Assembly: GCA_045592985.1 (NCBI GenBank)
Contig: JAZNVU010000041.1
Location: forward strand, 76,557-140,556
Source of the DNA: Acutalibacteraceae bacterium
GTDB lineage: Bacteria; Bacillota; Clostridia; Oscillospirales; Acutalibacteraceae
Length of the DNA stretch: 64,000 nt
Direction of reading: 5' to 3'
Shown here: piece after piece, positions 1 through 64,000 of the stretch
How positions within the stretch are numbered: position 1 is the first letter of the stretch
Layout of the letters: the number at the start of each line of letters is the position of its first letter
Notes under the pieces: generated by a model
Seen by the model: only the letters and a program-made list of their open reading frames with translations
What the model was told of the DNA's origin: nothing
Databases searched by the model: none
Translations under genes and position numbers: made by a program

Positions 1-3000
1 CCATTAAGCAAGGTATCAACCTCAATATCGTCAGAACGAACTGTGAAATAAGCACAGTAGAACTCAACCGGTTTATGTACCTTGTACCAACCAAGTCTTA
101 AAGCCGCAATCATATATGCCGCAGCATGCGCCTTGGGGAACATGTACTTGATTTTATAGCACGAGTCAATATACCACTCGGGTACATTGTTTTCCCTCAT
201 CGCCTGCAGATGTTCCTCGGTCAGTAACTTTTTAGCCTTACCTTTACGGACAATCTCCATTATCTTAAAAGCCATTTTCTTGGGAACGCCCTTATATATG
301 AGGTATGTCATGATGTTATCACGCGTTCCGATAACTTCAGAAATGGTACAGGTTTTATTTTTGATAAGTTCCTGCGCGTTGCCTATCCAAACGTCGGTAC
401 CGTGGGACAGACCCGATATCTGCAAAAGGTCGGAGAAGGTCTGCGGTTTTGATTCCACAAGCATATCTCGTACAAATTTAGTGCCAAGTTCAGGCAAAGC
501 GTAGGTGCCCGTTTTGGAGAATATATCGTTCTCAGTAACACCCAACGCTTCGGGCGACAAGAATAAACTCATAACATCGGGGTCACTCATAGAAACCGAT
601 AAAACAGAAATACCCGTGTACTCTTCAAGATACTTATATATGGTCGGCACATCGTGTCCAAGTTCGTCAAGTTTCAGTATATTATCGTGTATTTTATGGA
701 AATCGAAATGGGTAGTAACCATGTCGGAATCCGCCTTATCGGCAGGATGCTGAACGGGACAAAAATCGTAGACTTCCATATCTCTCGGCACAACAACCAT
801 TCCGCCGGGATGCTGACCGGTAGTACGTTTAACCGCCGAATCGTTAATGGCAGCAGCAAGCCTTGTTTCCTCTGCTTTGTTAAGGCTTTTGCCATAGTCC
901 TCGGCATAGTGGCGTACATAACCGAACGCCGTTTTTTCGGCAACAGTGGCAATGGTGCCTGCCTTGAAAACGTTTTCTGGTCCGAAAAGTTCTTCGGTAT
1001 ATTTATGCACAAACGGCTGAACCTCACCCGAGAAGTTTTGGTCGATATCCGGAACCTTATCACCGTCAAATCCCAAGAAGGTCTCAAATGGTATATCGTG
1101 ACCGTCGCGGTTATAAGGTGTTCCGCATTTAGGGCAATCTTTAGGCGGCAAATCAAAGCCTGAACCCACGCTGCCGTCGGTAATAAACTCGGAATGTTTG
1201 CATTTTGGACAAACGTAGTGCGGAACTAACGGATTAACCTCAGAAATACCGTTCATGGTAGCGGCAAAGGACGAGCCAACCGAACCACGCGAGCCGACCA
1301 AATATCCCTTGCTTTCGGAAAATTCCACCAATTTCTGTGCTGTAACGTACATAACCGAGAAACCGTGACGGATAATTGAGTCTAGTTCGCGTTCCAGACG
1401 CTCTTTTACAACAACAGGCAACGGGTCACCGTAAATTTCATGCGCACGACGGTAACATTTTTCGGTCAAAATATCGTCCGAACCCTCAATTTTGGGCGGA
1501 TAGTTACCCGAAGGAACTGCCCTGACCTCACCGCTTACAAGTTCGGAAATTTTTGCCGGATTATCAATAACAACTTCTTTTGCGCGGTCACCGAGATAAT
1601 CAAAATCGGCAAGCATTTCGTCGGTAGTTTTAAAATAAAGCGGTGCCTGAATTTCGGCATCTTTAAAGCCCTGACCTGCCATAAGTATGGTGCGAAGTTT
1701 GGCATCCTCAGGATTAAGGAAATGTACATCACCTGTAGCAACCACAGGTTTATTGAGTTTATCGGCAATCTCAACAATTTTAAGGTTTAGGTCAATAAGG
1801 TCCTGACGGCTGTTTACAATGCCGTCGCGCAACATAAATTCATTGTTTCCCAAAGGCTGAATTTCAAGATAATCATAAAATTCGGCAAGTTTTAAAATTT
1901 CTTCTTCCGGTTTTTTGTTAAGAACCGCCTTAAAAATCTCACCCTGCTCACAAGCACTTCCTATAATCAATCCGTCACGGTATTTCATGAGTACAGACTT
2001 AGGAACAATCGGCCTTGCAGGACGAGGTTTTTGCGGATTTTCTTTATTAAGTGTCTTTAAGTAATAGTTCAGATGAGCATACGACACAAGACGGTAAAGA
2101 TTTTTAAGTCCCGCTTGGTCTTTTACAAGAATAATCTGATGAAAACGCTCTAAGGTTGTAGAATCAACACCGCCGTCGATTCCGCCTTCTGTTTCTTGTC
2201 CGTCAATGTCATTTATAAAATAGTCCTCAACACCGTAAATAACCTTGAAATCTTCTCCGCCCTCTTCTTTGCGGACGTCGTCAACGGCACTCATAGCATC
2301 GGGGAAAGCCTGAACAACACCATGGTCGGTAACCGCAACAGCCTTATGGCCCCACTTAAATGCCTGTTTTACAATATCTTTAACAGGTGCAACAGCATCC
2401 ATCTGAGACATACTTGTGTGCATGTGCAGTTCAATACGTTTTTCCGGGGCTGTATCGGTTCTTCCACCCTTGCGTTTGGCGGTAGCAATGCCTGTGGGTT
2501 CAAAAATATAGTCTTTTTCCCACTCGTCCATCTTATAGGTGCCGCCGACAACAACGCATTTTCCTTTTTTAAGCACGTCACCCAAAGCATCTGCCTGAGC
2601 ATTGGACACAACCGTTTTGACGGTTACCGAGTTGGTGCCGTCATACATCTGAAATTTCACGCGGTGACCTTTTCCGCTTTTGGTAGGCACAAGTTCCGAA
2701 AAGAAAATTTCACCCCAAATAACACCCTCGTCATCGGGTGCAATATCCTGCAGTTTTATAATACTACCCGATATTTTTTTACCGTACACCTGCTCTATGC
2801 TATCATTTAGCACTCCTGAATCAACCGGTATATCAAGTCCCGAAAGTTTTCTCGGTGCGGCTGACTTTTTGCTTGCCTCGGCTTGTCCCGACGAAGGAGC
2901 AGACGGTGTATAGGAAATAGGTTGCTGTTTGTATTCGGGTTCGACCATTTCTATGTCATCAAGTTGACCGGAAAATGACACTTCGGTCTCGAGTCCGAAA

Positions 3001-3443
3001 TACAAAATCGCTTTTTGGCAGAACAGCCTTTCAAAATTGCAAGCCTTAATGGTCTCATATCCACCGAATTTCAGTTCGATATCTGTACAGGAGTTGGGCT
3101 CCTTACCGTCAAAAACTGTGAATACGGCATTGTTAAAATATCCGTTAAGCATTGCAAATTCATTCTTTATCTCATTTGCAATATCCTCAGCAGCGGCAGA
3201 ACAGTAACACTCTTTAGGGAATACGGCACTGATTTTGGCATCAGTCAAAGCGAGAGCCGAAACGACCGATGCTTCCAGCGTTTTTATTTCTTCATGTCTT
3301 ATGTATTCCGAAAACTCGCACTTGGCAATAAGTTTTCTTGTTTCTATATCAACATCGCAAAACAACAGTTTGCCTTGTTTTACGGTCTCGGAAAAATCAC
3401 CGACTGCCGAGCCGAAAATTTCATATATATGAGCAATACTCAC
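1..3443 (-). CDS. polC: DNA polymerase III, PolC type (partial; C-terminus lies beyond window start)
   Basis: Not in the ORF track because it has no stop codon inside the window. My minus-strand translation starts at GTG 3443, preceded by a GGAAAGG RBS. The N-terminus reads VSIAHIYEIFGSAVGDFSETVKQGKLLFCDVDIET. A PHP-domain motif RIELHMHTSMSQMDAVAPVKDIVKQAFKWGHKA lies at about 2438-2340, and YCAYFTVRSDDIEVDTLLNG at 59-1. All three checked points share one frame. Synteny with uppS-cdsA-dxr-rseP is typical of Firmicutes. Confidence 0.9.
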   Translation of the reverse strand, partial: MSIAHIYEIFGSAVGDFSETVKQGKLLFCDVDIETRKLIAKCEFSEYIRHEEIKTLEASVVSALALTDAKISAVFPKECYCSAAAEDIANEIKNEFAMLNGYFNNAVFTVFDGKEPNSCTDIELKFGGYETIKACNFERLFCQKAILYFGLETEVSFSGQLDDIEMVEPEYKQQPISYTPSAPSSGQAEASKKSAAPRKLSGLDIPVDSGVLNDSIEQVYGKKISGSIIKLQDIAPDDEGVIWGEIFFSELVPTKSGKGHRVKFQMYDGTNSVTVKTVVSNAQADALGDVLKKGKCVVVGGTYKMDEWEKDYIFEPTGIATAKRKGGRTDTAPEKRIELHMHTSMSQMDAVAPVKDIVKQAFKWGHKAVAVTDHGVVQAFPDAMSAVDDVRKEEGGEDFKVIYGVEDYFINDIDGQETEGGIDGGVDSTTLERFHQIILVKDQAGLKNLYRLVSYAHLNYYLKTLNKENPQKPRPARPIVPKSVLMKYRDGLIIGSACEQGEIFKAVLNKKPEEEILKLAEFYDYLEIQPLGNNEFMLRDGIVNSRQDLIDLNLKIVEIADKLNKPVVATGDVHFLNPEDAKLRTILMAGQGFKDAEIQAPLYFKTTDEMLADFDYLGDRAKEVVIDNPAKISELVSGEVRAVPSGNYPPKIEGSDDILTEKCYRRAHEIYGDPLPVVVKERLERELDSIIRHGFSVMYVTAQKLVEFSESKGYLVGSRGSVGSSFAATMNGISEVNPLVPHYVCPKCKHSEFITDGSVGSGFDLPPKDCPKCGTPYNRDGHDIPFETFLGFDGDKVPDIDQNFSGEVQPFVHKYTEELFGPENVFKAGTIATVAEKTAFGYVRHYAEDYGKSLNKAEETRLAAAINDSAVKRTTGQHPGGMVVVPRDMEVYDFCPVQHPADKADSDMVTTHFDFHKIHDNILKLDELGHDVPTIYKYLEEYTGISVLSVSMSDPDVMSLFLSPEALGVTENDIFSKTGTYALPELGTKFVRDMLVESKPQTFSDLLQISGLSHGTDVWIGNAQELIKNKTCTISEVIGTRDNIMTYLIYKGVPKKMAFKIMEIVRKGKAKKLLTEEHLQAMRENNVPEWYIDSCYKIKYMFPKAHAAAYMIAALRLGWYKVHKPVEFYCAYFTVRSDDIEVDTLLN

Positions 3444-3473
3444 CGTTGCACCTTTCCTTTCAAGAGGAAAGCG

Positions 3474-4526
3474 TCACATACGGCCGATTTCCTCCATTAG
3501 TTCATCTATCAATCTGTCTTCGGGTACTTTTCTTAAAATTTCACCTTTTTTGAATATTAGACCGCAACCGTCACCGCCGGCAATACCGATATCGGCTTCT
3601 TTTGCCTCTCCGGGGCCGTTTACAACACAGCCCATAACGGCAACCGTTATGTTTTTATCGCAGTCTTTTAAATTTTCTTCGACTTTTTTTGCAATACCGA
3701 TTAAATCAATTCTCGTTCTTCCGCAGGTGGGACACGAAACGATTTTCACACCCTCGTTGCGAAGCCCTACCGCTTTTAATAGGTCTTTTGCCGCCTCAAC
3801 CTCTTTTTGGGGGTCGGCGGTTAGCGATACGCGAATTGTATCACCTATTCCTCTAAGCAGCAATCCTCCGATACCTGCCGAGGATTTGACAATACCGCTT
3901 TGCTCTGTCCCCGCTTCGGTAACACCTAAATGTAACGGATAATTGCACTTTTCGGCCATCTTTATGTATGCCTCATACATAGTAGGAACCGAAGAGGATT
4001 TTATTGAAATGACTATATCGTCAAAATCATACTTTTCGAGCAACGAGGCATGATATAACGCACTTTCGACCATTGCGTCGGCAGTAGGACCGCCGTGCTT
4101 TGCCAAAATCTCTTTTTCCAAAGAGCCTGAGTTTACGCCTATTCTTATAGGGATATTTTTGAGTTTACAGATATCGGCAACCTCTTTCACCCTGTCGTCG
4201 GAGCCGATGTTACCGGGGTTTATGCGTATTTTGTCGACCCCTGCTTCGGCAGCTTCAAGTGCCAAACGGTAATCAAAGTGTATATCAGCCACTATCGGGA
4301 CTTTTACAGCACCTTTTAGTGCAGGTATAAGACTTACTGCGTCCATATCGGGTATGGCGGCACGGATTATATCGCAACCTGCCTTTTCAAGTTTTACGGC
4401 TTGGTCTAAAGATGCCGCTATATCATAAGAAGGGGTATTGAGCATGGACTGTACCGCAACAGGACTGCCACCGCCAATGGTAATGTTCCCTAATTTAACT
4501 TTTTTGGTGTTATCGCGTGTGTACAT
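3474..4526 (-). CDS. ispG: 4-hydroxy-3-methylbut-2-en-1-yl diphosphate synthase (MEP pathway)
   Basis: 350-aa ORF. TIM-barrel N-terminal part and C-terminal Fe-S cysteines (SCPTCGRT, GCVVNGPGE) typical of IspG/GcpE. Confidence 0.92.
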   Translation of the reverse strand: MYTRDNTKKVKLGNITIGGGSPVAVQSMLNTPSYDIAASLDQAVKLEKAGCDIIRAAIPDMDAVSLIPALKGAVKVPIVADIHFDYRLALEAAEAGVDKIRINPGNIGSDDRVKEVADICKLKNIPIRIGVNSGSLEKEILAKHGGPTADAMVESALYHASLLEKYDFDDIVISIKSSSVPTMYEAYIKMAEKCNYPLHLGVTEAGTEQSGIVKSSAGIGGLLLRGIGDTIRVSLTADPQKEVEAAKDLLKAVGLRNEGVKIVSCPTCGRTRIDLIGIAKKVEENLKDCDKNITVAVMGCVVNGPGEAKEADIGIAGGDGCGLIFKKGEILRKVPEDRLIDELMEEIGRM

Positions 4527-4538
4527 ATACGCACCTCT

Positions 4539-5609
4539 TTAGAAAAATCCTACTATATCCTTTATCGTGATTACCGCAATGAGAGCCAGTAAAAGAATAA
4601 GTCCTACAGCATGCACAACCGACTCGAATTTTTGCGGTATTTTTCTTCTGATTATCATTTCTACAAATATAAAAAATGCTCTTCCACCATCAAGAGCCGG
4701 TACAGGCAACAGATTAAACACGCCTAAATTAACGGTTATAAGCGCAATTATCGGTAAAAGGTCCTGAAGACCCATTCTTGCCGCCTCGCCCAAAACGGCG
4801 GTAACGCCGACGGGACCCGACATGGCGCTGATACCGTATTTACCCGTAATAAGGTCGATAAGCGAAAACCAAACTATTCTGCCGTAAGACAAGGTTCTTG
4901 CAAAAGTTTGGCTTATAAACGTACCAAAAGTTTTCTGCTCGGTTTCAAGATAAAAATCGACCGTTACAAAGTTTATACCATCCATTTGTTCGGTGGCAAA
5001 CTGCACGTCGATGTTCTGCTTTGTGCCGTCCCTCAGCACTTGCATTTCCAAAGTATCACTGTTTACGTTGGTAAGGCAATAACTCAAATCGTTGACCGAA
5101 AAAATCCTTCTGCCACCGACTTTGAGTATTTTGTCGCCTTCTTGAAGACTCTCGGCACTTACCGAAACATCGTGAAAGCCTTCGACGGTAGTTGTAATAT
5201 AGCGATTAGCAGGTGCCAATATCATCATTACTATTATAAGACCGAAAACAAGGTTGAAAAATGCACCTGCAACGATAATGACAAGCCTTCTCCATGCCGA
5301 TTTGTTGCAAAATGCTTTAGGGTCATTACTGCCTTCGTCCTCGCCTTCCATGGCACAATATCCACCAAACGGCACAGCACGAACGGCATAAAGTGTCTCT
5401 TTCCCTTGCTTTTTAAATAGTGCAGGACCAAAGCCCACCGAAAATTCGTTAACTCTCACACCCAGACTTTTGGCGGCAATGAAGTGGCCAAATTCGTGAA
5501 TGACTATCATGACCACAAACAAAAGTATGGCAACAAGATAAGGCCACACCGTTGACCAGGCAGTGCCCAGTGCGGAAAAAACTGACGCTAAATTAATAAT
5601 GTTTATCAC
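4539..5609 (-). CDS. rseP: RIP metalloprotease RseP/site-2 protease
   Basis: 356 aa. HEFGH zinc motif in the first TM helix, central PDZ-like segment, C-terminal NLLPVPALDGG motif. Position between dxr and ispG/polC. Confidence 0.9.
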   Translation of the reverse strand: MINIINLASVFSALGTAWSTVWPYLVAILLFVVMIVIHEFGHFIAAKSLGVRVNEFSVGFGPALFKKQGKETLYAVRAVPFGGYCAMEGEDEGSNDPKAFCNKSAWRRLVIIVAGAFFNLVFGLIIVMMILAPANRYITTTVEGFHDVSVSAESLQEGDKILKVGGRRIFSVNDLSYCLTNVNSDTLEMQVLRDGTKQNIDVQFATEQMDGINFVTVDFYLETEQKTFGTFISQTFARTLSYGRIVWFSLIDLITGKYGISAMSGPVGVTAVLGEAARMGLQDLLPIIALITVNLGVFNLLPVPALDGGRAFFIFVEMIIRRKIPQKFESVVHAVGLILLLALIAVITIKDIVGFF

Positions 5610-6757
5610 CTTTTTTCAGCATATCGTAATGCTTTTTCGCGCGCCGATTTATCGGCAGCAAAAACATCTTCTAAACTAAATGTATCAACCTTTGGCTGTT
5701 CAAAATAAGCCATTTTGACTATTTCACCTATATCGAGGAAACCTATCTTGCCGCAAAGGAAAAGTCGAACCGCTTCTTCGTTTGCGCCGTTGACCGCCGC
5801 AGGACGAAGACCGCCGTCACGAATAGCGTTAATGCACGTTTCAAGACAGGTAAAGGTTGCCGTATCAGGCTCATTGAAAGTCAACTGCCCTATTTTAAAC
5901 AAATCAAGTTTTTCTTCCGAACACTCGTGCCTTTCGGGGTAGGTCAAGGCATACTGTATGGGCAATTTCATATCGGGTGTGCCGAGTTGTGCAATAACCG
6001 CACCGTCAGCAAGTTCGACCGCCGAGTGAATAATGCTCTGACAATGCACCACAACCGTTATGTCATCGGGGCTTACATCAAACAGATGTACTGCTTCAAT
6101 AACCTCAAGTCCTTTGTTCATAAGCGTAGCAGAATCGATGGTTATTTTAGCGCCCATATCCCAGTTCGGGTGTTTTAAAGCATCGGCAGGTTTTACATTT
6201 TGCAATTCTTCTTTAGTTTTGCCAAAGAACGGACCACCCGATGCAGTAAGCAATATTTTTCTTAAACTGCCTGCTGGAACACCCTGCAAGCACTGAAATA
6301 TTGCCGAATGTTCGCTGTCAACCGGTAAAAGTTTTACGTTGTTGCGTTTTACAGTATCTTTGACAATGTCGCCTGCCGTAACAAGAGTTTCTTTATTGGC
6401 TAGGGCCACATCTTTTTTAGAATTAAGCGCCGCCAAAGTAGGTCTTAAACCTGCTATGCCGACAATGGCGTTAACCACCGTATCGCACTTAGTCTCTGCG
6501 GCAAGTTCCACTATTGCTTCGTCGCCCGACAAAACCTTAACACAAGTATCGGCAAGGGCTGTTTTTAATTGTTTGCCCAAAGTTTCGTCTTTTACGGCAA
6601 CGGTTTTAGGGTTAAACTCTCTTGCCTGCTGTTCGAGAAGTTTTATGTTGCTTCCCGCAACCAGACTTTCGATTTTGTACCCATGTTTTCGGGCAACATC
6701 AAGCGTCTGCGTTCCTATTGAACCGGTACTGCCCAAAACTGCAATTTTTTTATCCAT
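5606..6757 (-). CDS. dxr: 1-deoxy-D-xylulose 5-phosphate reductoisomerase
   Basis: 383 aa. N-terminal GSTGSIGTQTLDV NADPH-binding motif. The stop/start overlaps rseP. Confidence 0.93.
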   Translation of the reverse strand: MDKKIAVLGSTGSIGTQTLDVARKHGYKIESLVAGSNIKLLEQQAREFNPKTVAVKDETLGKQLKTALADTCVKVLSGDEAIVELAAETKCDTVVNAIVGIAGLRPTLAALNSKKDVALANKETLVTAGDIVKDTVKRNNVKLLPVDSEHSAIFQCLQGVPAGSLRKILLTASGGPFFGKTKEELQNVKPADALKHPNWDMGAKITIDSATLMNKGLEVIEAVHLFDVSPDDITVVVHCQSIIHSAVELADGAVIAQLGTPDMKLPIQYALTYPERHECSEEKLDLFKIGQLTFNEPDTATFTCLETCINAIRDGGLRPAAVNGANEEAVRLFLCGKIGFLDIGEIVKMAYFEQPKVDTFSLEDVFAADKSAREKALRYAEKR

Positions 6758-6769
6758 TTCAAATCACCG

Positions 6770-7594
6770 TCAAACCACAAAGGGGAAAATTGACAACATA
6801 ACATACATAATCGGCGCTATCATCATAACGCTGTCAAAACGGTCGAGTACACCGCCGTGACCCGGCATGATATTGCCATAATCTTTAATACCTGCAGCAC
6901 GTTTTATATACGACGCCACAAGGTCGCCCATCATACCCGCAAAACTCAAAACGGGAGTAAGAACGGCTATGAGCAATGTGTTAGCAGTGCCGCCTGTGAC
7001 GGCGCCAAACACGATACATGCAACCACCATACAAACTATTGCAGTGATTATTCCGCCAACGGCACCTTCTACCGTCTTTTTAGGGCTTATCTCGGGTGCC
7101 ATTTTATGTTTGCCAAAGAAATATCCCGTAAAATATGCACCTGTATCACAACACCAAGCGGCTATGAACACAAGCAACAAATAGAAAAGCCCATGCCCGT
7201 CAACCGATTCAAATATTGCTGCCATAGTCCAGAAGCAATAGGTTACAGCCAAGGTACAACCGAAAGCAAATGTCACCTCAAACGGCGATACTGTTTTGTG
7301 TTTGAACATTCCCGCAGTAAAAAGCAAAATACCCAAAAGCACGGCAAAACCCTCTGCTTTTACGGGGATAAAACCGCTTAATGCAAAGGGTGTAACGGCT
7401 GCGTACAAAATGCAACATACTGTGAGAAACTTTGATTTGACATAACGAGTGTTAACAAGTGCTTCGTATACACCTATAACACCTACAAGTGTAAGCAAAA
7501 CATTTAAAATAACAGTACTAAAGTGCAAAGCAGCCGCAATGGCGGCTATAAAAATTACTATGCCCACAGCACCCGAAATAATGCGTGTTTTCAC
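6770..7594 (-). CDS. cdsA: phosphatidate cytidylyltransferase
   Basis: 274-aa polytopic membrane protein with the CDS signature SYIKRAAGIKDYGNIMPGHGGVLDRFDS. Confidence 0.9.
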   Translation of the reverse strand: MKTRIISGAVGIVIFIAAIAAALHFSTVILNVLLTLVGVIGVYEALVNTRYVKSKFLTVCCILYAAVTPFALSGFIPVKAEGFAVLLGILLFTAGMFKHKTVSPFEVTFAFGCTLAVTYCFWTMAAIFESVDGHGLFYLLLVFIAAWCCDTGAYFTGYFFGKHKMAPEISPKKTVEGAVGGIITAIVCMVVACIVFGAVTGGTANTLLIAVLTPVLSFAGMMGDLVASYIKRAAGIKDYGNIMPGHGGVLDRFDSVMMIAPIMYVMLSIFPFVV

Positions 7595-8352
7595 TGTTTT
7601 TCTTCCTTTTCTTCTTTTACTCCGCCGAAACGACGGTCGCGACGGTTAAAATCATCAATAGCCCTATCAAGGTCGGCAGTTGAAAAATCAGGCCATAAAA
7701 CATCGGAATACCAAAACTCAGCATAAGCCGACTGCCACGTAAGAAAGTTGGAAAGCCTATATTCACCGCTGGGACGGATAATGAAATCCGGTTCCGACTG
7801 CCCTGCGGTATAAAGCCTTTGGGAAATGGTATCCTCCGTCAAAGCGTCAATACTTAATTTACCGTCTTGTACGTCACGGCAAATGCTTTTTACTGCGTGG
7901 AGTATCTCATCTCTTCCACCGTAATTGACCGCCATGTTAACCGTAAGACCCGTAGCATCTTTAGAGTCCGTCTCTGCCTTTTTTATAAGTTCTTTTATAT
8001 CGTCAGGCAGAACGGATAATTCGCCTATAAACTTAAGGCGAATGTTTTCCGATTTAAAGTTTTCGGAGTCTTTAAGATATTTCCTAAGCAGGTCCATTAT
8101 TGCATCGACTTCTTGCTTGGGTCGTTTCCAGTTTTCGGTGGAAAAAGCGTATACCGTAAGGTATTTTACGCCCAACTTATTGCAGTATCTTGCAATGGTC
8201 TTAAAGTTTTCCGAACCTGCGGCATGACCGGCAGTACGGGGTAGCATGCGCTGTTTCGCCCATCTGCCGTTACCGTCCATTATAATGCCGATGTGCTCAG
8301 GTAAAGCCCTTCCCGTTTCGGCTTTTGCTTTTTTCTTAGAGAATAAAGCCAT
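7591..8352 (-). CDS. uppS: undecaprenyl diphosphate synthase (cis-prenyltransferase)
   Basis: 253 aa. Motifs HIGIIMDGNGRWA and IRPSGEYRLSNFLTWQSAYAEF. Confidence 0.93.
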   Translation of the reverse strand: MALFSKKKAKAETGRALPEHIGIIMDGNGRWAKQRMLPRTAGHAAGSENFKTIARYCNKLGVKYLTVYAFSTENWKRPKQEVDAIMDLLRKYLKDSENFKSENIRLKFIGELSVLPDDIKELIKKAETDSKDATGLTVNMAVNYGGRDEILHAVKSICRDVQDGKLSIDALTEDTISQRLYTAGQSEPDFIIRPSGEYRLSNFLTWQSAYAEFWYSDVLWPDFSTADLDRAIDDFNRRDRRFGGVKEEKEEKQ

Positions 8353-8354
8353 TA

Positions 8355-8909
8355 TTAAATCTCCATGATTTCCTTTTCTTTTACTGCGGTAGCATCGTCA
8401 ATCTCTTTGCAGTATTTATCGGTAACGGTCTGAATCTTCTTCTCGCCGTTCTGCTGGTCGTCCTCGGTGATTTCGTTAGCCTTTTCCATCTTTTTAAGTT
8501 TTTCAATAGCGTCACGACGGATGGAACGAATAGCAACCTTGCTGTCCTCAGCGATTTTCTTGACGTCTTTAACAAGGTCTTTACGGCGCTCCTCGGTAAG
8601 AGGCGGGAAAGTAAGTCGCAAAACACGACCGTCATTCTGAGGATTAATGCCGATATCAGAAACCTGAATTGCTTTTTCGATAGACTTTAATACCGAGCCG
8701 TCATAAGGCTGAATCTGAAGCACTCTTGCCTCAACTACAGACACGGCAGCAAGTTGGTTTACGGGGGTAGGACAGCCGTAGTAATCGACCGAGACTTTAT
8801 CGAGTACCGAGGGGTTGGCACGGCCTGCTCTTACAGCGGCAAACTCGCGTGACAATGCGTCAAGAGTTTTGTCCATCTTTTCTTCTGTTGCTTTAATAAC
8901 TGTTTTCAT
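8355..8909 (-). CDS. frr: ribosome recycling factor
   Basis: 184 aa with a typical RRF sequence ([19 protein letters not shown] ... [11 protein letters not shown]). pyrH-frr-uppS synteny. Confidence 0.93.
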
Positions 8910-8924
8910 AAAAATTTCCTCCGA

Positions 8925-9629
8925 TTATTTTACTAAAGTACCGATTTTCTCGCCCGAAACTGCACGGACAATATTGTCGGGGTCATTAAGATTAAACACC
9001 AAAATACCTATACCCTGGTCACGGCAAAGCGAAGCCGCCGAAGCGTCCATTACGTTAAGTTCTTTAGCCAAAACTTCCGAATGGGTGAGAGTATCGTATT
9101 TCTTGGCATTGGGGTTCTTTCTCGGGTCGCTGTCATAAACGCCGTCGACGTTAGTGGCTTTAAAAATAACATCAGCCTTAATTTCGGCTGCTCTTAAAGC
9201 CGCGCCTGTATCGGTCGAGAAGAACGGACTTCCTGTGCCGCCGCCGAAAATAACTACCTCTTTGTTAGAAAGACGCTCTCTGGCACCTCTTGCAGTAAAC
9301 GGTTCAGCAATTTTGACCATATCAATCGCTGTCATAACGGTTGATTTAACGCCCATCTGCTCCAACGTGTCGCTGAGTGCCAAGCAGTTAATCACAGTTG
9401 CAAGCATGCCCATACTGTCGGCTTTTGTACGGTCCATACTTCCGCTTGACCTTCCGCGCCAGAAATTTCCACCGCCTATAACAATACCTACTTCTACTCC
9501 CATCTCGACACATTTTTTAATGCGTTCGCAAACGGTTTCAACCATATCAAAATCAATACCCGTTTTTTGCTCGCCGGCAAGCACTTCGCCGGAAAGTTTC
9601 AGCAAAATTCGCTTAAATTGGGGCTCCAT
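8925..9629 (-). CDS. pyrH: UMP kinase
   Basis: 234 aa. [10 protein letters not shown] amino-acid-kinase N-terminal motif. Lies adjacent to frr. Confidence 0.93.
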
Positions 9630-9740
9630 TTTTTATTCCTCCAAACCAAACCTATGACAGTACATACCGCCACAGATAATTTATTTATATTATTTTACAA
9701 TATTTACTGCTTAAAGTCAATCAGAATAACAACATTAAAG

Positions 9741-9780
9741 AAAATAAAAACGGACAATTTACAAGTCGTAAACTGTCCGT
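9741..9780 (-). terminator. intrinsic terminator of the V-ATPase operon
   Basis: On the minus strand, ACGGACAGTTTAC-GACTT-GTAAATTGTCCGT (12 of 13 bp paired) is followed by TTTTTATTTT. It starts 6 nt after the ntpD stop. Confidence 0.75.
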
Positions 9781-9785
9781 AAAAA

Positions 9786-10445
9786 TCACTGTGCTTTAGC
9801 CTGTTCGCGCGCCTCGGCAAGCATCATATCCTTGACCTTCATAAGCCTTGTACGGCTGCTACGGTCGCTTTCTTCAAGTTTCATGGTGATAAACTTAATG
9901 GTATCGGTATATCGAGGTATCAAAACGTGTTCCAAAGCGTTAACTCTTCGTCTTGTTTTTTCTATTTCAACCGCCATGCGCTGTGTTGATTTCTCAACCT
10001 CGGCAAGTTTCAAAAGTTTGGGCAAAAGTGCGCTTACCTGCGTCACTGCATCGTCAAGTTCAAAACTTGTCGATGCAAAACTGTAAGCATAAACATCACT
10101 CATATCCTCAGTTCTGGTCTTAACCGAATATACAGGTATATCAACACTCATTATATTGCGTGAGCCAATCTCAAGATAAGCCTCCTGTTTTGGGTAAAGC
10201 AATGCGGCATCCAAAGCCTCGCTGCTCATTACCGAACCTGCAAGTGCAAAATGACTATTAGCAGCCTTTATCTCGGCTTCAACCTCTTGACGAAGCACCT
10301 TGTTTTCTTTGATGAGTTCAAGGAACTGCCTCATGAGTTCGTCACGCTTATCTTTAAGCAGTCGGTGACCGCGGACGGCTGTTTTCAACTGTTTTTTCAG
10401 CCTCGACAACTCCATTCGGGTCGGGTTGACATTCATTACCGCCAT
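9786..10445 (-). CDS. ntpD: V-type ATPase subunit D
   Basis: 219-aa coiled-coil protein (MNVNPTRMELSRLKKQL...) that is the last gene of the operon after subunit B. Confidence 0.9.
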   Translation of the reverse strand: MAVMNVNPTRMELSRLKKQLKTAVRGHRLLKDKRDELMRQFLELIKENKVLRQEVEAEIKAANSHFALAGSVMSSEALDAALLYPKQEAYLEIGSRNIMSVDIPVYSVKTRTEDMSDVYAYSFASTSFELDDAVTQVSALLPKLLKLAEVEKSTQRMAVEIEKTRRRVNALEHVLIPRYTDTIKFITMKLEESDRSSRTRLMKVKDMMLAEAREQAKAQ

Positions 10446-10455
10446 AAAAGTTCAC

Positions 10456-11826
10456 CTAACCTTTGTAATAGCGGTCAAGCATATCATCATCAATACGTTT
10501 AAGCTCGCTTCGGGGCAAAATCGACAACAACTGCCAACCGATATCCAGTGTTTCCTCTATACTGCGGTTAGCATTATAACCCTGGGAAACGTATTCTTTT
10601 TCAAACCTATCTGCAAACTCGGCATAAAGTTTATCAATATCCGTAAGAGCCGCTTCGCCCAGTATTACCATGAGTTCCTTAGCATCTTTACCTCTTGCAT
10701 ATGCAGCAAACAACTGGTTCATAGTGCTGGCATGGTCTTCACGGGTTCTGCCTTTGCCTATACCTTTATCCTTAAGACGTGACAGCGACGGCAAAACATC
10801 GACAGGCGGTGTTACACCCTTGCGGTAAAGTTCACGGCTGAGGATTATCTGACCCTCGGTAATATAACCTGTAAGGTCGGGAATAGGATGGGTCTTATCG
10901 TCTTCGGGCATGGTGAGAATCGGAATAAGCGTAATCGAACCGTCTTTGCCCTTAAGACGTCCCGCACGTTCGTACATGGTTGCAAGGTCGGTATACATAT
11001 AACCGGGGTAACCGCGACGTCCGGGTACCTCTTTACGTGCTGCCGAAACCTCACGCAAGGCGTCGGCATAGTTAGTAATATCGGTCATGATTACAAGTAC
11101 CTGCATACCGAGGTCAAATGCAAGGTATTCGGCGGCAGTAAGCGCCATACGCGGTGTTGCGATACGTTCGATAGCGGGGTCATTTGCAAGGTTTACAAAC
11201 ATAACGGTACGGTCAATAGCGCCGGTTTCACGGAAAGACTGAACAAAATAGTCCGATTCCTCAAACGTGATACCCATAGCGGCGAAAACAACAGCAAACT
11301 GCTCGTTATCTCCTCTAACGGCCGCCTGACGGGCAATTTGAGCTGCAAGTTGAGCATGAGGCAAACCTGAAGCCGAGAAAATCGGCAATTTCTGACCTCT
11401 TACCAGTGTATTAAGACCGTCAATAGCCGAAACACCGGTCTGAATAAATTCCTGCGGATAGTTTCTTGCTGCAGGATTCATGGGAGTTCCGTTAATGTCA
11501 AGTCTCTTTTCGGGGATAAGCTCGGGACCGCCGTCAGCAGGGTTACCCAAACCGTCGAAAACGCGCGACAACATGTCGGGAGAAACGGCAAGTTCCATGC
11601 TACGTCCCAAAAACCTTACCTTAGAACCTGCGAGGTTAATACCTGCAGCCGATTCAAAAAGCTGAACAAGTGCGTTGTTTCCGTTAACTTCAAGTACCTT
11701 GCAACGACGTTTTTCACCGTTCGGCAATTCTATTTCGCCAAGTTCGTCGTACTTAACGTTTTCAACATCACTTACCAACATAAGAGGTCCCGCGACCTCA
11801 CGGATAGTTCTATATTCCTTAGGCAT
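10456..11826 (-). CDS. ntpB: V-type ATPase subunit B
   Basis: 456-aa non-catalytic AAA-like nucleotide-binding subunit ([12 protein letters not shown]..., SASGLPH). Lies adjacent to subunit A. Confidence 0.93.
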
Positions 11827-11838
11827 CGGTATCCCTCC

Positions 11839-13605
11839 TTAATCTTCTTCTATCTTGGCTTCGGCAAGTTCTGCATCAAGTCTTGCTTCGATATCGGCAA
11901 GTTCCTCTGCGACCTTGTCCTCAGCAACGTATTTAAGACGGCCTATCTTTTCTCTTACCGGCAATGCAACTATCTTTCCGATGTCGCCACCGTTTTTAAG
12001 AGCATCGTCAGACTTATCATAGTAAGTTAAAATAGCCGTCATCATGGCATACTGTTTATCAAGTGAAGTATAGGTATCAACATCATGGAAAGCGTTCTGA
12101 TGCAGATAGTCTTCACGGATAGACCTTGCGGCTTCAAGTTTTAGTCGGTCGGCTGCCGACAAAGCATCCATACCAACAAGTTTTACTATTTCTTCAAGTT
12201 CGGCTTCTTCCTGCAAAAGCACCATCATACGGTTGCGAAGTTCCATCCAATCCGATTTAACGTTGCCGTCGAACCAATCGGACAGCATATCGGAATAGAG
12301 CGAATAACTTGTAAGCCAGTTAATAGCAGGAAAATGACGCTTATAGGCAAGTGCCGAATCAAGTCCCCAGAAAACCTTAACAATACGCAAGGTTGCCTGC
12401 GAAACAGGTTCAGAAATATCACCGCCGGGAGGCGAAACAGCACCGATAACCGACAAAGCACCTTCGGTATCTTCGGTTCCGTTGACAATTACACGACCTG
12501 CTCTTTCATAGAACTGAGCAAGACGGCTGCCGAGGTAGGCAGGATAACCTTCTTCACCCGGCATTTCTTCAAGTCGTCCCGACATTTCACGGAGAGCCTC
12601 TGCCCAACGTGAGGTCGAGTCAGCCATCAGTGCTACGGTGTAACCCATATCACGGAAATATTCGGCAATGGTAATACCGGTGTAAATAGAAGCCTCACGG
12701 GCCGCAACCGGCATATCTGATGTATTGGCAATAAGAACGGTTCTTTCCATAAGTGAACTGCCCGTTCTGGGGTCTTTAAGTTCGGGGAATTCGTTAAGAA
12801 CGTCGGTCATTTCGTTGCCGCGTTCACCGCAACCGATGTAAACGATAATATCGGCAGCCGCCCATTTTGCGAGTTGGTGCTGTACAACTGTTTTACCTGA
12901 ACCGAAAGGTCCCGGAACAGCAGCGACACCGCCTTTGGCTATAGGGAACATGGTATCGACAACGCGTTGACCGGTAACAAGCGGAATATCCGGCGAGAGT
13001 TTGCGTTTATAAGGACGTCCTACACGAACAGGCCAACGTTGCATCAACGTTACTCTGATTTCCTCACCGTTTTCGGCTTTTACGGTAGCAACCGTATCTT
13101 CTACGGTGTAATCCCCTTCGGCAATGCTTACAACAACGCCATCACATCCCTTTGGAGCCATAACTTTATGAAGTACTACAGCCGTTTCATTAACAGTACC
13201 TAAAGTGTCACCAAACCGGACGGTATCACCAACGACTACTTTTGGAGTAAAATGCCATTTCTTGTCTCGGTCGAGTTTCGGAACATCGACACCTCGGTTG
13301 AGGTTAGTTCCGCTGACCTCCATAATTTTGGCAAGAGGACGCTGAATTCCGTCAAATATTGAACCGATAAGACCGGGTCCTAATTCAACCGACAGAGGCA
13401 TGCCGGTGCTGACAACCTCTTCGCCTGGACCCAGACCCGAAGTTTCCTCATAAACCTGAATTGAAGCACGGTCACCGTGCATTTCAATTATTTCGCCGAT
13501 AAGTTTGCTTTCACTTACACGCACAACGTCAAACATATTGGCATCGCGCATGCCCTCTGCGATTACAAGAGGACCGGCAACCTTAACTATTGTTCCGTTA
13601 GCCAT
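11839..13605 (-). CDS. ntpA: V-type ATPase catalytic subunit A
   Basis: Walker A GPFGSGKT and a typical A-subunit non-homologous insert. I place the start at ATG 13605 (MANGTIVKV), 8 nt after a GGAGA RBS. The track start at 13623 overlaps the subunit F stop and lacks an RBS. Confidence 0.92.
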
Positions 13606-13619
13606 AATTATTCTCCATC

Positions 13620-13940
13620 TCAATCGTTAAAGATTATATCCGAACCGACGGCTTTTTCCACCGATTCGCTGAGTCTTTTTATACCGTAACCGGTATTTCC
13701 TTTAATACCGGGAATCGGAATGACGGCGGGGCTCATAACCTCGTCAAACTTTGCAATGTCTTTTTTAAGAAGTTCGGCGTATTCTTCGGTAATATATACA
13801 ACACCGTAAACTCCGCCGTTTGTTATTTTTTTAAATGATTCGTGTGCCGAATCGTAATCGGTACACGGGAAAATATCGAGACCTACTGCAGAGAAACCCT
13901 TTATGCTGTCGATATCCCCCAAAACGGCAATTCTAATCAT
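13620..13940 (-). CDS. V-type ATPase subunit F (E. hirae NtpG equivalent)
   Basis: 106 aa ([24 protein letters not shown]...). Sits between subunits C and A. Confidence 0.85.
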
Positions 13941-14883
13941 AAAGTTCCCTCAGTCTTTCTGCAATTACGGTTTCGCCTGCCTCGGTACGAATACCCGAAG
14001 CCAGCATTAAAACTGCTCTTATCTCGGCAAGTTTTGCAAAAACATACCCAATAATAACATCGGGGCCTGAACTTATCAATTTGGCTTTTTTAGTGACCGA
14101 CATAAGGCAGTTATCAGCGTATTTTTCAAACTCTGTCGACGATTTTTTAAAGTTGATTGCCGCCTGCTCATCAAAGTTTTCGAGCCACTCTGTAACCGCT
14201 TGGCTACCTTCTAAAGCAGCATTTTTAAGTGATTCAACCTTCGAAGGAAAGTATAGCGTTTTATTATAAAAATCGACGTCTTTTTGTGCTTTTGCACCTC
14301 TTAAAGCGACCTTAATGTTTTCGAAAAGTACCTTGGTCTCAATGTATTCACGAAGTAACGGAGATGCCTTTTTCACCGACTCCAAGGATGCTTTCATACG
14401 ACTTTTATCCAGCATTCCGTCAACAAGCTGAGCATCGCCAGTCGCAGCAAGCAATGTGTAGCCCTCGCTTGCATCGTCAGCACAAAACTCAGGCAACAAA
14501 TGAAATCTTTTTTCTTTCACCGCTGTTTCCAGTACGTCAATATCAATAACCGAAGGAGAAAGCAACAGATGCTTATATTCCCTGCCGGATAAAACGCCTT
14601 TTATAACGGTTTTTAAGTTGTGATAATCGTTATCGAGTAAAAAAGGGTCGAAAACCGAAAAATCGGCTGCCGTGCTCTTTACGTATTCCCATAAAGCAGC
14701 GGTTTCGAATTTTGCCATTTCTTCAACCGTGGCTGCTGAACCGCCAAACCCTTTGTCCGACAGTTCCTGAACAAGCTGCTTTTCGTTGTTTAAACCCGCG
14801 AACTCCAGCAATTCTTGTCTTTTCATAAGCAAGCCTTCTCTTGCACGGACATTTCCAACCGAAAAGCCCCAGGATAAAGACAC
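13933..14883 (-). CDS. ntpC: V-type ATPase subunit C (archaeal/bacterial d-type)
   Basis: About 316-aa helical protein in the E-C-F-A order. The start is probably GTG 14883, 8 nt after AAGGGAGG. The track start at 14892 lies inside that RBS. Confidence 0.85.
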   Translation of the reverse strand: MSLSWGFSVGNVRAREGLLMKRQELLEFAGLNNEKQLVQELSDKGFGGSAATVEEMAKFETAALWEYVKSTAADFSVFDPFLLDNDYHNLKTVIKGVLSGREYKHLLLSPSVIDIDVLETAVKEKRFHLLPEFCADDASEGYTLLAATGDAQLVDGMLDKSRMKASLESVKKASPLLREYIETKVLFENIKVALRGAKAQKDVDFYNKTLYFPSKVESLKNAALEGSQAVTEWLENFDEQAAINFKKSSTEFEKYADNCLMSVTKKAKLISSGPDVIIGYVFAKLAEIRAVLMLASGIRTEAGETVIAERLRELYD

Positions 14884-14901
14884 TAAAGTCACCTCCCTTT
14901 T

Positions 14902-15477
14902 TTAGAAAAGTTCTTTATTTATGATATCGGTCAATTCCTCTTTTTTCTCGGCAATAAGAGCCTTGAAATCAGCATTCTGCTCGATATCCTTATATTTCAG
15001 AATAAAACCACCGACTATCGAGTTATCCACCTCGGTCGATACAGTTATATTAAGTTTGGCAAGATTTTTCTCAAAATCAGCCGGCACACGCTCAATATCC
15101 TTGCTGTTTAAAAACATTATGCCTTGTTCCTTTGTTGCATAACGTTTTGCAAGGGATAAAAGCACATCAAAATACTCATTTGAGGGCAAAGAGGTGAGAT
15201 GCTGTTCCAAAGCGATAAGAGTTTTTTCAATTTCCTCTCTCTTTTGGAGCAACATAGCATTTCTAACCGAAAGTTTTGCAGCTGAAATTGCCGACTCATC
15301 GGTTACGGCGGCTTTTTTATCGGCTGCGGCCTTGAGTTCGCAAAGTGCTTTGTCTGCCATTGCCTTACCGTCGGCAGCAATATTCTCTGCCTGCATTTTG
15401 GCATCGGCAATTATTGCCTTGGCCTGTTCGGTTGCCTCTGTAATGATGCGCTGTGTGATTTTTTCACTTGCGGTCAT
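14902..15477 (-). CDS. ntpE: V-type ATPase subunit E (peripheral stalk)
   Basis: 191 aa. Long Ala/Lys/Glu-rich N-terminal helix plus a globular C-terminal domain. Operon position. Confidence 0.85.
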   Translation of the reverse strand: MTASEKITQRIITEATEQAKAIIADAKMQAENIAADGKAMADKALCELKAAADKKAAVTDESAISAAKLSVRNAMLLQKREEIEKTLIALEQHLTSLPSNEYFDVLLSLAKRYATKEQGIMFLNSKDIERVPADFEKNLAKLNITVSTEVDNSIVGGFILKYKDIEQNADFKALIAEKKEELTDIINKELF

Positions 15478-15504
15478 TTAAATTCAATCCTTTACAACAA
15501 GTTA

Positions 15505-15987
15505 TCAGACACCGATACCGCCAATTGCAATAACTGAAAGAAGCGATACGATAAAGGCAAGAAGAGCGTAAATTTCAACAAGGGTGGTCGAAACCATTGC
15601 CTTAGAGAACTCAGAAGGTTTCTTTGCGCAAAGTGCAATACCGGTGGCAGCAGCATTACCCTGAGCAATACCCGAGAAAAGACCACCAATACCAATAGGC
15701 AACGACGCGGCAAAATAGAGCCAACCCTGAGCAGTTGTTACAGCCGAAGCGTCTCCGCCCAAAACGCCAATGTTGATGAGTATCATAAATGTAATAATAA
15801 ATCCATAAAGTCCCTGAGTACCGGGAAGGAGTTCAAGAACAAGCAATTTACCGAACATGGACGGATTCTCAGAAAGAACTCCCATACCGACCTCGGTCGC
15901 TTTACCTACGCCCTTAGCCGAACCTATACCTGCCAAAGCAGTTGCCAATGCTGCACCTATAAGTGCAAGAACTACACCCTGTGTCAT
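15505..15987 (-). CDS. ntpK: V-type ATPase proteolipid subunit K (double hairpin, 4 TM)
   Basis: 160 aa. Contains LLPGTQGLYGF, IAQGNAA and LVEIYALLAF, which match the ion-site residues of E. hirae NtpK. Confidence 0.9.
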   Translation of the reverse strand: MTQGVVLALIGAALATALAGIGSAKGVGKATEVGMGVLSENPSMFGKLLVLELLPGTQGLYGFIITFMILINIGVLGGDASAVTTAQGWLYFAASLPIGIGGLFSGIAQGNAAATGIALCAKKPSEFSKAMVSTTLVEIYALLAFIVSLLSVIAIGGIGV

Positions 15988-15989
15988 AA

Positions 15990-17960
15990 TTATTTATCCT
16001 CCTTGAATCTTGTATATTTACTGTTATGAGCAAACGGCTTGAAAGGTTTGCCGCCGCCCTCGTAAAACTTTCCAAACAGCTCTACGTACTGCAGACGAAG
16101 CGTATGAACATATGCACCGAGAGCGTTGAGAGCAAAGCTGAGAAGATGCCCGACCGTGAATATAACGAACATTATAAGCGCGCCTACAACACTTCTTCCG
16201 CCCATGGCACCAAGCATATTGAAAACCTGACCCATCGCGGCGGTGGTAAGACCCAACGCCATAAGACGTGAAAATGACATAAGGTCGCTTATATATCCCG
16301 TTATATCGTAAAGTCCGCCTATGCCAGAAATAATACCTGCAGGACCTTTCGTGCGGACACCGTTTGCAATTATCATAAGTGCTCCGACTATTGCCATTAC
16401 GCCGCCTATGGGGGTCAGTATTGCGATACCGCCGAGAATTCCTACCGCCAACACACCGATACCTAAAAGTATAAGTATCCAACTGCCGGTTTCAAATACC
16501 GCATCGGTTAGCGACTGATGGCGGACCGTATTTAAAAACTTAACAATAAGTCCCGTCATGATAACCACAAATCCCATTGCAACACTTATTATAAATAACT
16601 CTATTGCTTGATTCATTGGGTTTATGGGCCACGGCGGCAATGTCACGCCGAAGAAATTTTCGGATATTACCCATATTGCGTCACCGAAGAAACTTCCGAA
16701 GATTACACCCCAGAAAACGGTAGAGATTCCGCAGTATATAAACAGTTTGAGTGACCTTGCCATACCTTTTTCGGGTTGGAATTTTTTTAACAAGAACCAA
16801 GATCCCAGTGCCAACAGCAAACCGTAGCCTGCGTCAGACAGCATCATGCCGAAAAAGAAATAATAGAAGAAACTCATAACCGGCGTAGGGTCGATATCAT
16901 CCTTGCCAGGCAATGAATAAAGTTCCGTAAGACCCGCTGCAGGTGCCGTAAAGGCATTGTTTTTGAGTGCTACGGGAACGTCCTCCTCGGTGGGGTCTTC
17001 TATCTCAACCGCCGCCGTAAAGTTGGACTCAAGATGCTCTTTGAGTTGGTATGCTTTACTCTCATCAATATAGCCTTTTAAGATAAAGACGTTTTTAGAG
17101 TGCTCAAGCGTTCCTATCGCACGGTACTTGTCGGCACGAACATTAAAATAGTCGGCTACAAGTTCCATGTCTTCCCTGAGTTCTGCCATATCTGTTATGA
17201 CTTTTTTGAAGTTTTCCTGTTTGCGCTCAGTTTCAAGCAATCTTTCTCTTAACTCAGCAATTTTTTCTTTAGGCACCTTAGTGGTTGCCTGCGGCGGTCT
17301 TGCAAAACCAAGTTCCCGCAAGACCTGAGTCATTCTATCCCCTTGAGAACGCGGACACACAAGGAAAATATTCGTCTGCTCCTCATTGGCAGATATCTTT
17401 TCCACAGAAAACTCAAGTTCGCTGTCAGCCGAGGCAATGCTTTCAGCTATTTCGCTTTCGGTTCGGTTTTTAGGTAACGAACCCACAAAACCCACCGTTC
17501 GCTTTGTGCCCGAAAACTGCTGTGAAACATCTAGCGTTTCCCATGGAAGAAGTGACTCTATCCTTGCCAGCAATCTCGCTTTTTCGGCAGCACATTCAGT
17601 AAAACCTGCCGATGCTTTAACCACCTCATGACATTTTTGCATGATTTCGGCATTTTTGGCTACTGCCTCAGCATATTGTTCGTCGGTTATTATTCTTCGA
17701 CCTGAGAACGAGGCTAACAATCCGCCGTTTTTCGGGACGTATTCGTCGATAATTTCAACCGCCTTTTCAGCCGTAGCAGCATTTCGTTCGAAACCGTTTG
17801 CAGACTGTGTGGTATCAAGCCTTTCGAAACCGTCTTCTGCCTTTTCGTTCTCCATACGAGTAATGTCCACCGTGCCTTGCCGTTGAAGATACTCTATTAA
17901 CTTTTTTCGCTCACTTCTCAGTGCAAAAACGGTCACGCTTTTCATTATGACCTTTGCCAA
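15990..17960 (-). CDS. ntpI: V-type ATPase subunit I (a-type stator)
   Basis: 656 aa. Soluble N-terminal half plus a polytopic C-terminal half containing the conserved HTLRLQYVELF arginine motif. Confidence 0.9.
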   Translation of the reverse strand: MAKVIMKSVTVFALRSERKKLIEYLQRQGTVDITRMENEKAEDGFERLDTTQSANGFERNAATAEKAVEIIDEYVPKNGGLLASFSGRRIITDEQYAEAVAKNAEIMQKCHEVVKASAGFTECAAEKARLLARIESLLPWETLDVSQQFSGTKRTVGFVGSLPKNRTESEIAESIASADSELEFSVEKISANEEQTNIFLVCPRSQGDRMTQVLRELGFARPPQATTKVPKEKIAELRERLLETERKQENFKKVITDMAELREDMELVADYFNVRADKYRAIGTLEHSKNVFILKGYIDESKAYQLKEHLESNFTAAVEIEDPTEEDVPVALKNNAFTAPAAGLTELYSLPGKDDIDPTPVMSFFYYFFFGMMLSDAGYGLLLALGSWFLLKKFQPEKGMARSLKLFIYCGISTVFWGVIFGSFFGDAIWVISENFFGVTLPPWPINPMNQAIELFIISVAMGFVVIMTGLIVKFLNTVRHQSLTDAVFETGSWILILLGIGVLAVGILGGIAILTPIGGVMAIVGALMIIANGVRTKGPAGIISGIGGLYDITGYISDLMSFSRLMALGLTTAAMGQVFNMLGAMGGRSVVGALIMFVIFTVGHLLSFALNALGAYVHTLRLQYVELFGKFYEGGGKPFKPFAHNSKYTRFKEDK

Positions 17961-18003
17961 ATCAAATCACCACGCTTAAATTTCTTTTTGTACCAAATCA
18001 AAT

Positions 18004-18315
18004 TCAGCCCAACAGACAGTCAACACATTTTTTGACAGCCGCATCACGCTTGGACGATGCCGCCATAGAAATGGCATTACCCTGCTCCTCGATTTGACTT
18101 TTGGCTGACGCAACTGCATCCTCGGCCGCCTGTTTAGACTTTACTGCCAGTTCCTCTGCATAATCGTTTGCCCTTTTCTTGGCTTCAGCCATAAGCGCAA
18201 CCGACTGCTCTTCTGCCTGAGTCTTGATTTTTAAAGCCTGCTCCTCGGAATCGGCAATTATCTGTTCGGCTTCCTGCTCGGTTTTTTTAATAAGTTCAAT
18301 GGTTTCTTGTGCCAT
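18004..18315 (-). CDS. V-type ATPase subunit G/H-like peripheral stalk protein (E. hirae NtpF equivalent)
   Basis: 103 aa, essentially one Ala/Glu/Lys-rich helix. It is the first gene of the operon. Confidence 0.7.
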   Translation of the reverse strand: MAQETIELIKKTEQEAEQIIADSEEQALKIKTQAEEQSVALMAEAKKRANDYAEELAVKSKQAAEDAVASAKSQIEEQGNAISMAASSKRDAAVKKCVDCLLG

Positions 18316-18334
18316 AGGTACACTCCCATCATTG

Positions 18335-18363
18335 TAATACTGCTATTTTACAACGAAATTGAA
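18335..18363 (-). promoter_or_regulatory. candidate sigma-A promoter of the V-ATPase operon
   Basis: Minus strand shows TTGCAA, a 17-nt spacer and TAAAAT, about 20-45 nt upstream of the first gene. Confidence 0.45.
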
Positions 18364-18604
18364 TCAGTTGCAAGAGGAAATTGTTAAATTTTTAATTATT
18401 GAACAATAAAACCAAAAAAATAACTTTTTTACACATCAAAATGTGCTGGATAACCACTTCACTTAAGATAATTAAGTTTTGAGTTAAAAAAATATATTAT
18501 TTTTTGAAAAAATATCAAAAACACATCTTCTTTTTTGGAAAGAAGTTTGGTATAATATATGTAATAATGTCTAAATTCATATTATATCACGTGGAGGCGC
18601 CATT

Positions 18605-19363
18605 ATGTATACCCAAATCGGCGACTTGAAAATACATTATTTAGAACAAGGCTCGGGACCCGACGTGCTTATGCTACACGGTTGGGGTGCCTCGGCCGAA
18701 AGTTTCAGAAGTATCATTGGTGCTTTGCAGGACAGGTGCCATATTGTAGCACTTGACTTTCCCGGTTGCGGTGAGAGTGACCTGCCAAACAAACCACTTG
18801 ACATTAACGATTATGTATTTTTGGTACTTGAATTTTGCAATAAGTTAAACCTTGATAATCCTATACTCATAGGTCACTCTCACGGTTGCCGTGTTATTAT
18901 GAAAATGTGCGGTACAGGACTTATGAGCCCGCCTAAAATTGTCTTTATCGACGGAGCAGGTTTAAAGCCTAAATTCAACCTGAAAAAGTCGGTTAAGGTT
19001 GCCACGTTTAAAACAATCAGAAAAGTATTTGAACTTCCCGTTTTCGGTCAAAAGGGAAAAGATATCGTCAGCAAAGCGCGTTCGCATTTTGGCTCTGCCG
19101 ATTACAGTTCGGCACCCGAAGTTATGCGCAAAACAATGGTGAAACTTGTCAACGACGATATGACCCCTTATGTTCCCTACATCACAGCGTCTACCTTGCT
19201 TATATGGGGCGAAAACGATACAGCAACACCTCTTTACATGGCTCATAAATTAGAAAAAATGATTAAGGACTGCGGTCTTTGTGTTATAAAAGGCACAGGT
19301 CATTGGTCGTTTGCCGAAAAGCCTTTGGAAGTAAACGCTATTTTGCGCAGTTTTATTCCGTAA
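18605..19363 (+). CDS. alpha/beta-fold hydrolase
   Basis: 252 aa. HGWG oxyanion motif, GHSHG nucleophile elbow and a C-terminal GHW histidine. An extended -10 (TGGTATAAT) lies upstream at about 18549-18557. Confidence 0.8.
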   Translation: MYTQIGDLKIHYLEQGSGPDVLMLHGWGASAESFRSIIGALQDRCHIVALDFPGCGESDLPNKPLDINDYVFLVLEFCNKLNLDNPILIGHSHGCRVIMKMCGTGLMSPPKIVFIDGAGLKPKFNLKKSVKVATFKTIRKVFELPVFGQKGKDIVSKARSHFGSADYSSAPEVMRKTMVKLVNDDMTPYVPYITASTLLIWGENDTATPLYMAHKLEKMIKDCGLCVIKGTGHWSFAEKPLEVNAILRSFIP

Positions 19364-19380
19364 ATTAGGAGCAATATATT

Positions 19381-20964
19381 ATGGATTTGATTTTGAAAAT
19401 TGCATTTGCTGTGGCAGTTGCCGTTTTCGGCACGTTGGGTCTTACACGTCAATATCAGATGCTTCAGCAAAACTCATATTTTTTGTCGCGATATTTTCGT
19501 TGGTATAAAGGTGCTTTCAGCACTTTCGATATTGTGACAGTTTTGCTGTCGGTTTTAGGTGCGGTAGCAATAGGTCTTGGCGTGACTGCCGAAGTTTCAA
19601 CTTTTAATGTTGTTAACTCGACCGTTCTAGTTGCTGTCACCTTGCTTTTTAGCCTGATTTCAATAAACAAAAACAAAAAATCAATCAAAAAATTAGTCCT
19701 TACTGCAAGGGTTAAACGCATGATAACCGCAGGAGCAGTTATTTTCTGTATCCTTGCTGTTTTATCGGTGGTTTTAGGCAAAGTTTTCGCTATTTTGCTT
19801 TATGTTTGTGCGGTGTACTCTCCAATAGTCACCGTATTATCGCTACTTGTAATGAAACCGATTGAAAAGGCCATTTCCAACTACTATGTGTACGATGCAA
19901 AGAAGATTTTGCGTGAACATAAAAACCTTAAGGTTATAGGTGTTACGGGCAGTTACGGTAAAACAAGCACTAAATTTATTTTGGGACGTATTCTTAACGA
20001 AAAATACAATACCCTTGTAACCCCCGAAAACTACAACACACCAATGGGTGTTGTTATAACTGTCAGGAACTTTTTAAAACCGCAGACAGAAATTTTTGTT
20101 TGCGAAATGGGTGCTAAACGTAAAGGCGACATTGCCGAGGTTTGCGACATTGCCGACCCCGACCTTGGAATAATCACCTCGGTAGGTCCCCAACACCTTG
20201 ATACTTTCGGTAATATCGAAACGGTGGTCTCCACCAAATTTGAACTTGCCGACCGTGTAAAATCCAAAAACGGCAAAATGTTCTTAAATGCCGATAACGA
20301 ACTTATACGGCAAAAATGCGCTGACTACGATTGCATAACCTACGGCACTACCGACTGTGACTGTATGGCAGAAAATGTGTCTTACTCACCGTCGGGTCTG
20401 ACCCTTACAATAAAGCACGGTGACAAGTGTTTCAACGTCACTTCTAAACTGTTAGGACTGCACAACGCACTTAACATAACCGCCGCTGCGGCTGTGGCTT
20501 TGCATTTGAGGTTGAGCCCTGAAGAAATAGCCTTTGCGGTATCAAAACTAAAACCCATAGAGCACCGTTTGGAACTTAAAAATTATATAAACGGTGCAAC
20601 ACTTATTGATGATGCATACAACTCCAACCCTGAGGGTTGCTTAGAGGCTGTAAGGGTTTTGGGCAGTTTTGACGGCATGAAAAAAATTCTTGTAACCCCC
20701 GGTCTTGTTGAACTGGGTGACAAAGAATTTGAGTGCAACAAGCGATTGGGTTCCGAGGCGGCAAAACACGCTGATGTGATAATACTCGTAGGCAAAAAAC
20801 GTTCGGTACCCATTGCCGAAGGTATTAATGAAACAGGATTTAATAACGAAAATCTTTTTGTTGTTTCCTCGTTTGCCGAAGCCGTTAAGGTTTTTACCCC
20901 TATGTGTGATAACAAAACCGTTCTTCTTTTCGAGAACGATTTGCCAGACAACTATCTTGAATAA
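19381..20964 (+). CDS. murF: Mur ligase, MurF-like (UDP-MurNAc-tripeptide--D-Ala-D-Ala ligase family) with an N-terminal polytopic membrane domain
   Basis: 527 aa. Residues 1-160 form 4-5 hydrophobic helices. The P-loop GVTGSYGKTSTK lies at 188-199. Mur ligase middle and C-terminal domains follow (DDAYNSNPEG, PGLVELG). ddl is immediately downstream. Confidence 0.75.
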   Translation: MDLILKIAFAVAVAVFGTLGLTRQYQMLQQNSYFLSRYFRWYKGAFSTFDIVTVLLSVLGAVAIGLGVTAEVSTFNVVNSTVLVAVTLLFSLISINKNKKSIKKLVLTARVKRMITAGAVIFCILAVLSVVLGKVFAILLYVCAVYSPIVTVLSLLVMKPIEKAISNYYVYDAKKILREHKNLKVIGVTGSYGKTSTKFILGRILNEKYNTLVTPENYNTPMGVVITVRNFLKPQTEIFVCEMGAKRKGDIAEVCDIADPDLGIITSVGPQHLDTFGNIETVVSTKFELADRVKSKNGKMFLNADNELIRQKCADYDCITYGTTDCDCMAENVSYSPSGLTLTIKHGDKCFNVTSKLLGLHNALNITAAAAVALHLRLSPEEIAFAVSKLKPIEHRLELKNYINGATLIDDAYNSNPEGCLEAVRVLGSFDGMKKILVTPGLVELGDKEFECNKRLGSEAAKHADVIILVGKKRSVPIAEGINETGFNNENLFVVSSFAEAVKVFTPMCDNKTVLLFENDLPDNYLE

Positions 20965-20976
20965 GGAGAATTTTTT

Positions 20977-22164
20977 ATGAAAACAACCGTTGCAGTTATA
21001 TTCGGTGGCCGTTCGGTCGAGCATGAAATTGCCATTATCTCGGCAGTTCAGGCCATGGGTAATATCAACAAGGAAAAATACAACGTAATCCCTGTTTATA
21101 TCAGCAAAAAAGGTGTTTTTTACACCGATGAGAGATTTTTCGATATCGATATTTTCAAAACACCCGATGTAATTGAAAAAACCTCGGCAAAAATCGTATT
21201 TGTTCCCGATAACAATAAGGTCAATATTGAATTTTTGGGTGGCGGTCTCTTTAAAAAGAAACCAATTACCGTTGATGTTGCCTTCCCGATTGTTCACGGC
21301 ACCAACTGTGAAGACGGAACTTTGCAAGGTTATTTAGAGGCTTTAGGGCTGCCTTACGTTGGTTGCGACGTCATGTCGTCGGCACTCGGTATGGACAAAG
21401 TGCTTTTCAAAAACGTGCTTAACGACAACGGTATTCCCGTACTTCCCGGTGTTTACTTCACCTCGCGTGAATGGGCACTTAGTAAAGAGGAAATAATCGT
21501 AAAAATCGAAGACAAAATCGGTTATCCTCTTATTGTTAAACCCTCTAACTTAGGTTCAAGTATCGGCATTTCCAAGGTCGCCGACCAAGGTGAACTTATT
21601 TCCGCAGTTGACCTTGCCTGTACCTTTGCCGGTAATATACTCATCGAACATGCTGTTGAAAATTTGCGGGAAATCAACTGCTCGGTTTTGGGTGACCGCA
21701 GTGACTGTAAACCCTCGGCACTTGAAGAACCCGTAATGCATGATAAAATTTTGTCTTTCGACGATAAATATCGCGCAAATGCTTCAAAATCCGGTTCTAA
21801 AGGCATGGCATCTTTAAGCCGCAAACTCCCTGCCGATTTGACACCCGAAAAGACTGCCGAAATTCAGAAAATTGCCGTTGACACCTTCAAATGCATCGGT
21901 GCCTCGGGTGTTGTCCGTATCGACTTTCTCATGGACGGAGACAATAATGACAAGGTTTACGTCAACGAAATAAATACAATTCCCGGTTCGCTTTCTTTCT
22001 ACCTTTGGGAGGCAACCGACATGAAATACCCCGAACTTATCGATAAACTCATTTCACTTGCATTCAAACGTCAACGCGACCGTGAGAATTTAATGTTTAC
22101 CATTGATACCAATATTCTTAACGAAAGCAGTTTCCGAGCAAAAGGCTCTAAAGGTAAAATATAA
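20977..22164 (+). CDS. ddl: D-alanine--D-alanine ligase (ATP-grasp)
   Basis: 395 aa. N-terminal AVIFGGRSVEHEISI-type motif, ATP-grasp core, and a KY dipeptide retained in the omega-loop region (FDDKYRAN). Confidence 0.9.
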   Translation: MKTTVAVIFGGRSVEHEIAIISAVQAMGNINKEKYNVIPVYISKKGVFYTDERFFDIDIFKTPDVIEKTSAKIVFVPDNNKVNIEFLGGGLFKKKPITVDVAFPIVHGTNCEDGTLQGYLEALGLPYVGCDVMSSALGMDKVLFKNVLNDNGIPVLPGVYFTSREWALSKEEIIVKIEDKIGYPLIVKPSNLGSSIGISKVADQGELISAVDLACTFAGNILIEHAVENLREINCSVLGDRSDCKPSALEEPVMHDKILSFDDKYRANASKSGSKGMASLSRKLPADLTPEKTAEIQKIAVDTFKCIGASGVVRIDFLMDGDNNDKVYVNEINTIPGSLSFYLWEATDMKYPELIDKLISLAFKRQRDRENLMFTIDTNILNESSFRAKGSKGKI

Positions 22165-23348
22165 TGTCAAAAGGAATTGTTGCAAAAATAGTGGGAAACG
22201 ACCCTACATCTCCCAAGACCCGTCAAAAGGTAGGCAATGTGGGAAGTTTTGTAGGCATTTTCGGGAATCTTGTTCTTTTTGTACTGAAACTTGTAGCCGG
22301 ACTTTTATCCGGCTCTGTTTCTGTTGTGGCAGATGCTTTTAACAACCTGTCGGATATGGGTTCGTCGGTGGTTACGTTTTTAGGCTTTAAACTTGCCTCA
22401 AAACCTGCCGATAAAGAGCATCCTTTCGGTCACGGCAGAATGGAATACATGTCGGCAATGCTCGTTTCGGTACTTATTATAATAGTAGGTTTTGAACTTT
22501 TAACCGAATCGTTTGGCAAAATCAAAGCACCTTTATTACCCGAAATTTCGCTTGTTACCGTTATCATTCTTTCCGTATCCATACTCATTAAATTGACAAT
22601 GGGTCTTTTTAACCGACGTCTTGGCATTGCTATCGACTCTTCGGCCTTGAAAGCAGCCGCAGCCGACTCGTTTAACGACTGTATTTCGACCGGTGCCATT
22701 CTTATCGTTTCGGTAGTCTGCTACTTCTTTGGTAACGTGCCGTTTGTAAAATATCTTGACCCTATAGCAGGTCTTGTCGTTTCGGTAATAATACTTCTTG
22801 CGGGTGCAAAAAGTATTAAGGAAACCATGGACCCTCTTATTGGTCTTGCCCCCGAAAAAGAAACGGTTGAAAACATTAAAAACATCGTTATGTCCGAACC
22901 CGATTTTTTGGGAATCCACGATATGATAGTGCATAACTATGGTCCGGGCAGAAGTTTTGCTTCGCTTCACGTTGAAGTCAGCGCAAGTTCTGATGTGCTT
23001 GTTTGCCACGAAAAAATCGATGCCTGTGAACGCGATATTTATGACAAGACCGGCGTTCAGACCGTAATTCACATGGACCCCATTGTTACCGATGACGAAG
23101 AGGTAAACAACGCAAGAGCAATAATTTCACAAAAAGTCGGCACAATATATAATGGCATGACTATTCATGATTTTCGTATGGTTAAAGGTGAAAAGCAAAA
23201 CAACCTGATTTTTGATGTTTGTCTGCCTCACGGTTGCACTTTGTCACACAAACAGGTTAAGGAAGTAATCAGCGCCGTTGCACATGATATCGACCAAACA
23301 TACTGTTGTGTGATTACCATTGATGACGACTTTTCCGGCGGTTTTTGA
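22164..23348 (+). CDS. cation diffusion facilitator family exporter
   Basis: 394 aa. Six TM helices plus a cytoplasmic C-terminal domain. TM2 carries NNLSD and TM5 carries DSFND at the transport site. Confidence 0.85.
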   Translation: MSKGIVAKIVGNDPTSPKTRQKVGNVGSFVGIFGNLVLFVLKLVAGLLSGSVSVVADAFNNLSDMGSSVVTFLGFKLASKPADKEHPFGHGRMEYMSAMLVSVLIIIVGFELLTESFGKIKAPLLPEISLVTVIILSVSILIKLTMGLFNRRLGIAIDSSALKAAAADSFNDCISTGAILIVSVVCYFFGNVPFVKYLDPIAGLVVSVIILLAGAKSIKETMDPLIGLAPEKETVENIKNIVMSEPDFLGIHDMIVHNYGPGRSFASLHVEVSASSDVLVCHEKIDACERDIYDKTGVQTVIHMDPIVTDDEEVNNARAIISQKVGTIYNGMTIHDFRMVKGEKQNNLIFDVCLPHGCTLSHKQVKEVISAVAHDIDQTYCCVITIDDDFSGGF

Positions 23349-23419
23349 CCCATTTTTTATGAAAAGTAAAATCGTTGTTAAAGTTTTGTCATTTAGTGGA
23401 AAAATAACACATTTTTGAC

Positions 23420-23448
23420 TTGACGAAGCAAAGTCTTTAATATATAAT
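23420..23448 (+). promoter_or_regulatory. candidate sigma-A promoter of pckG
   Basis: TTGACG, 17 nt, TATAAT. A 5' UTR hairpin TGGCTTTT-TTAGG-AAAAGCCA follows at 23464-23486. Confidence 0.55.
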
Positions 23449-23513
23449 GTAGCTGTAGAAAATTGGCTTTTTTAGGAAAAGCCAAAACTAATATTTATGA
23501 ATGGAGAATAAAA

Positions 23514-25292
23514 ATGACCAAGAACCCTACCGTTTTAAAGTGGCTCGAAGAAATGAAAGAGCTTCTTACTCCTGACAGCGTAGTTTGGATTGACGGTTCT
23601 GAGAAGCAGACCGAAGAACTCCGCGAGTTGGCTGTTAAAACAGGCGAACTTATTAAACTCAACCAGGAGCTTTTGCCCGACTGCTATCTGCACAGAACCA
23701 AGCAGAACGACGTTGCTCGTGTTGAAGACAGAACCTTCATCTGCACAACCAAGCAAGAAGATGCAGGCCCTACCAACAACTGGTGCGCTCCTGACGAAAT
23801 GTACAAGAAACTTTACAACATTGCCCGCGGCTCCTACAAGGGAAAGACCATGTATATTATTCCCTATTCCATGGGTCCCATCGGTTCTCCCCTTGCAAAA
23901 ATTGGTATTGAGGTAACCGACTCGGTTTACGTTGTTCTCAACATGCTTATCATGACCAGAGTTAGCCCCAAAGTTATGGAAGTTTTGGGCGACTCTAACG
24001 ACTGGGTACGTTGCTTGCATTCTCGTTGCGATATTGACCCCGAGTACAGATACATCTGCCAGTTCCCCGAAGACAATACCATTATCTCGGTTAACTCCGG
24101 TTACGGCGGAAACGTTCTTCTCGGTAAAAAGTGCTTTGCACTCCGTATCGCTTCTTACCAGGGTTGGAAAGAAGGCTGGATGGCTGAGCATATGCTTATC
24201 CTTGGCCTTGAAAATCCCAAAGGCGAAGTTAAGTACATCGCTGCTGCATTCCCCTCTGCTTGCGGTAAGACCAACCTCGCTATGCTTATTCCCCCCGAGT
24301 ACTTGCGCAAGAAGGGCTACAAGATTTGGACTGTTGGCGACGACATCGCTTGGATGCGCATAGGACCTGATGGCAGACTTTATGCTATCAACCCCGAAAA
24401 CGGATTCTTCGGCGTTGCTCCCGGTACCAACGAGAAATCCAACTTCAACGCTCTTGCTTCTACTAAGAAGGGCACCATTTTCACCAATGTTGCTCACTGC
24501 AAAGATGACAACACCGTTTGGTGGGAAGGTCTTAATAAGAATCTCCCCGAGAATGCCGACGATTGGACCGGCAAGCCTTGGGACCCTGCAAAATTCAACA
24601 AGGCAGACAAGAGCACTTGCGCTGCTCATCCCAACTCTCGTTTCACTGCTCCTGCTGCTAACTGCCCCTGCATTTCTGAAGAGTTTGACAAGGGCGCAGG
24701 CGTTCCCATTTCTGCTATCGTATTCGGTGGCCGTCGCGCTAAGACTGCTCCGCTCGTATACCAGTCAAAGAACTGGGAGAACGGTGTATTTGTAGGCTCT
24801 GCAATGGCTTCTGAGACCACCGCTGCCGCTGCAGGTGCTGTTGGTGTTACCCGTCGTGGCCCCATGGCAATGCTTCCCTTCTGTGGCTACCACATGGGAG
24901 ACTACTTCCGTCATTGGCTTGAGATGGGCAAGAAGTTGGGCGACAAGGCTCCTAAGATTTTCAATGTTAACTGGTTCCGTACCGACGATGAAGGCAACTT
25001 CCTCTGGCCCGGATTTGGCGATAACATGAGAGTTCTCAACTGGATTATCGACCGTTGCGAAGGCAAGGCAGACGCTACCGAGACCGCTATCGGCTATGTT
25101 CCGAAGCCTGAAGACATCGACCTTACCGACCTTGACATGGATATGGATACTCTTAAATCTATCCTTACCGTTGACAAGGATATGTGGACTAAAGAGGCTG
25201 CTGAGATTGAAGAACACTACAAGAAGTTTGGCGACAAACTCCCTGCAGAACTCCGCACTCAGCTCGAAAACCTCAAAGCAGCACTTAAATAA
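23514..25292 (+). CDS. pckG: phosphoenolpyruvate carboxykinase (GTP)
   Basis: P-loop FPSACGKTN and full-length GTP-PEPCK features. The start is placed at ATG 23514 (MTKNPTVLKW) after a GGAG RBS. The track start at 23463 lies inside a 5' UTR hairpin. Confidence 0.93.
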   Translation: MTKNPTVLKWLEEMKELLTPDSVVWIDGSEKQTEELRELAVKTGELIKLNQELLPDCYLHRTKQNDVARVEDRTFICTTKQEDAGPTNNWCAPDEMYKKLYNIARGSYKGKTMYIIPYSMGPIGSPLAKIGIEVTDSVYVVLNMLIMTRVSPKVMEVLGDSNDWVRCLHSRCDIDPEYRYICQFPEDNTIISVNSGYGGNVLLGKKCFALRIASYQGWKEGWMAEHMLILGLENPKGEVKYIAAAFPSACGKTNLAMLIPPEYLRKKGYKIWTVGDDIAWMRIGPDGRLYAINPENGFFGVAPGTNEKSNFNALASTKKGTIFTNVAHCKDDNTVWWEGLNKNLPENADDWTGKPWDPAKFNKADKSTCAAHPNSRFTAPAANCPCISEEFDKGAGVPISAIVFGGRRAKTAPLVYQSKNWENGVFVGSAMASETTAAAAGAVGVTRRGPMAMLPFCGYHMGDYFRHWLEMGKKLGDKAPKIFNVNWFRTDDEGNFLWPGFGDNMRVLNWIIDRCEGKADATETAIGYVPKPEDIDLTDLDMDMDTLKSILTVDKDMWTKEAAEIEEHYKKFGDKLPAELRTQLENLKAALK

Positions 25293-25319
25293 TTCAAAAA
25301 AAAACAACCGCCTTTGGAT

Positions 25320-25348
25320 GCGCAAATGTTCTTAACGAACATTTGCGC
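25320..25348 (+). other. 12-bp perfect hairpin 28 nt after the pckG stop
   Basis: GCGCAAATGTTC-TTAAC-GAACATTTGCGC. No U-tract follows, so it is not a canonical terminator. Confidence 0.6.
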
Positions 25349-25352
25349 AACT

Positions 25353-25549
25353 CTATTCGCCTTACGGCGAGTGATATGCTAAAGCAATGGTATTATGCTT
25401 CGCATAGTTATATTGTCCTACGGACAGTTTGTAGCGAATAGAATATCACGAAACCGACAGGTTTCATATCACTTTCTTTTGAAATATCTCGCCATAGGCG
25501 AGGAATTTTCAAAAGAAAATATCACGCCGACGGCAGTCGGCATATCACT
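25353..25549 (+). repeat. hairpin-dense structured element with a duplicated AATATCAC-stem-loop-ATATCACT module
   Basis: Six short stem-loops lie at 25357-25370, 25395-25407, 25414-25426, 25450-25465, 25488-25502 and 25526-25541. There are four direct ATATCAC copies and one inverted copy. An 11-bp outer stem (25474-25484 with 25507-25517) is present. TCTATTCGC at 25353 can pair with GCGAATAGA at 25433. Confidence 0.55.
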
Positions 25550-25563
25550 ATACAGACAAAATG

Positions 25564-25602
25564 AAAGAGAAGACTTGTTGCAAAACAAATCTTCTCTTTT
25601 TC
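25564..25602. terminator. intrinsic terminator, probably bidirectional, shared by the convergent pckG and 25754-27550 genes
   Basis: AAAGAGAAGA-C-TTGTT GCAA AACAA-A-TCTTCTCTTT is followed by TTTCT on the plus strand. The minus-strand reading is followed by CATTTTG. Confidence 0.7.
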
Positions 25603-25753
25603 TGTTGTTAGTGGATTTGGGCCACTGCCCAAATGCATTCGTACATACAAATGCGATGCTGGTTCTAAACGAAAACTATAAATTATTTAAAATAATAAAA
25701 AGTTCGCTAACTACACCAACCAATTTTCCGAAGGCGGTTTTGTTTATTGGTTA

Positions 25754-27550
25754 TTAAAATTCTGCCATTTGCAGAAGCAAAAGTAATAATCTGCCATTTG
25801 CCGAGGCGTTGGGACTCCACGGCACGAACCAAGGGTCCTCTGGGTGATATCGTTCTACCATTTGGTATTCCTCGGTCATGGAATAACGGCAAATGCTCTC
25901 GACTATTTGTTGGCACTTGTCCAATCTGCCGATGCGTTTAAGCGCCTCAAACCAGAAATATTCCTCGAGTGTGGTATACCACATTCTCACCTTGCCGTCG
26001 GGATCCTTCATTCGGTAATAGTCAGGCATTCGGTTATAAAGTCCCTCATGAAGAGAGTTTTCGGCTTTAAGCCCGTTTAGAAGAAGATCGATATCCTCTG
26101 CGCTAAGTTCTAAACACGAAGCTATAATTCCCGCATGAGCGCGGAACGGATGAGGTCGGCTACCCTCAGGTACAAATGGCAAATGATTGGTAAGAATCAA
26201 CTTGTCATCGTCCATTAACATCACCTTTGCGCGGTCGTAGCATTGCTTTAGCGTGCACAGGTAGTCACTATATTCCGCTTTTATTTCTTCTGCTCTCTCA
26301 TCGCCAAAGGTTTCGGCGGCGAGCGCAAGCTTTTTAAGTCCCACAAGATTGTGAGGGTCGGTTATCGTCCAAGCCTGCAAAATATCGGTCGCATCACAAC
26401 TTTGCAACGGCGGATAAAGACCTGTAACTATATTGGGATTGGATTTGTCGGCTACACGGGTATTTCTTATAAACTCAAACGCCCGCATCGCCTCGTTACG
26501 ATATTTTAAATAGAAATCATTGCCCGAACGTAAAGCGTGGTCGGCAAAAGAATAAAGCGACACGGCGGTAGACATCGCCCAATAAATTCCAAGCGGTACT
26601 ATTTCGCCGCTTTCGACCTGCATCGTGTGAAAATAGAGGTCTATCACAGGCTCGATATAGTCGTCAAAGTCGCCCAATCTATCCAAAGCTTCCAAGGCGT
26701 ACATCGCCTCAAACGGCCATATCCGTCGCTGAAGACCACCCTGTCTGCACATGATAAGCTCGGTGCTTTTAGGTGCGGTAAAGCATTGGAGTAACTGAAT
26801 AACAAGATTATCAACAAGCTGCTGATCCATAGTTTTGTGTAAGGGGTAAAGACGAGCCAATTCGTTAAGATAGAAACTTACGGTGCTTTGCTTTTGGGAA
26901 TCGTAATCGTTGCTCGGTATCTCACCCTTGCCAAGAATAAAGCAAAACGTGATTTCCTGCTTTGGCGGTACGGCTATACGGATAATACCCTTTTTGGAAT
27001 CAAAGGAATAATCGTCCCCAAGAGGCTTTATAAAATAATCTCCGTCTTTTAAAAGACTGCCCTCATCATGCCACGTCGCCTCGGTTTCTTTCCAAGCGTT
27101 TACGTCGGGAGCATAGCTTTTGTACACGTCGGGAGCATCGAAAACCAGCTTAGCTTCATATCCGGTTCTGACCATAAGTCCAAAATCCTCGGTGGTGGAA
27201 GAAGTATTTAAAACAGTAAACTTCACGTAAACACTGCACTGTCGAGCGGTGTCGCAAAAAGCCTCTTCCGTTACGTTTAAGGTGCCGAATCGGTTTTCTA
27301 TTGAATGAACGGGAATACCACGGTCGAAAAGAATACTTTTTGCCGTTTTAAAATCTGCCGCCTCGTCGTTTTTGCCGTATACCGGCCAGATTCCGCAACT
27401 GATAATTTTATAATAATCGGGTACAGTCGGTCCTTCGGCCAACTCAACCTCGCCTAAAACAAGCTTACCCTCACTCCAAAGGGTTACTACTCGCTCACAT
27501 TTCGGCGGGTGAAGATAACGTCGGGTGGTTATAGGACGTTGCCACATCAT
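25754..27550 (-). CDS. cytoplasmic (alpha/alpha)6-barrel glycoside-hydrolase-like protein, family unassigned
   Basis: 598 aa with no signal peptide. N-terminal beta-rich part plus a helical-repeat C-terminal part ending ERYHPEDPWFVPWSPNASANGRLLLLLLQM, which resembles GH15/GH63-type six-hairpin enzymes. Assigned by pattern recognition only. Confidence 0.45.
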   Translation of the reverse strand: MMWQRPITTRRYLHPPKCERVVTLWSEGKLVLGEVELAEGPTVPDYYKIISCGIWPVYGKNDEAADFKTAKSILFDRGIPVHSIENRFGTLNVTEEAFCDTARQCSVYVKFTVLNTSSTTEDFGLMVRTGYEAKLVFDAPDVYKSYAPDVNAWKETEATWHDEGSLLKDGDYFIKPLGDDYSFDSKKGIIRIAVPPKQEITFCFILGKGEIPSNDYDSQKQSTVSFYLNELARLYPLHKTMDQQLVDNLVIQLLQCFTAPKSTELIMCRQGGLQRRIWPFEAMYALEALDRLGDFDDYIEPVIDLYFHTMQVESGEIVPLGIYWAMSTAVSLYSFADHALRSGNDFYLKYRNEAMRAFEFIRNTRVADKSNPNIVTGLYPPLQSCDATDILQAWTITDPHNLVGLKKLALAAETFGDERAEEIKAEYSDYLCTLKQCYDRAKVMLMDDDKLILTNHLPFVPEGSRPHPFRAHAGIIASCLELSAEDIDLLLNGLKAENSLHEGLYNRMPDYYRMKDPDGKVRMWYTTLEEYFWFEALKRIGRLDKCQQIVESICRYSMTEEYQMVERYHPEDPWFVPWSPNASANGRLLLLLLQMAEF

Positions 27551-27567
27551 ATTTTCATCCTTTCATC

Positions 27568-28677
27568 TTAAAAATGCTCAAACATACCTGCGGGACGTTT
27601 TTTAAAGGCAAGGAAAAAGTCGTCTGCTCTTTCACCTACCTGTATGCTGTCGGTATAAGCGGCCATTTCGGGGGTGATAGCATCATACCCGTACATAAGT
27701 CTTGCGAGAGTCGATGCGTTAACGGTTATATCGGCACTTTTGGTTTCTGATACACGCTTGACGTTACATTTTCCGTCACCGTATTCCACAAGGAAATTGC
27801 CCTTAACGGTCGGCAGATTATCCTCTACTTTTAAGCAAAATGCACCCTCGAATTTAGGGTAATTATGCGCAAGCAACATTTTTTCGGTGTTTAAAATTTT
27901 TGCCGAAATGTCGGGCAATAGGCGGTATCTTGTGTGGGTATAGTGGCGAAGTTGCATCTCGACCTCGGGGCACATGGCTATATTGGCAAACTCAACGTCG
28001 TCAAGTTCGCCCTCAAACATTCTGATAAACCCTAATACTGCCTTTAATGCAGCAGGAGTAGTATAAACAATATCGTGAACGGTCATCAACCCGTCCTCGT
28101 AATGGTTGATTTCTAACCTCTTTTGTGTCGAATAGGATATGTACCCGGTGGGCACTCCGTTTTCGTAATAAATATATACCTCTTTTTTCTCAAAGTATTT
28201 AGGGTCGCATCTGAGCATCATAAGCAGTCTGCCGCGGCAAAAACGGTTGTGCAGTTCACAAAGTTGTTGCAAAGTTGCCTCGTCACCCTCGAATCGCACA
28301 AAGTTGTTTTCTCTGGGTACAAAATCTATCATTCGTATAGGACAACGGACTATAAGGTGGTCGGCCACTTTACCGTACCCGAATTTTTCATAATACGAGA
28401 ATGAAAACGGATGCAAAAGGCTGACCGCCGCATCTTCGTTTACCGCCCATTCAAATATGTGGTCAAAAATCTTTCGCACATAGCCTTGACGTCTGAACTG
28501 AATGGGTGTAGCCACTCCGCTAAAGCCCAACGTTTTGACAAATCCGTCACCAAAAGCAGTTTCAAAAAAACTAACTGTACTGTGGGACAAAACGGTGCCG
28601 TCTTCGTCCTTTAAATCTACCGTGTACCTTTTTCTGAATTGGTAATCGTGAGTCTTAATTAATTCGATATTTGACAT
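27568..28677 (-). CDS. GNAT N-acetyltransferase with an Eis-like architecture (GNAT plus C-terminal SCP2-like domain)
   Basis: About 369 aa. Acetyl-CoA motif FRRQGYVRKIF. The length and C-terminal region are typical of the Eis family. The start at ATG 28677 follows a GGTGGAGGG RBS. Confidence 0.6.
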   Translation of the reverse strand: MSNIELIKTHDYQFRKRYTVDLKDEDGTVLSHSTVSFFETAFGDGFVKTLGFSGVATPIQFRRQGYVRKIFDHIFEWAVNEDAAVSLLHPFSFSYYEKFGYGKVADHLIVRCPIRMIDFVPRENNFVRFEGDEATLQQLCELHNRFCRGRLLMMLRCDPKYFEKKEVYIYYENGVPTGYISYSTQKRLEINHYEDGLMTVHDIVYTTPAALKAVLGFIRMFEGELDDVEFANIAMCPEVEMQLRHYTHTRYRLLPDISAKILNTEKMLLAHNYPKFEGAFCLKVEDNLPTVKGNFLVEYGDGKCNVKRVSETKSADITVNASTLARLMYGYDAITPEMAAYTDSIQVGERADDFFLAFKKRPAGMFEHF

Positions 28678-28799
28678 AATAACCCTCCACCTTATTGACA
28701 AAACAATTCATTAATTGTATTATATTCGTATACAAAAATGAAAACAACGGCATATATCGACCGAAAAATATACTTTTTCGATATTGTGTGAGGCAGGCT

Positions 28800-29639
28800 A
28801 TGAATTTTCAATTTCAAAACTATCATGATCAAACGTTCCCCATAAGACGGGCATATATAAAAGGAACACAAGAGTTGATTTTCTCGCATTATCACCAGGC
28901 AATGGAGCTGTTGCTGGTGGAAAAAGGATGTCTTTCTGTTTTTGTGAACGGAAATACGCTTGATTGTGTGCAAGGTGATCTTATACTTGTGCCTTCCTTT
29001 GGATTGCATCATGCCGTCTCCAAAGAAAAAAACACCGCGGTAAAAGCCGTCATTTTTGAGCCGTCGCTGGTAGCTCATAAAGACCCCGATATATTCCCCG
29101 ACGAAATATTCAGCAAAGAGTTTTCAGTTACTTATGTACTAAATGAGGACGAAAAAGCAATCGACACCTTTCTTGCGTTATATGAACTATGCGAGATCAC
29201 GGCATTTTCTGCGGCAGATGTATTGGAAATTCTTTCGGCATTATATTTGATTCTCGGTCGTTACACCAGGCACTTTCACCAAAACGAGTCAGTTGTTCCC
29301 ACTTTTTCGCGCATTGCTCCTGTTATTGAATACATCAAAGCGAATTATCAGCGTCCGATACGTTTAAATGAACTGAGCGAGTTGCTTCACGTATGCGACG
29401 ACCATCTTATAAGGCTTTTTAAAAAAAGCACCAGCAAAACTCCTAACCGTTATATTTCTGATTTAAGGGTTGAACAGGCAATGCGGCTTCTTATCGACAC
29501 CGAGCTGCCAATTGCCGAGATTTCCGAAGAGGTCGGCTTTTCAACACCGAATTTTATGACCAAGGTGTTCGGTCAGCGTGTGGGTATGTCACCCGGGGAA
29601 TACCGAAAAAAGCACTCAAAAAGCAGGCAATTTTATTGA
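28800..29639 (+). CDS. AraC family transcriptional regulator (cupin sensor plus HTH)
   Basis: N-terminal cupin (HYHQAMELLLVEKG...GDLILVP) and C-terminal double HTH (ISEEVGFSTPNFMTKVFGQRVGMSPGEYRKK). The likely start is ATG 28800 (MNFQFQNY). Transcribed divergently from the GNAT/GH-like pair. Confidence 0.85.
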   Translation: MNFQFQNYHDQTFPIRRAYIKGTQELIFSHYHQAMELLLVEKGCLSVFVNGNTLDCVQGDLILVPSFGLHHAVSKEKNTAVKAVIFEPSLVAHKDPDIFPDEIFSKEFSVTYVLNEDEKAIDTFLALYELCEITAFSAADVLEILSALYLILGRYTRHFHQNESVVPTFSRIAPVIEYIKANYQRPIRLNELSELLHVCDDHLIRLFKKSTSKTPNRYISDLRVEQAMRLLIDTELPIAEISEEVGFSTPNFMTKVFGQRVGMSPGEYRKKHSKSRQFY

Positions 29640-29641
29640 CT

Positions 29642-30211
29642 TCACATCGGCTCTAAGCCCAACAAAAGGCGTGATGCTGAGGACAAAAGCAACAACACAT
29701 AGTCATCAATGGAGTTATTCACTACATATTCAGCCGGTTCACACACACCGCCGCCTATCATGGGCAGTCTGCGTTGCAAACAAACCGTAACGTGCGTTAC
29801 CGAACTCGACAACGTCACCGTATCGCGTCGCGACATTCCGCAGGTCACCGTTCTGACCCCGCTTCGCATAAGACATTCGAGCCCTCTTTTATTGTCGGAA
29901 CCAACCACGCCGACTACACCGGATGGTACTTTGGCTTTTTCATCCGGGTTACCGTCAATTACGATAACATCAAACTGCCCTTGACACGGCAAACGGTTAA
30001 CCTGTGTTGTAATAAGTCCTGACATCGTCTCGAACTCATTTTTTCTGTCACCAAAATATGCCACATTCGGCACAAAACCAGCCCCTAAAAAGTTATCGGT
30101 AAACCTTAGTATATGCAGTTTTTCTTGAGTAAACCCACACTGTTTTAATGTAATATAAAGATTCTTCACTTTATTTATTACGACAGTGAAGACAGTCGAT
30201 AATTTTGCCAC
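29642..30211 (-). CDS. hypothetical protein (189 aa)
   Basis: ORF with plausible coding character. A weak resemblance to the central region of Mur-type ligases (TVTCGMSRRDTVTLSS...) is not enough to assign a function. Confidence 0.4.
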   Translation of the reverse strand: MAKLSTVFTVVINKVKNLYITLKQCGFTQEKLHILRFTDNFLGAGFVPNVAYFGDRKNEFETMSGLITTQVNRLPCQGQFDVIVIDGNPDEKAKVPSGVVGVVGSDNKRGLECLMRSGVRTVTCGMSRRDTVTLSSSVTHVTVCLQRRLPMIGGGVCEPAEYVVNNSIDDYVLLLLSSASRLLLGLEPM

Positions 30212-30262
30212 CCTATAAAAAATCCACCGTCTGACAAAACAAACGGTGGATTCTTATTTTTA

Positions 30263-30466
30263 TTAAATTTTTTCGGTTATGATATTACCCAAACGCTCTG
30301 CACTTTGGTTGACACCATAGATATTTCGATGCACCATATCAGCAGAAATCAGCGATATATCGCCCAAAATATCGGTACCGTTGACGTATGTAACGTTGGC
30401 GAAATTCTCTTTTTCGCAAATTTCTTTTATAATACGTCTCCATAAAGCTTCATTAATAATTCCTTT
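30263..30466 (-). pseudogene. C-terminal remnant of an SGNH/GDSL-type hydrolase
   Basis: 67 open codons with no start codon, bounded upstream by an in-frame TGA. They translate to NEALWRRIIKEICEKENFANVTYVNGTDILGDISLISADMVHRNIYGVNQSAERLGNIITEKI. The D-x-x-H block and layout resemble the last block of SGNH hydrolases. Confidence 0.35.
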
Positions 30467-30504
30467 TCAAATTTTAGAAAAGTTACTGCAATGAGAAGCA
30501 ATAC

Positions 30505-31338
30505 TTAAAGTTCCGACAAAGCATACGGGTCTGTGATTTCACGAAGTTCGTTATCTTCACCAACATGATAGAGTTTTCCGTCCTCATTCTGATAGAGGCG
30601 GATATAGTCTATAAAATACTCGATTGGCTCGGTGCGGTCTTCTTCGGGTGCCGAAAGGAATTTAAGACCGAATGCCATTGAAATAATGAAATACAAAGGC
30701 TCGTGGAAAACCTTCATAAAGTCATCATCAATTTTAACAGTATAGTATGGCTCGCCGTCCATGTAGAAAGCGGCAAACTCAGGAGTCCACTCATAACCTA
30801 TGGTATGATAATCGTCCGAGAATTTTGAACCGTCGGCAGGAGAAATCTTGTTGTTAATGCCGTTACCGCTAAAATAACTGATATGTTTGCTTTTGCCGTA
30901 AACACTGTCGGGCCACCAACTATGCAAACAGCACTCAATATAAGAGTCGTCACCGAACATTTCAAATACGTCGATTTCGGGCATACCGACAGTCTTGCCG
31001 TTATATTCAGGGCGAATCATCCAGAAACCGGGCCAGATTCCTTTGCCTGCAGTAGGCAATTTTGCTCTGATTTCAGCATAACCGTATTTATAAGCAAGGT
31101 GTCCGTGACCGCGAAGCATACCGCTTGAATAATCACCGTTTTCTTCAATTTTTGCACGGATTACGAGATTCGAGTCCTCGATAGTGCAGTTTTCTCTCTT
31201 TCTCCAAGCAGGACGGTCAAAACAACCGGGAACGTTATAATGCAAAACGTCCCACCAACCCGGATCAATTGCGCCTTTATCAAAATGGTCTTCCCAAACA
31301 AGTTTATAATTTTTTCCGTATAAATTCATAACATTCAC
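30505..31338 (-). CDS. glycoside hydrolase family 16, no signal peptide
   Basis: 277 aa. Canonical GH16 catalytic motif EIDVFE, WPGFWM and GYEW strands. The N-terminus MNVMNLYGKNYKLVWEDHFD lacks any hydrophobic leader. Confidence 0.85.
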   Translation of the reverse strand: MNVMNLYGKNYKLVWEDHFDKGAIDPGWWDVLHYNVPGCFDRPAWRKRENCTIEDSNLVIRAKIEENGDYSSGMLRGHGHLAYKYGYAEIRAKLPTAGKGIWPGFWMIRPEYNGKTVGMPEIDVFEMFGDDSYIECCLHSWWPDSVYGKSKHISYFSGNGINNKISPADGSKFSDDYHTIGYEWTPEFAAFYMDGEPYYTVKIDDDFMKVFHEPLYFIISMAFGLKFLSAPEEDRTEPIEYFIDYIRLYQNEDGKLYHVGEDNELREITDPYALSEL

Positions 31339-31344
31339 CCTACC

Positions 31345-32169
31345 TTATCTCGTTCTGAATACAAACAGGTCGTCTTCGCACTGATAAACCTTGATGTTGC
31401 GAATCTTGAACTCTGTGGGAAGTTCAATATTGGGTTCGGGAGCTTCGATATTCGGCAGACCGATGGACAAGCCAACGGTGAATTTAGCAAACTGTCTGTT
31501 ACCTATGGCCTTATAGGGACTGGGAGTAACATCAACGCGGTTATATTCGACACCGTCACAATAGAAAACAACATACTTATCGCTCCACTCAAGACCAAAG
31601 GTGTGAACACCGGGAGTCAAAACCTCTTCAGAACTTGCAATGGGATAGCAACGATGTTCCTGATTGTACATAAGGTGGAATGCACGGGGTGACTCATAAA
31701 TGGGATCAAGATATCTCATGACAATATTACTGGCGTTTTTCGCCTTGTCGCCATGAACTGCAATTATATCAAACTCGGGTCTGTACTGGCAACTGTCGAG
31801 TACTCTGAGACTGAAAACAGGCCATACGCCCTTTTGAAAAGCCGGTAATTCTGCCTCAACTTCAAAATATCCGTGAGCAAAAATGGGACCCTCACAAATA
31901 GCCCTACCGCCTTGATAACCATCTCCGTCCTTTGAAGCGGTGATAACAAGAGCACCGTCCTTAACCTCGATGTTTTCAGGCTTGTAGTTCATCTCGGCAC
32001 CCTCGTGCTTATCGGCACTGTAGGTTATAACGTGGGTGGGCTCCAAAGGATTAACCTTAGCCGAGTGCGACTTAACCTTGTCGGTTATAAGTTTCCATCT
32101 GTTCTTCTCCAAACCGCCTTCGAAGTTTTCCTCGAAAACCAGTTTGTAACCTTCTCTGTAAAGATTCAT
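31345..32169 (-). CDS. GH16-fold paralog with a non-canonical catalytic motif, no signal peptide
   Basis: 274 aa. GH16-like strands (YKLVFEENFEG, GYFEVEAELP, FGLEWSD), but the catalytic strand reads PEFDIIAVHG (31759-31776), so the second Glu is replaced by Ala. Confidence 0.7.
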   Translation of the reverse strand: MNLYREGYKLVFEENFEGGLEKNRWKLITDKVKSHSAKVNPLEPTHVITYSADKHEGAEMNYKPENIEVKDGALVITASKDGDGYQGGRAICEGPIFAHGYFEVEAELPAFQKGVWPVFSLRVLDSCQYRPEFDIIAVHGDKAKNASNIVMRYLDPIYESPRAFHLMYNQEHRCYPIASSEEVLTPGVHTFGLEWSDKYVVFYCDGVEYNRVDVTPSPYKAIGNRQFAKFTVGLSIGLPNIEAPEPNIELPTEFKIRNIKVYQCEDDLFVFRTR

Positions 32170-32213
32170 TTTGCTTTTCCCCTTTCGGACGTGTAAACGT
32201 ACTTTTTATGGTC

Positions 32214-32242
32214 ATTATGACATACGGTGTTATTATTTTCAA
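32214..32242 (-). promoter_or_regulatory. candidate promoter of the GH16 pair, with an operator-like palindrome
   Basis: Minus strand shows TTGAAA, 17 nt, CATAAT. The palindrome GTCAT-T-ATGAC (32211-32221) overlaps the -10. Confidence 0.45.
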
Positions 32243-32292
32243 TAGTTAAAAAGACTGATTTAATATTAATTTTTTTGTAACTTTCCACAATA

Positions 32293-32350
32293 TAAAATAT
32301 ACAACGAAACACCGCCGCACTCAAAATTTAAGCGCGACGGTGCTCCGTTG
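32293..32350 (-). terminator. imperfect long hairpin after the parB/noc gene
   Basis: Minus strand shows ACAACGGAGCACCGTCGCGC ... GTGCGGCGGTGTTTCGTTGT followed by ATATTTTATATT. Confidence 0.45.
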
Positions 32351-32377
32351 TATGGGGATGAATATGGGTGGGTAAAT

Positions 32378-33181
32378 TTAGACAGTCAACTTTTGTTTAG
32401 GAATAGTGATGGTATACTCAATAAACTCCTCGGTTTCGTTTCGTTTTGAGTAGGCATCAACCCCAGAACTTCTTATGGTGTCGACTATTTTTGAAAGGCT
32501 GTTGAAATATATCCTCAAATCTCCAACCTTGGCGCGTCTTGTCGAACTGTGGTCGGAATTTTTTGGCAACAGCATGTTGTTTACCATGTCTTCGGTATCG
32601 ATAACGGTCAACTGACCTGCGATTACGCGGTTTAGTACATCGTCGCGGTCGTCCTCAGGCAATCTAAGTAACGCCCTTGCGTGACGCTCGCTAAGACCCG
32701 ATGTGATAATTTTGCGCCTCTGCTCGGTAGTCAGTCTTAACAATCTCAGTTTGTTAGACAAGGTTGACTGTGCCATACCAAGCCTTTCGGCAACCTCTTG
32801 TCTGCTTAAAGCAAAATCGTCCATCAGCCGTTTTATGCCGTCGGCTTCCTCGAAAAAGGTAAGGTCGGTACGCTGAATGTTTTCGATAAGGCACATGAGC
32901 GAGCACTCACGGTCACCTGCCGTTACCACAATGCATGGCACCGTTCTAAGCCCCGCAAAGACACATGCCCTAAGTCTGCGTTCGCCCGAAATAAGTTCAA
33001 AATAATCTCCCTTTTTGCGAACGATTATCGGCTGAATTAGTCCGTTTTTTTGAATGCTCGCCGCCAATTCAAGCAATTCGTGATAATCAAAATCACGTCT
33101 TGGTTGAAAAGGTGACGGTACAATTTTGTCGGGTGCGAGCGACAAAAGTTTTCGGTCATTTCGCTTTCTTTCAAGCAACAT
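32378..33181 (-). CDS. ParB/Spo0J/Noc family DNA-binding protein
   Basis: ParB N-terminal box (GLIQPIIVR, ELISGERRLRA) plus an HTH (LSRQEVAERLGMAQSTLSNKLRLLRL). The start at ATG 33181 follows an AGGAGG RBS. It lies directly downstream of rsmG, as noc does in Bacillus. Confidence 0.85.
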   Translation of the reverse strand: MLLERKRNDRKLLSLAPDKIVPSPFQPRRDFDYHELLELAASIQKNGLIQPIIVRKKGDYFELISGERRLRACVFAGLRTVPCIVVTAGDRECSLMCLIENIQRTDLTFFEEADGIKRLMDDFALSRQEVAERLGMAQSTLSNKLRLLRLTTEQRRKIITSGLSERHARALLRLPEDDRDDVLNRVIAGQLTVIDTEDMVNNMLLPKNSDHSSTRRAKVGDLRIYFNSLSKIVDTIRSSGVDAYSKRNETEEFIEYTITIPKQKLTV

Positions 33182-33283
33182 CACAGCACCTCCTTGCCTT
33201 GATTTGATAGTAACATAACAATATACTTTTGGCAAGAAAAACAAAAACAAAAAATCGGACAAGCAGTTGTCCGATTTTACAAA

Positions 33284-33988
33284 TTACAACGGTTGTTTTG
33301 AAATTTTTGCGGGGTTGCGAGGGTATTTTGTCATAGTTTGCGAAATCTTTTTAATGCTGATAATGCCTCTTGCACCTGCATCTAAAAGTTCGAAGGTGTT
33401 TATTGCCTCCAATTCGCCTCCAAGCACCTTTATTGCATTGCCTGCCTCTTTAAGTTCGTCGGCAGTAGCGGCACCTTTTAACGCCACAAACTTACCGCCA
33501 ACCTTTACATACGGCATGCAATATTCAGAAAGTACCCTCATATTGGCAACGGCACGTGCTGTAGCGATATCAAACGATTCTCTGAGACCTTTTGGCACAT
33601 CTTCGGCACGTGAATGAACGATAGTCACTTCTAAGTTTAACGCTTTGCAAAGTTCATCCAAAAACATGATTCTTTTTGCCAACGAATCAAGCAAAGTCAG
33701 TTTAATATCGGGGCGGACTATTTTCATGACCACGCCGGGGAAACCTGCTCCGGTACCCACGTCGATAACCGACGCATGGGGCGGAATATCGGCATATTTA
33801 AAAATCATCATGGAATCAAGAAAATGCTTTACTGCTATTTCTTTCGGCTCAACGATGGCGGTAAGATTGATTTTCTCGTTCCATTCTACCAGCATCTCAG
33901 AATATATCTGAAGCCTTTTAAAAACCTCTTCATCAAGCGTCAAAAACTCATCGGCAACCATGCTTATTTCGTTGGTTGGCAGGTTCAT
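33284..33988 (-). CDS. rsmG: 16S rRNA (guanine527-N7)-methyltransferase
   Basis: 234 aa. SAM motif VIDVGTGAGFPG and typical GidB length and sequence. Confidence 0.9.
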   Translation of the reverse strand: MNLPTNEISMVADEFLTLDEEVFKRLQIYSEMLVEWNEKINLTAIVEPKEIAVKHFLDSMMIFKYADIPPHASVIDVGTGAGFPGVVMKIVRPDIKLTLLDSLAKRIMFLDELCKALNLEVTIVHSRAEDVPKGLRESFDIATARAVANMRVLSEYCMPYVKVGGKFVALKGAATADELKEAGNAIKVLGGELEAINTFELLDAGARGIISIKKISQTMTKYPRNPAKISKQPL

Positions 33989-34058
33989 TTGTTCTCCTCC
34001 TCGTATTTATGGGGATTTTTCTGCATAAGTATTTAAAAACTAAAAAGGTGATGCTTAT

Positions 34059-35336
34059 ATGATAATTTACACAGTACAAAGCGGCGACTCACTCTACAAA
34101 ATTGCACGTGATTACGGACTCACCGTCGCAGAACTTGAACGGTTTAATGAACTGCCTGACCCTGCCTCTTTAAGTATCGGTCAGGATATCCTTATCCCCG
34201 TAGAAGGTACGGTATACACGGTACAAAACGGTGACTCGCTTTATTCCATTGCGTTAAGGCACGGCGTTTCGCTTGACCGATTGCTCAGTGTAAACCCCGA
34301 ACTTTCACCGCCCTATACAATAAGACCGGGTGACATAATAAACATACCCGAAAATGCTACAAAACGCACCATTTCGGTCAACGGCTATGCCTACCCAGAT
34401 ATAAAAGACGATATTTTAGCAAAAACTTTGCCTTATCTTACCTATTTATCAATCTTCAGTCATAGCATAACCGAAACAGGCGACCTTAATTCGATAACCG
34501 ATGCACGGCTTATTGAAACCGCAAAACAGGCGCGTGTTGCACCCATTATGGTGGTGACCAACATAGAAGCCGAGGGTGGTTTCAGCAGTCAGTTGGCAAG
34601 CACGGTATTGCGTAACGACAGCGTTCGTGCCAACCTTATAGACAATATAATTCTCACCGCAACCGCCAAAGGTTATATGGGGGTCGACATTGATTTTGAG
34701 TACATCTTCCCTTCTGACCGCGAAAACTACAATCGGTTTTTGTCGGAACTAAAGCAAAGTACATCAGCGGCAGGGCTGACGCTTTCAACCGCCATTGCAC
34801 CCAAAATCTCGGCAACTCAGGCAGGCACTCTCTACGAAGCGCATGATTATGCCTTCCACGGCAGTGTGGTTGATTATCTCATAATCATGACCTACGAATG
34901 GGGATACCTCTACGGTCCTCCGCTTGCGGTGGCACCATATAATGAAGTACGAAAGGTTATATCCTATGCCGTAACCGAAATACCAAGTCAAAAGATACTC
35001 ATGGGTATGCCAAACTACGGCTATGATTGGACACTACCTTACCGCGAAGGCAGACCGGCAAGCATACTGTCGATAAACTCGGCAATTTTGCGTGCCGCCG
35101 ATAACGGTGCCGTTATAGAGTACAACAACACTTCCGAAGCGCCGTTTTACCGTTATTCGAGAGACGGCGCCGACCACATAGTATGGTTCGAAAATGCACG
35201 AAGCACCGCCGCAAGACTGCAACTCGTAAACGATTACAATTTGGGCGGTGTAAGTTATTGGACAATAAACCAGTTCTACGCACAAAACTGGCGCGTACTG
35301 GAAAATATGTTTAATATACGAAAAGTGATTTCCTAA
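34059..35336 (+). CDS. LysM-LysM-GH18 spore peptidoglycan hydrolase (YaaH/SleL-like)
   Basis: 425 aa. Two LysM repeats (YTVQSGDSLYKIA, YTVQNGDSLYSIA) and a GH18 barrel with GVDIDFEY (DxDxE) intact. Confidence 0.85.
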   Translation: MIIYTVQSGDSLYKIARDYGLTVAELERFNELPDPASLSIGQDILIPVEGTVYTVQNGDSLYSIALRHGVSLDRLLSVNPELSPPYTIRPGDIINIPENATKRTISVNGYAYPDIKDDILAKTLPYLTYLSIFSHSITETGDLNSITDARLIETAKQARVAPIMVVTNIEAEGGFSSQLASTVLRNDSVRANLIDNIILTATAKGYMGVDIDFEYIFPSDRENYNRFLSELKQSTSAAGLTLSTAIAPKISATQAGTLYEAHDYAFHGSVVDYLIIMTYEWGYLYGPPLAVAPYNEVRKVISYAVTEIPSQKILMGMPNYGYDWTLPYREGRPASILSINSAILRAADNGAVIEYNNTSEAPFYRYSRDGADHIVWFENARSTAARLQLVNDYNLGGVSYWTINQFYAQNWRVLENMFNIRKVIS

Positions 35337-36169
35337 TCTTCCGATTTAGTAACACTGTTTTCGTCATCAAAAACGCTTTCTTCGGGTTCTTCTTCCTCGT
35401 AAACACCCAAATCACGGCGCTTTTCAATATCCTCGTCGGGATGTTCTTTATAATACGGGTCAATAATATACTTCTTTATCTCAGGGAAAACGTTGAACTG
35501 TATAAGGAAGGTTTTGAATGCTGGGAAAATGAATATTCCCACCAGCGTTACAACCCACATTCCATACTTGCCGAACGACATAATAAGGAATATGGCGGCG
35601 GCATAGAGAGCAATCAATGTTCCGCCTATAATAAAGTTGTGTTTTATACCTAAGGTGGCAAAGAGAAAAGAGTTTTTGATTACTGTTTTTACGTTGTAAT
35701 CAAAGGTAATCATAAGCGTATACTGATAAAACTTTGCAAAACTGAATGCCGTAAAGAAAAATACGGTGGTGGCAAAAATCACGAGACTCCAAACGGGGTT
35801 CATGGAGCCGTCAAGTTGATAGAGATAAAGGATGTAAACATCAGCCGCAAGCACGAGGGTTATCAAGAGATTGATTATACCTATGGGCAATGCACGTTTC
35901 CAGTTTTTCTTTATGGCATCAAAAAAGTCCGACACGACAAAAACGTGCTTGTCCCTTGCCGCCATACGGCAAATATATGTCATGCCAACGTTAGCAAGTC
36001 CCACTGTAACTATCGGTATACAAAGTAAAATATACCAAAGTTCAGCCGAAACAAGCATCCAGAAATTGCGGAAATATAGTTCAAAAAACTTGAAAAATCC
36101 TCGTTTTTCGGGTTCTTGCTTCGAAACACCCTTGCCGGGGTTGTTGTAACTTTTCCAAAAAATTCCCAT
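35333..36169 (-). CDS. DUF624 (YesL-like) membrane protein
   Basis: 278 aa. The N-terminal FFKFFELYFRNFWMLVSAELWYILLCIPIVTVGLA pattern is typical of the YesL family. Acidic C-terminal tail. Confidence 0.6.
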   Translation of the reverse strand: MGIFWKSYNNPGKGVSKQEPEKRGFFKFFELYFRNFWMLVSAELWYILLCIPIVTVGLANVGMTYICRMAARDKHVFVVSDFFDAIKKNWKRALPIGIINLLITLVLAADVYILYLYQLDGSMNPVWSLVIFATTVFFFTAFSFAKFYQYTLMITFDYNVKTVIKNSFLFATLGIKHNFIIGGTLIALYAAAIFLIMSFGKYGMWVVTLVGIFIFPAFKTFLIQFNVFPEIKKYIIDPYYKEHPDEDIEKRRDLGVYEEEEPEESVFDDENSVTKSED

Positions 36170-36173
36170 GTGT

Positions 36174-36893
36174 TTACCTGCCTTTTTTCTTGGTCTTGGT
36201 GCTCTTGTAAAGCAACTTTGCGATTACCGAATCTTCGTTGTAGCAGAGCAGATACATACCGCCACAAAATACAAAGAACAATATCGGGAACACAATTAAA
36301 ATACATACCGACCACAAAGGTGCGGCGGTTAAATCTGCGGCATTGTTTGTTACAGCATCAACTATGGGTTTTACGGGGTTGAGTATTATCCATCGGTATA
36401 ACCAATAAAATACCGACCCTGCAGAACCCACTGCCTTTAATACTACTGCGATAAGTGACATAACAAAAAGCGGTATGGTGGCAAGTGCGCCTATTTTAAA
36501 CCCACGAGTTTTATCGGCTGTGGCACGGTTAAAATCAACGTCGTTTCGGTCTTTAGCGGCTTCTTTGGCAAATACCGAACCCACAAAGCAAAACAACACA
36601 CCTACACCGCAAACAGTCTGCAATACGCCAAGCAAGACCGATGCGCCTTTGCTCATTTCACTGCGTTGTTGTGCGTAGTTCTGGTTTTCTGCAAGAGTTT
36701 TTGGTGGTTCAGATAAGGTCTCGACCACCGTTGATTCATCCTGCTCATTTATTTCATAGACCGTATAGCCTATGACTTCTGTCGAAAACTGTCTTACCAT
36801 TATAAACAGGGAAATATACACAAAAAAACTTAAAAACACCGCAAACGCCGACATTCCGACGGCTTTTAATGCGGGACCTACGTTACGTTGCAT
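36174..36893 (-). CDS. hypothetical polytopic membrane protein
   Basis: About 239 aa with at least 5 TM helices and a Lys-rich tail. The start is probably MQRNVGP at 36893. Co-directional with the DUF624 gene, 4 nt apart. Confidence 0.55.
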   Translation of the reverse strand: MQRNVGPALKAVGMSAFAVFLSFFVYISLFIMVRQFSTEVIGYTVYEINEQDESTVVETLSEPPKTLAENQNYAQQRSEMSKGASVLLGVLQTVCGVGVLFCFVGSVFAKEAAKDRNDVDFNRATADKTRGFKIGALATIPLFVMSLIAVVLKAVGSAGSVFYWLYRWIILNPVKPIVDAVTNNAADLTAAPLWSVCILIVFPILFFVFCGGMYLLCYNEDSVIAKLLYKSTKTKKKGR

Positions 36894-36915
36894 GTCACAC
36901 CTCAAAAAAATTAAT

Positions 36916-36958
36916 TAAAAAGCAAAAGAGGGCAAACGATTTTGCCGCTTACCCTCTT
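36916..36958 (-). terminator. intrinsic terminator after the ispH-rpsA fusion gene
   Basis: Minus strand shows AAGAGGG...GGCAAA-ATCG-TTTGCC overlapping CCCTCTT, followed by TTGCTTTTT. Confidence 0.5.
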
Positions 36959-36970
36959 TGATTGTGCTAA

Positions 36971-38980
36971 TTATTCAGCATCGGCTGCTGCCTCTGCGGG
37001 AGCCTCTACCTCAGCAGTCTCCTCAGTTACTTCAGCAGGTGCTTCTTTCTCGATAAGGGCGCGGATAGAAAGGCTTACGCGCTTCTTGTCAAAGTCAACG
37101 TCAACAATCTTAGCGTCAACTTCCTGACCAACTTTAAGTTCGTCAGCGGGTTTCTCAATTCTGCGGTCTGCAATCTGAGAAATGTGCATAAGACCGTCAA
37201 TACCGGGGATGATTTTTGCAAATGCACCGTAAGCGGTCATGCTAACAACGGTAACCTTTGCAACATCGCCAACAGCATATTTTGCCTTAAATATCTCCCA
37301 GGGATTCTCGTCAGCCTTTTTATAACCTAAAGAAATCTTGTGCTTTTCGGTATCAATAGCCTTAACGTAAACTTCGATGGTATCGCCAACTTTAACAACT
37401 TCGGAAGGGTGCTTAATTCTCTCCCAAGAAAGTTCGGAGATATGTACCATACCGTCAACTGCGCCAAGATCTACGAATGCACCGTAGCCGGTAATCGACT
37501 TAACAGTACCGGTGAAGCGGTCGCCAACTGCTACATTATTCCAGAACTCAGCCTGCTGCTCGTTTTTCTGCTCGCGGAGAACAGCCTTTGCCGAACCGAT
37601 AACACGGCGGCGCTGACCAATCTCAATAATACGGAAGCTCAAGGTAGTACCTTTAAGAGCCTCAAGGTCATCATTTCTTGAAAGGGTTGCCTGAGAAGCG
37701 GGGATGAATACGCGGGTGCCCTCGTAGAATACTACGATACCGCCCTTAACAACATCAGATACAACGCCGCTTACAACGTCGCCATTCTCTTTGGCTTTAA
37801 TAATCTTATCCCAACCTGCAATAGCATCGAAACGCTTTTTAGAAAGCATAACGGTGCCTTCCTGGTCGTTGGTTCTCATGATGATAAGGTCAAGTTCGTC
37901 GCCAACCTTAACTGCCTCGGTGAGTTTTACGTTAGGGTCAGAAGAAAACTCTGCGGCTGAGACATAGCCGGTGTGTTTTCTGCCTATGTCGACCTGTACC
38001 TCAGTCGGGTTGACTGCGAGTACAATGCCCTTTACCTTCTGGTCTGTATTTGAACTGCTTTCGGAAGCGTTAAGCATCTCCTCAAAAGTCATTTCATCGT
38101 TGATTTCCTGTTCTATCACAGGTGTCGTAATGTCTGCCATGGTTTTTAAAACCTCCTTTATTATACCGGACGGTGTCGAAGCACCGGCCACAACTCCAAC
38201 AAGACCTGCGTTTGCAAAATCACTTGCGTTAAGCTCGTCCGAAGTTTCGACGAACACGGTTCGTTCGCAACGTTCGGAACACACCTGCACGAGCTTCCTT
38301 GTGTTGGAACTGTGACGTCCTCCGACGACCACCATTACATCACAACGGTTAGCCAGTTCATCTGCTTCCTGCTGTCTTTTTGAAGTAGCATTACATATTG
38401 TATCAAAAATAATTGCATTTGTATATAGTTTTTTTAAACTTTTTTGACACTTTTTCCATAGTTCTTGATTAAAAGTTGTCTGAGACACTGCAGTTATGGG
38501 GGTTTCAGGTCGAATTTTGCCCGAATTTGCCAAATCATTCAGTTCTTCCTCGCTGTCAAACACAAAATATTCGCCCGTACAGTGACCAACGATTCCGACA
38601 ACTTCTTTATGTTCGCGGTCGCCTGCAATTAAAACCAAGCGGTCCTGTTGCCCTGCATCGGCAACTATTTTGTGGATTTTAGCAACAAACGGACATGTTG
38701 CGTCCGACACAGTAACTCCCATTTTTCCCGCTTTTTCGAGAACTGCACGTTCTACACCGTGGGAACGTATAACCAAGACTTCGTCTTTTGCTACTTCCGA
38801 CGGGTCGGACACTATTCTTGCACCTTTTTGCTGGAGTTCGGCAACAAGTTGCGGATTGTGGATAATAGGGCCCAAAGTTGCAACCTTTTTGCCGTCGTTC
38901 AAAAGGGCTCGCACCATTTCAACAGCGCGGTCAACACCAAAACAAAACCCTGCAGTCTTTGCAAGTATTATTTCTGCCAA
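36971..38980 (-). CDS. ispH: bifunctional 4-hydroxy-3-methylbut-2-enyl diphosphate reductase / ribosomal protein S1-like (IspH fused to four S1 domains)
   Basis: 669 aa. N-terminal LytB/IspH part (AGFCFGVDRAV, CPFV, SSNT), then repeated S1 OB-folds (GxVxxVxxxGAFVDLG-type), and an acidic tail. Confidence 0.9.
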   Translation of the reverse strand: MAEIILAKTAGFCFGVDRAVEMVRALLNDGKKVATLGPIIHNPQLVAELQQKGARIVSDPSEVAKDEVLVIRSHGVERAVLEKAGKMGVTVSDATCPFVAKIHKIVADAGQQDRLVLIAGDREHKEVVGIVGHCTGEYFVFDSEEELNDLANSGKIRPETPITAVSQTTFNQELWKKCQKSLKKLYTNAIIFDTICNATSKRQQEADELANRCDVMVVVGGRHSSNTRKLVQVCSERCERTVFVETSDELNASDFANAGLVGVVAGASTPSGIIKEVLKTMADITTPVIEQEINDEMTFEEMLNASESSSNTDQKVKGIVLAVNPTEVQVDIGRKHTGYVSAAEFSSDPNVKLTEAVKVGDELDLIIMRTNDQEGTVMLSKKRFDAIAGWDKIIKAKENGDVVSGVVSDVVKGGIVVFYEGTRVFIPASQATLSRNDDLEALKGTTLSFRIIEIGQRRRVIGSAKAVLREQKNEQQAEFWNNVAVGDRFTGTVKSITGYGAFVDLGAVDGMVHISELSWERIKHPSEVVKVGDTIEVYVKAIDTEKHKISLGYKKADENPWEIFKAKYAVGDVAKVTVVSMTAYGAFAKIIPGIDGLMHISQIADRRIEKPADELKVGQEVDAKIVDVDFDKKRVSLSIRALIEKEAPAEVTEETAEVEAPAEAAADAE

Positions 38981-38986
38981 TTTATG

Positions 38987-39667
38987 TCACCCTTTGTTCA
39001 ACTGCTGTTTGACGGCTTCTTCCATGGCAACAACAGCCTGCTCTAAGTCTTTATCGGTTGTATCAACCAGCACAGCGCCTTCTGCCTGCTTTAAGGGTGC
39101 AACCTCGCGGTGAGAATCACGGTAGTCGCGGTCTTTTATATCGGCAAGCACTTCGTCATAATTTGCCTCTATGCCTTTTTCTTTAAGTTCTATATATCTT
39201 CTTCTTGCACGTTCTTCAGGAGATGCAGTAAGGAAGATTTTAACCTTGGCATTAGGCAAAACAACGGTAGCGATATCGCGTCCGTCCATAACAACGCTGT
39301 TTTCCTCGGCAAGACGGCGTTGCAACCCTAAAAGGTATGCTCTGACCTCAGGGATAGCCGAAGTAACCGATGCCACGTTAGAAACCTCGGGTGTACGGAT
39401 AAAACTCGAAACATCTTCGTTATCAAGCAAAACAATCTGTGTATCACCCTTATAAGCGATATCAACCCTTATGGTCTCAAGATGTGCAACAACCGTAGCA
39501 ACATCGTTGTAGTCTTTTCCGCTTTTGAGAAGGCTGTAAGCAATCGTTCTGTACAAAGCACCTGTATCGACATAAATACAGCCAAGTTTCACAGCCAACC
39601 TTTTGGCTATGGTACTTTTGCCTGCTCCTGCAGGTCCGTCAATGGCAATAGAAATGTGTTCGTTCAT
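38987..39667 (-). CDS. cmk: cytidylate kinase
   Basis: 226 aa. P-loop IAIDGPAGAGKST. cmk-rpsA synteny. Confidence 0.92.
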   Translation of the reverse strand: MNEHISIAIDGPAGAGKSTIAKRLAVKLGCIYVDTGALYRTIAYSLLKSGKDYNDVATVVAHLETIRVDIAYKGDTQIVLLDNEDVSSFIRTPEVSNVASVTSAIPEVRAYLLGLQRRLAEENSVVMDGRDIATVVLPNAKVKIFLTASPEERARRRYIELKEKGIEANYDEVLADIKDRDYRDSHREVAPLKQAEGAVLVDTTDKDLEQAVVAMEEAVKQQLNKG

Positions 39668-39682
39668 AAAACTTCCTCCAAA

Positions 39683-40909
39683 TTATATACCCATTCCTGC
39701 GGTGTAACCCGTAGAAAAAGCAATTTGCAAATTAAATCCTCCGGTAAAAGCATCGACATCAAGTACTTCACCTGCAAAAAATAATCCCTTGACTATCTTT
39801 GACTGCATGGTTTTAGGGTCGATTTCTTTTAAACTTACCCCACCTTTTGTAACAATAGCTTCGTCAATCGGTCTGAAATCCGTAATGGTCAAGGTGAGAT
39901 TTTTCAATATGTCAACAAGTTTTTCGCGTTGCTCTTTGGTTATTTGATTTACCTTGGCTGACGGTTTTATACCGCTTAATTTAACCACCACCGGCACCAT
40001 TTTCCTCGGCAACAAATCGCACAGCGAGTTTATGTAATCGCGGTTGCTGTACTTTGCAAAATCACGCAAAATTCTTTCGTCAAGTTTAGCGTTATCGAGC
40101 GCAGGCTTTAGGTCTATTGATATTTTGTACTGACATTTTTGGGGTTCTTTTATAAAAGCCGATGCACTAAGCACAGTAGGACCTGACAGACCGTAGTGGG
40201 TAAACATAAGTTCACCAAAATCCTCATAAACTGCCTTTGTACTGTCGCCTTTGAACACCTTAACTTGAATGTTTTTAAGGCTTAAACCCTGCAGTTCGGA
40301 ACACCAACCCTCTTTAACCACTAACGGGACTAAAGACGGAGACAATTCGGTCACGGTATGCCCTGCCTGTTTTGCCAAATCATAACCGTCACCGGTTGAG
40401 CCTGTCTGCGGGTATGAAATGCCACCTGTTGCAACAATTACCGCCTCGGCAGGAATTTTTGTGCCATCAGACAACACGACACCTCTTATTTCGTTGCCAA
40501 AAATCTGCAGTTCGGTAACACGTCCGTGAACAAATTCACACCCTGCACGTTTTACGGCATTTACCAAAGCGTCAACAATATCTACCGATTTGTCGGACAA
40601 AGGAAAAACGCGGTTTCCTCTCTCGGTTTTAAGCGCAACACCGCGGTCTTCAAAAAAAGCCTTGGTATCCTCAGCCGAAAAGTTATTAAACGCCGAATAA
40701 AGAAACCTACCGTCACCAGTAACCGCAGCAATAAGCCCTTTTATGTCGGTATCGTTGGTGACGTTGCACCTGCCCTTTCCGGTTATCATAACTTTACGCG
40801 CCGGGCGTTCGTTTCTTTCAATCAAAGTGACCCTTGCGCCCTGCTCGGCAGCTTTAAAAGCCGCCATAAGTCCTGCCGCACCGCCACCTACAACAACTAC
40901 TCTTTTCAA
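39683..40909 (-). CDS. NAD(P)/FAD-dependent oxidoreductase, YhiN/BaiN (HI0933-like) family
   Basis: 408 aa. N-terminal VVVVGGGAAGLMAA dinucleotide fold and C-terminal GLFFAGEVLDVDAFTGGFNLQIAFSTG. Confidence 0.8.
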   Translation of the reverse strand: MKRVVVVGGGAAGLMAAFKAAEQGARVTLIERNERPARKVMITGKGRCNVTNDTDIKGLIAAVTGDGRFLYSAFNNFSAEDTKAFFEDRGVALKTERGNRVFPLSDKSVDIVDALVNAVKRAGCEFVHGRVTELQIFGNEIRGVVLSDGTKIPAEAVIVATGGISYPQTGSTGDGYDLAKQAGHTVTELSPSLVPLVVKEGWCSELQGLSLKNIQVKVFKGDSTKAVYEDFGELMFTHYGLSGPTVLSASAFIKEPQKCQYKISIDLKPALDNAKLDERILRDFAKYSNRDYINSLCDLLPRKMVPVVVKLSGIKPSAKVNQITKEQREKLVDILKNLTLTITDFRPIDEAIVTKGGVSLKEIDPKTMQSKIVKGLFFAGEVLDVDAFTGGFNLQIAFSTGYTAGMGI

Positions 40910-41574
40910 TCCTCTTTGTTCCTCTGTTTTTGCTTTCTTATTACTAAAATGAAAATAATATTAATGAACAATACAACACCATTTACTGATGCCACCGTAA
41001 TAAGCACCGGTATCTGTGCCTTGAGGATTTTGTCAAGTTCCCCATAACGGTTAAGGTACCATGCGCTTTCTTCTATACATTTGTCGCGGTTTTTTTCAAA
41101 CTCGGCAGCAAACTTTAAATTTCCTTTTTCGGTTTCTTCAATTCTAAGTTGTTCAAAACGCTCTGCTTCACGCAGATTAAAATGATATCCTGCATTTAAA
41201 GCACCGTTTCTTTCGTAATAGGTGCTAATCGTTCTAATACCCACTACAGCAGTTACAACAAAACACACGACAAGAATAATCGATAAAACAGCACCCAAAA
41301 CGCCCCTTTTGAAGAGGTTCTGTTTGGCACTTTGCAAATTTTCTTTAACAACCTCTAAAGCCGAAGGCTCGTCTTCAAAAACGGTTTCGTGCCGTCCTTT
41401 AACCGAGACCAAAATGAAATTGGATATGACCAAACCAACCGCGCCTACAAAAAACCAGATAATTGCCCCGTCTTTACCAAGACCCATAAGTGCAAAAGTT
41501 ACAACCATAAGCACAATACTTATTGCAGCAAGGCTGACTCCGATAATATAACGTATATCCTTTTTGTAGTTCAC
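40906..41574 (-). CDS. hypothetical membrane protein
   Basis: 222 aa with about 4 TM helices and a central coiled region. The stop/start overlaps the yhiN-like gene. Confidence 0.5.
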   Translation of the reverse strand: MNYKKDIRYIIGVSLAAISIVLMVVTFALMGLGKDGAIIWFFVGAVGLVISNFILVSVKGRHETVFEDEPSALEVVKENLQSAKQNLFKRGVLGAVLSIILVVCFVVTAVVGIRTISTYYERNGALNAGYHFNLREAERFEQLRIEETEKGNLKFAAEFEKNRDKCIEESAWYLNRYGELDKILKAQIPVLITVASVNGVVLFINIIFILVIRKQKQRNKED

Positions 41575-41716
41575 AGTTCGTCATCTCCATTTCGATTAAC
41601 TAATTTATTTTATCACATTTTAAAGCAAAACGGAAGTATTATTTACGTATTTTACATACAGTTTACACTTTGAATAATAAAAATGTTAAAATTGAAACGA
41701 AATAGGGAAAAATATA

Positions 41717-41745
41717 TTGTATATCGAACAAAAGTTTGATACAAT
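41717..41745 (+). promoter_or_regulatory. sigma-A promoter with an embedded LexA (SOS/Cheo) box
   Basis: TTGTAT (41717-41722), a 17-nt spacer and TACAAT (41740-41745). The spacer contains CGAAC-AAAA-GTTTG (41725-41738), which differs at one position from GAAC-N4-GTTC. Confidence 0.6.
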
Positions 41746-41781
41746 ATTATAAATAAACACACATTGTATGGAGTGTAATAT

Positions 41782-42447
41782 ATGGATAAAATAACTATAA
41801 AAGACCTTTACTCAATTGAAAACACCATTGCAACAGCGATTTTCGATGGTTGCACCTATCCTTGGGAGGTTCTTCCCAAAATCAAGAATTTTATTTTGGA
41901 ACTTGGCAAAACGCTTGACCCTGAAAAATTTGAATACAAAGGAAATGATGTCTGGGTAGCCAAATCGGCTGTTGTATTCCCCAGCGCATATATTGCAGGG
42001 CCTTGTATTATCGACGAAAATGCTGAAATTCGCCATTGCGCGTTCATTCGCGGAAGCGCCATTATCGGTAAAGGCTCAGTTGTCGGCAACTCGACCGAAG
42101 TTAAAAACGCTCTTATTTTCGATAGCGTTCAGGTTCCCCACTACAACTATGTTGGAGATTCTGTTTTGGGATATAAATCTCATCTCGGTGCGGGTGCTGT
42201 AACCTCTAATGTTAAATCCGATAAAACGCTTGTTAAGGTATGGGAAAACGAAAACCGTATCGAAACAGGGCTTAAAAAATTCGGTGCTATGGTAGGCGAC
42301 GGAGTCGAAGTAGGTTGCGGTTCGGTGCTTAATCCGGGCACTGTAATCGGCAAAAACTCCAACGTATACCCTCTCTCTTCAGTAAGAGGTACCGTTCCCG
42401 CCAACTCTATTTACAAAAAGCGCGGCGATATCGTTGAAAAGTATTAA
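41782..42447 (+). CDS. left-handed beta-helix (hexapeptide) acyltransferase, GlmU C-terminal-domain-like
   Basis: 221 aa. Hexapeptide repeats (IRGSAIIGKGSVVGNSTEVKNALIFDSVQV..., GAMVGDGVEVGCGSVLNPGTVIG). No nucleotidyltransferase domain. Confidence 0.7.
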   Translation: MDKITIKDLYSIENTIATAIFDGCTYPWEVLPKIKNFILELGKTLDPEKFEYKGNDVWVAKSAVVFPSAYIAGPCIIDENAEIRHCAFIRGSAIIGKGSVVGNSTEVKNALIFDSVQVPHYNYVGDSVLGYKSHLGAGAVTSNVKSDKTLVKVWENENRIETGLKKFGAMVGDGVEVGCGSVLNPGTVIGKNSNVYPLSSVRGTVPANSIYKKRGDIVEKY

Positions 42448-42461
42448 TTCGAGGTAACGTA

Positions 42462-43013
42462 ATGGAAGTATGGGATGTCCTTGATAAAAACGGCGTCCCT
42501 ACCGGCAAAACCGTAGTCCGAAAAAGAGTGTGCCTGCAAAAAGGCGAATATCACCTTGTGGTTCACATTTGGATATTAGGTTCTGACGGTAGGGTACTTA
42601 TTCAACGCCGAAGCTTTGATAAACCGCTTATGCCCGGTGAATGGGCTGCCATAGGCGGCAGTGCGCTTTCGGGAGAAACTGCCTGCACCGCAGCTAAACG
42701 CGAATTGTTTGAGGAAATGGGTATCGATGTCGAACCCGACGAACTTAAACTTATTCGCCGAATGGTGCGAAAAAATTCAATACTTAACATATTTCTGGTT
42801 TGTTGTGACACACCTGTTTCAGAATTGACTTTGCAGGAATCGGAAGTCAGTGAAGCCAAGTGGGTGCACCGCAACAAATTAAGACAAATGATAAAATGCG
42901 GTGATTTTCACAACTACGGCAAGGAGTATTTTGACACGGTTTTCGGCGCTTTTGACCGCAAATCGGCGTTAAGACGGAGAAGAAAAAGATATGAACGAAG
43001 AAACAAAAAATAA
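42462..43013 (+). CDS. NUDIX hydrolase
   Basis: 183 aa. Nudix box GGSALSGETACTAAKRELFEEMGI. Basic C-terminal tail. Confidence 0.85.
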   Translation: MEVWDVLDKNGVPTGKTVVRKRVCLQKGEYHLVVHIWILGSDGRVLIQRRSFDKPLMPGEWAAIGGSALSGETACTAAKRELFEEMGIDVEPDELKLIRRMVRKNSILNIFLVCCDTPVSELTLQESEVSEAKWVHRNKLRQMIKCGDFHNYGKEYFDTVFGAFDRKSALRRRRKRYERRNKK

Positions 43014-43947
43014 TCAATGTCAGATTTGTCACAGTTATTTATTTGAAGATGACGATATAGTTATCTGCCCCGAATGTGGCGCACCGCACCATCGCGATTG
43101 CTGGCAAACTGTTGGTCATTGCGGTGTTGCACAAGACCACGGCACCGACAACCAATACGACAAGATTAAAAAAGCCGAGAAAGAAGCAGAAGCAAATCAA
43201 AACAACTCGGTTACCGAACGCAAGTGTAGATTTTGCGGAAGAACTTCCAAAACCGAAGGTGCTGAGTTTTGTCCCTACTGCGGTCAGCCGTATGAAGGCC
43301 CCGGAATACATCACCCACATCCGTTTGTAGTGAACGGTTCTGCTGTAAACTTTGACCCGCTGGGTGGTGTGCCAAAAGACACCTTGATTGAAGGCGTTAC
43401 CGCAGGTGACATTGCTACCTTCGTTGGCAACAATTCCCACAGGTACGTGAACAAATTCAAAACTCTTAACAAAGGTAATAAAAATTCCTGGAACTGGCTG
43501 GCTTTCCTTTTTCCTTCTGCATTTTGTCTGTCACGAAAAATGTATTCAAACGGAATATTGTTCTTAATTTTATCCATCGCCGCCAACCTTTGTTTTGTTC
43601 CGTTTAACCAAACCTTAGCATCTTTGGGCGACGTTGCAAAAATGACTCAAGACCAGCTTGTTACGCTCGCTACCGAAAACATTTCAGCCTTTACACCGCT
43701 TATTTGGATAATGTGTGCCGTCGGAACAGTGCTGTTTATTTTACCTCACATCATCTGCGGAATCAGAAGTGACTGGATGTACCGAAATTATGTAATCACA
43801 AAAATCAAAGCTATTAAAGCAAACAAGGATATCGACGATTACGACGAAACATTACAGGTTAAAGGTTCTGTTAGTTTTACGCTTATGTTTGTTGCATTCC
43901 TTGCCGAACAGTATTTGCCTGTTATTTTAACAAGCTTTCTATGGTGA
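42991..43947 (+). CDS. membrane protein with an N-terminal RING/PHD-like zinc finger, a second zinc ribbon and a DUF2628-like TM domain
   Basis: 318 aa. CQICHSYLFEDDDIVICPECGAPHHRDCWQTVGHC, then CRFCGRTSKTEGAEFCPYCG, then NSWNWLAFLFPSAFCLSRKMYSNG and three further TM helices. A GGAGAAG RBS precedes the start. Overlaps the NUDIX gene by 23 nt. Confidence 0.7.
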   Translation: MNEETKNNQCQICHSYLFEDDDIVICPECGAPHHRDCWQTVGHCGVAQDHGTDNQYDKIKKAEKEAEANQNNSVTERKCRFCGRTSKTEGAEFCPYCGQPYEGPGIHHPHPFVVNGSAVNFDPLGGVPKDTLIEGVTAGDIATFVGNNSHRYVNKFKTLNKGNKNSWNWLAFLFPSAFCLSRKMYSNGILFLILSIAANLCFVPFNQTLASLGDVAKMTQDQLVTLATENISAFTPLIWIMCAVGTVLFILPHIICGIRSDWMYRNYVITKIKAIKANKDIDDYDETLQVKGSVSFTLMFVAFLAEQYLPVILTSFLW

Positions 43948-43978
43948 TATTTTCAATAGTTAAAAGAGGTGATCCGTC

Positions 43979-44575
43979 GTGTCACGACATAAACTTTCAG
44001 ATAATCAGTCACGTGTTTACGCATATCTCGTAAAAACATTGGCAAGTTCAATACCGCCCACTGTCCGCGAAATCTGCGCCGCTACAGGAATTAAGTCGAC
44101 CTCTACTGTTCACAGCATACTGTCTTCTTTAGAGGAACAAGGCTACATAACACGCGATGCAAAATTTTCGCGTTCTATAAGGATTGCGGGCAGCTCTGAT
44201 TCCGCTATGGTCCCTGTACTCGGTAAAGTCACCGCAGGTCAACCCATACTTGCTGTTGAGGAAATAGAGAGTTACATTCCCTACCCTATTTCTGCCGAAT
44301 CTCCCGATAGTCTTTTTGCACTTAGAGTTTCAGGGCTTAGCATGCGCGACGCAGGTATTCTTGACGGTGATATTATTGTTGCCGATAAAAATTCCTACAG
44401 CAGTAACGGAGATATTGTTGTTGCTTTGATTGAAGAAGAAGCAACCGTTAAAAGATTAGTGGCGGAGCACGGCAAAAAACCTTATTTGATGCCTGAAAAT
44501 CCCGATTTTGACCCTATTTATCCCGAAAATATGGAAATTTTGGGCAGAGTAATAGGTAGTTTCAGAAAGTATTAA
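43979..44575 (+). CDS. lexA: LexA repressor
   Basis: 198 aa with a GTG start. Winged-helix N-terminal domain, Ala-Gly cleavage site (GKVTAGQP), catalytic Ser (VSGLSM) and Lys (ATVKRL). Confidence 0.92.
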
Positions 44576-44579
44576 AGTT

Positions 44580-45029
44580 ATGAAAAAAGTTGAGATTTTT
44601 ACTGACGGAGCATGCTCCGGCAATCCCGGTCCGGGTGGTTGGGGAGCAATTTTGCGTTACGGAACAAACGAAAAAGAACTTTCGGGTGGAGAAGAAAACA
44701 CTACCAACAACCGAATGGAACTGACTGCATGTATAATGGCACTATCAGCTCTTAAGGTTCCTTGTGAAGTAACATTAACTACCGATTCACAGTATGTTGT
44801 CAACGGTATAACAAAAGGTTGGGCTGCTTCATGGCGCAGCAACGGTTGGATTAAAGGTGATAAAAAACCTGCCCTTAATCCGGATTTATGGGAACAACTT
44901 TTGGATTTAACCGAAACGCATAATGTGACCTTTAACTGGATAAAAGGACATGCAGGACACCCTGAAAATGAACGGTGCGATGCACTTGCTGTTGAATTTT
45001 ATAAAAACTTGCAAAAGACCGACTTGTAA
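44580..45029 (+). CDS. rnhA: ribonuclease HI
   Basis: 149 aa. [22 protein letters not shown] and [15 protein letters not shown] motifs. Confidence 0.92.
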
Positions 45030-45043
45030 TGTCGGTCTTTTTA
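45014..45043 (+). terminator. intrinsic terminator of the lexA-rnhA operon
   Basis: AAAGACCGAC-TTGTAAT-GTCGGTCTTT followed by TT. The rnhA stop codon lies in the loop. Confidence 0.75.
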
Positions 45044-45052
45044 TGTTAGAAT
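45024..45052 (+). promoter_or_regulatory. candidate queT promoter
   Basis: TTGTAA, 17 nt, TAGAAT. Confidence 0.45.
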
Positions 45053-45058
45053 ATCAAA

Positions 45059-45120
45059 AGTCAGTTCGCAAAATCCTGACTTAGAGTATTTGCTCTAAAA
45101 TCAAAACTACGGAGGAATTT
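45059..45120 (+). promoter_or_regulatory. candidate preQ1-responsive leader (riboswitch class unresolved)
   Basis: Hairpin AGUCAG-UUCGCAAAAUC-CUGACU, a second small hairpin UAGAG-UAUUUG-CUCUA, then the A-rich tail AAAAUCAAAACUAC running into the GGAGG SD. The tail and the UUCGCA loop resemble preQ1-I aptamers. The downstream gene is queT. Confidence 0.45.
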
Positions 45121-45123
45121 AAT

Positions 45124-45636
45124 ATGAAAAATAAGCCAAACTCAGCGCGGTACATAATTACCTCCGCGCTTATAGCGTCGCTTTATACGGCACTAACACT
45201 TGTGTCATCCGCTTTCGGACTAGCATATTCAGGACTGCAATTCCGATTATCGGAGGCTTTGAACATCCTCGCGGCGTTTACGCCAGCCGCAATACCGGGA
45301 CTTACAATCGGCTGCATTATCAGTAATCTGACCAGTCCCTTCGGTATAATCGATATTGTACTTGGTGCCACTGCAACTTTGATATCCGCTTTGTCTATAT
45401 CGGCTATTTCGAAAATGAAAACTAAGTATGTTCCTGTTATCATGTCAATCCCACCAGCAGTTTTAAATGGATTTGTTGTAGGACTTGAAACTGTACTGTT
45501 TGCAACCGATAACGCAGGTTTTTCTCTTTTTTTAATATCTTCTGCTCAGGTTTTTGTGAGTGAAATTGTCATCTGTTGTTTGTTGGGTATTCCACTTTAT
45601 AATTTGCTGAAATCTAAATTCAACAATATATTCTAA
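45124..45636 (+). CDS. queT: queuosine-precursor transporter QueT (ECF S-component-like)
   Basis: 170 aa, 5-6 TM helices. RYIITSALIASLYTALTLV...LQFRLSEALNILA is typical of the QueT family. Confidence 0.8.
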   Translation: MKNKPNSARYIITSALIASLYTALTLVSSAFGLAYSGLQFRLSEALNILAAFTPAAIPGLTIGCIISNLTSPFGIIDIVLGATATLISALSISAISKMKTKYVPVIMSIPPAVLNGFVVGLETVLFATDNAGFSLFLISSAQVFVSEIVICCLLGIPLYNLLKSKFNNIF

Positions 45637-45670
45637 TAAAAAAGCGCTTCGGTTGTCCGAAGCGCTTTAA
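45634..45670. terminator. bidirectional terminator between convergent queT and the surface-protein gene
   Basis: AAAGCGCTTCGG-TTGT-CCGAAGCGCTTT (12 bp), flanked by an A-run and a T-run. Confidence 0.8.
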
Positions 45671-45685
45671 TTATATTATAGGAGA

Positions 45686-48600
45686 TTATTTCGCGAAAAC
45701 TTTCTTACCGGTGATAAGAAGTGCGCCGGCAGAGAGAATGATAACTGCGAGGATGATGATGGGGCTTACAGACGAATCTCCGGTAGGAGCAGAGTCAGTA
45801 GAAGCCGAACCGGTGTAACCTTTGAGGGTGATGGATGCATCATCAAAGTACATATCGCAGCCAACGGTAGTACCAATGCCAACGAACGGAGTGGTTGCAA
45901 CGAAGGTGTAGCTAACCTGCTGCCACTCGCCTTCTTTAAGGTCAGAATACTTAATAACAGTACCCATATTCTGAGCAGCAGAAATTCCGGTAAAGGAAGT
46001 CATGCTCATGAGCGAGATAACGCCGGTATCAACAGAGATAGCAGTGGGTTTTACCCAGAACTTCAAGGTATAGGTCTCACCTACATCAAGAGCATAGTCA
46101 TCGCTTCTCATAAGAGTGAAGGTTTTAACGCCTGCGGTTGCTCCGTTACGGAATACCGAGAAAGAACCATGACGGATGTTAGAAGAATCAAATCCTACAG
46201 CAGTGTTGGTGTACAAGGTGTAACCTGCGGCAATACCAAGCTGAACAACGCTGGCGGGGTAATTTTCGAAGTTTTCCTCGATTTTGCCGAGCTGCCACTT
46301 AGCGTGGAGAACAATAGGATCGGCACCGAATTTTGTATCGGTGAATTTGGTAGCAAAAGTATTATCAGTGTACCAACCGATGAACTTATAACCATTCTTC
46401 TTGGGTGTGGGGAGAACGATGGTATCACCCTCATCACCAGAAATTGCATTAACAGCCTTACCGCCATTTACGTTAAAGCGGATAGCAGAACCGTAAATGT
46501 TCATGTCATTTTCAGGACAACTAATAACAACATCGTCAATGTAAAGTGTTGCGTCACCGCTACAGCCGATAGCCATGTAGTTATCGTTAGCGGTAGCACC
46601 AGTAGCAAGAGTTGCATCGAACTCAATAACGCCCTCTGCCCAACCGTTGGTGTTATCACTATAAGCAACTGAACCAGTCTGCTGCTTATATGCTACCCAG
46701 GTACCGCCCTTATTAGAAAGGAATATATAGAATCTACCCTGAGTTTTGAAGTCTTCAACTTTATACTTGAATTTAACTACGTAACGAGCGCCTTCGTAAG
46801 CACGGATGACCTTGCCGGCATCCTGGAACATTGCACGAGCAATCTGCGTAGCACTCTTGTTGGTACCATATTCAAGGCTATGGCTGAGAACCTTATTGCC
46901 GTTTGCCTCAGTGATGATCTTATAACGGTCAGACTTACGGTCGATGTCGGTAATTGTGTAGTCTTCGTAGTCGATAACAACACCGTCGGTCTCCCACTTA
47001 GCAAACAAGGTAAGGCTGGTGGAAGGAGCAGAGTTAACATCGAGAGCTTTGTTAAAGTTGCGGTCAAGATACCATCCAACGAAGGTCTGGTTATCATACT
47101 CGGGATTCTCGGGCATGCCGATAATAGGCTGACCGGGGAATGCAACTATTTTGCCTACATTAGCATCGTACTCTTCAACATTTGTTCTGAAGCTAAGTTC
47201 AACAACGCCTGCTTTAAGATTCCATGCAGCATAAGCATTCATAATACCTGCAGGCATTATGGTAGAAGTTGTAAGATCGTAAGTTGTAGTAACAGCTTCT
47301 TCGCCTTCTCCGGTAGTAACATCATATTTCCAACCGACAAAATCGTATCCGTACTTTGTAGGTGCAGGAAGATCAGCAGGTTTTCTGCCGACTTCAACAG
47401 CGATGGATTCGCACTCGTCACCGCCATTGGATTCAAATACAATAATAGCATCCTCACCGGTGGTAGAATGGGTCTGAACACGAACATTATCGAAGAGGAC
47501 TGCGGTTGCAAATTCTTCAGGACAATTGGTGCTATTGCTCATACCAATACCGATGCTTGAGTAGGTCTCAGCGTCGGAAGTGGCAATGAAAGTATACTTT
47601 GCATGTGCCCAACCTTGTGCTGCATCGTCATCACGATAATCGAACTCGTCAATAACTGTGATAGTTTTTACAGCACCCTTACCATCAGTATTTACATAGT
47701 AAAGGTTAAGTTTTGTGGGGGTTTCACTATGCTCAACGAAATAGTCGAACTCAACTGTGTAGATACCGCCGTTTACCATGGCAAGCTGATCTGCACCGTT
47801 GTTAACAGTGAAATAGTGATGACCGTTCTTAGACTTAGAATGTGTAAGTTTGAAGAACTTATTGGTGTTGTCCTCGTTAGCAAGGATCTCACCACGGGTA
47901 ACGTAACCGTTACCGGTATTGTAGGTGTAATCGTTAGCGTCTACGCTCCACTCGAAGCCGTTGTTATCAACGTCTTCAAAGTCCATAACGTAATCTTCAA
48001 CAACTACCTGGGGAACGTAAGGCTTAATAACGATATCGTCAATATATACCTTACCTCTGTCGTAGTTACCGTCACCGACAGTGAAGAGAAGGTAAGGATA
48101 ACTGGTTACGTTTGCTGCGCTGAGAGTGAAGGAAAGGTTTCCAACAGCCCAATCATCGGTATAATCGAAGTAAGCAGTTGCAATAGATTGTTTGCTGTCC
48201 GAGTTACCGATACCTTCCTGTTTAGTGACATATGCGCTGATTTTTACGCCCTGCTCATAAGGCTGGGTACCCTTAGTAGCCATGTATCTGAAAGAAACGA
48301 TGTACTGGGTATCAGCAGCGCAGGTAACGCCTTTTCCGCTTCCGGGATAAGCCTCGATAGCCGTGTTAATGGTGTTCTTGCCACCTGCAAGCTGGTCGCC
48401 GAGAAGAACTTTGTTGTTGGCATCATGAGGATCGGCTACGATCTGGAATGCACCGAACTGATTGTTACCGAATTTGCCGTTGGGATCGTAAATACCGTTG
48501 GTGTTAGCATCGGTATAATCGAAGGTAGCAACAATACCGTCATACTTTGCGAACAAAGTAGTATCGTTGCCGGCAACGGTTACCTTGTTTGTGAAGTTGA

Positions 48601-48826
48601 TATCGTCATACCAACCGAGGAATGTTACGCCTTCGGTAGGTACAGTAGGTGCAGGAATTGCAGCACCTTTAGCGAGGTTGAGAGTGTAAACAACGCCGTT
48701 GTTATTCAATGTGTAATCAGTACCTGCAGCACTTGCAGTACCAACAAATGAAACCACACAAAGTGACAGCAGCATTGAGAGGACACAAACAACACTTATC
48801 GCCTTTTTGAAAGCACGAGTTTTCAT
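45686..48826 (-). CDS. large cell-surface protein with InlB-B (Listeria-Bacteroides, Flg_new) repeats alternating with CBM-like beta-sandwich modules
   Basis: 1046 aa. Sec signal (…FVGTASA/AG). Four repeats of the G(Y/F)xFxGWYxDxxF...L(F/H)AKW type. C-terminal SAPTGD, a hydrophobic helix and a KKVFAK tail. Confidence 0.8.
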   Translation of the reverse strand: MKTRAFKKAISVVCVLSMLLSLCVVSFVGTASAAGTDYTLNNNGVVYTLNLAKGAAIPAPTVPTEGVTFLGWYDDINFTNKVTVAGNDTTLFAKYDGIVATFDYTDANTNGIYDPNGKFGNNQFGAFQIVADPHDANNKVLLGDQLAGGKNTINTAIEAYPGSGKGVTCAADTQYIVSFRYMATKGTQPYEQGVKISAYVTKQEGIGNSDSKQSIATAYFDYTDDWAVGNLSFTLSAANVTSYPYLLFTVGDGNYDRGKVYIDDIVIKPYVPQVVVEDYVMDFEDVDNNGFEWSVDANDYTYNTGNGYVTRGEILANEDNTNKFFKLTHSKSKNGHHYFTVNNGADQLAMVNGGIYTVEFDYFVEHSETPTKLNLYYVNTDGKGAVKTITVIDEFDYRDDDAAQGWAHAKYTFIATSDAETYSSIGIGMSNSTNCPEEFATAVLFDNVRVQTHSTTGEDAIIVFESNGGDECESIAVEVGRKPADLPAPTKYGYDFVGWKYDVTTGEGEEAVTTTYDLTTSTIMPAGIMNAYAAWNLKAGVVELSFRTNVEEYDANVGKIVAFPGQPIIGMPENPEYDNQTFVGWYLDRNFNKALDVNSAPSTSLTLFAKWETDGVVIDYEDYTITDIDRKSDRYKIITEANGNKVLSHSLEYGTNKSATQIARAMFQDAGKVIRAYEGARYVVKFKYKVEDFKTQGRFYIFLSNKGGTWVAYKQQTGSVAYSDNTNGWAEGVIEFDATLATGATANDNYMAIGCSGDATLYIDDVVISCPENDMNIYGSAIRFNVNGGKAVNAISGDEGDTIVLPTPKKNGYKFIGWYTDNTFATKFTDTKFGADPIVLHAKWQLGKIEENFENYPASVVQLGIAAGYTLYTNTAVGFDSSNIRHGSFSVFRNGATAGVKTFTLMRSDDYALDVGETYTLKFWVKPTAISVDTGVISLMSMTSFTGISAAQNMGTVIKYSDLKEGEWQQVSYTFVATTPFVGIGTTVGCDMYFDDASITLKGYTGSASTDSAPTGDSSVSPIIILAVIILSAGALLITGKKVFAK

Positions 48827-48861
48827 TATTTTACCTCTTTCTTGAGTGATAAAGCACGTGT

Positions 48862-48896
48862 ACGACTTGGAGTGGCGCTAAACCACTCCGAGTCGT
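48862..48896 (-). other. intercistronic stem-loop between the binding-protein and surface-protein genes
   Basis: 14-position stem ACGACTCGGAGTGG/CCACTCCAAGTCGT (one mismatch on the minus strand) with no U-tract. It is typical of mRNA-stabilising or attenuating hairpins found after ABC binding-protein genes. Confidence 0.5.
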
Positions 48897-48914
48897 TAGT
48901 CCTAAAGCTGCTTA

Positions 48915-50309
48915 TTATTTATACTTGTCAATAAGGTCCTGAATCATCTGGTTAGCCTTAGCAACAGCATCATCAACTACATTGTCAACTGCGTCAAGTT
49001 CGGTTTTAACGCCGGTGGGAGTAGTCTGTTTGGCACCGCCGTTGAAGACTTTAGAACCGGTAGAACCTACGAAGGTTCCGCAAACGTCGTCAAAGTTGAA
49101 GTACTTATCATCAGCCTCAGCTTTGGTAAGTTCGTAGTAGAAGTTACCTGCTTTGTTACTGATGAAGGTATCTTCAAGGTCGTAGTTAGCAGGGTCAAGC
49201 CAGTAGCGCAAGAAGTAACCTGCAGCATCGGCATGAGGAGCGTTAGCTACGATACCATACATACGGTAGACAGAAGATATCTTACCCTTAGAACCGTCCT
49301 CGAGTGCGGGGAGGTATGTATAACCGATATCGTTAAGGTTCATATCTTTGAAGTAACCGGTTTTCTTAAGACCGAAAACACCGATGATGCAGATACCAGC
49401 TTTGCCGTTTATGAAGTCGGTCTGGTCGGCGCAAAGAAGGTTCTGCTCTCTTGCATCGTTGTACCACTGATAGGTCATAAGAAGTTCTTTCTTGTTAACA
49501 CCACTGGAGAAAGTAGCGGTCTTATAGTCATACATACAGAAGGATACACCTGCGGAGTCGCCGAGAACCTCAACGTCTACATAACCGCCGGAGAAGTCGG
49601 GGCCAAGAGCCTTAACGTCCTTCATAACCTTAAGCAAGGTGTTCCAGTTCCAGTTACCATCCTCATAATACTGTTCAGGAGTGGTAAAACCGTTATCCTT
49701 GAAGAGAGACTTGTTGTAGTAAACAAGGTTGGAACCGGACCAGGGAGAACCGATAGTGTTTACGAGATAAACGTGACCGTCGATAGTACCGGTTTCAAGC
49801 ATGGATTTGTGCCAGATAGGCTCGTTAAGGTTGACGGTAGAAACAACGTCAATAGGAGCTGCGATCTGGAGAGTGAGGGGGAAGTTATCTTTACCCTCAT
49901 TGGATTTGAAAGCATCGGGGATATCACCTGCAGCCATAGAGGTGATAATCTTCTCAACATACTGACCCTGAGCAACGGTGAAGATTTCAACGTTGAGGCC
50001 GGTATCGTTATAGAAGTTTGCAAGGGGAACTGCACCCTCGGTCTGATAGTGGTCGATCCAGGTTGCATAACGAACAGTCTGACCCTTGATGCTATCAGAA
50101 ATGGTTGCATAAGGATCAAAATCTTCCCAACCTGCAACGTTAGAAGGGGTGTTGGGAGTAACACTAGGATCGTCTTCTTCAACGACCTTGTTGCTCTGCG
50201 AGCTGGTTGCGGAATCAGTGCTTGCACTTCCGCCACAAGCGGAGAGAGCGCATACTAAAATTGCAAAAGCAAAAATAGCACAGATGATTCTCTTTAAATT
50301 GGTTTTCAT
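48915..50309 (-). CDS. ABC transporter substrate-binding lipoprotein (CUT1 family)
   Basis: 464 aa. Lipobox LSAC-GG, Ser/Thr-rich linker and SBP family-1-like body. Confidence 0.85.
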   Translation of the reverse strand: MKTNLKRIICAIFAFAILVCALSACGGSASTDSATSSQSNKVVEEDDPSVTPNTPSNVAGWEDFDPYATISDSIKGQTVRYATWIDHYQTEGAVPLANFYNDTGLNVEIFTVAQGQYVEKIITSMAAGDIPDAFKSNEGKDNFPLTLQIAAPIDVVSTVNLNEPIWHKSMLETGTIDGHVYLVNTIGSPWSGSNLVYYNKSLFKDNGFTTPEQYYEDGNWNWNTLLKVMKDVKALGPDFSGGYVDVEVLGDSAGVSFCMYDYKTATFSSGVNKKELLMTYQWYNDAREQNLLCADQTDFINGKAGICIIGVFGLKKTGYFKDMNLNDIGYTYLPALEDGSKGKISSVYRMYGIVANAPHADAAGYFLRYWLDPANYDLEDTFISNKAGNFYYELTKAEADDKYFNFDDVCGTFVGSTGSKVFNGGAKQTTPTGVKTELDAVDNVVDDAVAKANQMIQDLIDKYK

Positions 50310-50432
50310 CGAAATTTCCTCCTAAGAAATTTTAAAATATAGCGGAAAAGCGACTACGGCACACCTAACCCACCCCCTCAAAAAGCGGATTCGGTATGCA
50401 CAATAGGGCACTTTTGCCGATACTACACTTAT

Positions 50433-50461
50433 ATAATACCAAAACTTTGCGCAAGTTTCAA
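50433..50461 (-). promoter_or_regulatory. candidate internal promoter for the binding-protein and surface-protein genes
   Basis: Minus strand shows TTGAAA, 17 nt, TGG-TATTAT (extended -10), leaving a leader of about 115 nt. Confidence 0.5.
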
Positions 50462-50605
50462 TCAATTTTTTGCTATTTTTTATGAAAAAATATACAAAAA
50501 TACCGGGAGTTTGTTGTTGATTTTAACACAACACATGTCAATTTCCGCAAATAACAGTAATTTTACATATAATAATGTACTTTTCTTGCTTTTGGTCTTG
50601 GTTTT

Positions 50606-50638
50606 CTCCCCTTTCGGCGTACCGAAAGGGGAGTTTTT
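50606..50638 (+). terminator. 12-bp GC-rich hairpin whose U-tract is on the plus strand only
   Basis: CTCCCCTTTCGG-CGTA-CCGAAAGGGGAG followed by TTTTT on the plus strand. Read on the minus strand (the direction of all neighbouring genes) it is followed by AAAACC. Confidence 0.5.
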
Positions 50639-50642
50639 GATT

Positions 50643-51662
50643 TTAACCTGTAATACCTACGCGGTCGATACTCTTAACAAACTGTTTTTGGAGTATCATA
50701 TACATTATCAGAACCGGAACTATAAACATGACGCAAGCCGCCATAACGACCGCTATGGTCTCGGGGCTACTGGGACCGAACTGTGCTTTCATGATAGCAA
50801 GCATGGCTTCCGGTTCGGTTATACGGTCAAGTTTAACCGCCAACGGCCAACTGTCGGCATACAGGTACATGTTAGCAAGATAGTAGTCGTTCCAATGCCA
50901 GATGATTGAGAAAACGGTAACTGTCATGATAACAACGCCTGAAGAAGGAAGTGCTATACGAATATAGGTCTTGACGGGACCTGCGCCGTCTATCCATGCT
51001 GCTTCCTCAAGTTCTTTAGGCAAGCCTTTGAAGAACTGTACATAGATATAAATAATGATACCTGCTCTGATGCCTACGCCGAACAGTGCCGGGAGGTAGA
51101 AAGTCCATACCGAGTTAAGGACGTTCGGTCGTATATCAACACCTGTAAAGTCATACACAAGGCCAAGCACACCCAAAAGGTCGAGCTTGGTGTAAGTGGT
51201 GACGATAGGAATCATCATCATCTGCGACGGAACAAGAATGAGCAAGAACATGAAGAAAGTAAGTATCTTCTTTTCTTTAAACTCAAATCTTGCAAGACCG
51301 TAAGCAGCAACCGAGCAACTGATAATCTGGATTGCAGCAGCTATAAGTTCAAACACAACCGTGTTAAGAAGCGCTCCTGTGTAGTTAACCAATTTAGTTG
51401 CCATTGAATAATGTTCAAAAGTGATATCCGGTGTTATCCAGACAACCGAAGGGTCGAGGAACGAGTTTCTTGTTCTTATCGAACTACTGAGCATGTAGAA
51501 AATTGGGTACAAAATTATGTATCCGATTGTGATAAGAACAACATAGCGCATAAGCGAAGTGAAAACACTATTTGCTTTAAGCACGGCTTTGTAGCGTGCT
51601 TCGGAACTGGAGTTTTTAACCTTGTGATAAAGGTTTTTTACGTTCTCTATACCTTTAACCAT
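50643..51662 (-). CDS. carbohydrate ABC transporter permease (MalG-like)
   Basis: 339 aa, 6 TM helices, EAA loop LEEAAWIDGAGPVKTYIRIALP. Confidence 0.88.
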   Translation of the reverse strand: MVKGIENVKNLYHKVKNSSSEARYKAVLKANSVFTSLMRYVVLITIGYIILYPIFYMLSSSIRTRNSFLDPSVVWITPDITFEHYSMATKLVNYTGALLNTVVFELIAAAIQIISCSVAAYGLARFEFKEKKILTFFMFLLILVPSQMMMIPIVTTYTKLDLLGVLGLVYDFTGVDIRPNVLNSVWTFYLPALFGVGIRAGIIIYIYVQFFKGLPKELEEAAWIDGAGPVKTYIRIALPSSGVVIMTVTVFSIIWHWNDYYLANMYLYADSWPLAVKLDRITEPEAMLAIMKAQFGPSSPETIAVVMAACVMFIVPVLIMYMILQKQFVKSIDRVGITG

Positions 51663-52633
51663 TAGCTTCTACCTCCTGTGTCCCAGCGCTTAAGGAATAC
51701 CTTAGAATAAATTAACATTATAACAGCCATTATTACACCAACAACCAAGAAATAGAGCCAAAGCATTGCCGATGCGATACCATAGGTTGAAATGTTACCC
51801 ATGAAGACGTATGCACGTTCCATAACAAGATTGGTCTTATCTGTTATAAGTTCGACCATTGTGAAAATGAGAACAAGAATCAAGGTTCTTGCCAACATGG
51901 GAAGTGTGATAAACCAGAACTCTTCCCACTTTGTAGCACCCTCAACCTTGGAAACCTCATAGAGAGAATCCGGAATGGACTGCATACCTGATATAAACAG
52001 AACTATTTGTATACCACAGTTCCAAACAAGGTTGAAAATGTCGTTAAGTATACTGCTGAACACTTCACCTATCTGGGCAGGCAAGGACATGAAAGCCATA
52101 ATATCTTCAACGTTTACCATGTTAGAGGCAAAAGAATCCGAAACGCCCGATGAGGAAAGTTCGCTGCTGGTTGTATTGAAAAGATGCTGAATAACAACAC
52201 CCGATGCAATAATAACCGGCAGGAAGTACAGCGCTCTGAAGAAAAGTCTTCCTTTAAACTTCTGGTTGAGAAGCAGGGCGAGAATAAGACTCAAAATAAC
52301 GATTACCAAAACCGACGGGAGCATTGACGATAAAGTAAGGCTCATGTTTTTGGTAAATTGAGGGTCTTGTCTCAATGCATATTGAAAATTTGCCAGGCCT
52401 GCAAACTTGTATTTGAATTCACCCATGAAACTTACATCACAAAATGAATAGTACAGGGATTTTACTATCGGAACAAGGAAGAAAACCAAAAGTCCTATCT
52501 CCCAATGGAGAACGAACATACGTCCGTATGTACTTTTAAGTGATTCGATACTTTTGTGCTTCTTCTGTTTCTTTTGTTTTACGACTACAGGCGCATCCTG
52601 AACGGCCGTATCTTTTATTTCTTCTGTTGACAT
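51662..52633 (-). CDS. sugar ABC transporter permease (MalF-like)
   Basis: 323 aa. EAA-like loop LYEVSKVEGATKWEEFWFITLP. The stop overlaps the next start. Confidence 0.88.
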   Translation of the reverse strand: MSTEEIKDTAVQDAPVVVKQKKQKKHKSIESLKSTYGRMFVLHWEIGLLVFFLVPIVKSLYYSFCDVSFMGEFKYKFAGLANFQYALRQDPQFTKNMSLTLSSMLPSVLVIVILSLILALLLNQKFKGRLFFRALYFLPVIIASGVVIQHLFNTTSSELSSSGVSDSFASNMVNVEDIMAFMSLPAQIGEVFSSILNDIFNLVWNCGIQIVLFISGMQSIPDSLYEVSKVEGATKWEEFWFITLPMLARTLILVLIFTMVELITDKTNLVMERAYVFMGNISTYGIASAMLWLYFLVVGVIMAVIMLIYSKVFLKRWDTGGRS

Positions 52634-52648
52634 TCAGTTTACGCCTCC

Positions 52649-54940
52649 TTACTTAGATATGTAGCCACGTGCAGGAACCTCAACACCGTCAACCGTTACG
52701 GCTTGGTTGCCATAGTTGACGTACACGGTAACACCGTTGTCGAAGTTTGTCATACGCACGTTATCATTAATAATCTTGTGGTCTGAAATTCTTGCACCCT
52801 TTACCGAATAGAAGAAATCTTTATACTCGGCAACATCCTCAATGATATTATCCTTAACACCGGTCTCCAAAGTGTCATTCCAATAGAGCGAACCATAGAA
52901 GACATTCTGTGCGGAAGAAATGAGGTTAGTACTGAACTGACCAATAAGTGAATAACTAAGTCCTGCTCCGGTCTCAACCGCATTAAGCAAAGTGGTCTCT
53001 GCGTTGGTTGCAAGATTAAGCGAGGTTACCGACATTGAAACGTTGCCTTTGAATACAATCTGATAGAAAGGAACGTCTACGGTATAAGACCTGAACTTAG
53101 ACGACTTTGTGGGGATATCGTAAACATGGTCGCACAAGCCTGCTGCAAAAGCATTAGCGTCGCTTCCTGCTACGTTATAACCGGCTTCCTTGAAATCATT
53201 TAAGACGTTTATGGCCTGTTTTTCAAAGTTGGAAGCCGAGAAATATGCTTTATCGCTATAATCTGAGTAGACTATGCTTGTAAGGCTGTCAAGGCTGACA
53301 CCGCCCAGATTCCATCCGGCAGCTGCCTTTCTGATATTATCACCTATCTCATCAAACTGACTTCTCGATACAAGATAATGAGGTGCGAAAATAGTACTGC
53401 TGGAACGGAAAGCAACATCATAATAATACTGTGCTGTTGAATCTCCGGTAGCGGATTTTGCTTTATCAAGCAAGGTTGAGACACCACCGCCGTTGGAGTT
53501 GAATCTTATCATGTCAAAATTCATGAAAAGGTCTATTCCGTTATTGGCACAGTAATCGGTAAGGCTTGTCATCGCCTTTTTGTTGCCGAACTTACTGTTT
53601 ATCTTATAGTTGCCTGCAATAGTACCGATATCATTACCGTTCTGACCGAAGCCGATAAGGTTGGCGTTGATGCTCTCCCCTGTTACTTCCTTAAGGTCAG
53701 AAATGATTGACTGAGCCTGTTCAAGAGTAGTGGCAACCAGCATATCGTCACTGGGAATACCGAAGATGAACTTTTTAGTCTCGATACCGCCATAAAGTTT
53801 GACATTAAGAAGTTTTTCTTTATCGGTCTTTTTGAGGAGTTCTTTTTCCTCAAGGTACTCACGGTACTTTTCAGCCATTCCCACATAGTCGGCTTTTTCG
53901 CCATAGAGGGGTTTAAAGCTGATAGATATCTTACCGGGAGCAAAATAATCGGAATAAAGCGTATACTGTCTCGGAGCAGAGGTGAAGAGAGCCTGAACAG
54001 TCTTTTGCTGACCTCTTATAATAAACTCCGGTGAAACGTAGGAGTATCCGGTAACTTTCCAACCAAGTGTGGCATTAAGGTACGCATACTCGGCACCTTC
54101 GGTGATGATGGCACATGCACCGCGTTCACCGTTGACAGCGCCGTATACAGGCATTCTTACCGATTCGGTGGTGGTTTCCGCAGTGGGTTTTTCAACGTTA
54201 GCGTCTCCACCGTACACCTTTTCGGTTATAGTTTCATAACTTGCATCTTCAGGGTCAGAAGACATTGAAGGAACTATCAAAGAACCCGAACCCGAAGGCA
54301 TGAACAGATAGTGGTCATCTTTGTTTGCCTGGTCGTTGGAAACCGAACAGAACAACGGTGCTACCATGATACTTGTAATACGGTACTCATTACCGTTTTC
54401 CTCGATACGGTCAACATCAACCGAGATGTCAACACCGTCATCGGTAAGAACAAACGAAACAGGTACTGTAAAACTATAGTCAGGGAAATAGCACATCATT
54501 TCGAGACCATTATCAATTTTTGTAAGCGAACATGTGCCCTTACCTATGGAACGTGCAGACGCTGCGATAGGCAACGGCGTTCCGTCCTTAAGTGTCTGTG
54601 CGTTATGGCACTTTATAAGTACAGGAGACTCAAGATACGGGTGGTTGGTCAACGGAAGACCGTCTGCATCATATCTTTCGTCAAGAGCATCCTGCGGAAC
54701 ATAACTCCATTCACAGTCCTCAATCTTATCGTAAAGGATAACACGTTTTTTAGAAGCATCCCAAATGAGGCTGTAGCGAGCATTTTCGGCTACGCAGGTA
54801 GTTTTAAGAGTGCTTATCTCTTGTGGTTGGTTGTATTTCGGAACCATGAAAGTATCGGTACCGCATCCTGCAAGAAGGAGAAGCACTAAGCAAAGCATCA
54901 AGCTCATAGCGGCAGAAACCGCACGTTTTATGTTATTCAT
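52649..54940 (-). CDS. 763-aa orphan lipoprotein (resembles proteins annotated DUF5696; possible glycan-active enzyme)
   Basis: Lipobox LLAGC-GTD. No motif of a glycoside hydrolase family I can recognise. The DUF5696 attribution comes from my memory of similar SBP-permease-permease-YIP1-DUF5696 neighbourhoods and has not been verified. Confidence 0.5.
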   Translation of the reverse strand: MNNIKRAVSAAMSLMLCLVLLLLAGCGTDTFMVPKYNQPQEISTLKTTCVAENARYSLIWDASKKRVILYDKIEDCEWSYVPQDALDERYDADGLPLTNHPYLESPVLIKCHNAQTLKDGTPLPIAASARSIGKGTCSLTKIDNGLEMMCYFPDYSFTVPVSFVLTDDGVDISVDVDRIEENGNEYRITSIMVAPLFCSVSNDQANKDDHYLFMPSGSGSLIVPSMSSDPEDASYETITEKVYGGDANVEKPTAETTTESVRMPVYGAVNGERGACAIITEGAEYAYLNATLGWKVTGYSYVSPEFIIRGQQKTVQALFTSAPRQYTLYSDYFAPGKISISFKPLYGEKADYVGMAEKYREYLEEKELLKKTDKEKLLNVKLYGGIETKKFIFGIPSDDMLVATTLEQAQSIISDLKEVTGESINANLIGFGQNGNDIGTIAGNYKINSKFGNKKAMTSLTDYCANNGIDLFMNFDMIRFNSNGGGVSTLLDKAKSATGDSTAQYYYDVAFRSSSTIFAPHYLVSRSQFDEIGDNIRKAAAGWNLGGVSLDSLTSIVYSDYSDKAYFSASNFEKQAINVLNDFKEAGYNVAGSDANAFAAGLCDHVYDIPTKSSKFRSYTVDVPFYQIVFKGNVSMSVTSLNLATNAETTLLNAVETGAGLSYSLIGQFSTNLISSAQNVFYGSLYWNDTLETGVKDNIIEDVAEYKDFFYSVKGARISDHKIINDNVRMTNFDNGVTVYVNYGNQAVTVDGVEVPARGYISK

Positions 54941-54955
54941 AAAATCTCCTCCTTA

Positions 54956-57211
54956 TCAGAATAATTTAACAATTTCAGTGAAGATGGTGACTAAGAAGCC
55001 CCATGTTTGCTGCAAAAGTATAATTACTGTTACAAGCATGAATACAACAATTGCACATCCGAAGATGGTCAGCAATGATGTTGCCAAGAACTTACCGAAG
55101 CTGTAATCGTGTACTATCATGGAACCTACAATGAGAAGTAGTAGTGTGTACATGGTACATACTGTGGTAAGAACGGTAAGGAACGCTGCTTCTTCAGGAA
55201 CGAGAACGTTGGATACTACTACGTAAACAATGCTTCCAAAGAGTGAGGGAACCAAGCTGTAGCAGATAACGGTGAGTATTTCTTTAATCTTACCTTTACC
55301 GCCGAAGAGTGTACATACTGCCCAGTTGGTAATAGTCCAAAGAATAACAAGACCAACTGTTTTGAGAAGAATCAGCAAAGCATTGTAACTTGCGGGATCG
55401 AAGTATACGAATGCAAAGCCGCCCATTGTGGTCTCAAATACGGTAAATACATAGTAGAGAGCAATAATGACAATACAAATCGGTACAGATGTAAGACCTT
55501 TTTCCTTAATTTCGCGGAAGTTATCAAACGGGTGGGTTACAATGGTTGTTGCCATATGCAACTTTTCGTTCTTAACAAGTCTCATGCTGTGCTTGGTTGA
55601 ATAAACAAGCAAGAAAATAATGAAACCAACAAGTGCAACCGCTACGATCATAATCCAGGTAAAGTTTTCACGGATAAGTTCGGTACGGATGCTTCCGAAA
55701 GCAAGACTGTAGGTTTCACGGTCATAGCCTTGTTTTGCAAGTTCAATGGCTTTTTGGAAGTTTTCAGAAGCTTCTGCTTCGTCGGTACAAGCCTTACCTC
55801 TTACATAGTAAGCCTTGGCAAGTCCGGCATATGCAACCTGGCTGTTACCGTCAAGTGTGAGAACCTCGTTCCACTCGTCCATAGCCTCTTCATAGTCACC
55901 AACGACCGTCTTGGCCTGAGCGCTCTTGACTAGTTTTCCGTAATCGGTTATGCGGAATACGGTGAACGAACCAAACTGACCGTTGTTATCGGAAACTACG
56001 ATGTCATCATTGTTGACATTGTAACCGATAGCACTGATGGACATGAACGTGCCGTCCTGCTTACCGTTTTTAGCACCACCGCCGAACGCCGACAGCAAGG
56101 TACATTCACTATCATAGATAAAGATTCTGCCGTAGGTAGAATCGGCAACGTGAATGAATCCGGCTTTGTCAACCGCAACACTGTTGAGGTTCTGGTACTG
56201 AATGGTATTCTTATAGTCATAGCCGATGCCTTCGTCAACAAAGTTTGTTTCGTCGGAACCAACAAGAACATTACCACCACCCGGATTAAGTCGTTTAACC
56301 TGAGCGTTCTGGGTGAGTTCGCCGGTATTACCGGTAGCGGTATAAACAAATCCTTGGTCGTCAACCCAAAGGTCGGAGAATGTATACGGAAGCGAGGAGA
56401 CCATGGCACTGCGCTGTTCATTGGTAACAAAAAGTCGGTTCCAAAGGGTAACGATAGCCTGAGTAAGTGTTGCAGGAACATCGTTGGCTCCGTAGAAACC
56501 AAGGAAGTTATTTTCGCCTTCATTGGCTTCATCATCAGGTGCGTAAAGAATAGCACCGTAGTAGGAACCGTCACTTAGTATATATATGTAGCCTTCGTTA
56601 TCAACAGCTACCTTTTTGGGACGGTAGTTAAAGCCGTCGGGAATAAGGTTGCCGTTATTTTCATCCTTATTAGGGAGAACATAGTTTTTAATAAGAACGG
56701 CTTCGCCATCAGAGTCTTCACCTTCATCAGCGGTGAATTTCATAACACGTCCGTTATTTGTGTCGGCAATGTAGATGTTTTCGTCTTTGTCAACGAAAAC
56801 GCCCTGTGCACCATAGAAATAATAGGAGTTACGGTCTTCATCTCTGACGTAGTTAATTTTTTGTTTAACCTCATAATTCTCATCAAGAATGTACAAGGTG
56901 GACAAACCGCCGTCAAGAAGGTAAGTAAGTCCGCTTTTTGAAGTGTGAACGTCGGTGAATCTTGCATCACTGGAACATTCAAGGTCATGAGCGTTAAATA
57001 CCTTATATACCTCATACATAGGTTTGCTGTAAACTGCTTTTTTCGTTTTTCCGGTGAACTCGTACCAATAAGTATAGGTGTCATAACCCACCTCATCGGT
57101 CTTTTCGGAAACAGCGGCAACTGAGAAAACAGGAATCAGCATAAGCACTGCAAGTGCCATCATGCAGGCACGAACGAGGAACTTGCGAACATTAAAGTTT
57201 TTCATATCCAT
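54956..57211 (-). CDS. NHL-repeat beta-propeller / TPR-like / Yip1-domain membrane protein
   Basis: 751 aa. Signal or anchor helix, then about six NHL-type blades (GVFVDKDENIYIADTNNGRVMKF, SVAVDKAGFIHVADSTYGRIFIYD and others). A TPR-like helical segment follows (GDYEEAMDEWNEVLTLDGNSQVAYAGLAKAYY), then five C-terminal TM helices of Yip1 type. Confidence 0.7.
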   Translation of the reverse strand: MDMKNFNVRKFLVRACMMALAVLMLIPVFSVAAVSEKTDEVGYDTYTYWYEFTGKTKKAVYSKPMYEVYKVFNAHDLECSSDARFTDVHTSKSGLTYLLDGGLSTLYILDENYEVKQKINYVRDEDRNSYYFYGAQGVFVDKDENIYIADTNNGRVMKFTADEGEDSDGEAVLIKNYVLPNKDENNGNLIPDGFNYRPKKVAVDNEGYIYILSDGSYYGAILYAPDDEANEGENNFLGFYGANDVPATLTQAIVTLWNRLFVTNEQRSAMVSSLPYTFSDLWVDDQGFVYTATGNTGELTQNAQVKRLNPGGGNVLVGSDETNFVDEGIGYDYKNTIQYQNLNSVAVDKAGFIHVADSTYGRIFIYDSECTLLSAFGGGAKNGKQDGTFMSISAIGYNVNNDDIVVSDNNGQFGSFTVFRITDYGKLVKSAQAKTVVGDYEEAMDEWNEVLTLDGNSQVAYAGLAKAYYVRGKACTDEAEASENFQKAIELAKQGYDRETYSLAFGSIRTELIRENFTWIMIVAVALVGFIIFLLVYSTKHSMRLVKNEKLHMATTIVTHPFDNFREIKEKGLTSVPICIVIIALYYVFTVFETTMGGFAFVYFDPASYNALLILLKTVGLVILWTITNWAVCTLFGGKGKIKEILTVICYSLVPSLFGSIVYVVVSNVLVPEEAAFLTVLTTVCTMYTLLLLIVGSMIVHDYSFGKFLATSLLTIFGCAIVVFMLVTVIILLQQTWGFLVTIFTEIVKLF

Positions 57212-57222
57212 AAGTCCCCCCT

Positions 57223-58179
57223 TTATTCCTTAATACCGGCGCTGCTCATGGATTCCATAACGTTACTCTGAGAAATCAGATAAACGAGAATCGGAGGAAT
57301 CATAAGTATGCAGGTAACAGCCATCGCACTACCGGAACGAGCAACACCGCCAGCGGTAATCTGCGACATGATGGTAGGCAAGGTTTTGAGTGTTTCGCTG
57401 AAAATTGTACCCGAGGGAACGCTTGCCCAAACATCACGGAATGTGAAGAGGGTGAGCGTCAACCACATCGGTTTAACTATTGGCATTACTATCGTCCAGA
57501 ATATTCTGAAATATCCTGCACCGTCAATCTTAGCGGCTTCAAGCAATGCATTGGGCAATGCGCCTTCCATGTACTGTTTCATAAGGAAAACACCCATGGT
57601 AGAAGCAAAATGCGGCAGAATGTAAACCCAGTATGTATCAATAATGTTGGTCCATGTGAAGATGAGGTACTGGGGAACTGCCAAAGTATATCCGTTGAAA
57701 AGAAGTGAAAACTGGATGATATAGAATATAACACCCTTGTACTTTATTTTGGATTTACAAAGCACAAACGCAGCCATAGATGCAACCATAACATAAAGGA
57801 ATGTGGTGGTGATAGTTGAGAACAAACTGTTGAATATGTAACGCGAAAGCGGAACACGCAGGTTTGAAAGCAACTCAGGAATAGCTGTGTAGTTGGCTAT
57901 TGTGGGACGATGAACGAAGAATCTCGGAGGGAAAATAAGAATTTCATCGAGAGGCTTCAAGGATGTACATATACAATATATAAGGGGCAGGATAGAAATA
58001 CAGCCTGCGGCGATTATAAAGGCAAAGTAGAAAAAGTTACCTACTTTAGAACGCGTAAAGCGTTTTGCCTGCATTTGAGAAGAACGTCTTCTCTTTGGGG
58101 CTTTCATATCGTTTACCGAGTCGCGCAAGGCTTTTGCACCACTGGGCAATATGAGAACCTCTTCCTTTTTTCTGAACAT
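57223..58179 (-). CDS. carbohydrate ABC transporter permease (MalG-like)
   Basis: 318 aa. EAA loop LLEAAKIDGAGYFRIFWTIVMP. Confidence 0.88.
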   Translation of the reverse strand: MFRKKEEVLILPSGAKALRDSVNDMKAPKRRRSSQMQAKRFTRSKVGNFFYFAFIIAAGCISILPLIYCICTSLKPLDEILIFPPRFFVHRPTIANYTAIPELLSNLRVPLSRYIFNSLFSTITTTFLYVMVASMAAFVLCKSKIKYKGVIFYIIQFSLLFNGYTLAVPQYLIFTWTNIIDTYWVYILPHFASTMGVFLMKQYMEGALPNALLEAAKIDGAGYFRIFWTIVMPIVKPMWLTLTLFTFRDVWASVPSGTIFSETLKTLPTIMSQITAGGVARSGSAMAVTCILMIPPILVYLISQSNVMESMSSAGIKE

Positions 58180-58192
58180 TTACTATCCCACC

Positions 58193-59110
58193 TCACTTTC
58201 CTGTCATATTGAGCAGTTTACCAACAACCAGTCGGAATACTACCATCATAAGGAACAAAATGACCGCAACTGCCGAAGCGTAACCTAATTCGTATCGTAC
58301 GGTACCAAGGTCCTGCATGTGCGATACTATTGTATCTGCCGCATAGCTGACACTTGGGAAACCTGCAAGTTGAATTGCGATACCGCTTATTGAGAATGCC
58401 GAAGAAATCTGCATAACCGCACTGAACAACAACATGTGTTTCATGGTAGGAAGTGTGATGTACCAGAGCTCCTGCCAACGGTTACGGATTCCGTCTATCG
58501 AACCGGCTTCGTAAAGTTCGTTGTTAACGTTCTGAAGACCGGAAATGTTGGAGAGGAAGGAAACACCCATACTAGACCAGAGCTGAACTGCTATAACGAT
58601 GGGCTTTATGTATTCTGCGGTACTGAGCCAGGTAACCGGCTCGGTAATGAGACCTAATGACAGCAATGCGCTGTTGACGTAACCGTAGCTATCGCTACTG
58701 AAGGCAACCTGCCAGATGAAAACAACGTTACCGGCAAGAGCAGGAGCATAGAACATGAACGAAAGCAAGGTACGAACGATAGGTGAAAACTCATTAATAA
58801 ACCATGCAAGAACGAATGCAAGCAAGAAACCTGCAGGTCCGCAAATGATAGCGAAGAGAAGTGTGTTCTTGAAAACTACGGGGAAAACGTCGTCTTCAAC
58901 AAACATTCTGAGGTAGTTACCAAGTCCCGCAAAGGATGGTGCATTAATCATATCATAGTTAGTAAAACTAAGTGCGATTGATGCAAGAATCGGCAATACA
59001 AGGAACAGGAAGAAGAACAGGAAGAAGGGGGCTAACATTATGTATGAAGGAAGGTTTTCTTCCCATATGGCTCTTCTTTTTATCTTTTTGAAATCAACTT
59101 GTTTTTCCAT
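58193..59110 (-). CDS. sugar ABC transporter permease (MalF-like)
   Basis: 305 aa. EAA loop LYEAGSIDGIRNRWQELWYITLP. Confidence 0.88.
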   Translation of the reverse strand: MEKQVDFKKIKRRAIWEENLPSYIMLAPFFLFFFLFLVLPILASIALSFTNYDMINAPSFAGLGNYLRMFVEDDVFPVVFKNTLLFAIICGPAGFLLAFVLAWFINEFSPIVRTLLSFMFYAPALAGNVVFIWQVAFSSDSYGYVNSALLSLGLITEPVTWLSTAEYIKPIVIAVQLWSSMGVSFLSNISGLQNVNNELYEAGSIDGIRNRWQELWYITLPTMKHMLLFSAVMQISSAFSISGIAIQLAGFPSVSYAADTIVSHMQDLGTVRYELGYASAVAVILFLMMVVFRLVVGKLLNMTGK

Positions 59111-59131
59111 AAGTAATACCCTCCTTCTCTA

Positions 59132-62100
59132 TTATTTGGCATACTCGGCGATTTTGCGGAGAATCTCGTTATCCGCTATCTCGCCCCATTTGAGCATTGC
59201 GTCTTTTTCATTGTCTTCGCCGTTAATAACTGCCCAGTAAGCCTGGTCAACAGCACGTGATACGTAGTAACCGCCGGGAACCTCAGGAAGTTCCTCTACC
59301 CAAGACCACTGCTCAAGAAGAATGTCGAGGTCATCAGCATTCCACGAGTAGGATTCAAAGGCCTGCTTATTAGCGGTAGCGGTACGCGAAACGGTACCGA
59401 GAATAGATTCAACGTTATTGTTGTATCTGAGCTGAGTTTCAGCGCTGGTCCACCAGCAGAGGAACTGCCATGCTGCATCCTTGTTTTCGGAAGGAGCAAC
59501 AACGCTACATCCGGTACCCGAACCACCGATGGAACGGTTGATGGAAGCAATTGTTCCATCCTCATTATAGGTTGGAATGCCGGGGATGGGAGCTATTGTC
59601 CAACGTCCCTGAATTTCGGGAGCTGCCTGATTAAGCTGAGTGTAAACAGTGTAAGCCGAAACACCGAGAGGCATTACGCCGGTACGGAAACGGTTGTAGA
59701 AGTCGGCCTGCTTTTCAATGCCGTACTTAGTGTACATATCGGTCCACTGAGTAAATGCAGCGATTGCCTCGCTCGAAGTCATGGTGGTCATGTTGCGGTC
59801 CTCATTGTAAAGGGGTACCTGATTCTGAGTGAGGAATGTCGGGAAAAGGTTAAGGCTACCCATACCTGCGTTGACCGAAACGGTCGATGCTATCTTGGTA
59901 TAAGGAATGTACGCCTTCATATTGTTTCTCTGGAGGATTGTGGCAGCCTCAAGGTAGTTGTCCCAAGTCCAGCCCAAGCCACCGTTGGCTTGTTTAGGAT
60001 CTGCAATACCGAGGTCGTTAAACACGTCGGTACGGTAATACATTATATAGAAGCTCTGCGTATCGGGCAGTGCGAACAAATGCTCACCGTCAGCATCGGT
60101 ATACCAATAAGGAACATCGGCAGATGCCTGGAAACGTTCAAGAACAGTCTCGTAGTCGAGCATATAGTTCTCACCGTCATCAACGGTTGAGTACTTATCA
60201 CCTTTGAAGTTGGTCAGGTCATAAAGTGCGCCACGCATACCAAGGTTAACAGGGTCAGTACGTGACAAGTGGAGTGAAAGGTCGGGGAAGTTGCCCGCAA
60301 GAATACCCTTAATAAGCGATGCGTCAACTATTTCAAGTTCAACACTGATACCGGTCTCGACGCTGAATGATTCCTGAATAAGGTTACTAAGCACCTGACA
60401 CTGGTCACGTCCCCAGTTAACCCAGATTCTTACTTTGCCCTGGTCGCCTACCTCAGCGGCACCGCCAATGGTGCTGAAGTTATCGCTGAACGAGAGGCAG
60501 AAACGCTGGAACTCGAACGCAAAGGTCTCGAAGAAACCTGCGTGATTATTGGTAAAGCCTTTGTCAGGAGAAGCAAACTGCATCTGGTCGACACTTAAAG
60601 GCATTGTCTTCATTTCATAAAGCCAAGAACAAACGGTGGTGTAGTTAGAGTAAAAGTCGGACAGGTAGTTCTGTGCGGTGTACGGATTATCGTACATACT
60701 CATAAGAACACGTGCCATATTGTTAAGAGCTGATATGTATTTGTTGCTGCGGTTACCCGAAAGAGCCTTCATGTCGTTAGCAAGCACAGTAATGTCTTCA
60801 TGAGTGCTGTAAAGGGTATCCTGAAGGTCAGCAATCTGTTTGAAAAGGTTGTAGTCACGGTTAGGGTCAGGAGAGTCGCCGGTGATCATAACGATTTCAA
60901 TGTATTTATCACCGATAGCGTCAACAATCTCGCTAAGTCTTTTATAGAACTCAGAGGTCTCACCCAAAGTGACGGTAAGAGTGAAGGTGTGCTTGCCTTC
61001 TTCGAGGTAGAAGAGGTACGGAGTATCTCCCTCACCAAATTCCCAGAAGGTCCAGCTTGTGCAGTACATGAAACTAAGCGATTCACACTCTTTAAACGGT
61101 GTTTTGCCGTCAATGGTGAGAGCACGATAAGAATAACCGTCAATAACGGCTGCCTGCTTATAGTTCATACCCAATTTATAGAGACCCGACTTAGGAACAT
61201 CGACAACCCAAGTGATTGCGTCGCCGGGAACCTGCCAGTTTGTACTACCTATATAATTAAGAATAGTTTTAACAGGGTTTTGAGGAGTGACATCAGCAGA
61301 ACTATTATCGGTCTTGGCAACGAGAGAGTTGGTCGACTTAATCCAAGCGTCCTCGCCCTCTATCTCAAGTGCTTTGCCGTCATAAACAGTCTTATCGGAA
61401 TGGGATGCAGCATACTCGCCGTAAGTAATGGCATCTTCGGGTGCTTTGAAGGTGATGCTTGCAAGTACAAAAGGCTCATATACCGATTTAACAGTAATGG
61501 TATGGGTACCTGCAGTAAGAACTACCTTATAAGGAGCAGCCTCAACACCTGATTTATCGGTAACATATGCAGTACTGAACTGATCATAGCATACCTGCTC
61601 GGGAGTGAGCTGGTTTTCGAGTGAGTCTTCACGGATATCTCCTGCAGGCTTGCTCAAAGAAGCACCATTATTGACAAAATTACGGGGCAACAAGAAAGAA
61701 TCAAGGCCTGCGTAAAGATAAGGGTCCTCTCCCTCGGGAATATCAGCTATATCAAAAATAATGCCGAGTTCTACGGGAGTTGTAGAAGTCTTATCGTCAA
61801 TAGTATCAGTAGTGCCCTTGGTTTTGACAAGAGGAAGATAGTTGAACTGAATATTATAAAATGCCGTTTCAGGCACGGTAAACTCGTAGGTTACGGTACC
61901 CTGTTGTTTATATTCATTGTTATCCTTCCACACAAGAACTTCCATGTTTTCTTTTTGATCGGCAACCTTGTCGCTCAAAACATCCATGTTCTCTTTGGAA
62001 ATAACAGTTTCGGCATCCGCATCGCATTCCTTATAGTTCGCTCCAAGGATAACAATATCCTCTTTGGCGTAAGGAATACCCTCGTTTTCCTTCAAGTACC

Positions 62101-62254
62101 TATCGTACTCATCGTAGGTCGAGATGTTGGATGAGGACGATGTCGCATCAGAAGCGCCTACGCTCTCGGCAGAGGCAGGTACTACGGCAAAAAGCGACAT
62201 AGATACGGCAGAAGCCAAAGCTGTGGCCAGCAGTCGTCTCATGACAAATTTCAT
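59132..62254 (-). CDS. giant extracellular solute-binding protein: about 590-aa CBM-like N-terminal extension fused to a CUT1-type SBP domain
   Basis: About 1040 aa. The start is placed at ATG 62254 (MKFVMRRLL) after a GAAGGTGAAG RBS. Sec signal VVPASA/ES with no lipobox Cys. Beta-sandwich-like modules (YEFTVPETAFYNIQFNYLPL, WVVDVPKSGLYKLGMNYKQ). C-terminal SBP (KVRIWVNWGRDQCQVL...). Confidence 0.8.
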   Translation of the reverse strand: MKFVMRRLLATALASAVSMSLFAVVPASAESVGASDATSSSSNISTYDEYDRYLKENEGIPYAKEDIVILGANYKECDADAETVISKENMDVLSDKVADQKENMEVLVWKDNNEYKQQGTVTYEFTVPETAFYNIQFNYLPLVKTKGTTDTIDDKTSTTPVELGIIFDIADIPEGEDPYLYAGLDSFLLPRNFVNNGASLSKPAGDIREDSLENQLTPEQVCYDQFSTAYVTDKSGVEAAPYKVVLTAGTHTITVKSVYEPFVLASITFKAPEDAITYGEYAASHSDKTVYDGKALEIEGEDAWIKSTNSLVAKTDNSSADVTPQNPVKTILNYIGSTNWQVPGDAITWVVDVPKSGLYKLGMNYKQAAVIDGYSYRALTIDGKTPFKECESLSFMYCTSWTFWEFGEGDTPYLFYLEEGKHTFTLTVTLGETSEFYKRLSEIVDAIGDKYIEIVMITGDSPDPNRDYNLFKQIADLQDTLYSTHEDITVLANDMKALSGNRSNKYISALNNMARVLMSMYDNPYTAQNYLSDFYSNYTTVCSWLYEMKTMPLSVDQMQFASPDKGFTNNHAGFFETFAFEFQRFCLSFSDNFSTIGGAAEVGDQGKVRIWVNWGRDQCQVLSNLIQESFSVETGISVELEIVDASLIKGILAGNFPDLSLHLSRTDPVNLGMRGALYDLTNFKGDKYSTVDDGENYMLDYETVLERFQASADVPYWYTDADGEHLFALPDTQSFYIMYYRTDVFNDLGIADPKQANGGLGWTWDNYLEAATILQRNNMKAYIPYTKIASTVSVNAGMGSLNLFPTFLTQNQVPLYNEDRNMTTMTSSEAIAAFTQWTDMYTKYGIEKQADFYNRFRTGVMPLGVSAYTVYTQLNQAAPEIQGRWTIAPIPGIPTYNEDGTIASINRSIGGSGTGCSVVAPSENKDAAWQFLCWWTSAETQLRYNNNVESILGTVSRTATANKQAFESYSWNADDLDILLEQWSWVEELPEVPGGYYVSRAVDQAYWAVINGEDNEKDAMLKWGEIADNEILRKIAEYAK

Positions 62255-62398
62255 TTCTTCACCTTCAAAAAAATATTCCGCGGTCTTTATCCCCGACCAC
62301 AAAGGGTGCTGATTAAAGTCGCTACTCATGGTCGACGAAAAGACCTCAAGCGGTCAGAAGTCGTCAACACACCCAGTTTGCATACTTCACTACCATGT

Positions 62399-62427
62399 AT
62401 TATCTAATAAAATCAAGATTTTGTCAA
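62399..62427 (-). promoter_or_regulatory. candidate main promoter of the 62254-50643 operon
   Basis: Minus strand shows TTGACA, 17 nt, GATAAT. A second TTGACA lies 13 nt upstream. The leader is about 135 nt. Confidence 0.55.
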
Positions 62428-62700
62428 CACAAATTTGTCAAAAATTCACTAAAATAAGCAAATTTTTTTAATTTTTTATACTAAGAATTGCTCTTAATGA
62501 CAGTATTATGCCTTTTTTCGGGTAATTGCGACTGGCAAATTGCACAAAATCACAGCTTACACACTAAACCTTTTGATCCTGCAAACCCACAAATTTACCC
62601 TTTTTAAAATTTATGCGGGTTGTCCCCTCGGTATTCTGACGTTGTAACATCAGCCACGCCTTTGAGTTATTTGTATATTTTTCCAACAAAATCATATGTA

Positions 62701-62770
62701 ACATTACACAGAACTTGATTCGGAACAATTTGTGTAATGTATTTTTTGTGTAATTTTTGTGCATTTGTCA
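62701..62770. promoter_or_regulatory. operator-like repeats in the divergent control region
   Basis: A perfect 10-bp inverted repeat ACATTACACA (62701-62710) / TGTGTAATGT (62731-62740). Direct TTGTGTAAT copies lie at 62729-62737 and 62746-62754. The TTGTCAA motif recurs at 62421, 62435 and 62765. Confidence 0.4.
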
Positions 62771-62892
62771 ATCTGCTCAAGTCTAAGCGGTGTTTTTCTA
62801 CATATAAAAAGCGATTTTGGGGTTGATTCCCCACTACGGTTGGTTCATATTAAGGTTAGAAACACCAAGGTTTACCGAAAGGAATGAAACAT

Positions 62893-64000
62893 ATGTCAAA
62901 ATTCACATTTTCAAAATCAAATCTCTCAAAGTATGTAATAACATATCCTCGTTACAATATGTCGTACCTTGTAACTTTGGAATTGCAAAAACTACAGAAA
63001 GCCGCCGAAAAAATAACCGGTAAAACCATGAAAATGGTTGCCGACAACAAAAAAGAGCACAGTTATGAAATAGTTGTTGCAGGAGCACAACGCGATGGCT
63101 CCCCTATTGTTACAGATTACGACGCATATGCTATTGTGCCCGCCGGCAACAAGTTGTTTGTTTTAGGTGGACGTCCCTATTCTTCTGCCGCGGCAGTCCG
63201 AAAACTCATTAAACTGCTCAAAAAGGGTGCTCCTATAAAAGAGGCTATCATCGGAAGTTATGAAAAAGACGCGGCTAATGACAAAAAGGACTACAAACTC
63301 ACCTGGGGCGATGATTTTGATGGTGAAAAAATAGACGAAACCAAGTGGGATATATTTTATGGCAAGCGCCTTTGCTATGCAAACGGTGTAAACGGCAAAG
63401 AAACCATGCGTTGCCGCGAAGATAAACCCAATACATTTGTTAAAGACGGCAATCTTTACATCTGTGCTGACCAAGATGAAAATCATTATTACGGCGGCAT
63501 GCTTTGTACCGACGGCATAATGAGATACAAATACGGTTATATTGAGATAAGCACCATTCATCCGAGAGGTCTTGGGTTCTGGACAGCACTTTGGATGAAC
63601 TCGGCAGCCGGTCCTAAAGGTGACTACTTCACCGAAATTGATGTAGAAGAGTGTTACGGTAACGGCGGCGACTGGGCATATGGCAACACCTTTGCATGGC
63701 CCACCAAAAAATGCAAAGAAGAGTCTAACGGCAAACTTATTCACGTCAACAATAAAGTTAGTGCCCGTGACGAACGCGGTTTCTGGCAGGATTTCCACAC
63801 ATTTGGCTACGAATGGGACGAAAACAAAGTCACATTCACCTGTGACGGTTTTCCATACGTTACGCAAGACATATCCCGTCACCCTGCCGAGGTTGACGCA
63901 CTTTGCATGCCTGTTTTCTTAAGGCTTAGTATGGCTTGCGGCTTCCAGAGTCGCGGCGGCATTACCGACGACCCTTGGGAGTGGGAAAACACCAACAAAT
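62893..64000 (+). CDS. GH16 family glycoside hydrolase with an about 120-aa N-terminal extra domain, no signal peptide (partial; continues beyond window end)
   Basis: Not in the ORF track because it has no stop in the window. My translation from ATG 62893 gives MSKFTFSKSNLSKYVITYPRY...KLTWGDDFDGEKIDETKW...GFWTALWMNS...YFTEIDVEECYG...FGYEWDENKVTFTCDG. The GH16 catalytic motif EIDVEE is present. Confidence 0.8.
   Translation, partial: MSKFTFSKSNLSKYVITYPRYNMSYLVTLELQKLQKAAEKITGKTMKMVADNKKEHSYEIVVAGAQRDGSPIVTDYDAYAIVPAGNKLFVLGGRPYSSAAAVRKLIKLLKKGAPIKEAIIGSYEKDAANDKKDYKLTWGDDFDGEKIDETKWDIFYGKRLCYANGVNGKETMRCREDKPNTFVKDGNLYICADQDENHYYGGMLCTDGIMRYKYGYIEISTIHPRGLGFWTALWMNSAAGPKGDYFTEIDVEECYGNGGDWAYGNTFAWPTKKCKEESNGKLIHVNNKVSARDERGFWQDFHTFGYEWDENKVTFTCDGFPYVTQDISRHPAEVDALCMPVFLRLSMACGFQSRGGITDDPWEWENTNK

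Follow-up and report, generated by a model that had tools for sequence, protein, structure and literature searches.

A deeply conserved seven-gene core of gut Clostridia combines two sugar importers, a putative GH129-like glycosidase and an NHL-TPR-Yip1 protein

Introduction

What kind of system is encoded by two pairs of ABC permeases that enclose a multi-domain membrane protein and a large lipoprotein, all on one strand? The locus lies in a 64,000-nt stretch of DNA from an Acutalibacteraceae bacterium, referred to as the window. Judged from its sequence, reading it as one dedicated machine is attractive. Our analysis shows it to be a sugar-utilisation locus of the Gram-positive type, in an uncharacterised form, and not a novel class of machine. 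The features discussed are the following:

62884..64000, plus strand: GH16 gene, laminarinase-like, without signal peptide, divergent from the locus and running past the window end; EIDVEE catalytic motif at 63634-63651
62399..62427, minus strand: promoter-like site upstream of g1 (TTGACA, 17-nt spacer, GATAAT; 11/12, consensus match only)
59132..62254, minus strand: g1, giant secreted solute-binding protein (SBP), 1040 aa; type-I signal peptide, CBM35/Golvesin_C-like modules, C-terminal SBP_bac_1
58193..59110, minus strand: g2, MalF/UgpA-like CUT1 permease of transporter A; BPD_transp_1, NCBIfam UgpA/GlcT-like
57223..58179, minus strand: g3, MalG/UgpE-like CUT1 permease of transporter A; BPD_transp_1
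54956..57211, minus strand: g4, NHL-TPR-Yip1 membrane protein; Pfam Yip1 (E 3e-17), NHL and TPR, AF2 model
52649..54940, minus strand: g5, DUF5696 lipoprotein, putative retaining glycosidase, DagB/GH129-like; Pfam DUF5696 E about 1e-132, LLAGC lipobox
51662..52633, minus strand: g6, MalF-like CUT1 permease of transporter B; UgpA/MalF-like, BPD_transp_1 at 25.9 bits, slightly below the Pfam cut-off
50643..51662, minus strand: g7, MalG-like CUT1 permease of transporter B; BPD_transp_1, start overlapping the g6 stop
50606..50633, minus strand: stable 12-bp hairpin right after g7 (-24.5 kcal/mol, z -6.1)
50433..50461, minus strand: second promoter-like site, upstream of g8 (TTGAAA, 17-nt spacer, TATTAT, extended TG; 10/12, consensus match only)
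48915..50309, minus strand: g8, conventional lipoprotein SBP, 464 aa; SBP_bac_1, SBP_bac_8, LSACG lipobox
45686..48826, minus strand: g9, surface protein with four Flg_new (InlB-B) repeats, CBM4_9-like modules (weak match) and a C-terminal TM helix
45641..45668, minus strand: terminator-like hairpin after g9, ending the locus; T-rich tail on the minus strand, common to the convergent queT gene

Results

Organisation of the locus

An ORF check of the window recovered all nine minus-strand genes. Reading from g1 to g9, the intergenic gaps measure 21, 13, 11, 15 and 15 nt, followed by a 1-nt stop/start overlap of g6 and g7 at 51662 and by gaps of 333 and 88 nt, and GGAGG-type ribosome-binding sites precede g2 to g9. 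The g1 frame can be extended to 62329; its signal peptide starts at the ATG at 62254, the start chosen by the sequence-only reading, whose positions for the nine genes, the tight spacing of 11-21 nt, the overlap, the lipoboxes and both promoter-like sites were likewise reproduced.

The two promoter-like sites are the top minus-strand intergenic matches, with 62427-62399 being the best in the region. Across the region, such matches were not more frequent than in shuffled sequence (40 vs 35.9 +/- 7), and we therefore regard both sites as plausible candidates rather than demonstrated promoters. The hairpin following g7 lacks a U-tract on the mRNA strand; it may stabilise the 3' end or stop transcription in part.

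Two anciently diverged sugar importers

The core holds two CUT1-type ABC importers of ancient divergence, one composed of g1 with g2/g3 and the other of g6/g7 with g8. Pfam BPD_transp_1 was found in all four permeases, each of which keeps an EAA-type loop: EAGSIDG...LP in g2, the canonical EAAKIDGAGYFRIFWTIVMP in g3, EVSKVEGA...LP in g6 and EAAWIDGAGPVKTYIRIALP in g7. The permeases g2 and g6 are only remotely related, and g2 retains a median identity of 65% across distant loci. No ABC ATPase is encoded within the 64-kb window, an ordinary situation because CUT1 importers of Firmicutes share an MsmX/MsmK-type ATPase that is encoded elsewhere.

The binding proteins of the two importers are of different build. 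In g1, SBP_bac_1 occupies residues 659-966, and the carbohydrate-binding extension proposed earlier is indeed present as CBM35-like modules, with a weak CBM35 match in g1 itself and CBM35 or Golvesin_C in 10 and 21 of 37 homologues, respectively. The extension is best conserved at residues ~441-560, a linker segment of ~120 aa. The protein carries neither a lipobox nor a TM anchor; among its homologues, 63/73 have a signal peptide without lipobox and 0/73 a C-terminal anchor. In transporter B, the binding protein is presumably g8, which belongs to a family in which all 40 homologues inspected are lipoproteins, and a g8-like gene follows g7 in 42 of the 77 complete loci. A g9-like match is present in 25 of these 77. 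No catalytic domain was detectable in g9, and the C-terminal TM helix recurs in 18/19 of its homologues.

A seven-gene core conserved across distant loci

We compared the gene neighbourhoods of related loci, with those listed limited to the nearest 80 among at least 543. The gene series giant SBP, permease, permease, NHL-TPR-Yip1, DUF5696, permease, permease kept its order and strand in 77 of 85 independent related loci, and seven of the eight incomplete loci were broken by contig ends. The order SBP, permease, permease, YIP1, DUF5696, which the sequence-only reading had named, is thus real and continues into a second permease pair; the same survey establishes the Yip1 and lipoprotein genes as conserved partners of the permeases, the point on which that reading had staked its own refutation. 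The arrangement is kept at DUF5696 identities from 81% to 24%, including loci at 24-36%. In distant loci (24-28% identity), NHL-TPR and Yip1 are adjacent separate genes, and whether fused or split, they always take the same place in the cassette. Several genomes carry three to four paralogous cassettes. From locus to locus, the components share 30-65% identity, which contradicts recent horizontal spread of one element as a source of this conservation. The seven-gene module is real and deeply conserved in gut Clostridia. In the literature searched, we found no mention of DUF5696, PF18952 or the Yip1-DUF5696 pairing.

These data bear on the possibility that two independent, functionally uncoupled sugar transporters merely lie by coincidence on either side of two unrelated genes. 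The remote relationship of the permease pairs, each having its own SBP, would fit such a chance arrangement, as would the hairpin and second promoter-like site that set g8 and g9 apart from the rest. It is opposed by the identical order at such low identities, also among paralogues of the same genome, by the short gaps and overlapping gene pair, and by the constant position of NHL-TPR and Yip1 in either form. We consider uncoupled transporters highly improbable, and this explanation is strongly disfavoured already.

The DUF5696 lipoprotein as a putative glycosidase

The g5 lipoprotein had been described as an orphan, in a locus where no extracellular glycoside hydrolase could be recognised. 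Both statements have to be revised. The AF2 model of g5 (pLDDT 88.6) comprises an N-terminal beta-sandwich, a (beta/alpha)8 barrel and a C-terminal beta-sandwich, the same three-domain plan as published for DagB, a 3,6-anhydro-D-galactosidase. Foldseek ranked DagB/ZgGH129 first (5opq, 4e-33), followed by NagBb (GH129, 5wzr, 4e-27) and then by GH101, GH36 and GH31. At the sequence level, the DUF5696 family profile matches 5opq/8rzg in three collinear stretches (E 4e-7), a 201-aa DagB fragment exceeds Pfam's DUF5696 cut-off (28.5 vs 25.6 bits), and hhalign aligned DUF5696 with DagB-type fragments over 422 columns (probability 96.2%, E 2e-9). Sequence profiles and predicted fold thus agree: g5 is remotely homologous to DagB/ZgGH129, NagBb and GH101, resembles them in structure, and is a distant relative of known alpha-glycosidases, which are retaining, exo-acting enzymes of the DagB/GH129-like type. 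Lipoprotein status was detected in 60/83 of its homologues.

Among 169 diverse DUF5696 members, D560 is present in 168, D246 in 161 (Glu in six more), D476 in 151 (Glu in nine more), N596 in 162 and D604 in 135. We propose D560 as candidate nucleophile and D604 as candidate acid/base, helped by D246 and D476. In the hhalign alignment, DagB D486 and E517 face S555 and D594, neither of which is conserved (D594 being acidic in 45/169), and D551, at a strand end, is Asp in only 29/169; the assignment therefore rests on conservation and spacing, rather than on superposition. D560 and D604 are 44 residues apart, as compared to 45 for D486-E531 of DagB and 43 for D435-E478 of NagBb.

Alternatively, DUF5696 may have lost catalysis and be a membrane-tethered glycan-binding protein, equivalent to a surface glycan-binding protein, that passes oligosaccharides to transporter B, with cleavage left to GH16 or other enzymes. 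The variability of S555, D594 and D551 would be in line with this role, as would the observation that partner glycanases change while DUF5696 stays constant, and g5 is among the fastest-evolving parts, together with g8 and the CBM region of g1. However, the near-invariant D560, with D246, D476, N596 and D604 around the barrel, is what an active site would be expected to show, the D560-D604 spacing fits the nucleophile and acid/base pairs of both characterised enzymes, and the window's locus offers no other extracellular catalytic candidate. Weighing these points, we regard a purely binding function of g5 as unlikely, and retain the glycosidase assignment.

The NHL-TPR-Yip1 protein as a proposed scaffold

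In the AF2 model of g4 (pLDDT 80.8), a TM helix or signal sequence comes first. Residues ~45-421 form an extracellular NHL beta-propeller of six blades, 423-494 a TPR-like helical domain and ~512-750 a multi-pass Yip1 domain at the C terminus. Nothing favours the catalytic role previously suggested for this Yip1 fusion; Foldseek matches of its ectodomain were solely generic NHL binding or sensor propellers. The Yip1-family protein YknW modulates the assembly of an ABC transporter (PMC4887032). YknW is the partner of a MacB-type exporter in YknWXYZ, whereas g4 sits among type I importers. We propose that g4 may serve as a scaffold, a role suggested by synteny, by the analogy with YknW and by topology, g1 having no anchor whereas g8 and g5 are lipoproteins. 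Within the cassette, the Yip1 partner is obligatory and the giant CBM-SBP is anchorless.

Could g4 instead be a substrate sensor or gate, whose NHL-TPR part binds glycan or loaded SBP and whose Yip1 domain modulates transport or signals to a regulator elsewhere? The structural matches include the extracellular NHL domain of the sensor PknD (1rwl, 8e-9), and median identity of the NHL part is 39%, a divergence as quick as that of the substrate-facing parts. A sensing g4 would also compensate for the fact that the nine-gene locus has no regulator. The earlier statement that ATPase and regulator are missing holds for the locus itself, but AraC regulator genes often adjoin the cassette in related loci, and many sister loci with their own AraC regulator still retain g4. 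Moreover, neither Pfam nor the AF2 model revealed a recognisable cytoplasmic output domain in g4, and the presence of a separate g4 in each paralogous cassette fits a structural subunit equally well. A sensor or gate thus appears quite improbable to us, and the scaffold role is preferred.

GH16 neighbours and a model of glycan utilisation

The sequence-only reading had noted GH16 proteins without signal peptides nearby. GH16 is not incidental: it is the commonest neighbour of the cassette, being directly upstream in 32/69 loci and present in the flanks examined of 40/85, with none in those of the other 45/85, and occurs in secreted or lipoprotein as well as cytoplasmic forms. The closest related locus has the same divergent GH16 of 399-400 aa.

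Taken as a whole, a glycan-utilisation module built on the fixed seven-gene core, with g5 as glycosidase and g4 as scaffold, is the reading towards which we lean, by a little more than even chances. At the cell surface, g9, a TM-anchored protein with CBM modules and InlB repeats, and the CBM35-like modules of g1 would hold the polysaccharide. The cut would be made by an endo-glycanase, a task that secreted or lipoprotein GH16 enzymes could take on at roughly half the sister loci; the window has no GH16 of this kind. Membrane-tethered, DagB-like g5 would then trim the cut glycan. Its products would enter via both importers, powered by the shared ATPase, and be finished in the cytoplasm, in the window by the signal-less upstream GH16. 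Throughout, g4 might act as an assembly scaffold, with its Yip1 domain docking to the permeases, comparable to YknW, and its NHL-TPR part holding the untethered g1 and/or g5 beside the transporters.

Other loci have GH36, GH2 or GH28 instead of GH16, and no single substrate can therefore be assumed. The best solved relatives of the window's GH16 are laminarinases and beta-1,3(4)-glucanases (4dfs, 4e-15; 3azx). Characterised relatives of g5 all act on alpha-linkages and the GH16 partners on beta-glucans, a mismatch in which the partners point to glycans of the beta-1,3/1,3-1,4-glucan type and the g5 fold to an alpha-linked terminal sugar.

Layout of the nine-gene locus

The sequence-only reading had drawn nine minus-strand ORFs, and all of them were found at the positions it gave; every one of its domain calls was likewise reproduced with Pfam and NCBIfam.

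59132..62254 (-): g1, giant CBM-SBP
58193..59110 (-): g2, permease
57223..58179 (-): g3, permease
54956..57211 (-): g4, NHL-TPR-Yip1 membrane protein
52649..54940 (-): g5, DUF5696 lipoprotein
51662..52633 (-): g6, permease
50643..51662 (-): g7, permease
48915..50309 (-): g8, lipoprotein SBP
45686..48826 (-): g9, InlB-B/CBM-like surface protein

The g1 ORF could start as far out as 62329; its signal peptide (MKFVMRRLLATALASAVSMSLFAVVPASA/ES) begins at ATG 62254, the start that had been chosen. The first five intergenic gaps measure 21, 13, 11, 15 and 15 nt; at 51662 there is a 1-nt overlap between g6 and g7, and the final two gaps are 333 and 88 nt long. GGAGG-like ribosome-binding sites stand upstream of genes 2-9. 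Directly 3' of g7 lies a GC-rich hairpin of 12 bp (50606-50633; -24.5 kcal/mol, z -6.1), which on the operon mRNA is followed by A-rich sequence and no U-tract, its T-run lying solely on the plus strand, from which no gene is read there. Judging from the short gaps, the g6/g7 overlap and the hairpin after g7, genes 1-7 form one tight unit. Two promoter-like sites are the top intergenic matches on the minus strand; because such matches are not enriched over shuffled sequence in the region overall, we regard both as plausible only. Expression of g8 and g9 may draw on read-through as well as on their own promoter. Rfam detected no structured RNA in 45000-64000.

Conservation of the seven-gene cassette

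A DUF5696 profile search of species-representative genomes yielded at least 543 relatives. The best 80 of these all lie in Oscillospirales, Acutalibacteraceae or "Clostridia" MAGs, their gut sources being yak, sheep, goat, deer, cattle, rabbit and human (Hadza), and the closest relatives among them are Acutalibacteraceae MAGs. Several genomes harbor three to four separate loci each. When the ORFs of 85 sister loci were searched with the proteins of the window, the series giant SBP, permease, permease, NHL/Yip1, DUF5696, permease, permease was complete in 77 of them, with order and strand unchanged. The Yip1 and DUF5696 genes are thus kept beside the permeases, a partnership on which the sequence-only reading had staked its interpretation, and because of this conservation a mere juxtaposition of genes is strongly disfavoured. 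In seven of the eight incomplete loci, the missing genes would fall past the contig end, leaving L002 as the sole real exception. Its DUF5696 gene (2161-4422; product 25% identical) adjoins genes for a Gfo/Idh/MocA oxidoreductase and rubredoxin/desulfoferrodoxin, is without a transporter or Yip1 neighbour, and may represent a separate functional clade of the family.

DUF5696 members at 24-28% identity still stand in the order NHL-TPR, Yip1, DUF5696, permease, permease. Here, NHL-TPR and Yip1 are separate adjacent genes, and this fused-or-split pattern is an argument for a joint function of propeller and Yip1 domain. In L086 an SBP comes after the cassette genes, and on the short contigs L087 and L088 part of the set is visible. 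The cassettes of L003 and L004 encode a longer DUF5696 protein (886 aa), again with NHL and Yip1 as separate genes; downstream of them come genes for a WbsX-like protein (PF14307) and, divergently, for an AraC regulator. Beyond the core, 42 of the 77 complete loci have a g8-like lipoprotein SBP next in line, and 25 of them contain a g9-like match. The two permease pairs are remotely related, g3 and g7 sharing 19% identity over 340 residues, which argues against a recent duplication. The rates at which the components diverge, given below as median identities in distant loci, suit a transport core that is conserved and outward-facing parts that can adapt.

Median identity of proteins and domains in distant loci to those of the window
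g2 / g3: 65%
g1 SBP domain: 51%
g6 / g7: 49%
g4 Yip1 domain: 42%
g4 NHL domain: 39%
g1 CBM region: 37%
g5: 34%
g8: 30%

The DUF5696 lipoprotein has a DagB/GH129-like fold

The g5 protein, which carries the lipobox LLAGC, matches Pfam DUF5696 (PF18952) over model positions 4-612 of 612, above the gathering score (444 bits, E 1e-132); the family comprises 6,485 clusters at 50% identity. Single-sequence phmmer searches of the PDB with g5, the g1 N-terminus and g9 returned nothing useful. The DUF5696 family profile, by comparison, found the Zobellia 3,6-anhydro-D-galactosidase (5OPQ, 8RZG) in three collinear stretches at E 4e-7 and, weakly, NagBb (GH129; 5wzn/5wzq; E 0.02-0.1), while a sub-profile of the catalytic domain gave mostly repeat-protein artefacts (designer PPR proteins) besides a short NagBb stretch. 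An AlphaFold (AF2) model of g5 from 46 sequences (pLDDT 88.6, pTM 0.89) is composed of an N-terminal beta-sandwich, a (beta/alpha)8 TIM barrel and a C-terminal beta-sandwich/Ig-like domain. Foldseek against the PDB ranked DagB/ZgGH129 first (5opq; 4e-33, TM 0.66 on target) and NagBb second (4e-27, TM 0.72), followed by GH101 endo-alpha-GalNAc-ases at ~1e-20 and then by GH36 and GH31 enzymes, all of them retaining alpha-glycosidases with the plan beta-sandwich, (beta/alpha)8 barrel, beta-sandwich. In the reverse direction, a 201-aa DagB fragment scored 28.5 bits against Pfam DUF5696, above the gathering threshold of 25.6, and hhalign matched the DUF5696 alignment to DagB-type fragments over 422 columns (probability 96%, E 2e-9), the DagB-type side consisting of three fragments from a search seeded with a DagB fragment. 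According to Foldseek, hhalign and the Pfam fragment score, the lipoprotein that had been called an orphan is therefore not one. Pfam Glyco_hydro_129 (PF11308) gave no match to g5 even at E 10, in line with the argument of the DagB authors that their branch and true GH129 are separate families (PMC5698469). At the level of sequence and profile, g5 is assigned to Pfam DUF5696 and linked to the DagB "GH129-like" branch, not to GH129 proper.

DagB (ZGAL_3152; PDB 5OPQ, 8RZG-8RZK), the exo-alpha-1,3-(3,6-anhydro)-D-galactosidase of Zobellia galactanivorans, is the best structural and profile match of g5 and has the same three-domain architecture, with a beta-sandwich at 35-299, a TIM barrel at 300-620 and an Ig-like domain at 621-693 (PMC5698469). 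As a further likeness to the cassette, it acts downstream of a GH16 endo-enzyme in its own pathway. The two proteins are ~12% identical, however, and DagB is a periplasmic member of a Sus-type system in a marine Bacteroidete, whereas g5 is a lipoprotein of gut Clostridia always encoded between ABC permeases and a Yip1 protein. Given the low identity and the herbivore-gut habitat, g5 is unlikely to have the identical activity, and carrageenan is an unlikely substrate in herbivore guts. The second and third structural tiers are formed by NagBb, the GH129 alpha-N-acetylgalactosaminidase of Bifidobacterium bifidum (PDB 5WZN), and by GH101. NagBb is intracellular and is not known to be linked to a transporter, and g5 differs from NagBb-type GH129 in its missing PF11308 match.

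Four residues are essential in DagB: D202, D486, E517 and E531 (PMC5698469). In the hhalign alignment, D486 falls opposite S555 and E517 opposite D594, both of which are variable positions in the DUF5696 family, and neither E517 nor E531 has a firmly conserved counterpart in g5, as might be expected if g5 were non-catalytic. When conservation was counted over 169 diverse DUF5696 members, however, an acidic set emerged: D560 is conserved in 168, D246 in 161 (with Glu in 6 more), D476 in 151 (Glu in 9) and D604 in 135, with N596 present in 162. D560 is located five residues from the D486-aligned position, within a stretch holding an alignment gap, D604 a few residues from DagB E531, and D246 roughly at the place to which DagB D202 can be extrapolated. 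D560 and D604 are 44 residues apart, which matches the 45 residues between D486 and E531 in DagB and the 43 residues between nucleophile and acid/base in NagBb (D435 and E478). From this conservation and spacing, we propose D560 as the putative nucleophile and D604 as the putative acid/base of g5, and consider that the protein is probably an active glycosidase. The first nucleophile candidate, D551 at a strand end in a GH13-like "SLD" motif, was abandoned, being Asp in just 29 of the 169 members.

Two importers, an unanchored binding protein and a Yip1 partner

An SBP_bac_1 protein and two BPD_transp_1 permeases of MalF/MalG type make up a CUT1 type I importer set twice, as g1/g2/g3 and as g8/g6/g7. 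NCBIfam types the permeases as UgpA/MalF and UgpE/MalG, g6 being slightly under the Pfam cut-off but UgpA/MalF-like. The EAA loop is canonical in g3 and g7, as in 77 of 79 and 80 of 80 of their homologues, respectively, and g2 and g6 carry variant E-x-x-x-x-[DE]-G...LP loops; since all four permeases keep EAA-type loops, both pairs should depend on an ATPase. No ABC ATPase is encoded in the 64-kb window, which is not remarkable because a single MsmX/MsmK ATPase, encoded at another site, commonly serves the CUT1 importers of a Firmicute; a cognate ATPase of MsmX/MsmK/MalK type is thus expected in another part of the genome.

Ahead of its C-terminal SBP_bac_1 domain, g1 bears an extension of ~630 residues, for which homologues gave weak matches to CBM35 (10 of 37) and Golvesin_C (21 of 37). 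Its best-conserved part (~441-560) directly precedes the SBP domain, and no catalytic domain was found in the extension of g1 or its homologues. A cleavable type-I signal peptide without lipobox is present in 63 of 73 g1 homologues and a C-terminal anchor in none of the 73. The homologues of g8 are lipoproteins throughout (40 of 40), as are 60 of 83 g5 homologues as detected, and 18 of 19 g9-like proteins end in a C-terminal TM helix. An untethered SBP is odd in a Gram-positive cell and thus calls for a docking partner. In g9, InlB-B (Flg_new) and CBM4_9-like modules alternate (weak CBM4_9 match) ahead of the C-terminal TM helix, and no catalytic domain was found in this protein.

In its AF2 model (pLDDT 80.8), g4 starts with a helix at the N-terminus, continues into a propeller of six blades (45-421) and TPR-like helices (423-494), and ends in a helical membrane domain. 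Yip1 (PF04893) matches residues 557-725 over model positions 3-171 of 173 (E 3e-17). Foldseek returned generic NHL propellers (TRIM2, TRIM71, Brat) together with the extracellular sensor domain of PknD. We also considered the propeller as an enzyme (lyase, lactonase); no enzyme gave a better match than generic binding domains of the NHL type, and Virginiamycin B lyase stood far down the list. A comparable case is known from Bacillus, where YknW of YknWXYZ is a Yip1-family membrane protein that is needed for the ABC transporter and modulates its assembly (PMC4887032). As with g4, it is encoded together with an ABC transporter; YknXYZ, however, belongs to the MacB-type exporters and includes a membrane-fusion protein, whereas the partners of g4 are type I importers, and, unlike g4, YknW has no NHL-TPR ectodomain described (PMC4887032). 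The literature searched yielded nothing on DUF5696/PF18952 or on Yip1 linked to carbohydrate ABC importers.

GH16 enzymes and regulators around the cassette

Divergent to the locus, a GH16 gene on the plus strand starts at 62884 and runs past the end of the window at 64000. It encodes no signal peptide, carries the catalytic motif EIDVEE (63634-63651), and has laminarinases and beta-1,3(4)-glucanases as its closest solved relatives (4DFS at 4e-15, 3AZX, 7WWC). A 239-aa minus-strand ORF at 63163-63882, upstream of g1, was dismissed as the antisense shadow of this GH16. Among the sister loci, GH16 lies immediately upstream of the cassette in 32 of 69 and within the available flanks in 40 of 85, nearly always co-oriented. 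These enzymes fall into two classes, one secreted, lipoprotein or dockerin-bearing (430 to >1000 aa), the other small (283-400 aa) and signal-less as in the window. AraC regulators account for 9 of 71 downstream and 3 of 69 upstream genes, and further neighbours are GH36 alpha-galactosidases (7), GH2 and GH28, the core being paired with GH36 or GH2 in other loci.

In one clade (L033, L035, L040, L042, L047, L049, L055), a >1000-aa GH16 precedes the cassette and a conserved, co-oriented string of genes follows it (~14.1-17.3 kb), beginning with a ~731-aa and then a ~268-aa gene. Across all downstream neighbours, seven GH36 alpha-galactosidases and nine AraC regulators were counted, and the sizes of the two genes suggest that they are GH36 and AraC, which, if true, would hint at a galactoside-containing substrate for this clade. 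No regulator is located in or beside the window's own locus, the nearest AraC gene (28695-29639) being 16 kb off.

A probable glycan-utilisation module with a fixed core

The evidence best supports reading the cassette as a Gram-positive module for glycan utilisation, built on a fixed core. g9 and the CBM modules of g1 would capture the glycan at the surface, GH16 would perform endo-cleavage where a secreted form exists, the tethered DagB-like g5 would carry out exo-trimming, and the products would enter via two different CUT1 importers for cytoplasmic finishing, in the window by the signal-less GH16. In this scheme g4 would act as a scaffold, its Yip1 domain residing beside the permeases and its NHL-TPR part holding the untethered g1 and/or g5. 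Conserved synteny places g4 with the permeases; a rival reading, to which the PknD match lends itself, sees g4 as a sensor or gate. As substrate hints, GH16 points to beta-1,3/1,3-1,4-glucans and the g5 fold to an alpha-linked terminal residue. Going beyond the module reading, the seven core proteins might constitute one surface complex, a Gram-positive utilisome counterpart in which Yip1/NHL-TPR couples importers, CBM-SBP and exo-glycosidase, and products are channelled into both importers. We hold this to be rather unlikely; if true, a large family of bacterial Yip1 proteins would gain its first known function, and DUF5696 would become a new, widespread glycoside hydrolase family of >6,000 clusters.

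Gram-positive PULs, as reportedly defined by Sheridan and colleagues in 2016, are loci where a glycoside hydrolase, a transporter and a regulator are co-located. The cassette resembles them in its SBP with MalF/MalG-like permeases, its co-located glycoside hydrolases (GH16, GH129-like) and CBM surface proteins, in having no ATPase of its own, and in the AraC regulators of many sister loci. Enzymes do stand beside the transporter, the GH129-like g5 within the operon and GH16 divergently adjacent. It differs from such PULs in its two importers in fixed order, an obligatory Yip1-family membrane protein, an unanchored SBP fused to ~630 aa of CBM-like modules, and an invariant core that is reused with varying glycoside hydrolase partners. 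With the Sus-like utilisome of Bacteroidetes (SusCD, surface glycan-binding proteins, surface glycoside hydrolase), the cassette has the concept of capture, cleavage and import in common, but no homologous component; the envelope is entirely different, and assembly of the cassette proteins is hypothetical. The "mucinolysome" of Limousia (Acutalibacteraceae) was set aside as a related system, as the paper contains no ABC transporters, GH129 or these genes. The parts list is familiar, but three features are not: the dual-importer architecture in its fixed form, the obligatory presence of a Yip1 partner, and a CBM-SBP without an anchor.

The sequence-only reading thus held as an observation and in part as an interpretation: the conserved partnership stood, the orphan status of the lipoprotein did not. 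The locus is noteworthy and directly testable; it is not a categorically new system. What had been nine genes of unclear logic now yields specific hypotheses open to mutational testing. Oscillospirales, including Acutalibacteraceae, are abundant, mostly uncultured degraders of fibre and glycans in ruminant, other animal and human guts, whose glycan uptake is poorly understood, and the cassette occurs there in multiple copies within single genomes and in variable GH16, GH36, GH2 and AraC contexts. Should DUF5696, which annotation pipelines now label "unknown function", be shown to be an active DagB-like glycosidase, a large and new enzyme family would be added to carbohydrate-active enzyme annotation. 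Showing the role of the Yip1 partner would explain a recurrent, ignored ABC-transporter accessory protein and would test for integrated capture, cleavage and import complexes in Gram-positives.

Other features of the window

The remainder of the window contains queT, RNase H, lexA, cmk, ispH-S1, gidB, parB, a V-type ATPase operon, and MEP-pathway and murein genes. Two tandem GH16 genes (30505-31338 and 31345-32169, minus strand), one also matching SKN1/KRE6, were rejected as part of the locus, as ParB, GidB, IspH-S1, Cmk and other housekeeping genes lie in between. Near them are the AraC gene at 28695-29639 (plus strand), the sole sugar-type regulator in the window, and, at 25754-28701 (minus strand), genes for a GNAT/SCP2 protein and a 598-aa protein without Pfam match. 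This region may be a second, cytoplasmic beta-glucan-processing cluster, and its regulator could also control the locus studied here. DUF624 proteins are usually encoded with sugar ABC transporters; the window's DUF624 membrane protein stands alone beside a 243-aa protein without Pfam match (35333-36169 and 36174-36905, minus strand). A single 669-aa ORF (36971-38980, minus strand) fuses IspH/LytB to four S1 RNA-binding domains, and a protein with a Prok-RING_1 finger and DUF2628 (42991-43947, plus strand) is encoded between a NUDIX hydrolase gene and lexA. The V/A-type ATPase operon (9786-17960, minus strand; I, E, C/AC39, A, B, D and a small ORF) has uppS/cdsA/frr/pyrH and MEP-pathway genes upstream of it. 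This arrangement, along with gidB and parB at 32378-33988, marks the window as a housekeeping region, possibly near the replication origin.

Follow-up and report, generated by a model that had tools for sequence, protein, structure and literature searches.

An NHL-propeller/TPR/Yip1 membrane protein as a candidate accessory subunit of a twin CUT1-type sugar-import cassette in Clostridia

Described systems closest to the locus

Gut Clostridia, which are Gram-positive, rank among the major degraders of fibre, and their known glycan loci have been described as simple, with a single binding protein, two permeases and a number of enzymes. CUT1 importers (TC 3.A.1.1) with a shared MsmX/MsmK-type ATPase combine MalF/MalG- and UgpA/UgpE-like permeases with SBP_bac_1 binding proteins; the described CUT1 systems have a single permease pair together with a single lipoprotein binding protein, and they lack any additional membrane subunit. 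Membrane-tethered propellers are represented by PknD of Mycobacterium tuberculosis (1rwi/1rwl), in which an extracytoplasmic six-bladed NHL propeller is followed by one membrane helix and a cytoplasmic Ser/Thr kinase. Yip1/YIPF proteins of the eukaryotic ER–Golgi system (PF04893) have five membrane helices and run from an N-terminal segment in the cytoplasm to a C-terminus on the extracytoplasmic side; in vesicle traffic they function together with Rab/Ypt GTPases, which bacteria lack. In Bacillus subtilis, the Yip1-family protein YknW is an accessory component of an ABC transporter, YknXYZ, the assembly of which it modulates (PMC4887032, PMC4338810), so that the original prediction that bacterial Yip1 proteins are functionally uncharacterised is not wholly right. 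A PF04893 match was found in the B. subtilis control genome.

The window considered here is a stretch of 64,000 nucleotides of an Acutalibacteraceae contig. A confirmed open reading frame on its minus strand (54956..57211) encodes a 751-aa NHL-propeller/TPR/Yip1 membrane protein, P0001. The closest precedent is YknW of the B. subtilis and B. amyloliquefaciens YknWXYZ systems, the fourth, accessory component of its transporter: by family and by description, both are Yip1-family polytopic proteins encoded in ABC-transporter operons. Unlike P0001, YknW is small and devoid of an extracellular propeller or TPR, and it works with a MacB-type exporter that includes a membrane-fusion protein and protects against the SDP toxin, whereas the neighbours of P0001 are parts of CUT1 sugar importers. 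P0001 is not classed as a YknW orthologue, its partners being BPD_transp_1 importer permeases and SBP_bac_1 proteins, with no MacB-type exporter. It may nevertheless act in a YknW-like way, by an analogy that is loose in that it sets an exporter beside a type I importer. With PknD the protein shares the membrane-tethered extracytoplasmic six-bladed NHL propeller, which in P0001 is joined to a Yip1 bundle with no output domain. Eukaryotic Yip1/YIPF proteins resemble it in PF04893 and in the number and orientation of the helices, and differ in having neither a propeller/TPR ectodomain nor a link to ABC transporters. A literature search returned no paper on a P0001-type protein or its cassette, and none under DUF5696, the family of the protein encoded next to it; the P0001 family is both large and unstudied.

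Domain architecture and membrane topology

From its N-terminus, P0001 is made up of a signal or anchor helix followed by a six-bladed NHL propeller and a pair of TPR motifs, after which a long stalk helix runs into an additional membrane helix (TM0) and a basic linker leads to a Yip1 domain. The AlphaFold2 (AF2) model (mean pLDDT 82.1) contains a beta-propeller at residues 46–421, four TPR helices at 423–494, a continuous helix at 498–541 and five membrane helices at 576–750. The architecture originally read from the sequence, with an N-terminal signal or anchor helix, about six NHL-type blades, a TPR-like helical stretch and Yip1-type helices, is borne out by hydropathy and by this model, with a correction concerning TM0. 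The N-terminal segment (residues 1–34; 57110..57211, minus strand, as are all features below) comprises a basic n-region and a hydrophobic core with a hydropathy peak at 16–34, matched by a model helix at 6–29. A candidate site, SVAA/VS, makes signal peptide cleavage possible.

The propeller occupies residues 40–421 (55949..57094). Pfam detects an NHL repeat (PF01436) at residues 132–159 with 36.2 bits against a cut-off of 20, and Foldseek aligns the domain with the six-bladed NHL domains of TRIM71, TRIM2 and Thin (target TM-score ~0.75), with the NHL propeller of Brat also among the matches; profile, model and fold search thus agree on a closed six-bladed NHL fold. The canonical blade positions are conserved in five blades (D100, D150, T293, D357 and D408), and the conservation of the sixth-blade aspartate, D213, falls under the threshold. 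The propeller also includes a conserved helical insert at 243–275, where model confidence is low.

Two TPR motifs formed by four helices follow (residues 422–497; 55721..55948). Residues 437–494 match consensus-TPR structures at E 3e-17, and homologues show passing TPR_16 and TPR_19 matches. The paired-helix 34-residue repeats are thus recognisable, despite a sub-threshold Pfam TPR_11 match at 438–469 in P0001 itself (19.7 against 26.8 bits). The stalk, modelled as a single helix, runs into TM0 at 518–536 by hydropathy (residues 498–541; 55589..55720), and this segment is the least conserved of the protein (0.36 for TM0 versus 0.50 overall).

Residues 542–575 (55487..55588) form a basic linker with a conserved HPF..F motif, of which H560, P561 and F565 are conserved; the loop that includes it (537–575) has seven Lys/Arg residues. 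The five-helix Yip1 domain completes the protein (residues 576–751; 54959..55486). PF04893 matches residues 557–725 at E 3.2e-17, with 63.4 bits against a cut-off of 28.6, covering profile positions 3–171 of 173 (66.8 bits in the genome search), and the five helices extend over 573–731 by hydropathy and 576–750 in the AF2 model. The five predicted Yip1-type helices therefore stand, and the predicted C-terminal total of five does not: hydropathy gives six, TM0 lying outside the Pfam match. TM0 is required because it sets the propeller outside while the N-terminus of the Yip1 domain remains cytoplasmic. Judged from the sequence by the positive-inside rule, the protein would have an outside-in topology, with the propeller and TPR extracellular and the linker cytoplasmic. 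Polar residues are conserved in the Yip1 domain (N610, N629, W630, E674, Q734, Q735 and E746), and their position within the helices suggests specific intramembrane contacts.

A conserved seven-gene cassette

P0001 is the fourth gene of a cassette ordered as giant binding protein, permease A1, permease A2, propeller/TPR/Yip1 protein, DUF5696 protein, permease B1 and permease B2. In the 20-kb regions examined, the family was found only at this central position. The first gene (59132..62329), kept in the same position in other cassettes, encodes a giant binding protein of ~1040–1065 aa with a CBM-like N-terminal region, SBP_bac_1 at 659–966 and a signal peptide without a lipobox. The best promoter-like site of the region, identified by consensus matches alone (11 of 12), is located upstream of this gene (62399..62427). 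Two CUT1-type permeases with BPD_transp_1 domains follow, the UgpA/MalF-like A1 (305 aa; 58193..59110) and the UgpE/MalG-like A2 (318 aa; 57223..58179). Downstream of P0001 lie the genes of the DUF5696 lipoprotein (763 aa; 52649..54940; PF18952 at E 1e-132; lipobox LLAGC) and of a second CUT1-type pair assigned by permease family matches, B1 (323 aa; 51662..52633) and B2 (339 aa; 50643..51662). An ordinary lipoprotein binding protein with an LSAC lipobox (464 aa; 48915..50309) probably serves permease pair B. The predicted spacing was measured exactly: 11 nt (aggggggactt) separate permease A2 from P0001 and 15 nt (taaggaggagatttt) separate P0001 from the DUF5696 gene, each gap with a Shine-Dalgarno site, and the position of the gene between two permease pairs was likewise recovered.

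The MalF/MalG-type pairs, the SBP_bac_1 proteins and a MalK-like ATPase encoded elsewhere identify the systems as CUT1 importers. As in CUT1 systems with a shared ATPase, the locus itself contains no ATPase gene, and the genome has a single MalK/MsmX-type one, an OB_MalK ATPase on contig C55. The cassette departs from the described CUT1 systems in its two permease pairs in fixed order, its anchor-less binding protein of ~1000 aa, the propeller/Yip1 protein and the DUF5696 protein.

The DUF5696 protein models as a GH129-like glycosidase fold, with an N-terminal beta-sandwich, a (beta/alpha)8 barrel and a C-terminal beta domain. Its profile matches 5opq in the PDB at E 1.3e-13, and Foldseek relates the AF2 model (pLDDT 89.7) to 5opq (E 9e-33) and to NagBb, 5wzr (E 6e-26). 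D560 and E656 are nearly invariant, and the sequence alignments to GH129 end short of the catalytic region.

In a survey of 399 sampled genomes of the class Clostridia, the P0001 family was present in 84 genomes and in 49 of 217 genera. It comprises 892 clusters at 50% identity (E<=1e-30), and at least 681 proteins have the same architecture. P0001 marks, in about one fifth of the sampled Clostridia genomes, a fixed-order cassette far more elaborate than their known glycan loci. Of its three special parts, neither the propeller/Yip1 protein nor its GH129-like DUF5696 neighbour has been studied, and the same holds for the giant binding protein without a lipid anchor. Of 29 loci from other genomes, 27 have permease A2 directly upstream and DUF5696 directly downstream of the homologue, and DUF5696 co-occurs with the family in 82 of the 84 genomes, the two exceptions being contig-end cases. 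All 26 regions of 20 kb contained the cassette, strictly complete and in order in 22; of the other four, one lies at a contig end, one carries an insertion, one is a decayed copy and one has permease A2 displaced. Since all the related loci examined show it, the arrangement is not accidental. ABC permeases adjoin the P0001 homologue in every locus with enough flanking DNA, so the gene is not equally common outside ABC-transporter contexts, and its assignment as a dedicated component of an ABC-transporter locus holds.

In about a third of the loci the propeller–TPR–anchor part and the Yip1 part are two adjacent genes, with the fusion or fission point in the cytoplasmic linker. The propeller protein then keeps its membrane anchor at the C-terminus, and the Yip1 protein begins with an HPFDGF motif. 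That some lineages have a single gene and others a pair of neighbouring ones indicates that the two parts work together. A permease fusion that would provide a Rosetta-stone link was sought in the longer homologues (786–1030 aa), and their N-terminal extensions proved to lack a permease domain and to hold at most extra NHL repeats. Mirror-tree analysis showed that all cassette proteins co-diverge (r 0.59–0.86). After removal of the shared cassette phylogeny the partial correlations were too weak to name a partner of P0001: 0.44 for the propeller and DUF5696, 0.28 for the propeller and the giant binding protein, and at most 0.17 for the Yip1 helices and any partner.

Candidate roles of the propeller/Yip1 protein

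In 22 of 23 cassettes no lipobox is found on the giant binding protein, and the one in the remaining cassette is doubtful; DUF5696 lacks it in 21 of 23. By contrast, a lipobox is present in 9 of 11 small binding proteins. The claim that the giant binding protein has no lipid anchor is thus true of this locus and of nearly all others, and it fits the proposal that P0001 serves as its dock. Docking in the narrow sense falls short, however: L050, L051 and L053 are cassettes whose giant binding protein and DUF5696 protein are each self-anchored and which still keep the propeller and Yip1 genes, so that simple tethering cannot be the whole function.

The reading we tentatively prefer, at a little below an even chance, is that P0001 is a dedicated, probably non-catalytic organising or accessory membrane subunit of a twin CUT1-type sugar-import cassette. 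The Yip1 helix bundle would pack against the permease membrane domains, as YknW associates with YknXYZ, and the stalk-borne TPR and NHL propeller would constitute a protein- or glycan-binding platform above the membrane. Such a platform could keep the anchor-less giant binding protein, the GH129-like DUF5696 protein or both beside the two transporters, so that a glycan, once bound by the giant binding protein, would undergo processing and the products would be handed to importers that draw on a common ATPase, encoded by the one MalK/MsmX-like gene on the other contig. Locus L004, in which the propeller/Yip1 gene, DUF5696 and transporter B are kept and the giant binding protein and permease pair A are absent, is an exception that counts against an organising subunit. 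P0001 is probably a missing accessory part of complex-carbohydrate capture in gut Clostridia, and knowing its role would account for the arrangement of large binding proteins and enzymes on a cell surface without an outer membrane. A function for P0001 would also be a function for the prokaryotic branch of Yip1, of which YknW is the only studied example found.

A stronger version of this proposal, possible and on the whole doubtful, would see the seven-gene cassette as one multi-subunit machine for glycan capture and import, a functional counterpart in monoderms of the Bacteroidota Sus system. P0001 would then be the organising hub, its Yip1 domain bridging the two importers within the membrane and its propeller and TPR holding the CBM-bearing giant binding protein and the GH129-like DUF5696 above them. 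If true, this would be the first defined molecular role of a prokaryotic Yip1 domain in nutrient uptake.

It is less likely that the propeller itself handles the substrate, as a lectin-like glycan binder or as an enzyme (lyase, esterase or lactonase), with Yip1 as a mere robust anchor. Some homologues weakly match SMP-30/gluconolactonase-type propellers (Pfam PF08450), virginiamycin B lyase appears at rank 45 among the fold matches, the propeller diverges quickly (30% mean identity), and among the three extracellular cassette proteins there is some co-variation over and above that of the permeases, as if all were fitted to one substrate. The top 25 Foldseek matches are nevertheless all non-enzymatic NHL domains, making the nearest relatives binding domains rather than enzymes, and the invariant residues are the structural Asp/Thr of each blade and Gly, with no obvious catalytic constellation. 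As for a mere anchor, one helix suffices for that purpose and the split forms have one, yet the adjacent Yip1 gene is always retained, and conservation across the whole protein is highest in the Yip1 helices TM2 and TM3.

A sensory function appears improbable. The propeller would detect a glycan or the loaded binding protein, and Yip1 would relay the signal to the transporter or to AraC or two-component regulators. The resemblance to the extracellular sensor of PknD (1rwi by sequence, E 7.5e-7; 1rwl by Foldseek, target TM-score 0.72) speaks for it, as does the fact that several related cassettes adjoin AraC regulators or a histidine kinase paired with a response regulator of the AraC type. P0001 has no cytoplasmic output domain, however, its cytoplasmic parts amounting to a linker of ~35 residues and short loops; the locus in this window encodes no regulator gene, and regulators are inconstant neighbours elsewhere (5 of 20 regions). 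Very improbable is a transport or insertion role of the Yip1 bundle itself (a channel, a scramblase-like element or an assembly/insertion factor) with the propeller and TPR as an extracellular chaperone platform: N629, Q734, Q735 and E746 in the helices and the cytoplasmic HPF..F motif are kept down to ~30% identity and YknW affects how its partner YknX oligomerises (PMC4338810), but to our knowledge neither an energising module nor a transport activity is known for any Yip1 protein, the cassette already holds two complete permease pairs, and the data do not separate this reading from simple helix packing.

Conserved flanking genes beyond the cassette, sought as a clue to the substrate, were not found, as both regulators and glycosidase families vary among regions. 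The adjoining glycoside hydrolases belong to GH16 at this locus, to GH10 and GH43 in L044 and to GH130 in L004, and the cassette is often present in several copies per genome, beside different glycosidase families.

A co-inherited component of a twin-importer cassette

The 751-aa NHL propeller/TPR/Yip1 protein encoded at 54956-57211 on the minus strand of the window is a dedicated, co-inherited component of a twin-importer cassette. Genes on this strand run in the order giant binding protein (59132-62329, 1065 aa, CBM-like over a long N-terminal stretch and with SBP_bac_1 at residues 659-966), two permeases (A1, A2), propeller/Yip1 protein, DUF5696 lipoprotein (52649-54940, 763 aa), two further permeases (B1, B2), small binding protein (48915-50309, a 464-aa lipoprotein) and Flg_new/CBM surface protein (45686-48826, 1046 aa), the permease pairs flanking propeller/Yip1 and DUF5696 being of the BPD_transp_1 type. 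A divergently transcribed GH16 gene lies at 62884. The spacings originally reported hold: 11 nt separate the propeller/Yip1 gene from the stop of the upstream permease and 15 nt from the downstream start, each gap with a Shine-Dalgarno sequence. There is no ATPase gene at the locus; the single MalK/MsmX-type ATPase of the genome is on a different contig, and an ATPase encoded elsewhere is normal for CUT1 sugar importers of Firmicutes.

By consensus match only, the strongest promoter-like site lies ahead of the giant binding protein gene, a 12-bp G+C-rich hairpin (50606-50633) sits just 3' of the permease B2 stop, and a TG-extended promoter-like site (50433-50461) precedes the small binding protein gene. 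Given the hairpin, this second promoter-like site and a terminator-like hairpin after the surface protein (45641-45668), the last two genes may be transcribed separately from the seven-gene core. The surface protein has four Flg_new (Listeria-Bacteroides) repeats along with CBM-like modules and, at its C-terminus, a hydrophobic anchor; its place at the end of the cassette is conserved in the closest relatives, L001 and L002, but not in distant cassettes.

The propeller/TPR/Yip1 architecture recurs in at least 681 proteins of a 90%-clustered database, where the sole source-given name is 'YIP1 family protein [Clostridia bacterium]'; among 50%-identity clusters there are 2066 representatives at E<=1e-10, of which 892 reach E<=1e-30, with lengths of about 700 aa in nearly every case. 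Of the named relatives, those from Acutalibacteraceae MAGs are the closest. In the class Clostridia the family occurs in 84 of 399 genomes sampled (49 of 217 genera), and 82 of these 84 also encode DUF5696. In a sample of 29 loci from other genomes, taken with 1.5-kb flanks, a permease A2 homologue lies directly upstream in 27 (the exceptions being L008, at a contig start, and L028, a decayed copy) and DUF5696 directly downstream in 27 (the exceptions being L015, at a contig end, and L009, with a 3.2-kb insertion). The seven-gene cassette was found in all 26 regions of 20 kb, often with a small lipoprotein binding protein 3' of it; a strict parser passed 22, the rest representing a contig end, the insertion just mentioned, a fragmented cassette (L044) and one with displaced A2 (L059). 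The single real exception seen, L004 (FIZI01000044.1), retains propeller/Yip1, DUF5696, B1, B2 and a binding protein; upstream, pair A and the giant binding protein give way to a 996-aa Laminin_G_3 protein and a GH130.

Several genomes hold at least three cassettes, that of the window one. Flanking genes vary, among them GH10 with GH43, GH130 or GH16 and, as regulators, AraC or kinase/response-regulator pairs, so the cassette looks like a general chassis for different enzymes. At L044 (G257:C1:733001-753000), where the giant binding protein, propeller/Yip1, DUF5696 and B permeases are fragmented or truncated, the decayed cassette adjoins intact GH10 and GH43-CBM6 genes, and the same genome has at least two more intact cassettes. 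At L059 (G138:C8:12001-32000) propeller/Yip1 stands directly 3' of permease A1, and the A2 homologue is found about 1.6 kb past B2.

Architecture, topology and gene fission

The protein is predicted to form a large extracellular platform, with two classic binding modules atop a helical stalk. All three domains of the original prediction are borne out: Pfam places Yip1 (PF04893) at residues 557-725 (E 3.2e-17) and an NHL repeat at 132-159, each scoring over its gathering threshold. For the TPR, Pfam gives a sub-threshold TPR_11 match (438-469), and in a search of solved structures consensus TPR proteins were hit by residues 437-494 (E 3e-17). An AlphaFold2 model built from a 46-sequence alignment (mean pLDDT 82.1) contains an N-terminal helix (residues 6-29), beta-propeller strands (46-421), four TPR helices (423-494), a single long helix (498-541) followed by two short ones, and five long membrane helices (576-750). 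Its top Foldseek matches are the six-bladed NHL domains of TRIM71, TRIM2, Thin and Brat (target TM-score about 0.75), and eukaryotic NHL domains were also matched by the propeller region in the search against solved structures; the Yip1 part had no PDB match in Foldseek. Among relatives below 50% identity the canonical per-blade Asp/Thr is conserved in five of six blades (D100, D150, T293, D357, D408), D213 of the sixth falling below the 0.85 conservation threshold. The Yip1 bundle is conserved too and holds conserved polar residues.

The membrane helix count needs revision, as hydropathy gives six C-terminal helices rather than the five first proposed, the extra one (TM0, residues 518-536) not being covered by the Yip1 match. 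TM0 is followed by a loop (537-575) with seven Lys/Arg, which by the positive-inside rule would place propeller and TPR outside the cell. TM0 would then cross inward and the Yip1 domain would take its usual orientation, N-terminus cytoplasmic and C-terminus external; the signal peptide may be cleaved. A helical, low-confidence insert in the propeller (residues 243-275, window 56387-56485, minus strand, pLDDT <50) shows the amphipathic family consensus LW.RLF.T.E.R ... LPY in the 46-sequence alignment, and might serve in docking, becoming ordered once bound.

In about 30 of some 95 loci listed the homologue is split into two adjacent genes, exactly within the cytoplasmic linker. The first encodes a signal peptide, propeller, TPR, C-terminal membrane helix and short basic tail, the second a 207-241-aa Yip1 protein starting with a conserved cytoplasmic HPFDGF-type motif; one genome (G040) holds both forms, fused in L037 and L038 and split in L056. 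Coexistence of fused and split forms is direct comparative evidence that ectodomain and Yip1 bundle work together and, since the split ectodomain protein has its own anchor helix, that the Yip1 part is more than a mere anchor.

The DUF5696 neighbour and lipid anchors

The DUF5696 lipoprotein is remotely homologous to GH129 glycosidases. A profile built from 51 DUF5696 proteins matches the GH129-like 3,6-anhydro-D-galactosidase 5opq (E 1.3e-13) and NagBb, itself a GH129 enzyme (E 4e-5), and Foldseek with the AlphaFold2 model (pLDDT 89.7) ranks GH129 first (5opq, E 9e-33; NagBb, 6e-26), then GH101, GH36 and GH31. D560 and E656 are nearly invariant. DUF5696 occurs in 27 genomes lacking the propeller/Yip1 family, mostly as a shorter protein of some 570 aa. 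Members of this class (about 560-600 aa) cover the profile only from about position 190 to 612, and the four examined (L062-L065, from G103, G387, G375 and G164) stand alone, with neither propeller/Yip1 nor permeases nearby.

Across the window and 22 related cassettes, a lipobox was found in 1 of 23 giant binding proteins (doubtful), 2 of 23 DUF5696 proteins and 9 of 11 small binding proteins, the first two bearing a signal peptide or an N-terminal membrane anchor in its place. The anchor looks uncleaved on the giant binding proteins of L043, L050, L051 and L053.

Possible role at the importers

The favoured, if tentative, reading of the propeller/Yip1 protein is a non-catalytic organising subunit: its Yip1 bundle would make contact with the permeases, and the propeller and TPR modules would hold the giant binding protein, the GH129-like protein or both in place. 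Some cassettes have a membrane-anchored giant binding protein and DUF5696 and still retain both propeller and Yip1 genes, which argues against a simple tether. In the co-evolution analysis the whole cassette co-diverges (r 0.59-0.86), and extra coupling of the propeller is weak (0.44 with DUF5696, 0.28 with the giant binding protein).

Doubtful, though worth weighing, is a propeller that itself binds glycans or is catalytic. A sensor is improbable; the propeller region does resemble PknD of M. tuberculosis, hitting its extracellular NHL sensor domain both by sequence (1rwi, E 7.5e-7) and by fold (1rwl, Foldseek target TM-score 0.72). That the Yip1 bundle itself acts in transport or assembly is very unlikely.

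No paper on the propeller/Yip1 protein, DUF5696 or the cassette was found in the literature search. The precedent for an organising subunit is the Yip1-family protein YknW, which is needed for the B. subtilis YknXYZ ABC transporter and modulates its assembly (PMC4887032, PMC4338810). By its profile match the protein described here belongs to the same Pfam family and, like YknW, would serve an ABC transporter as a Yip1-type accessory membrane subunit; unlike YknW, it bears an extracellular propeller/TPR and would be attached to binding-protein-dependent importers, and this difference in transporter type argues against orthology.
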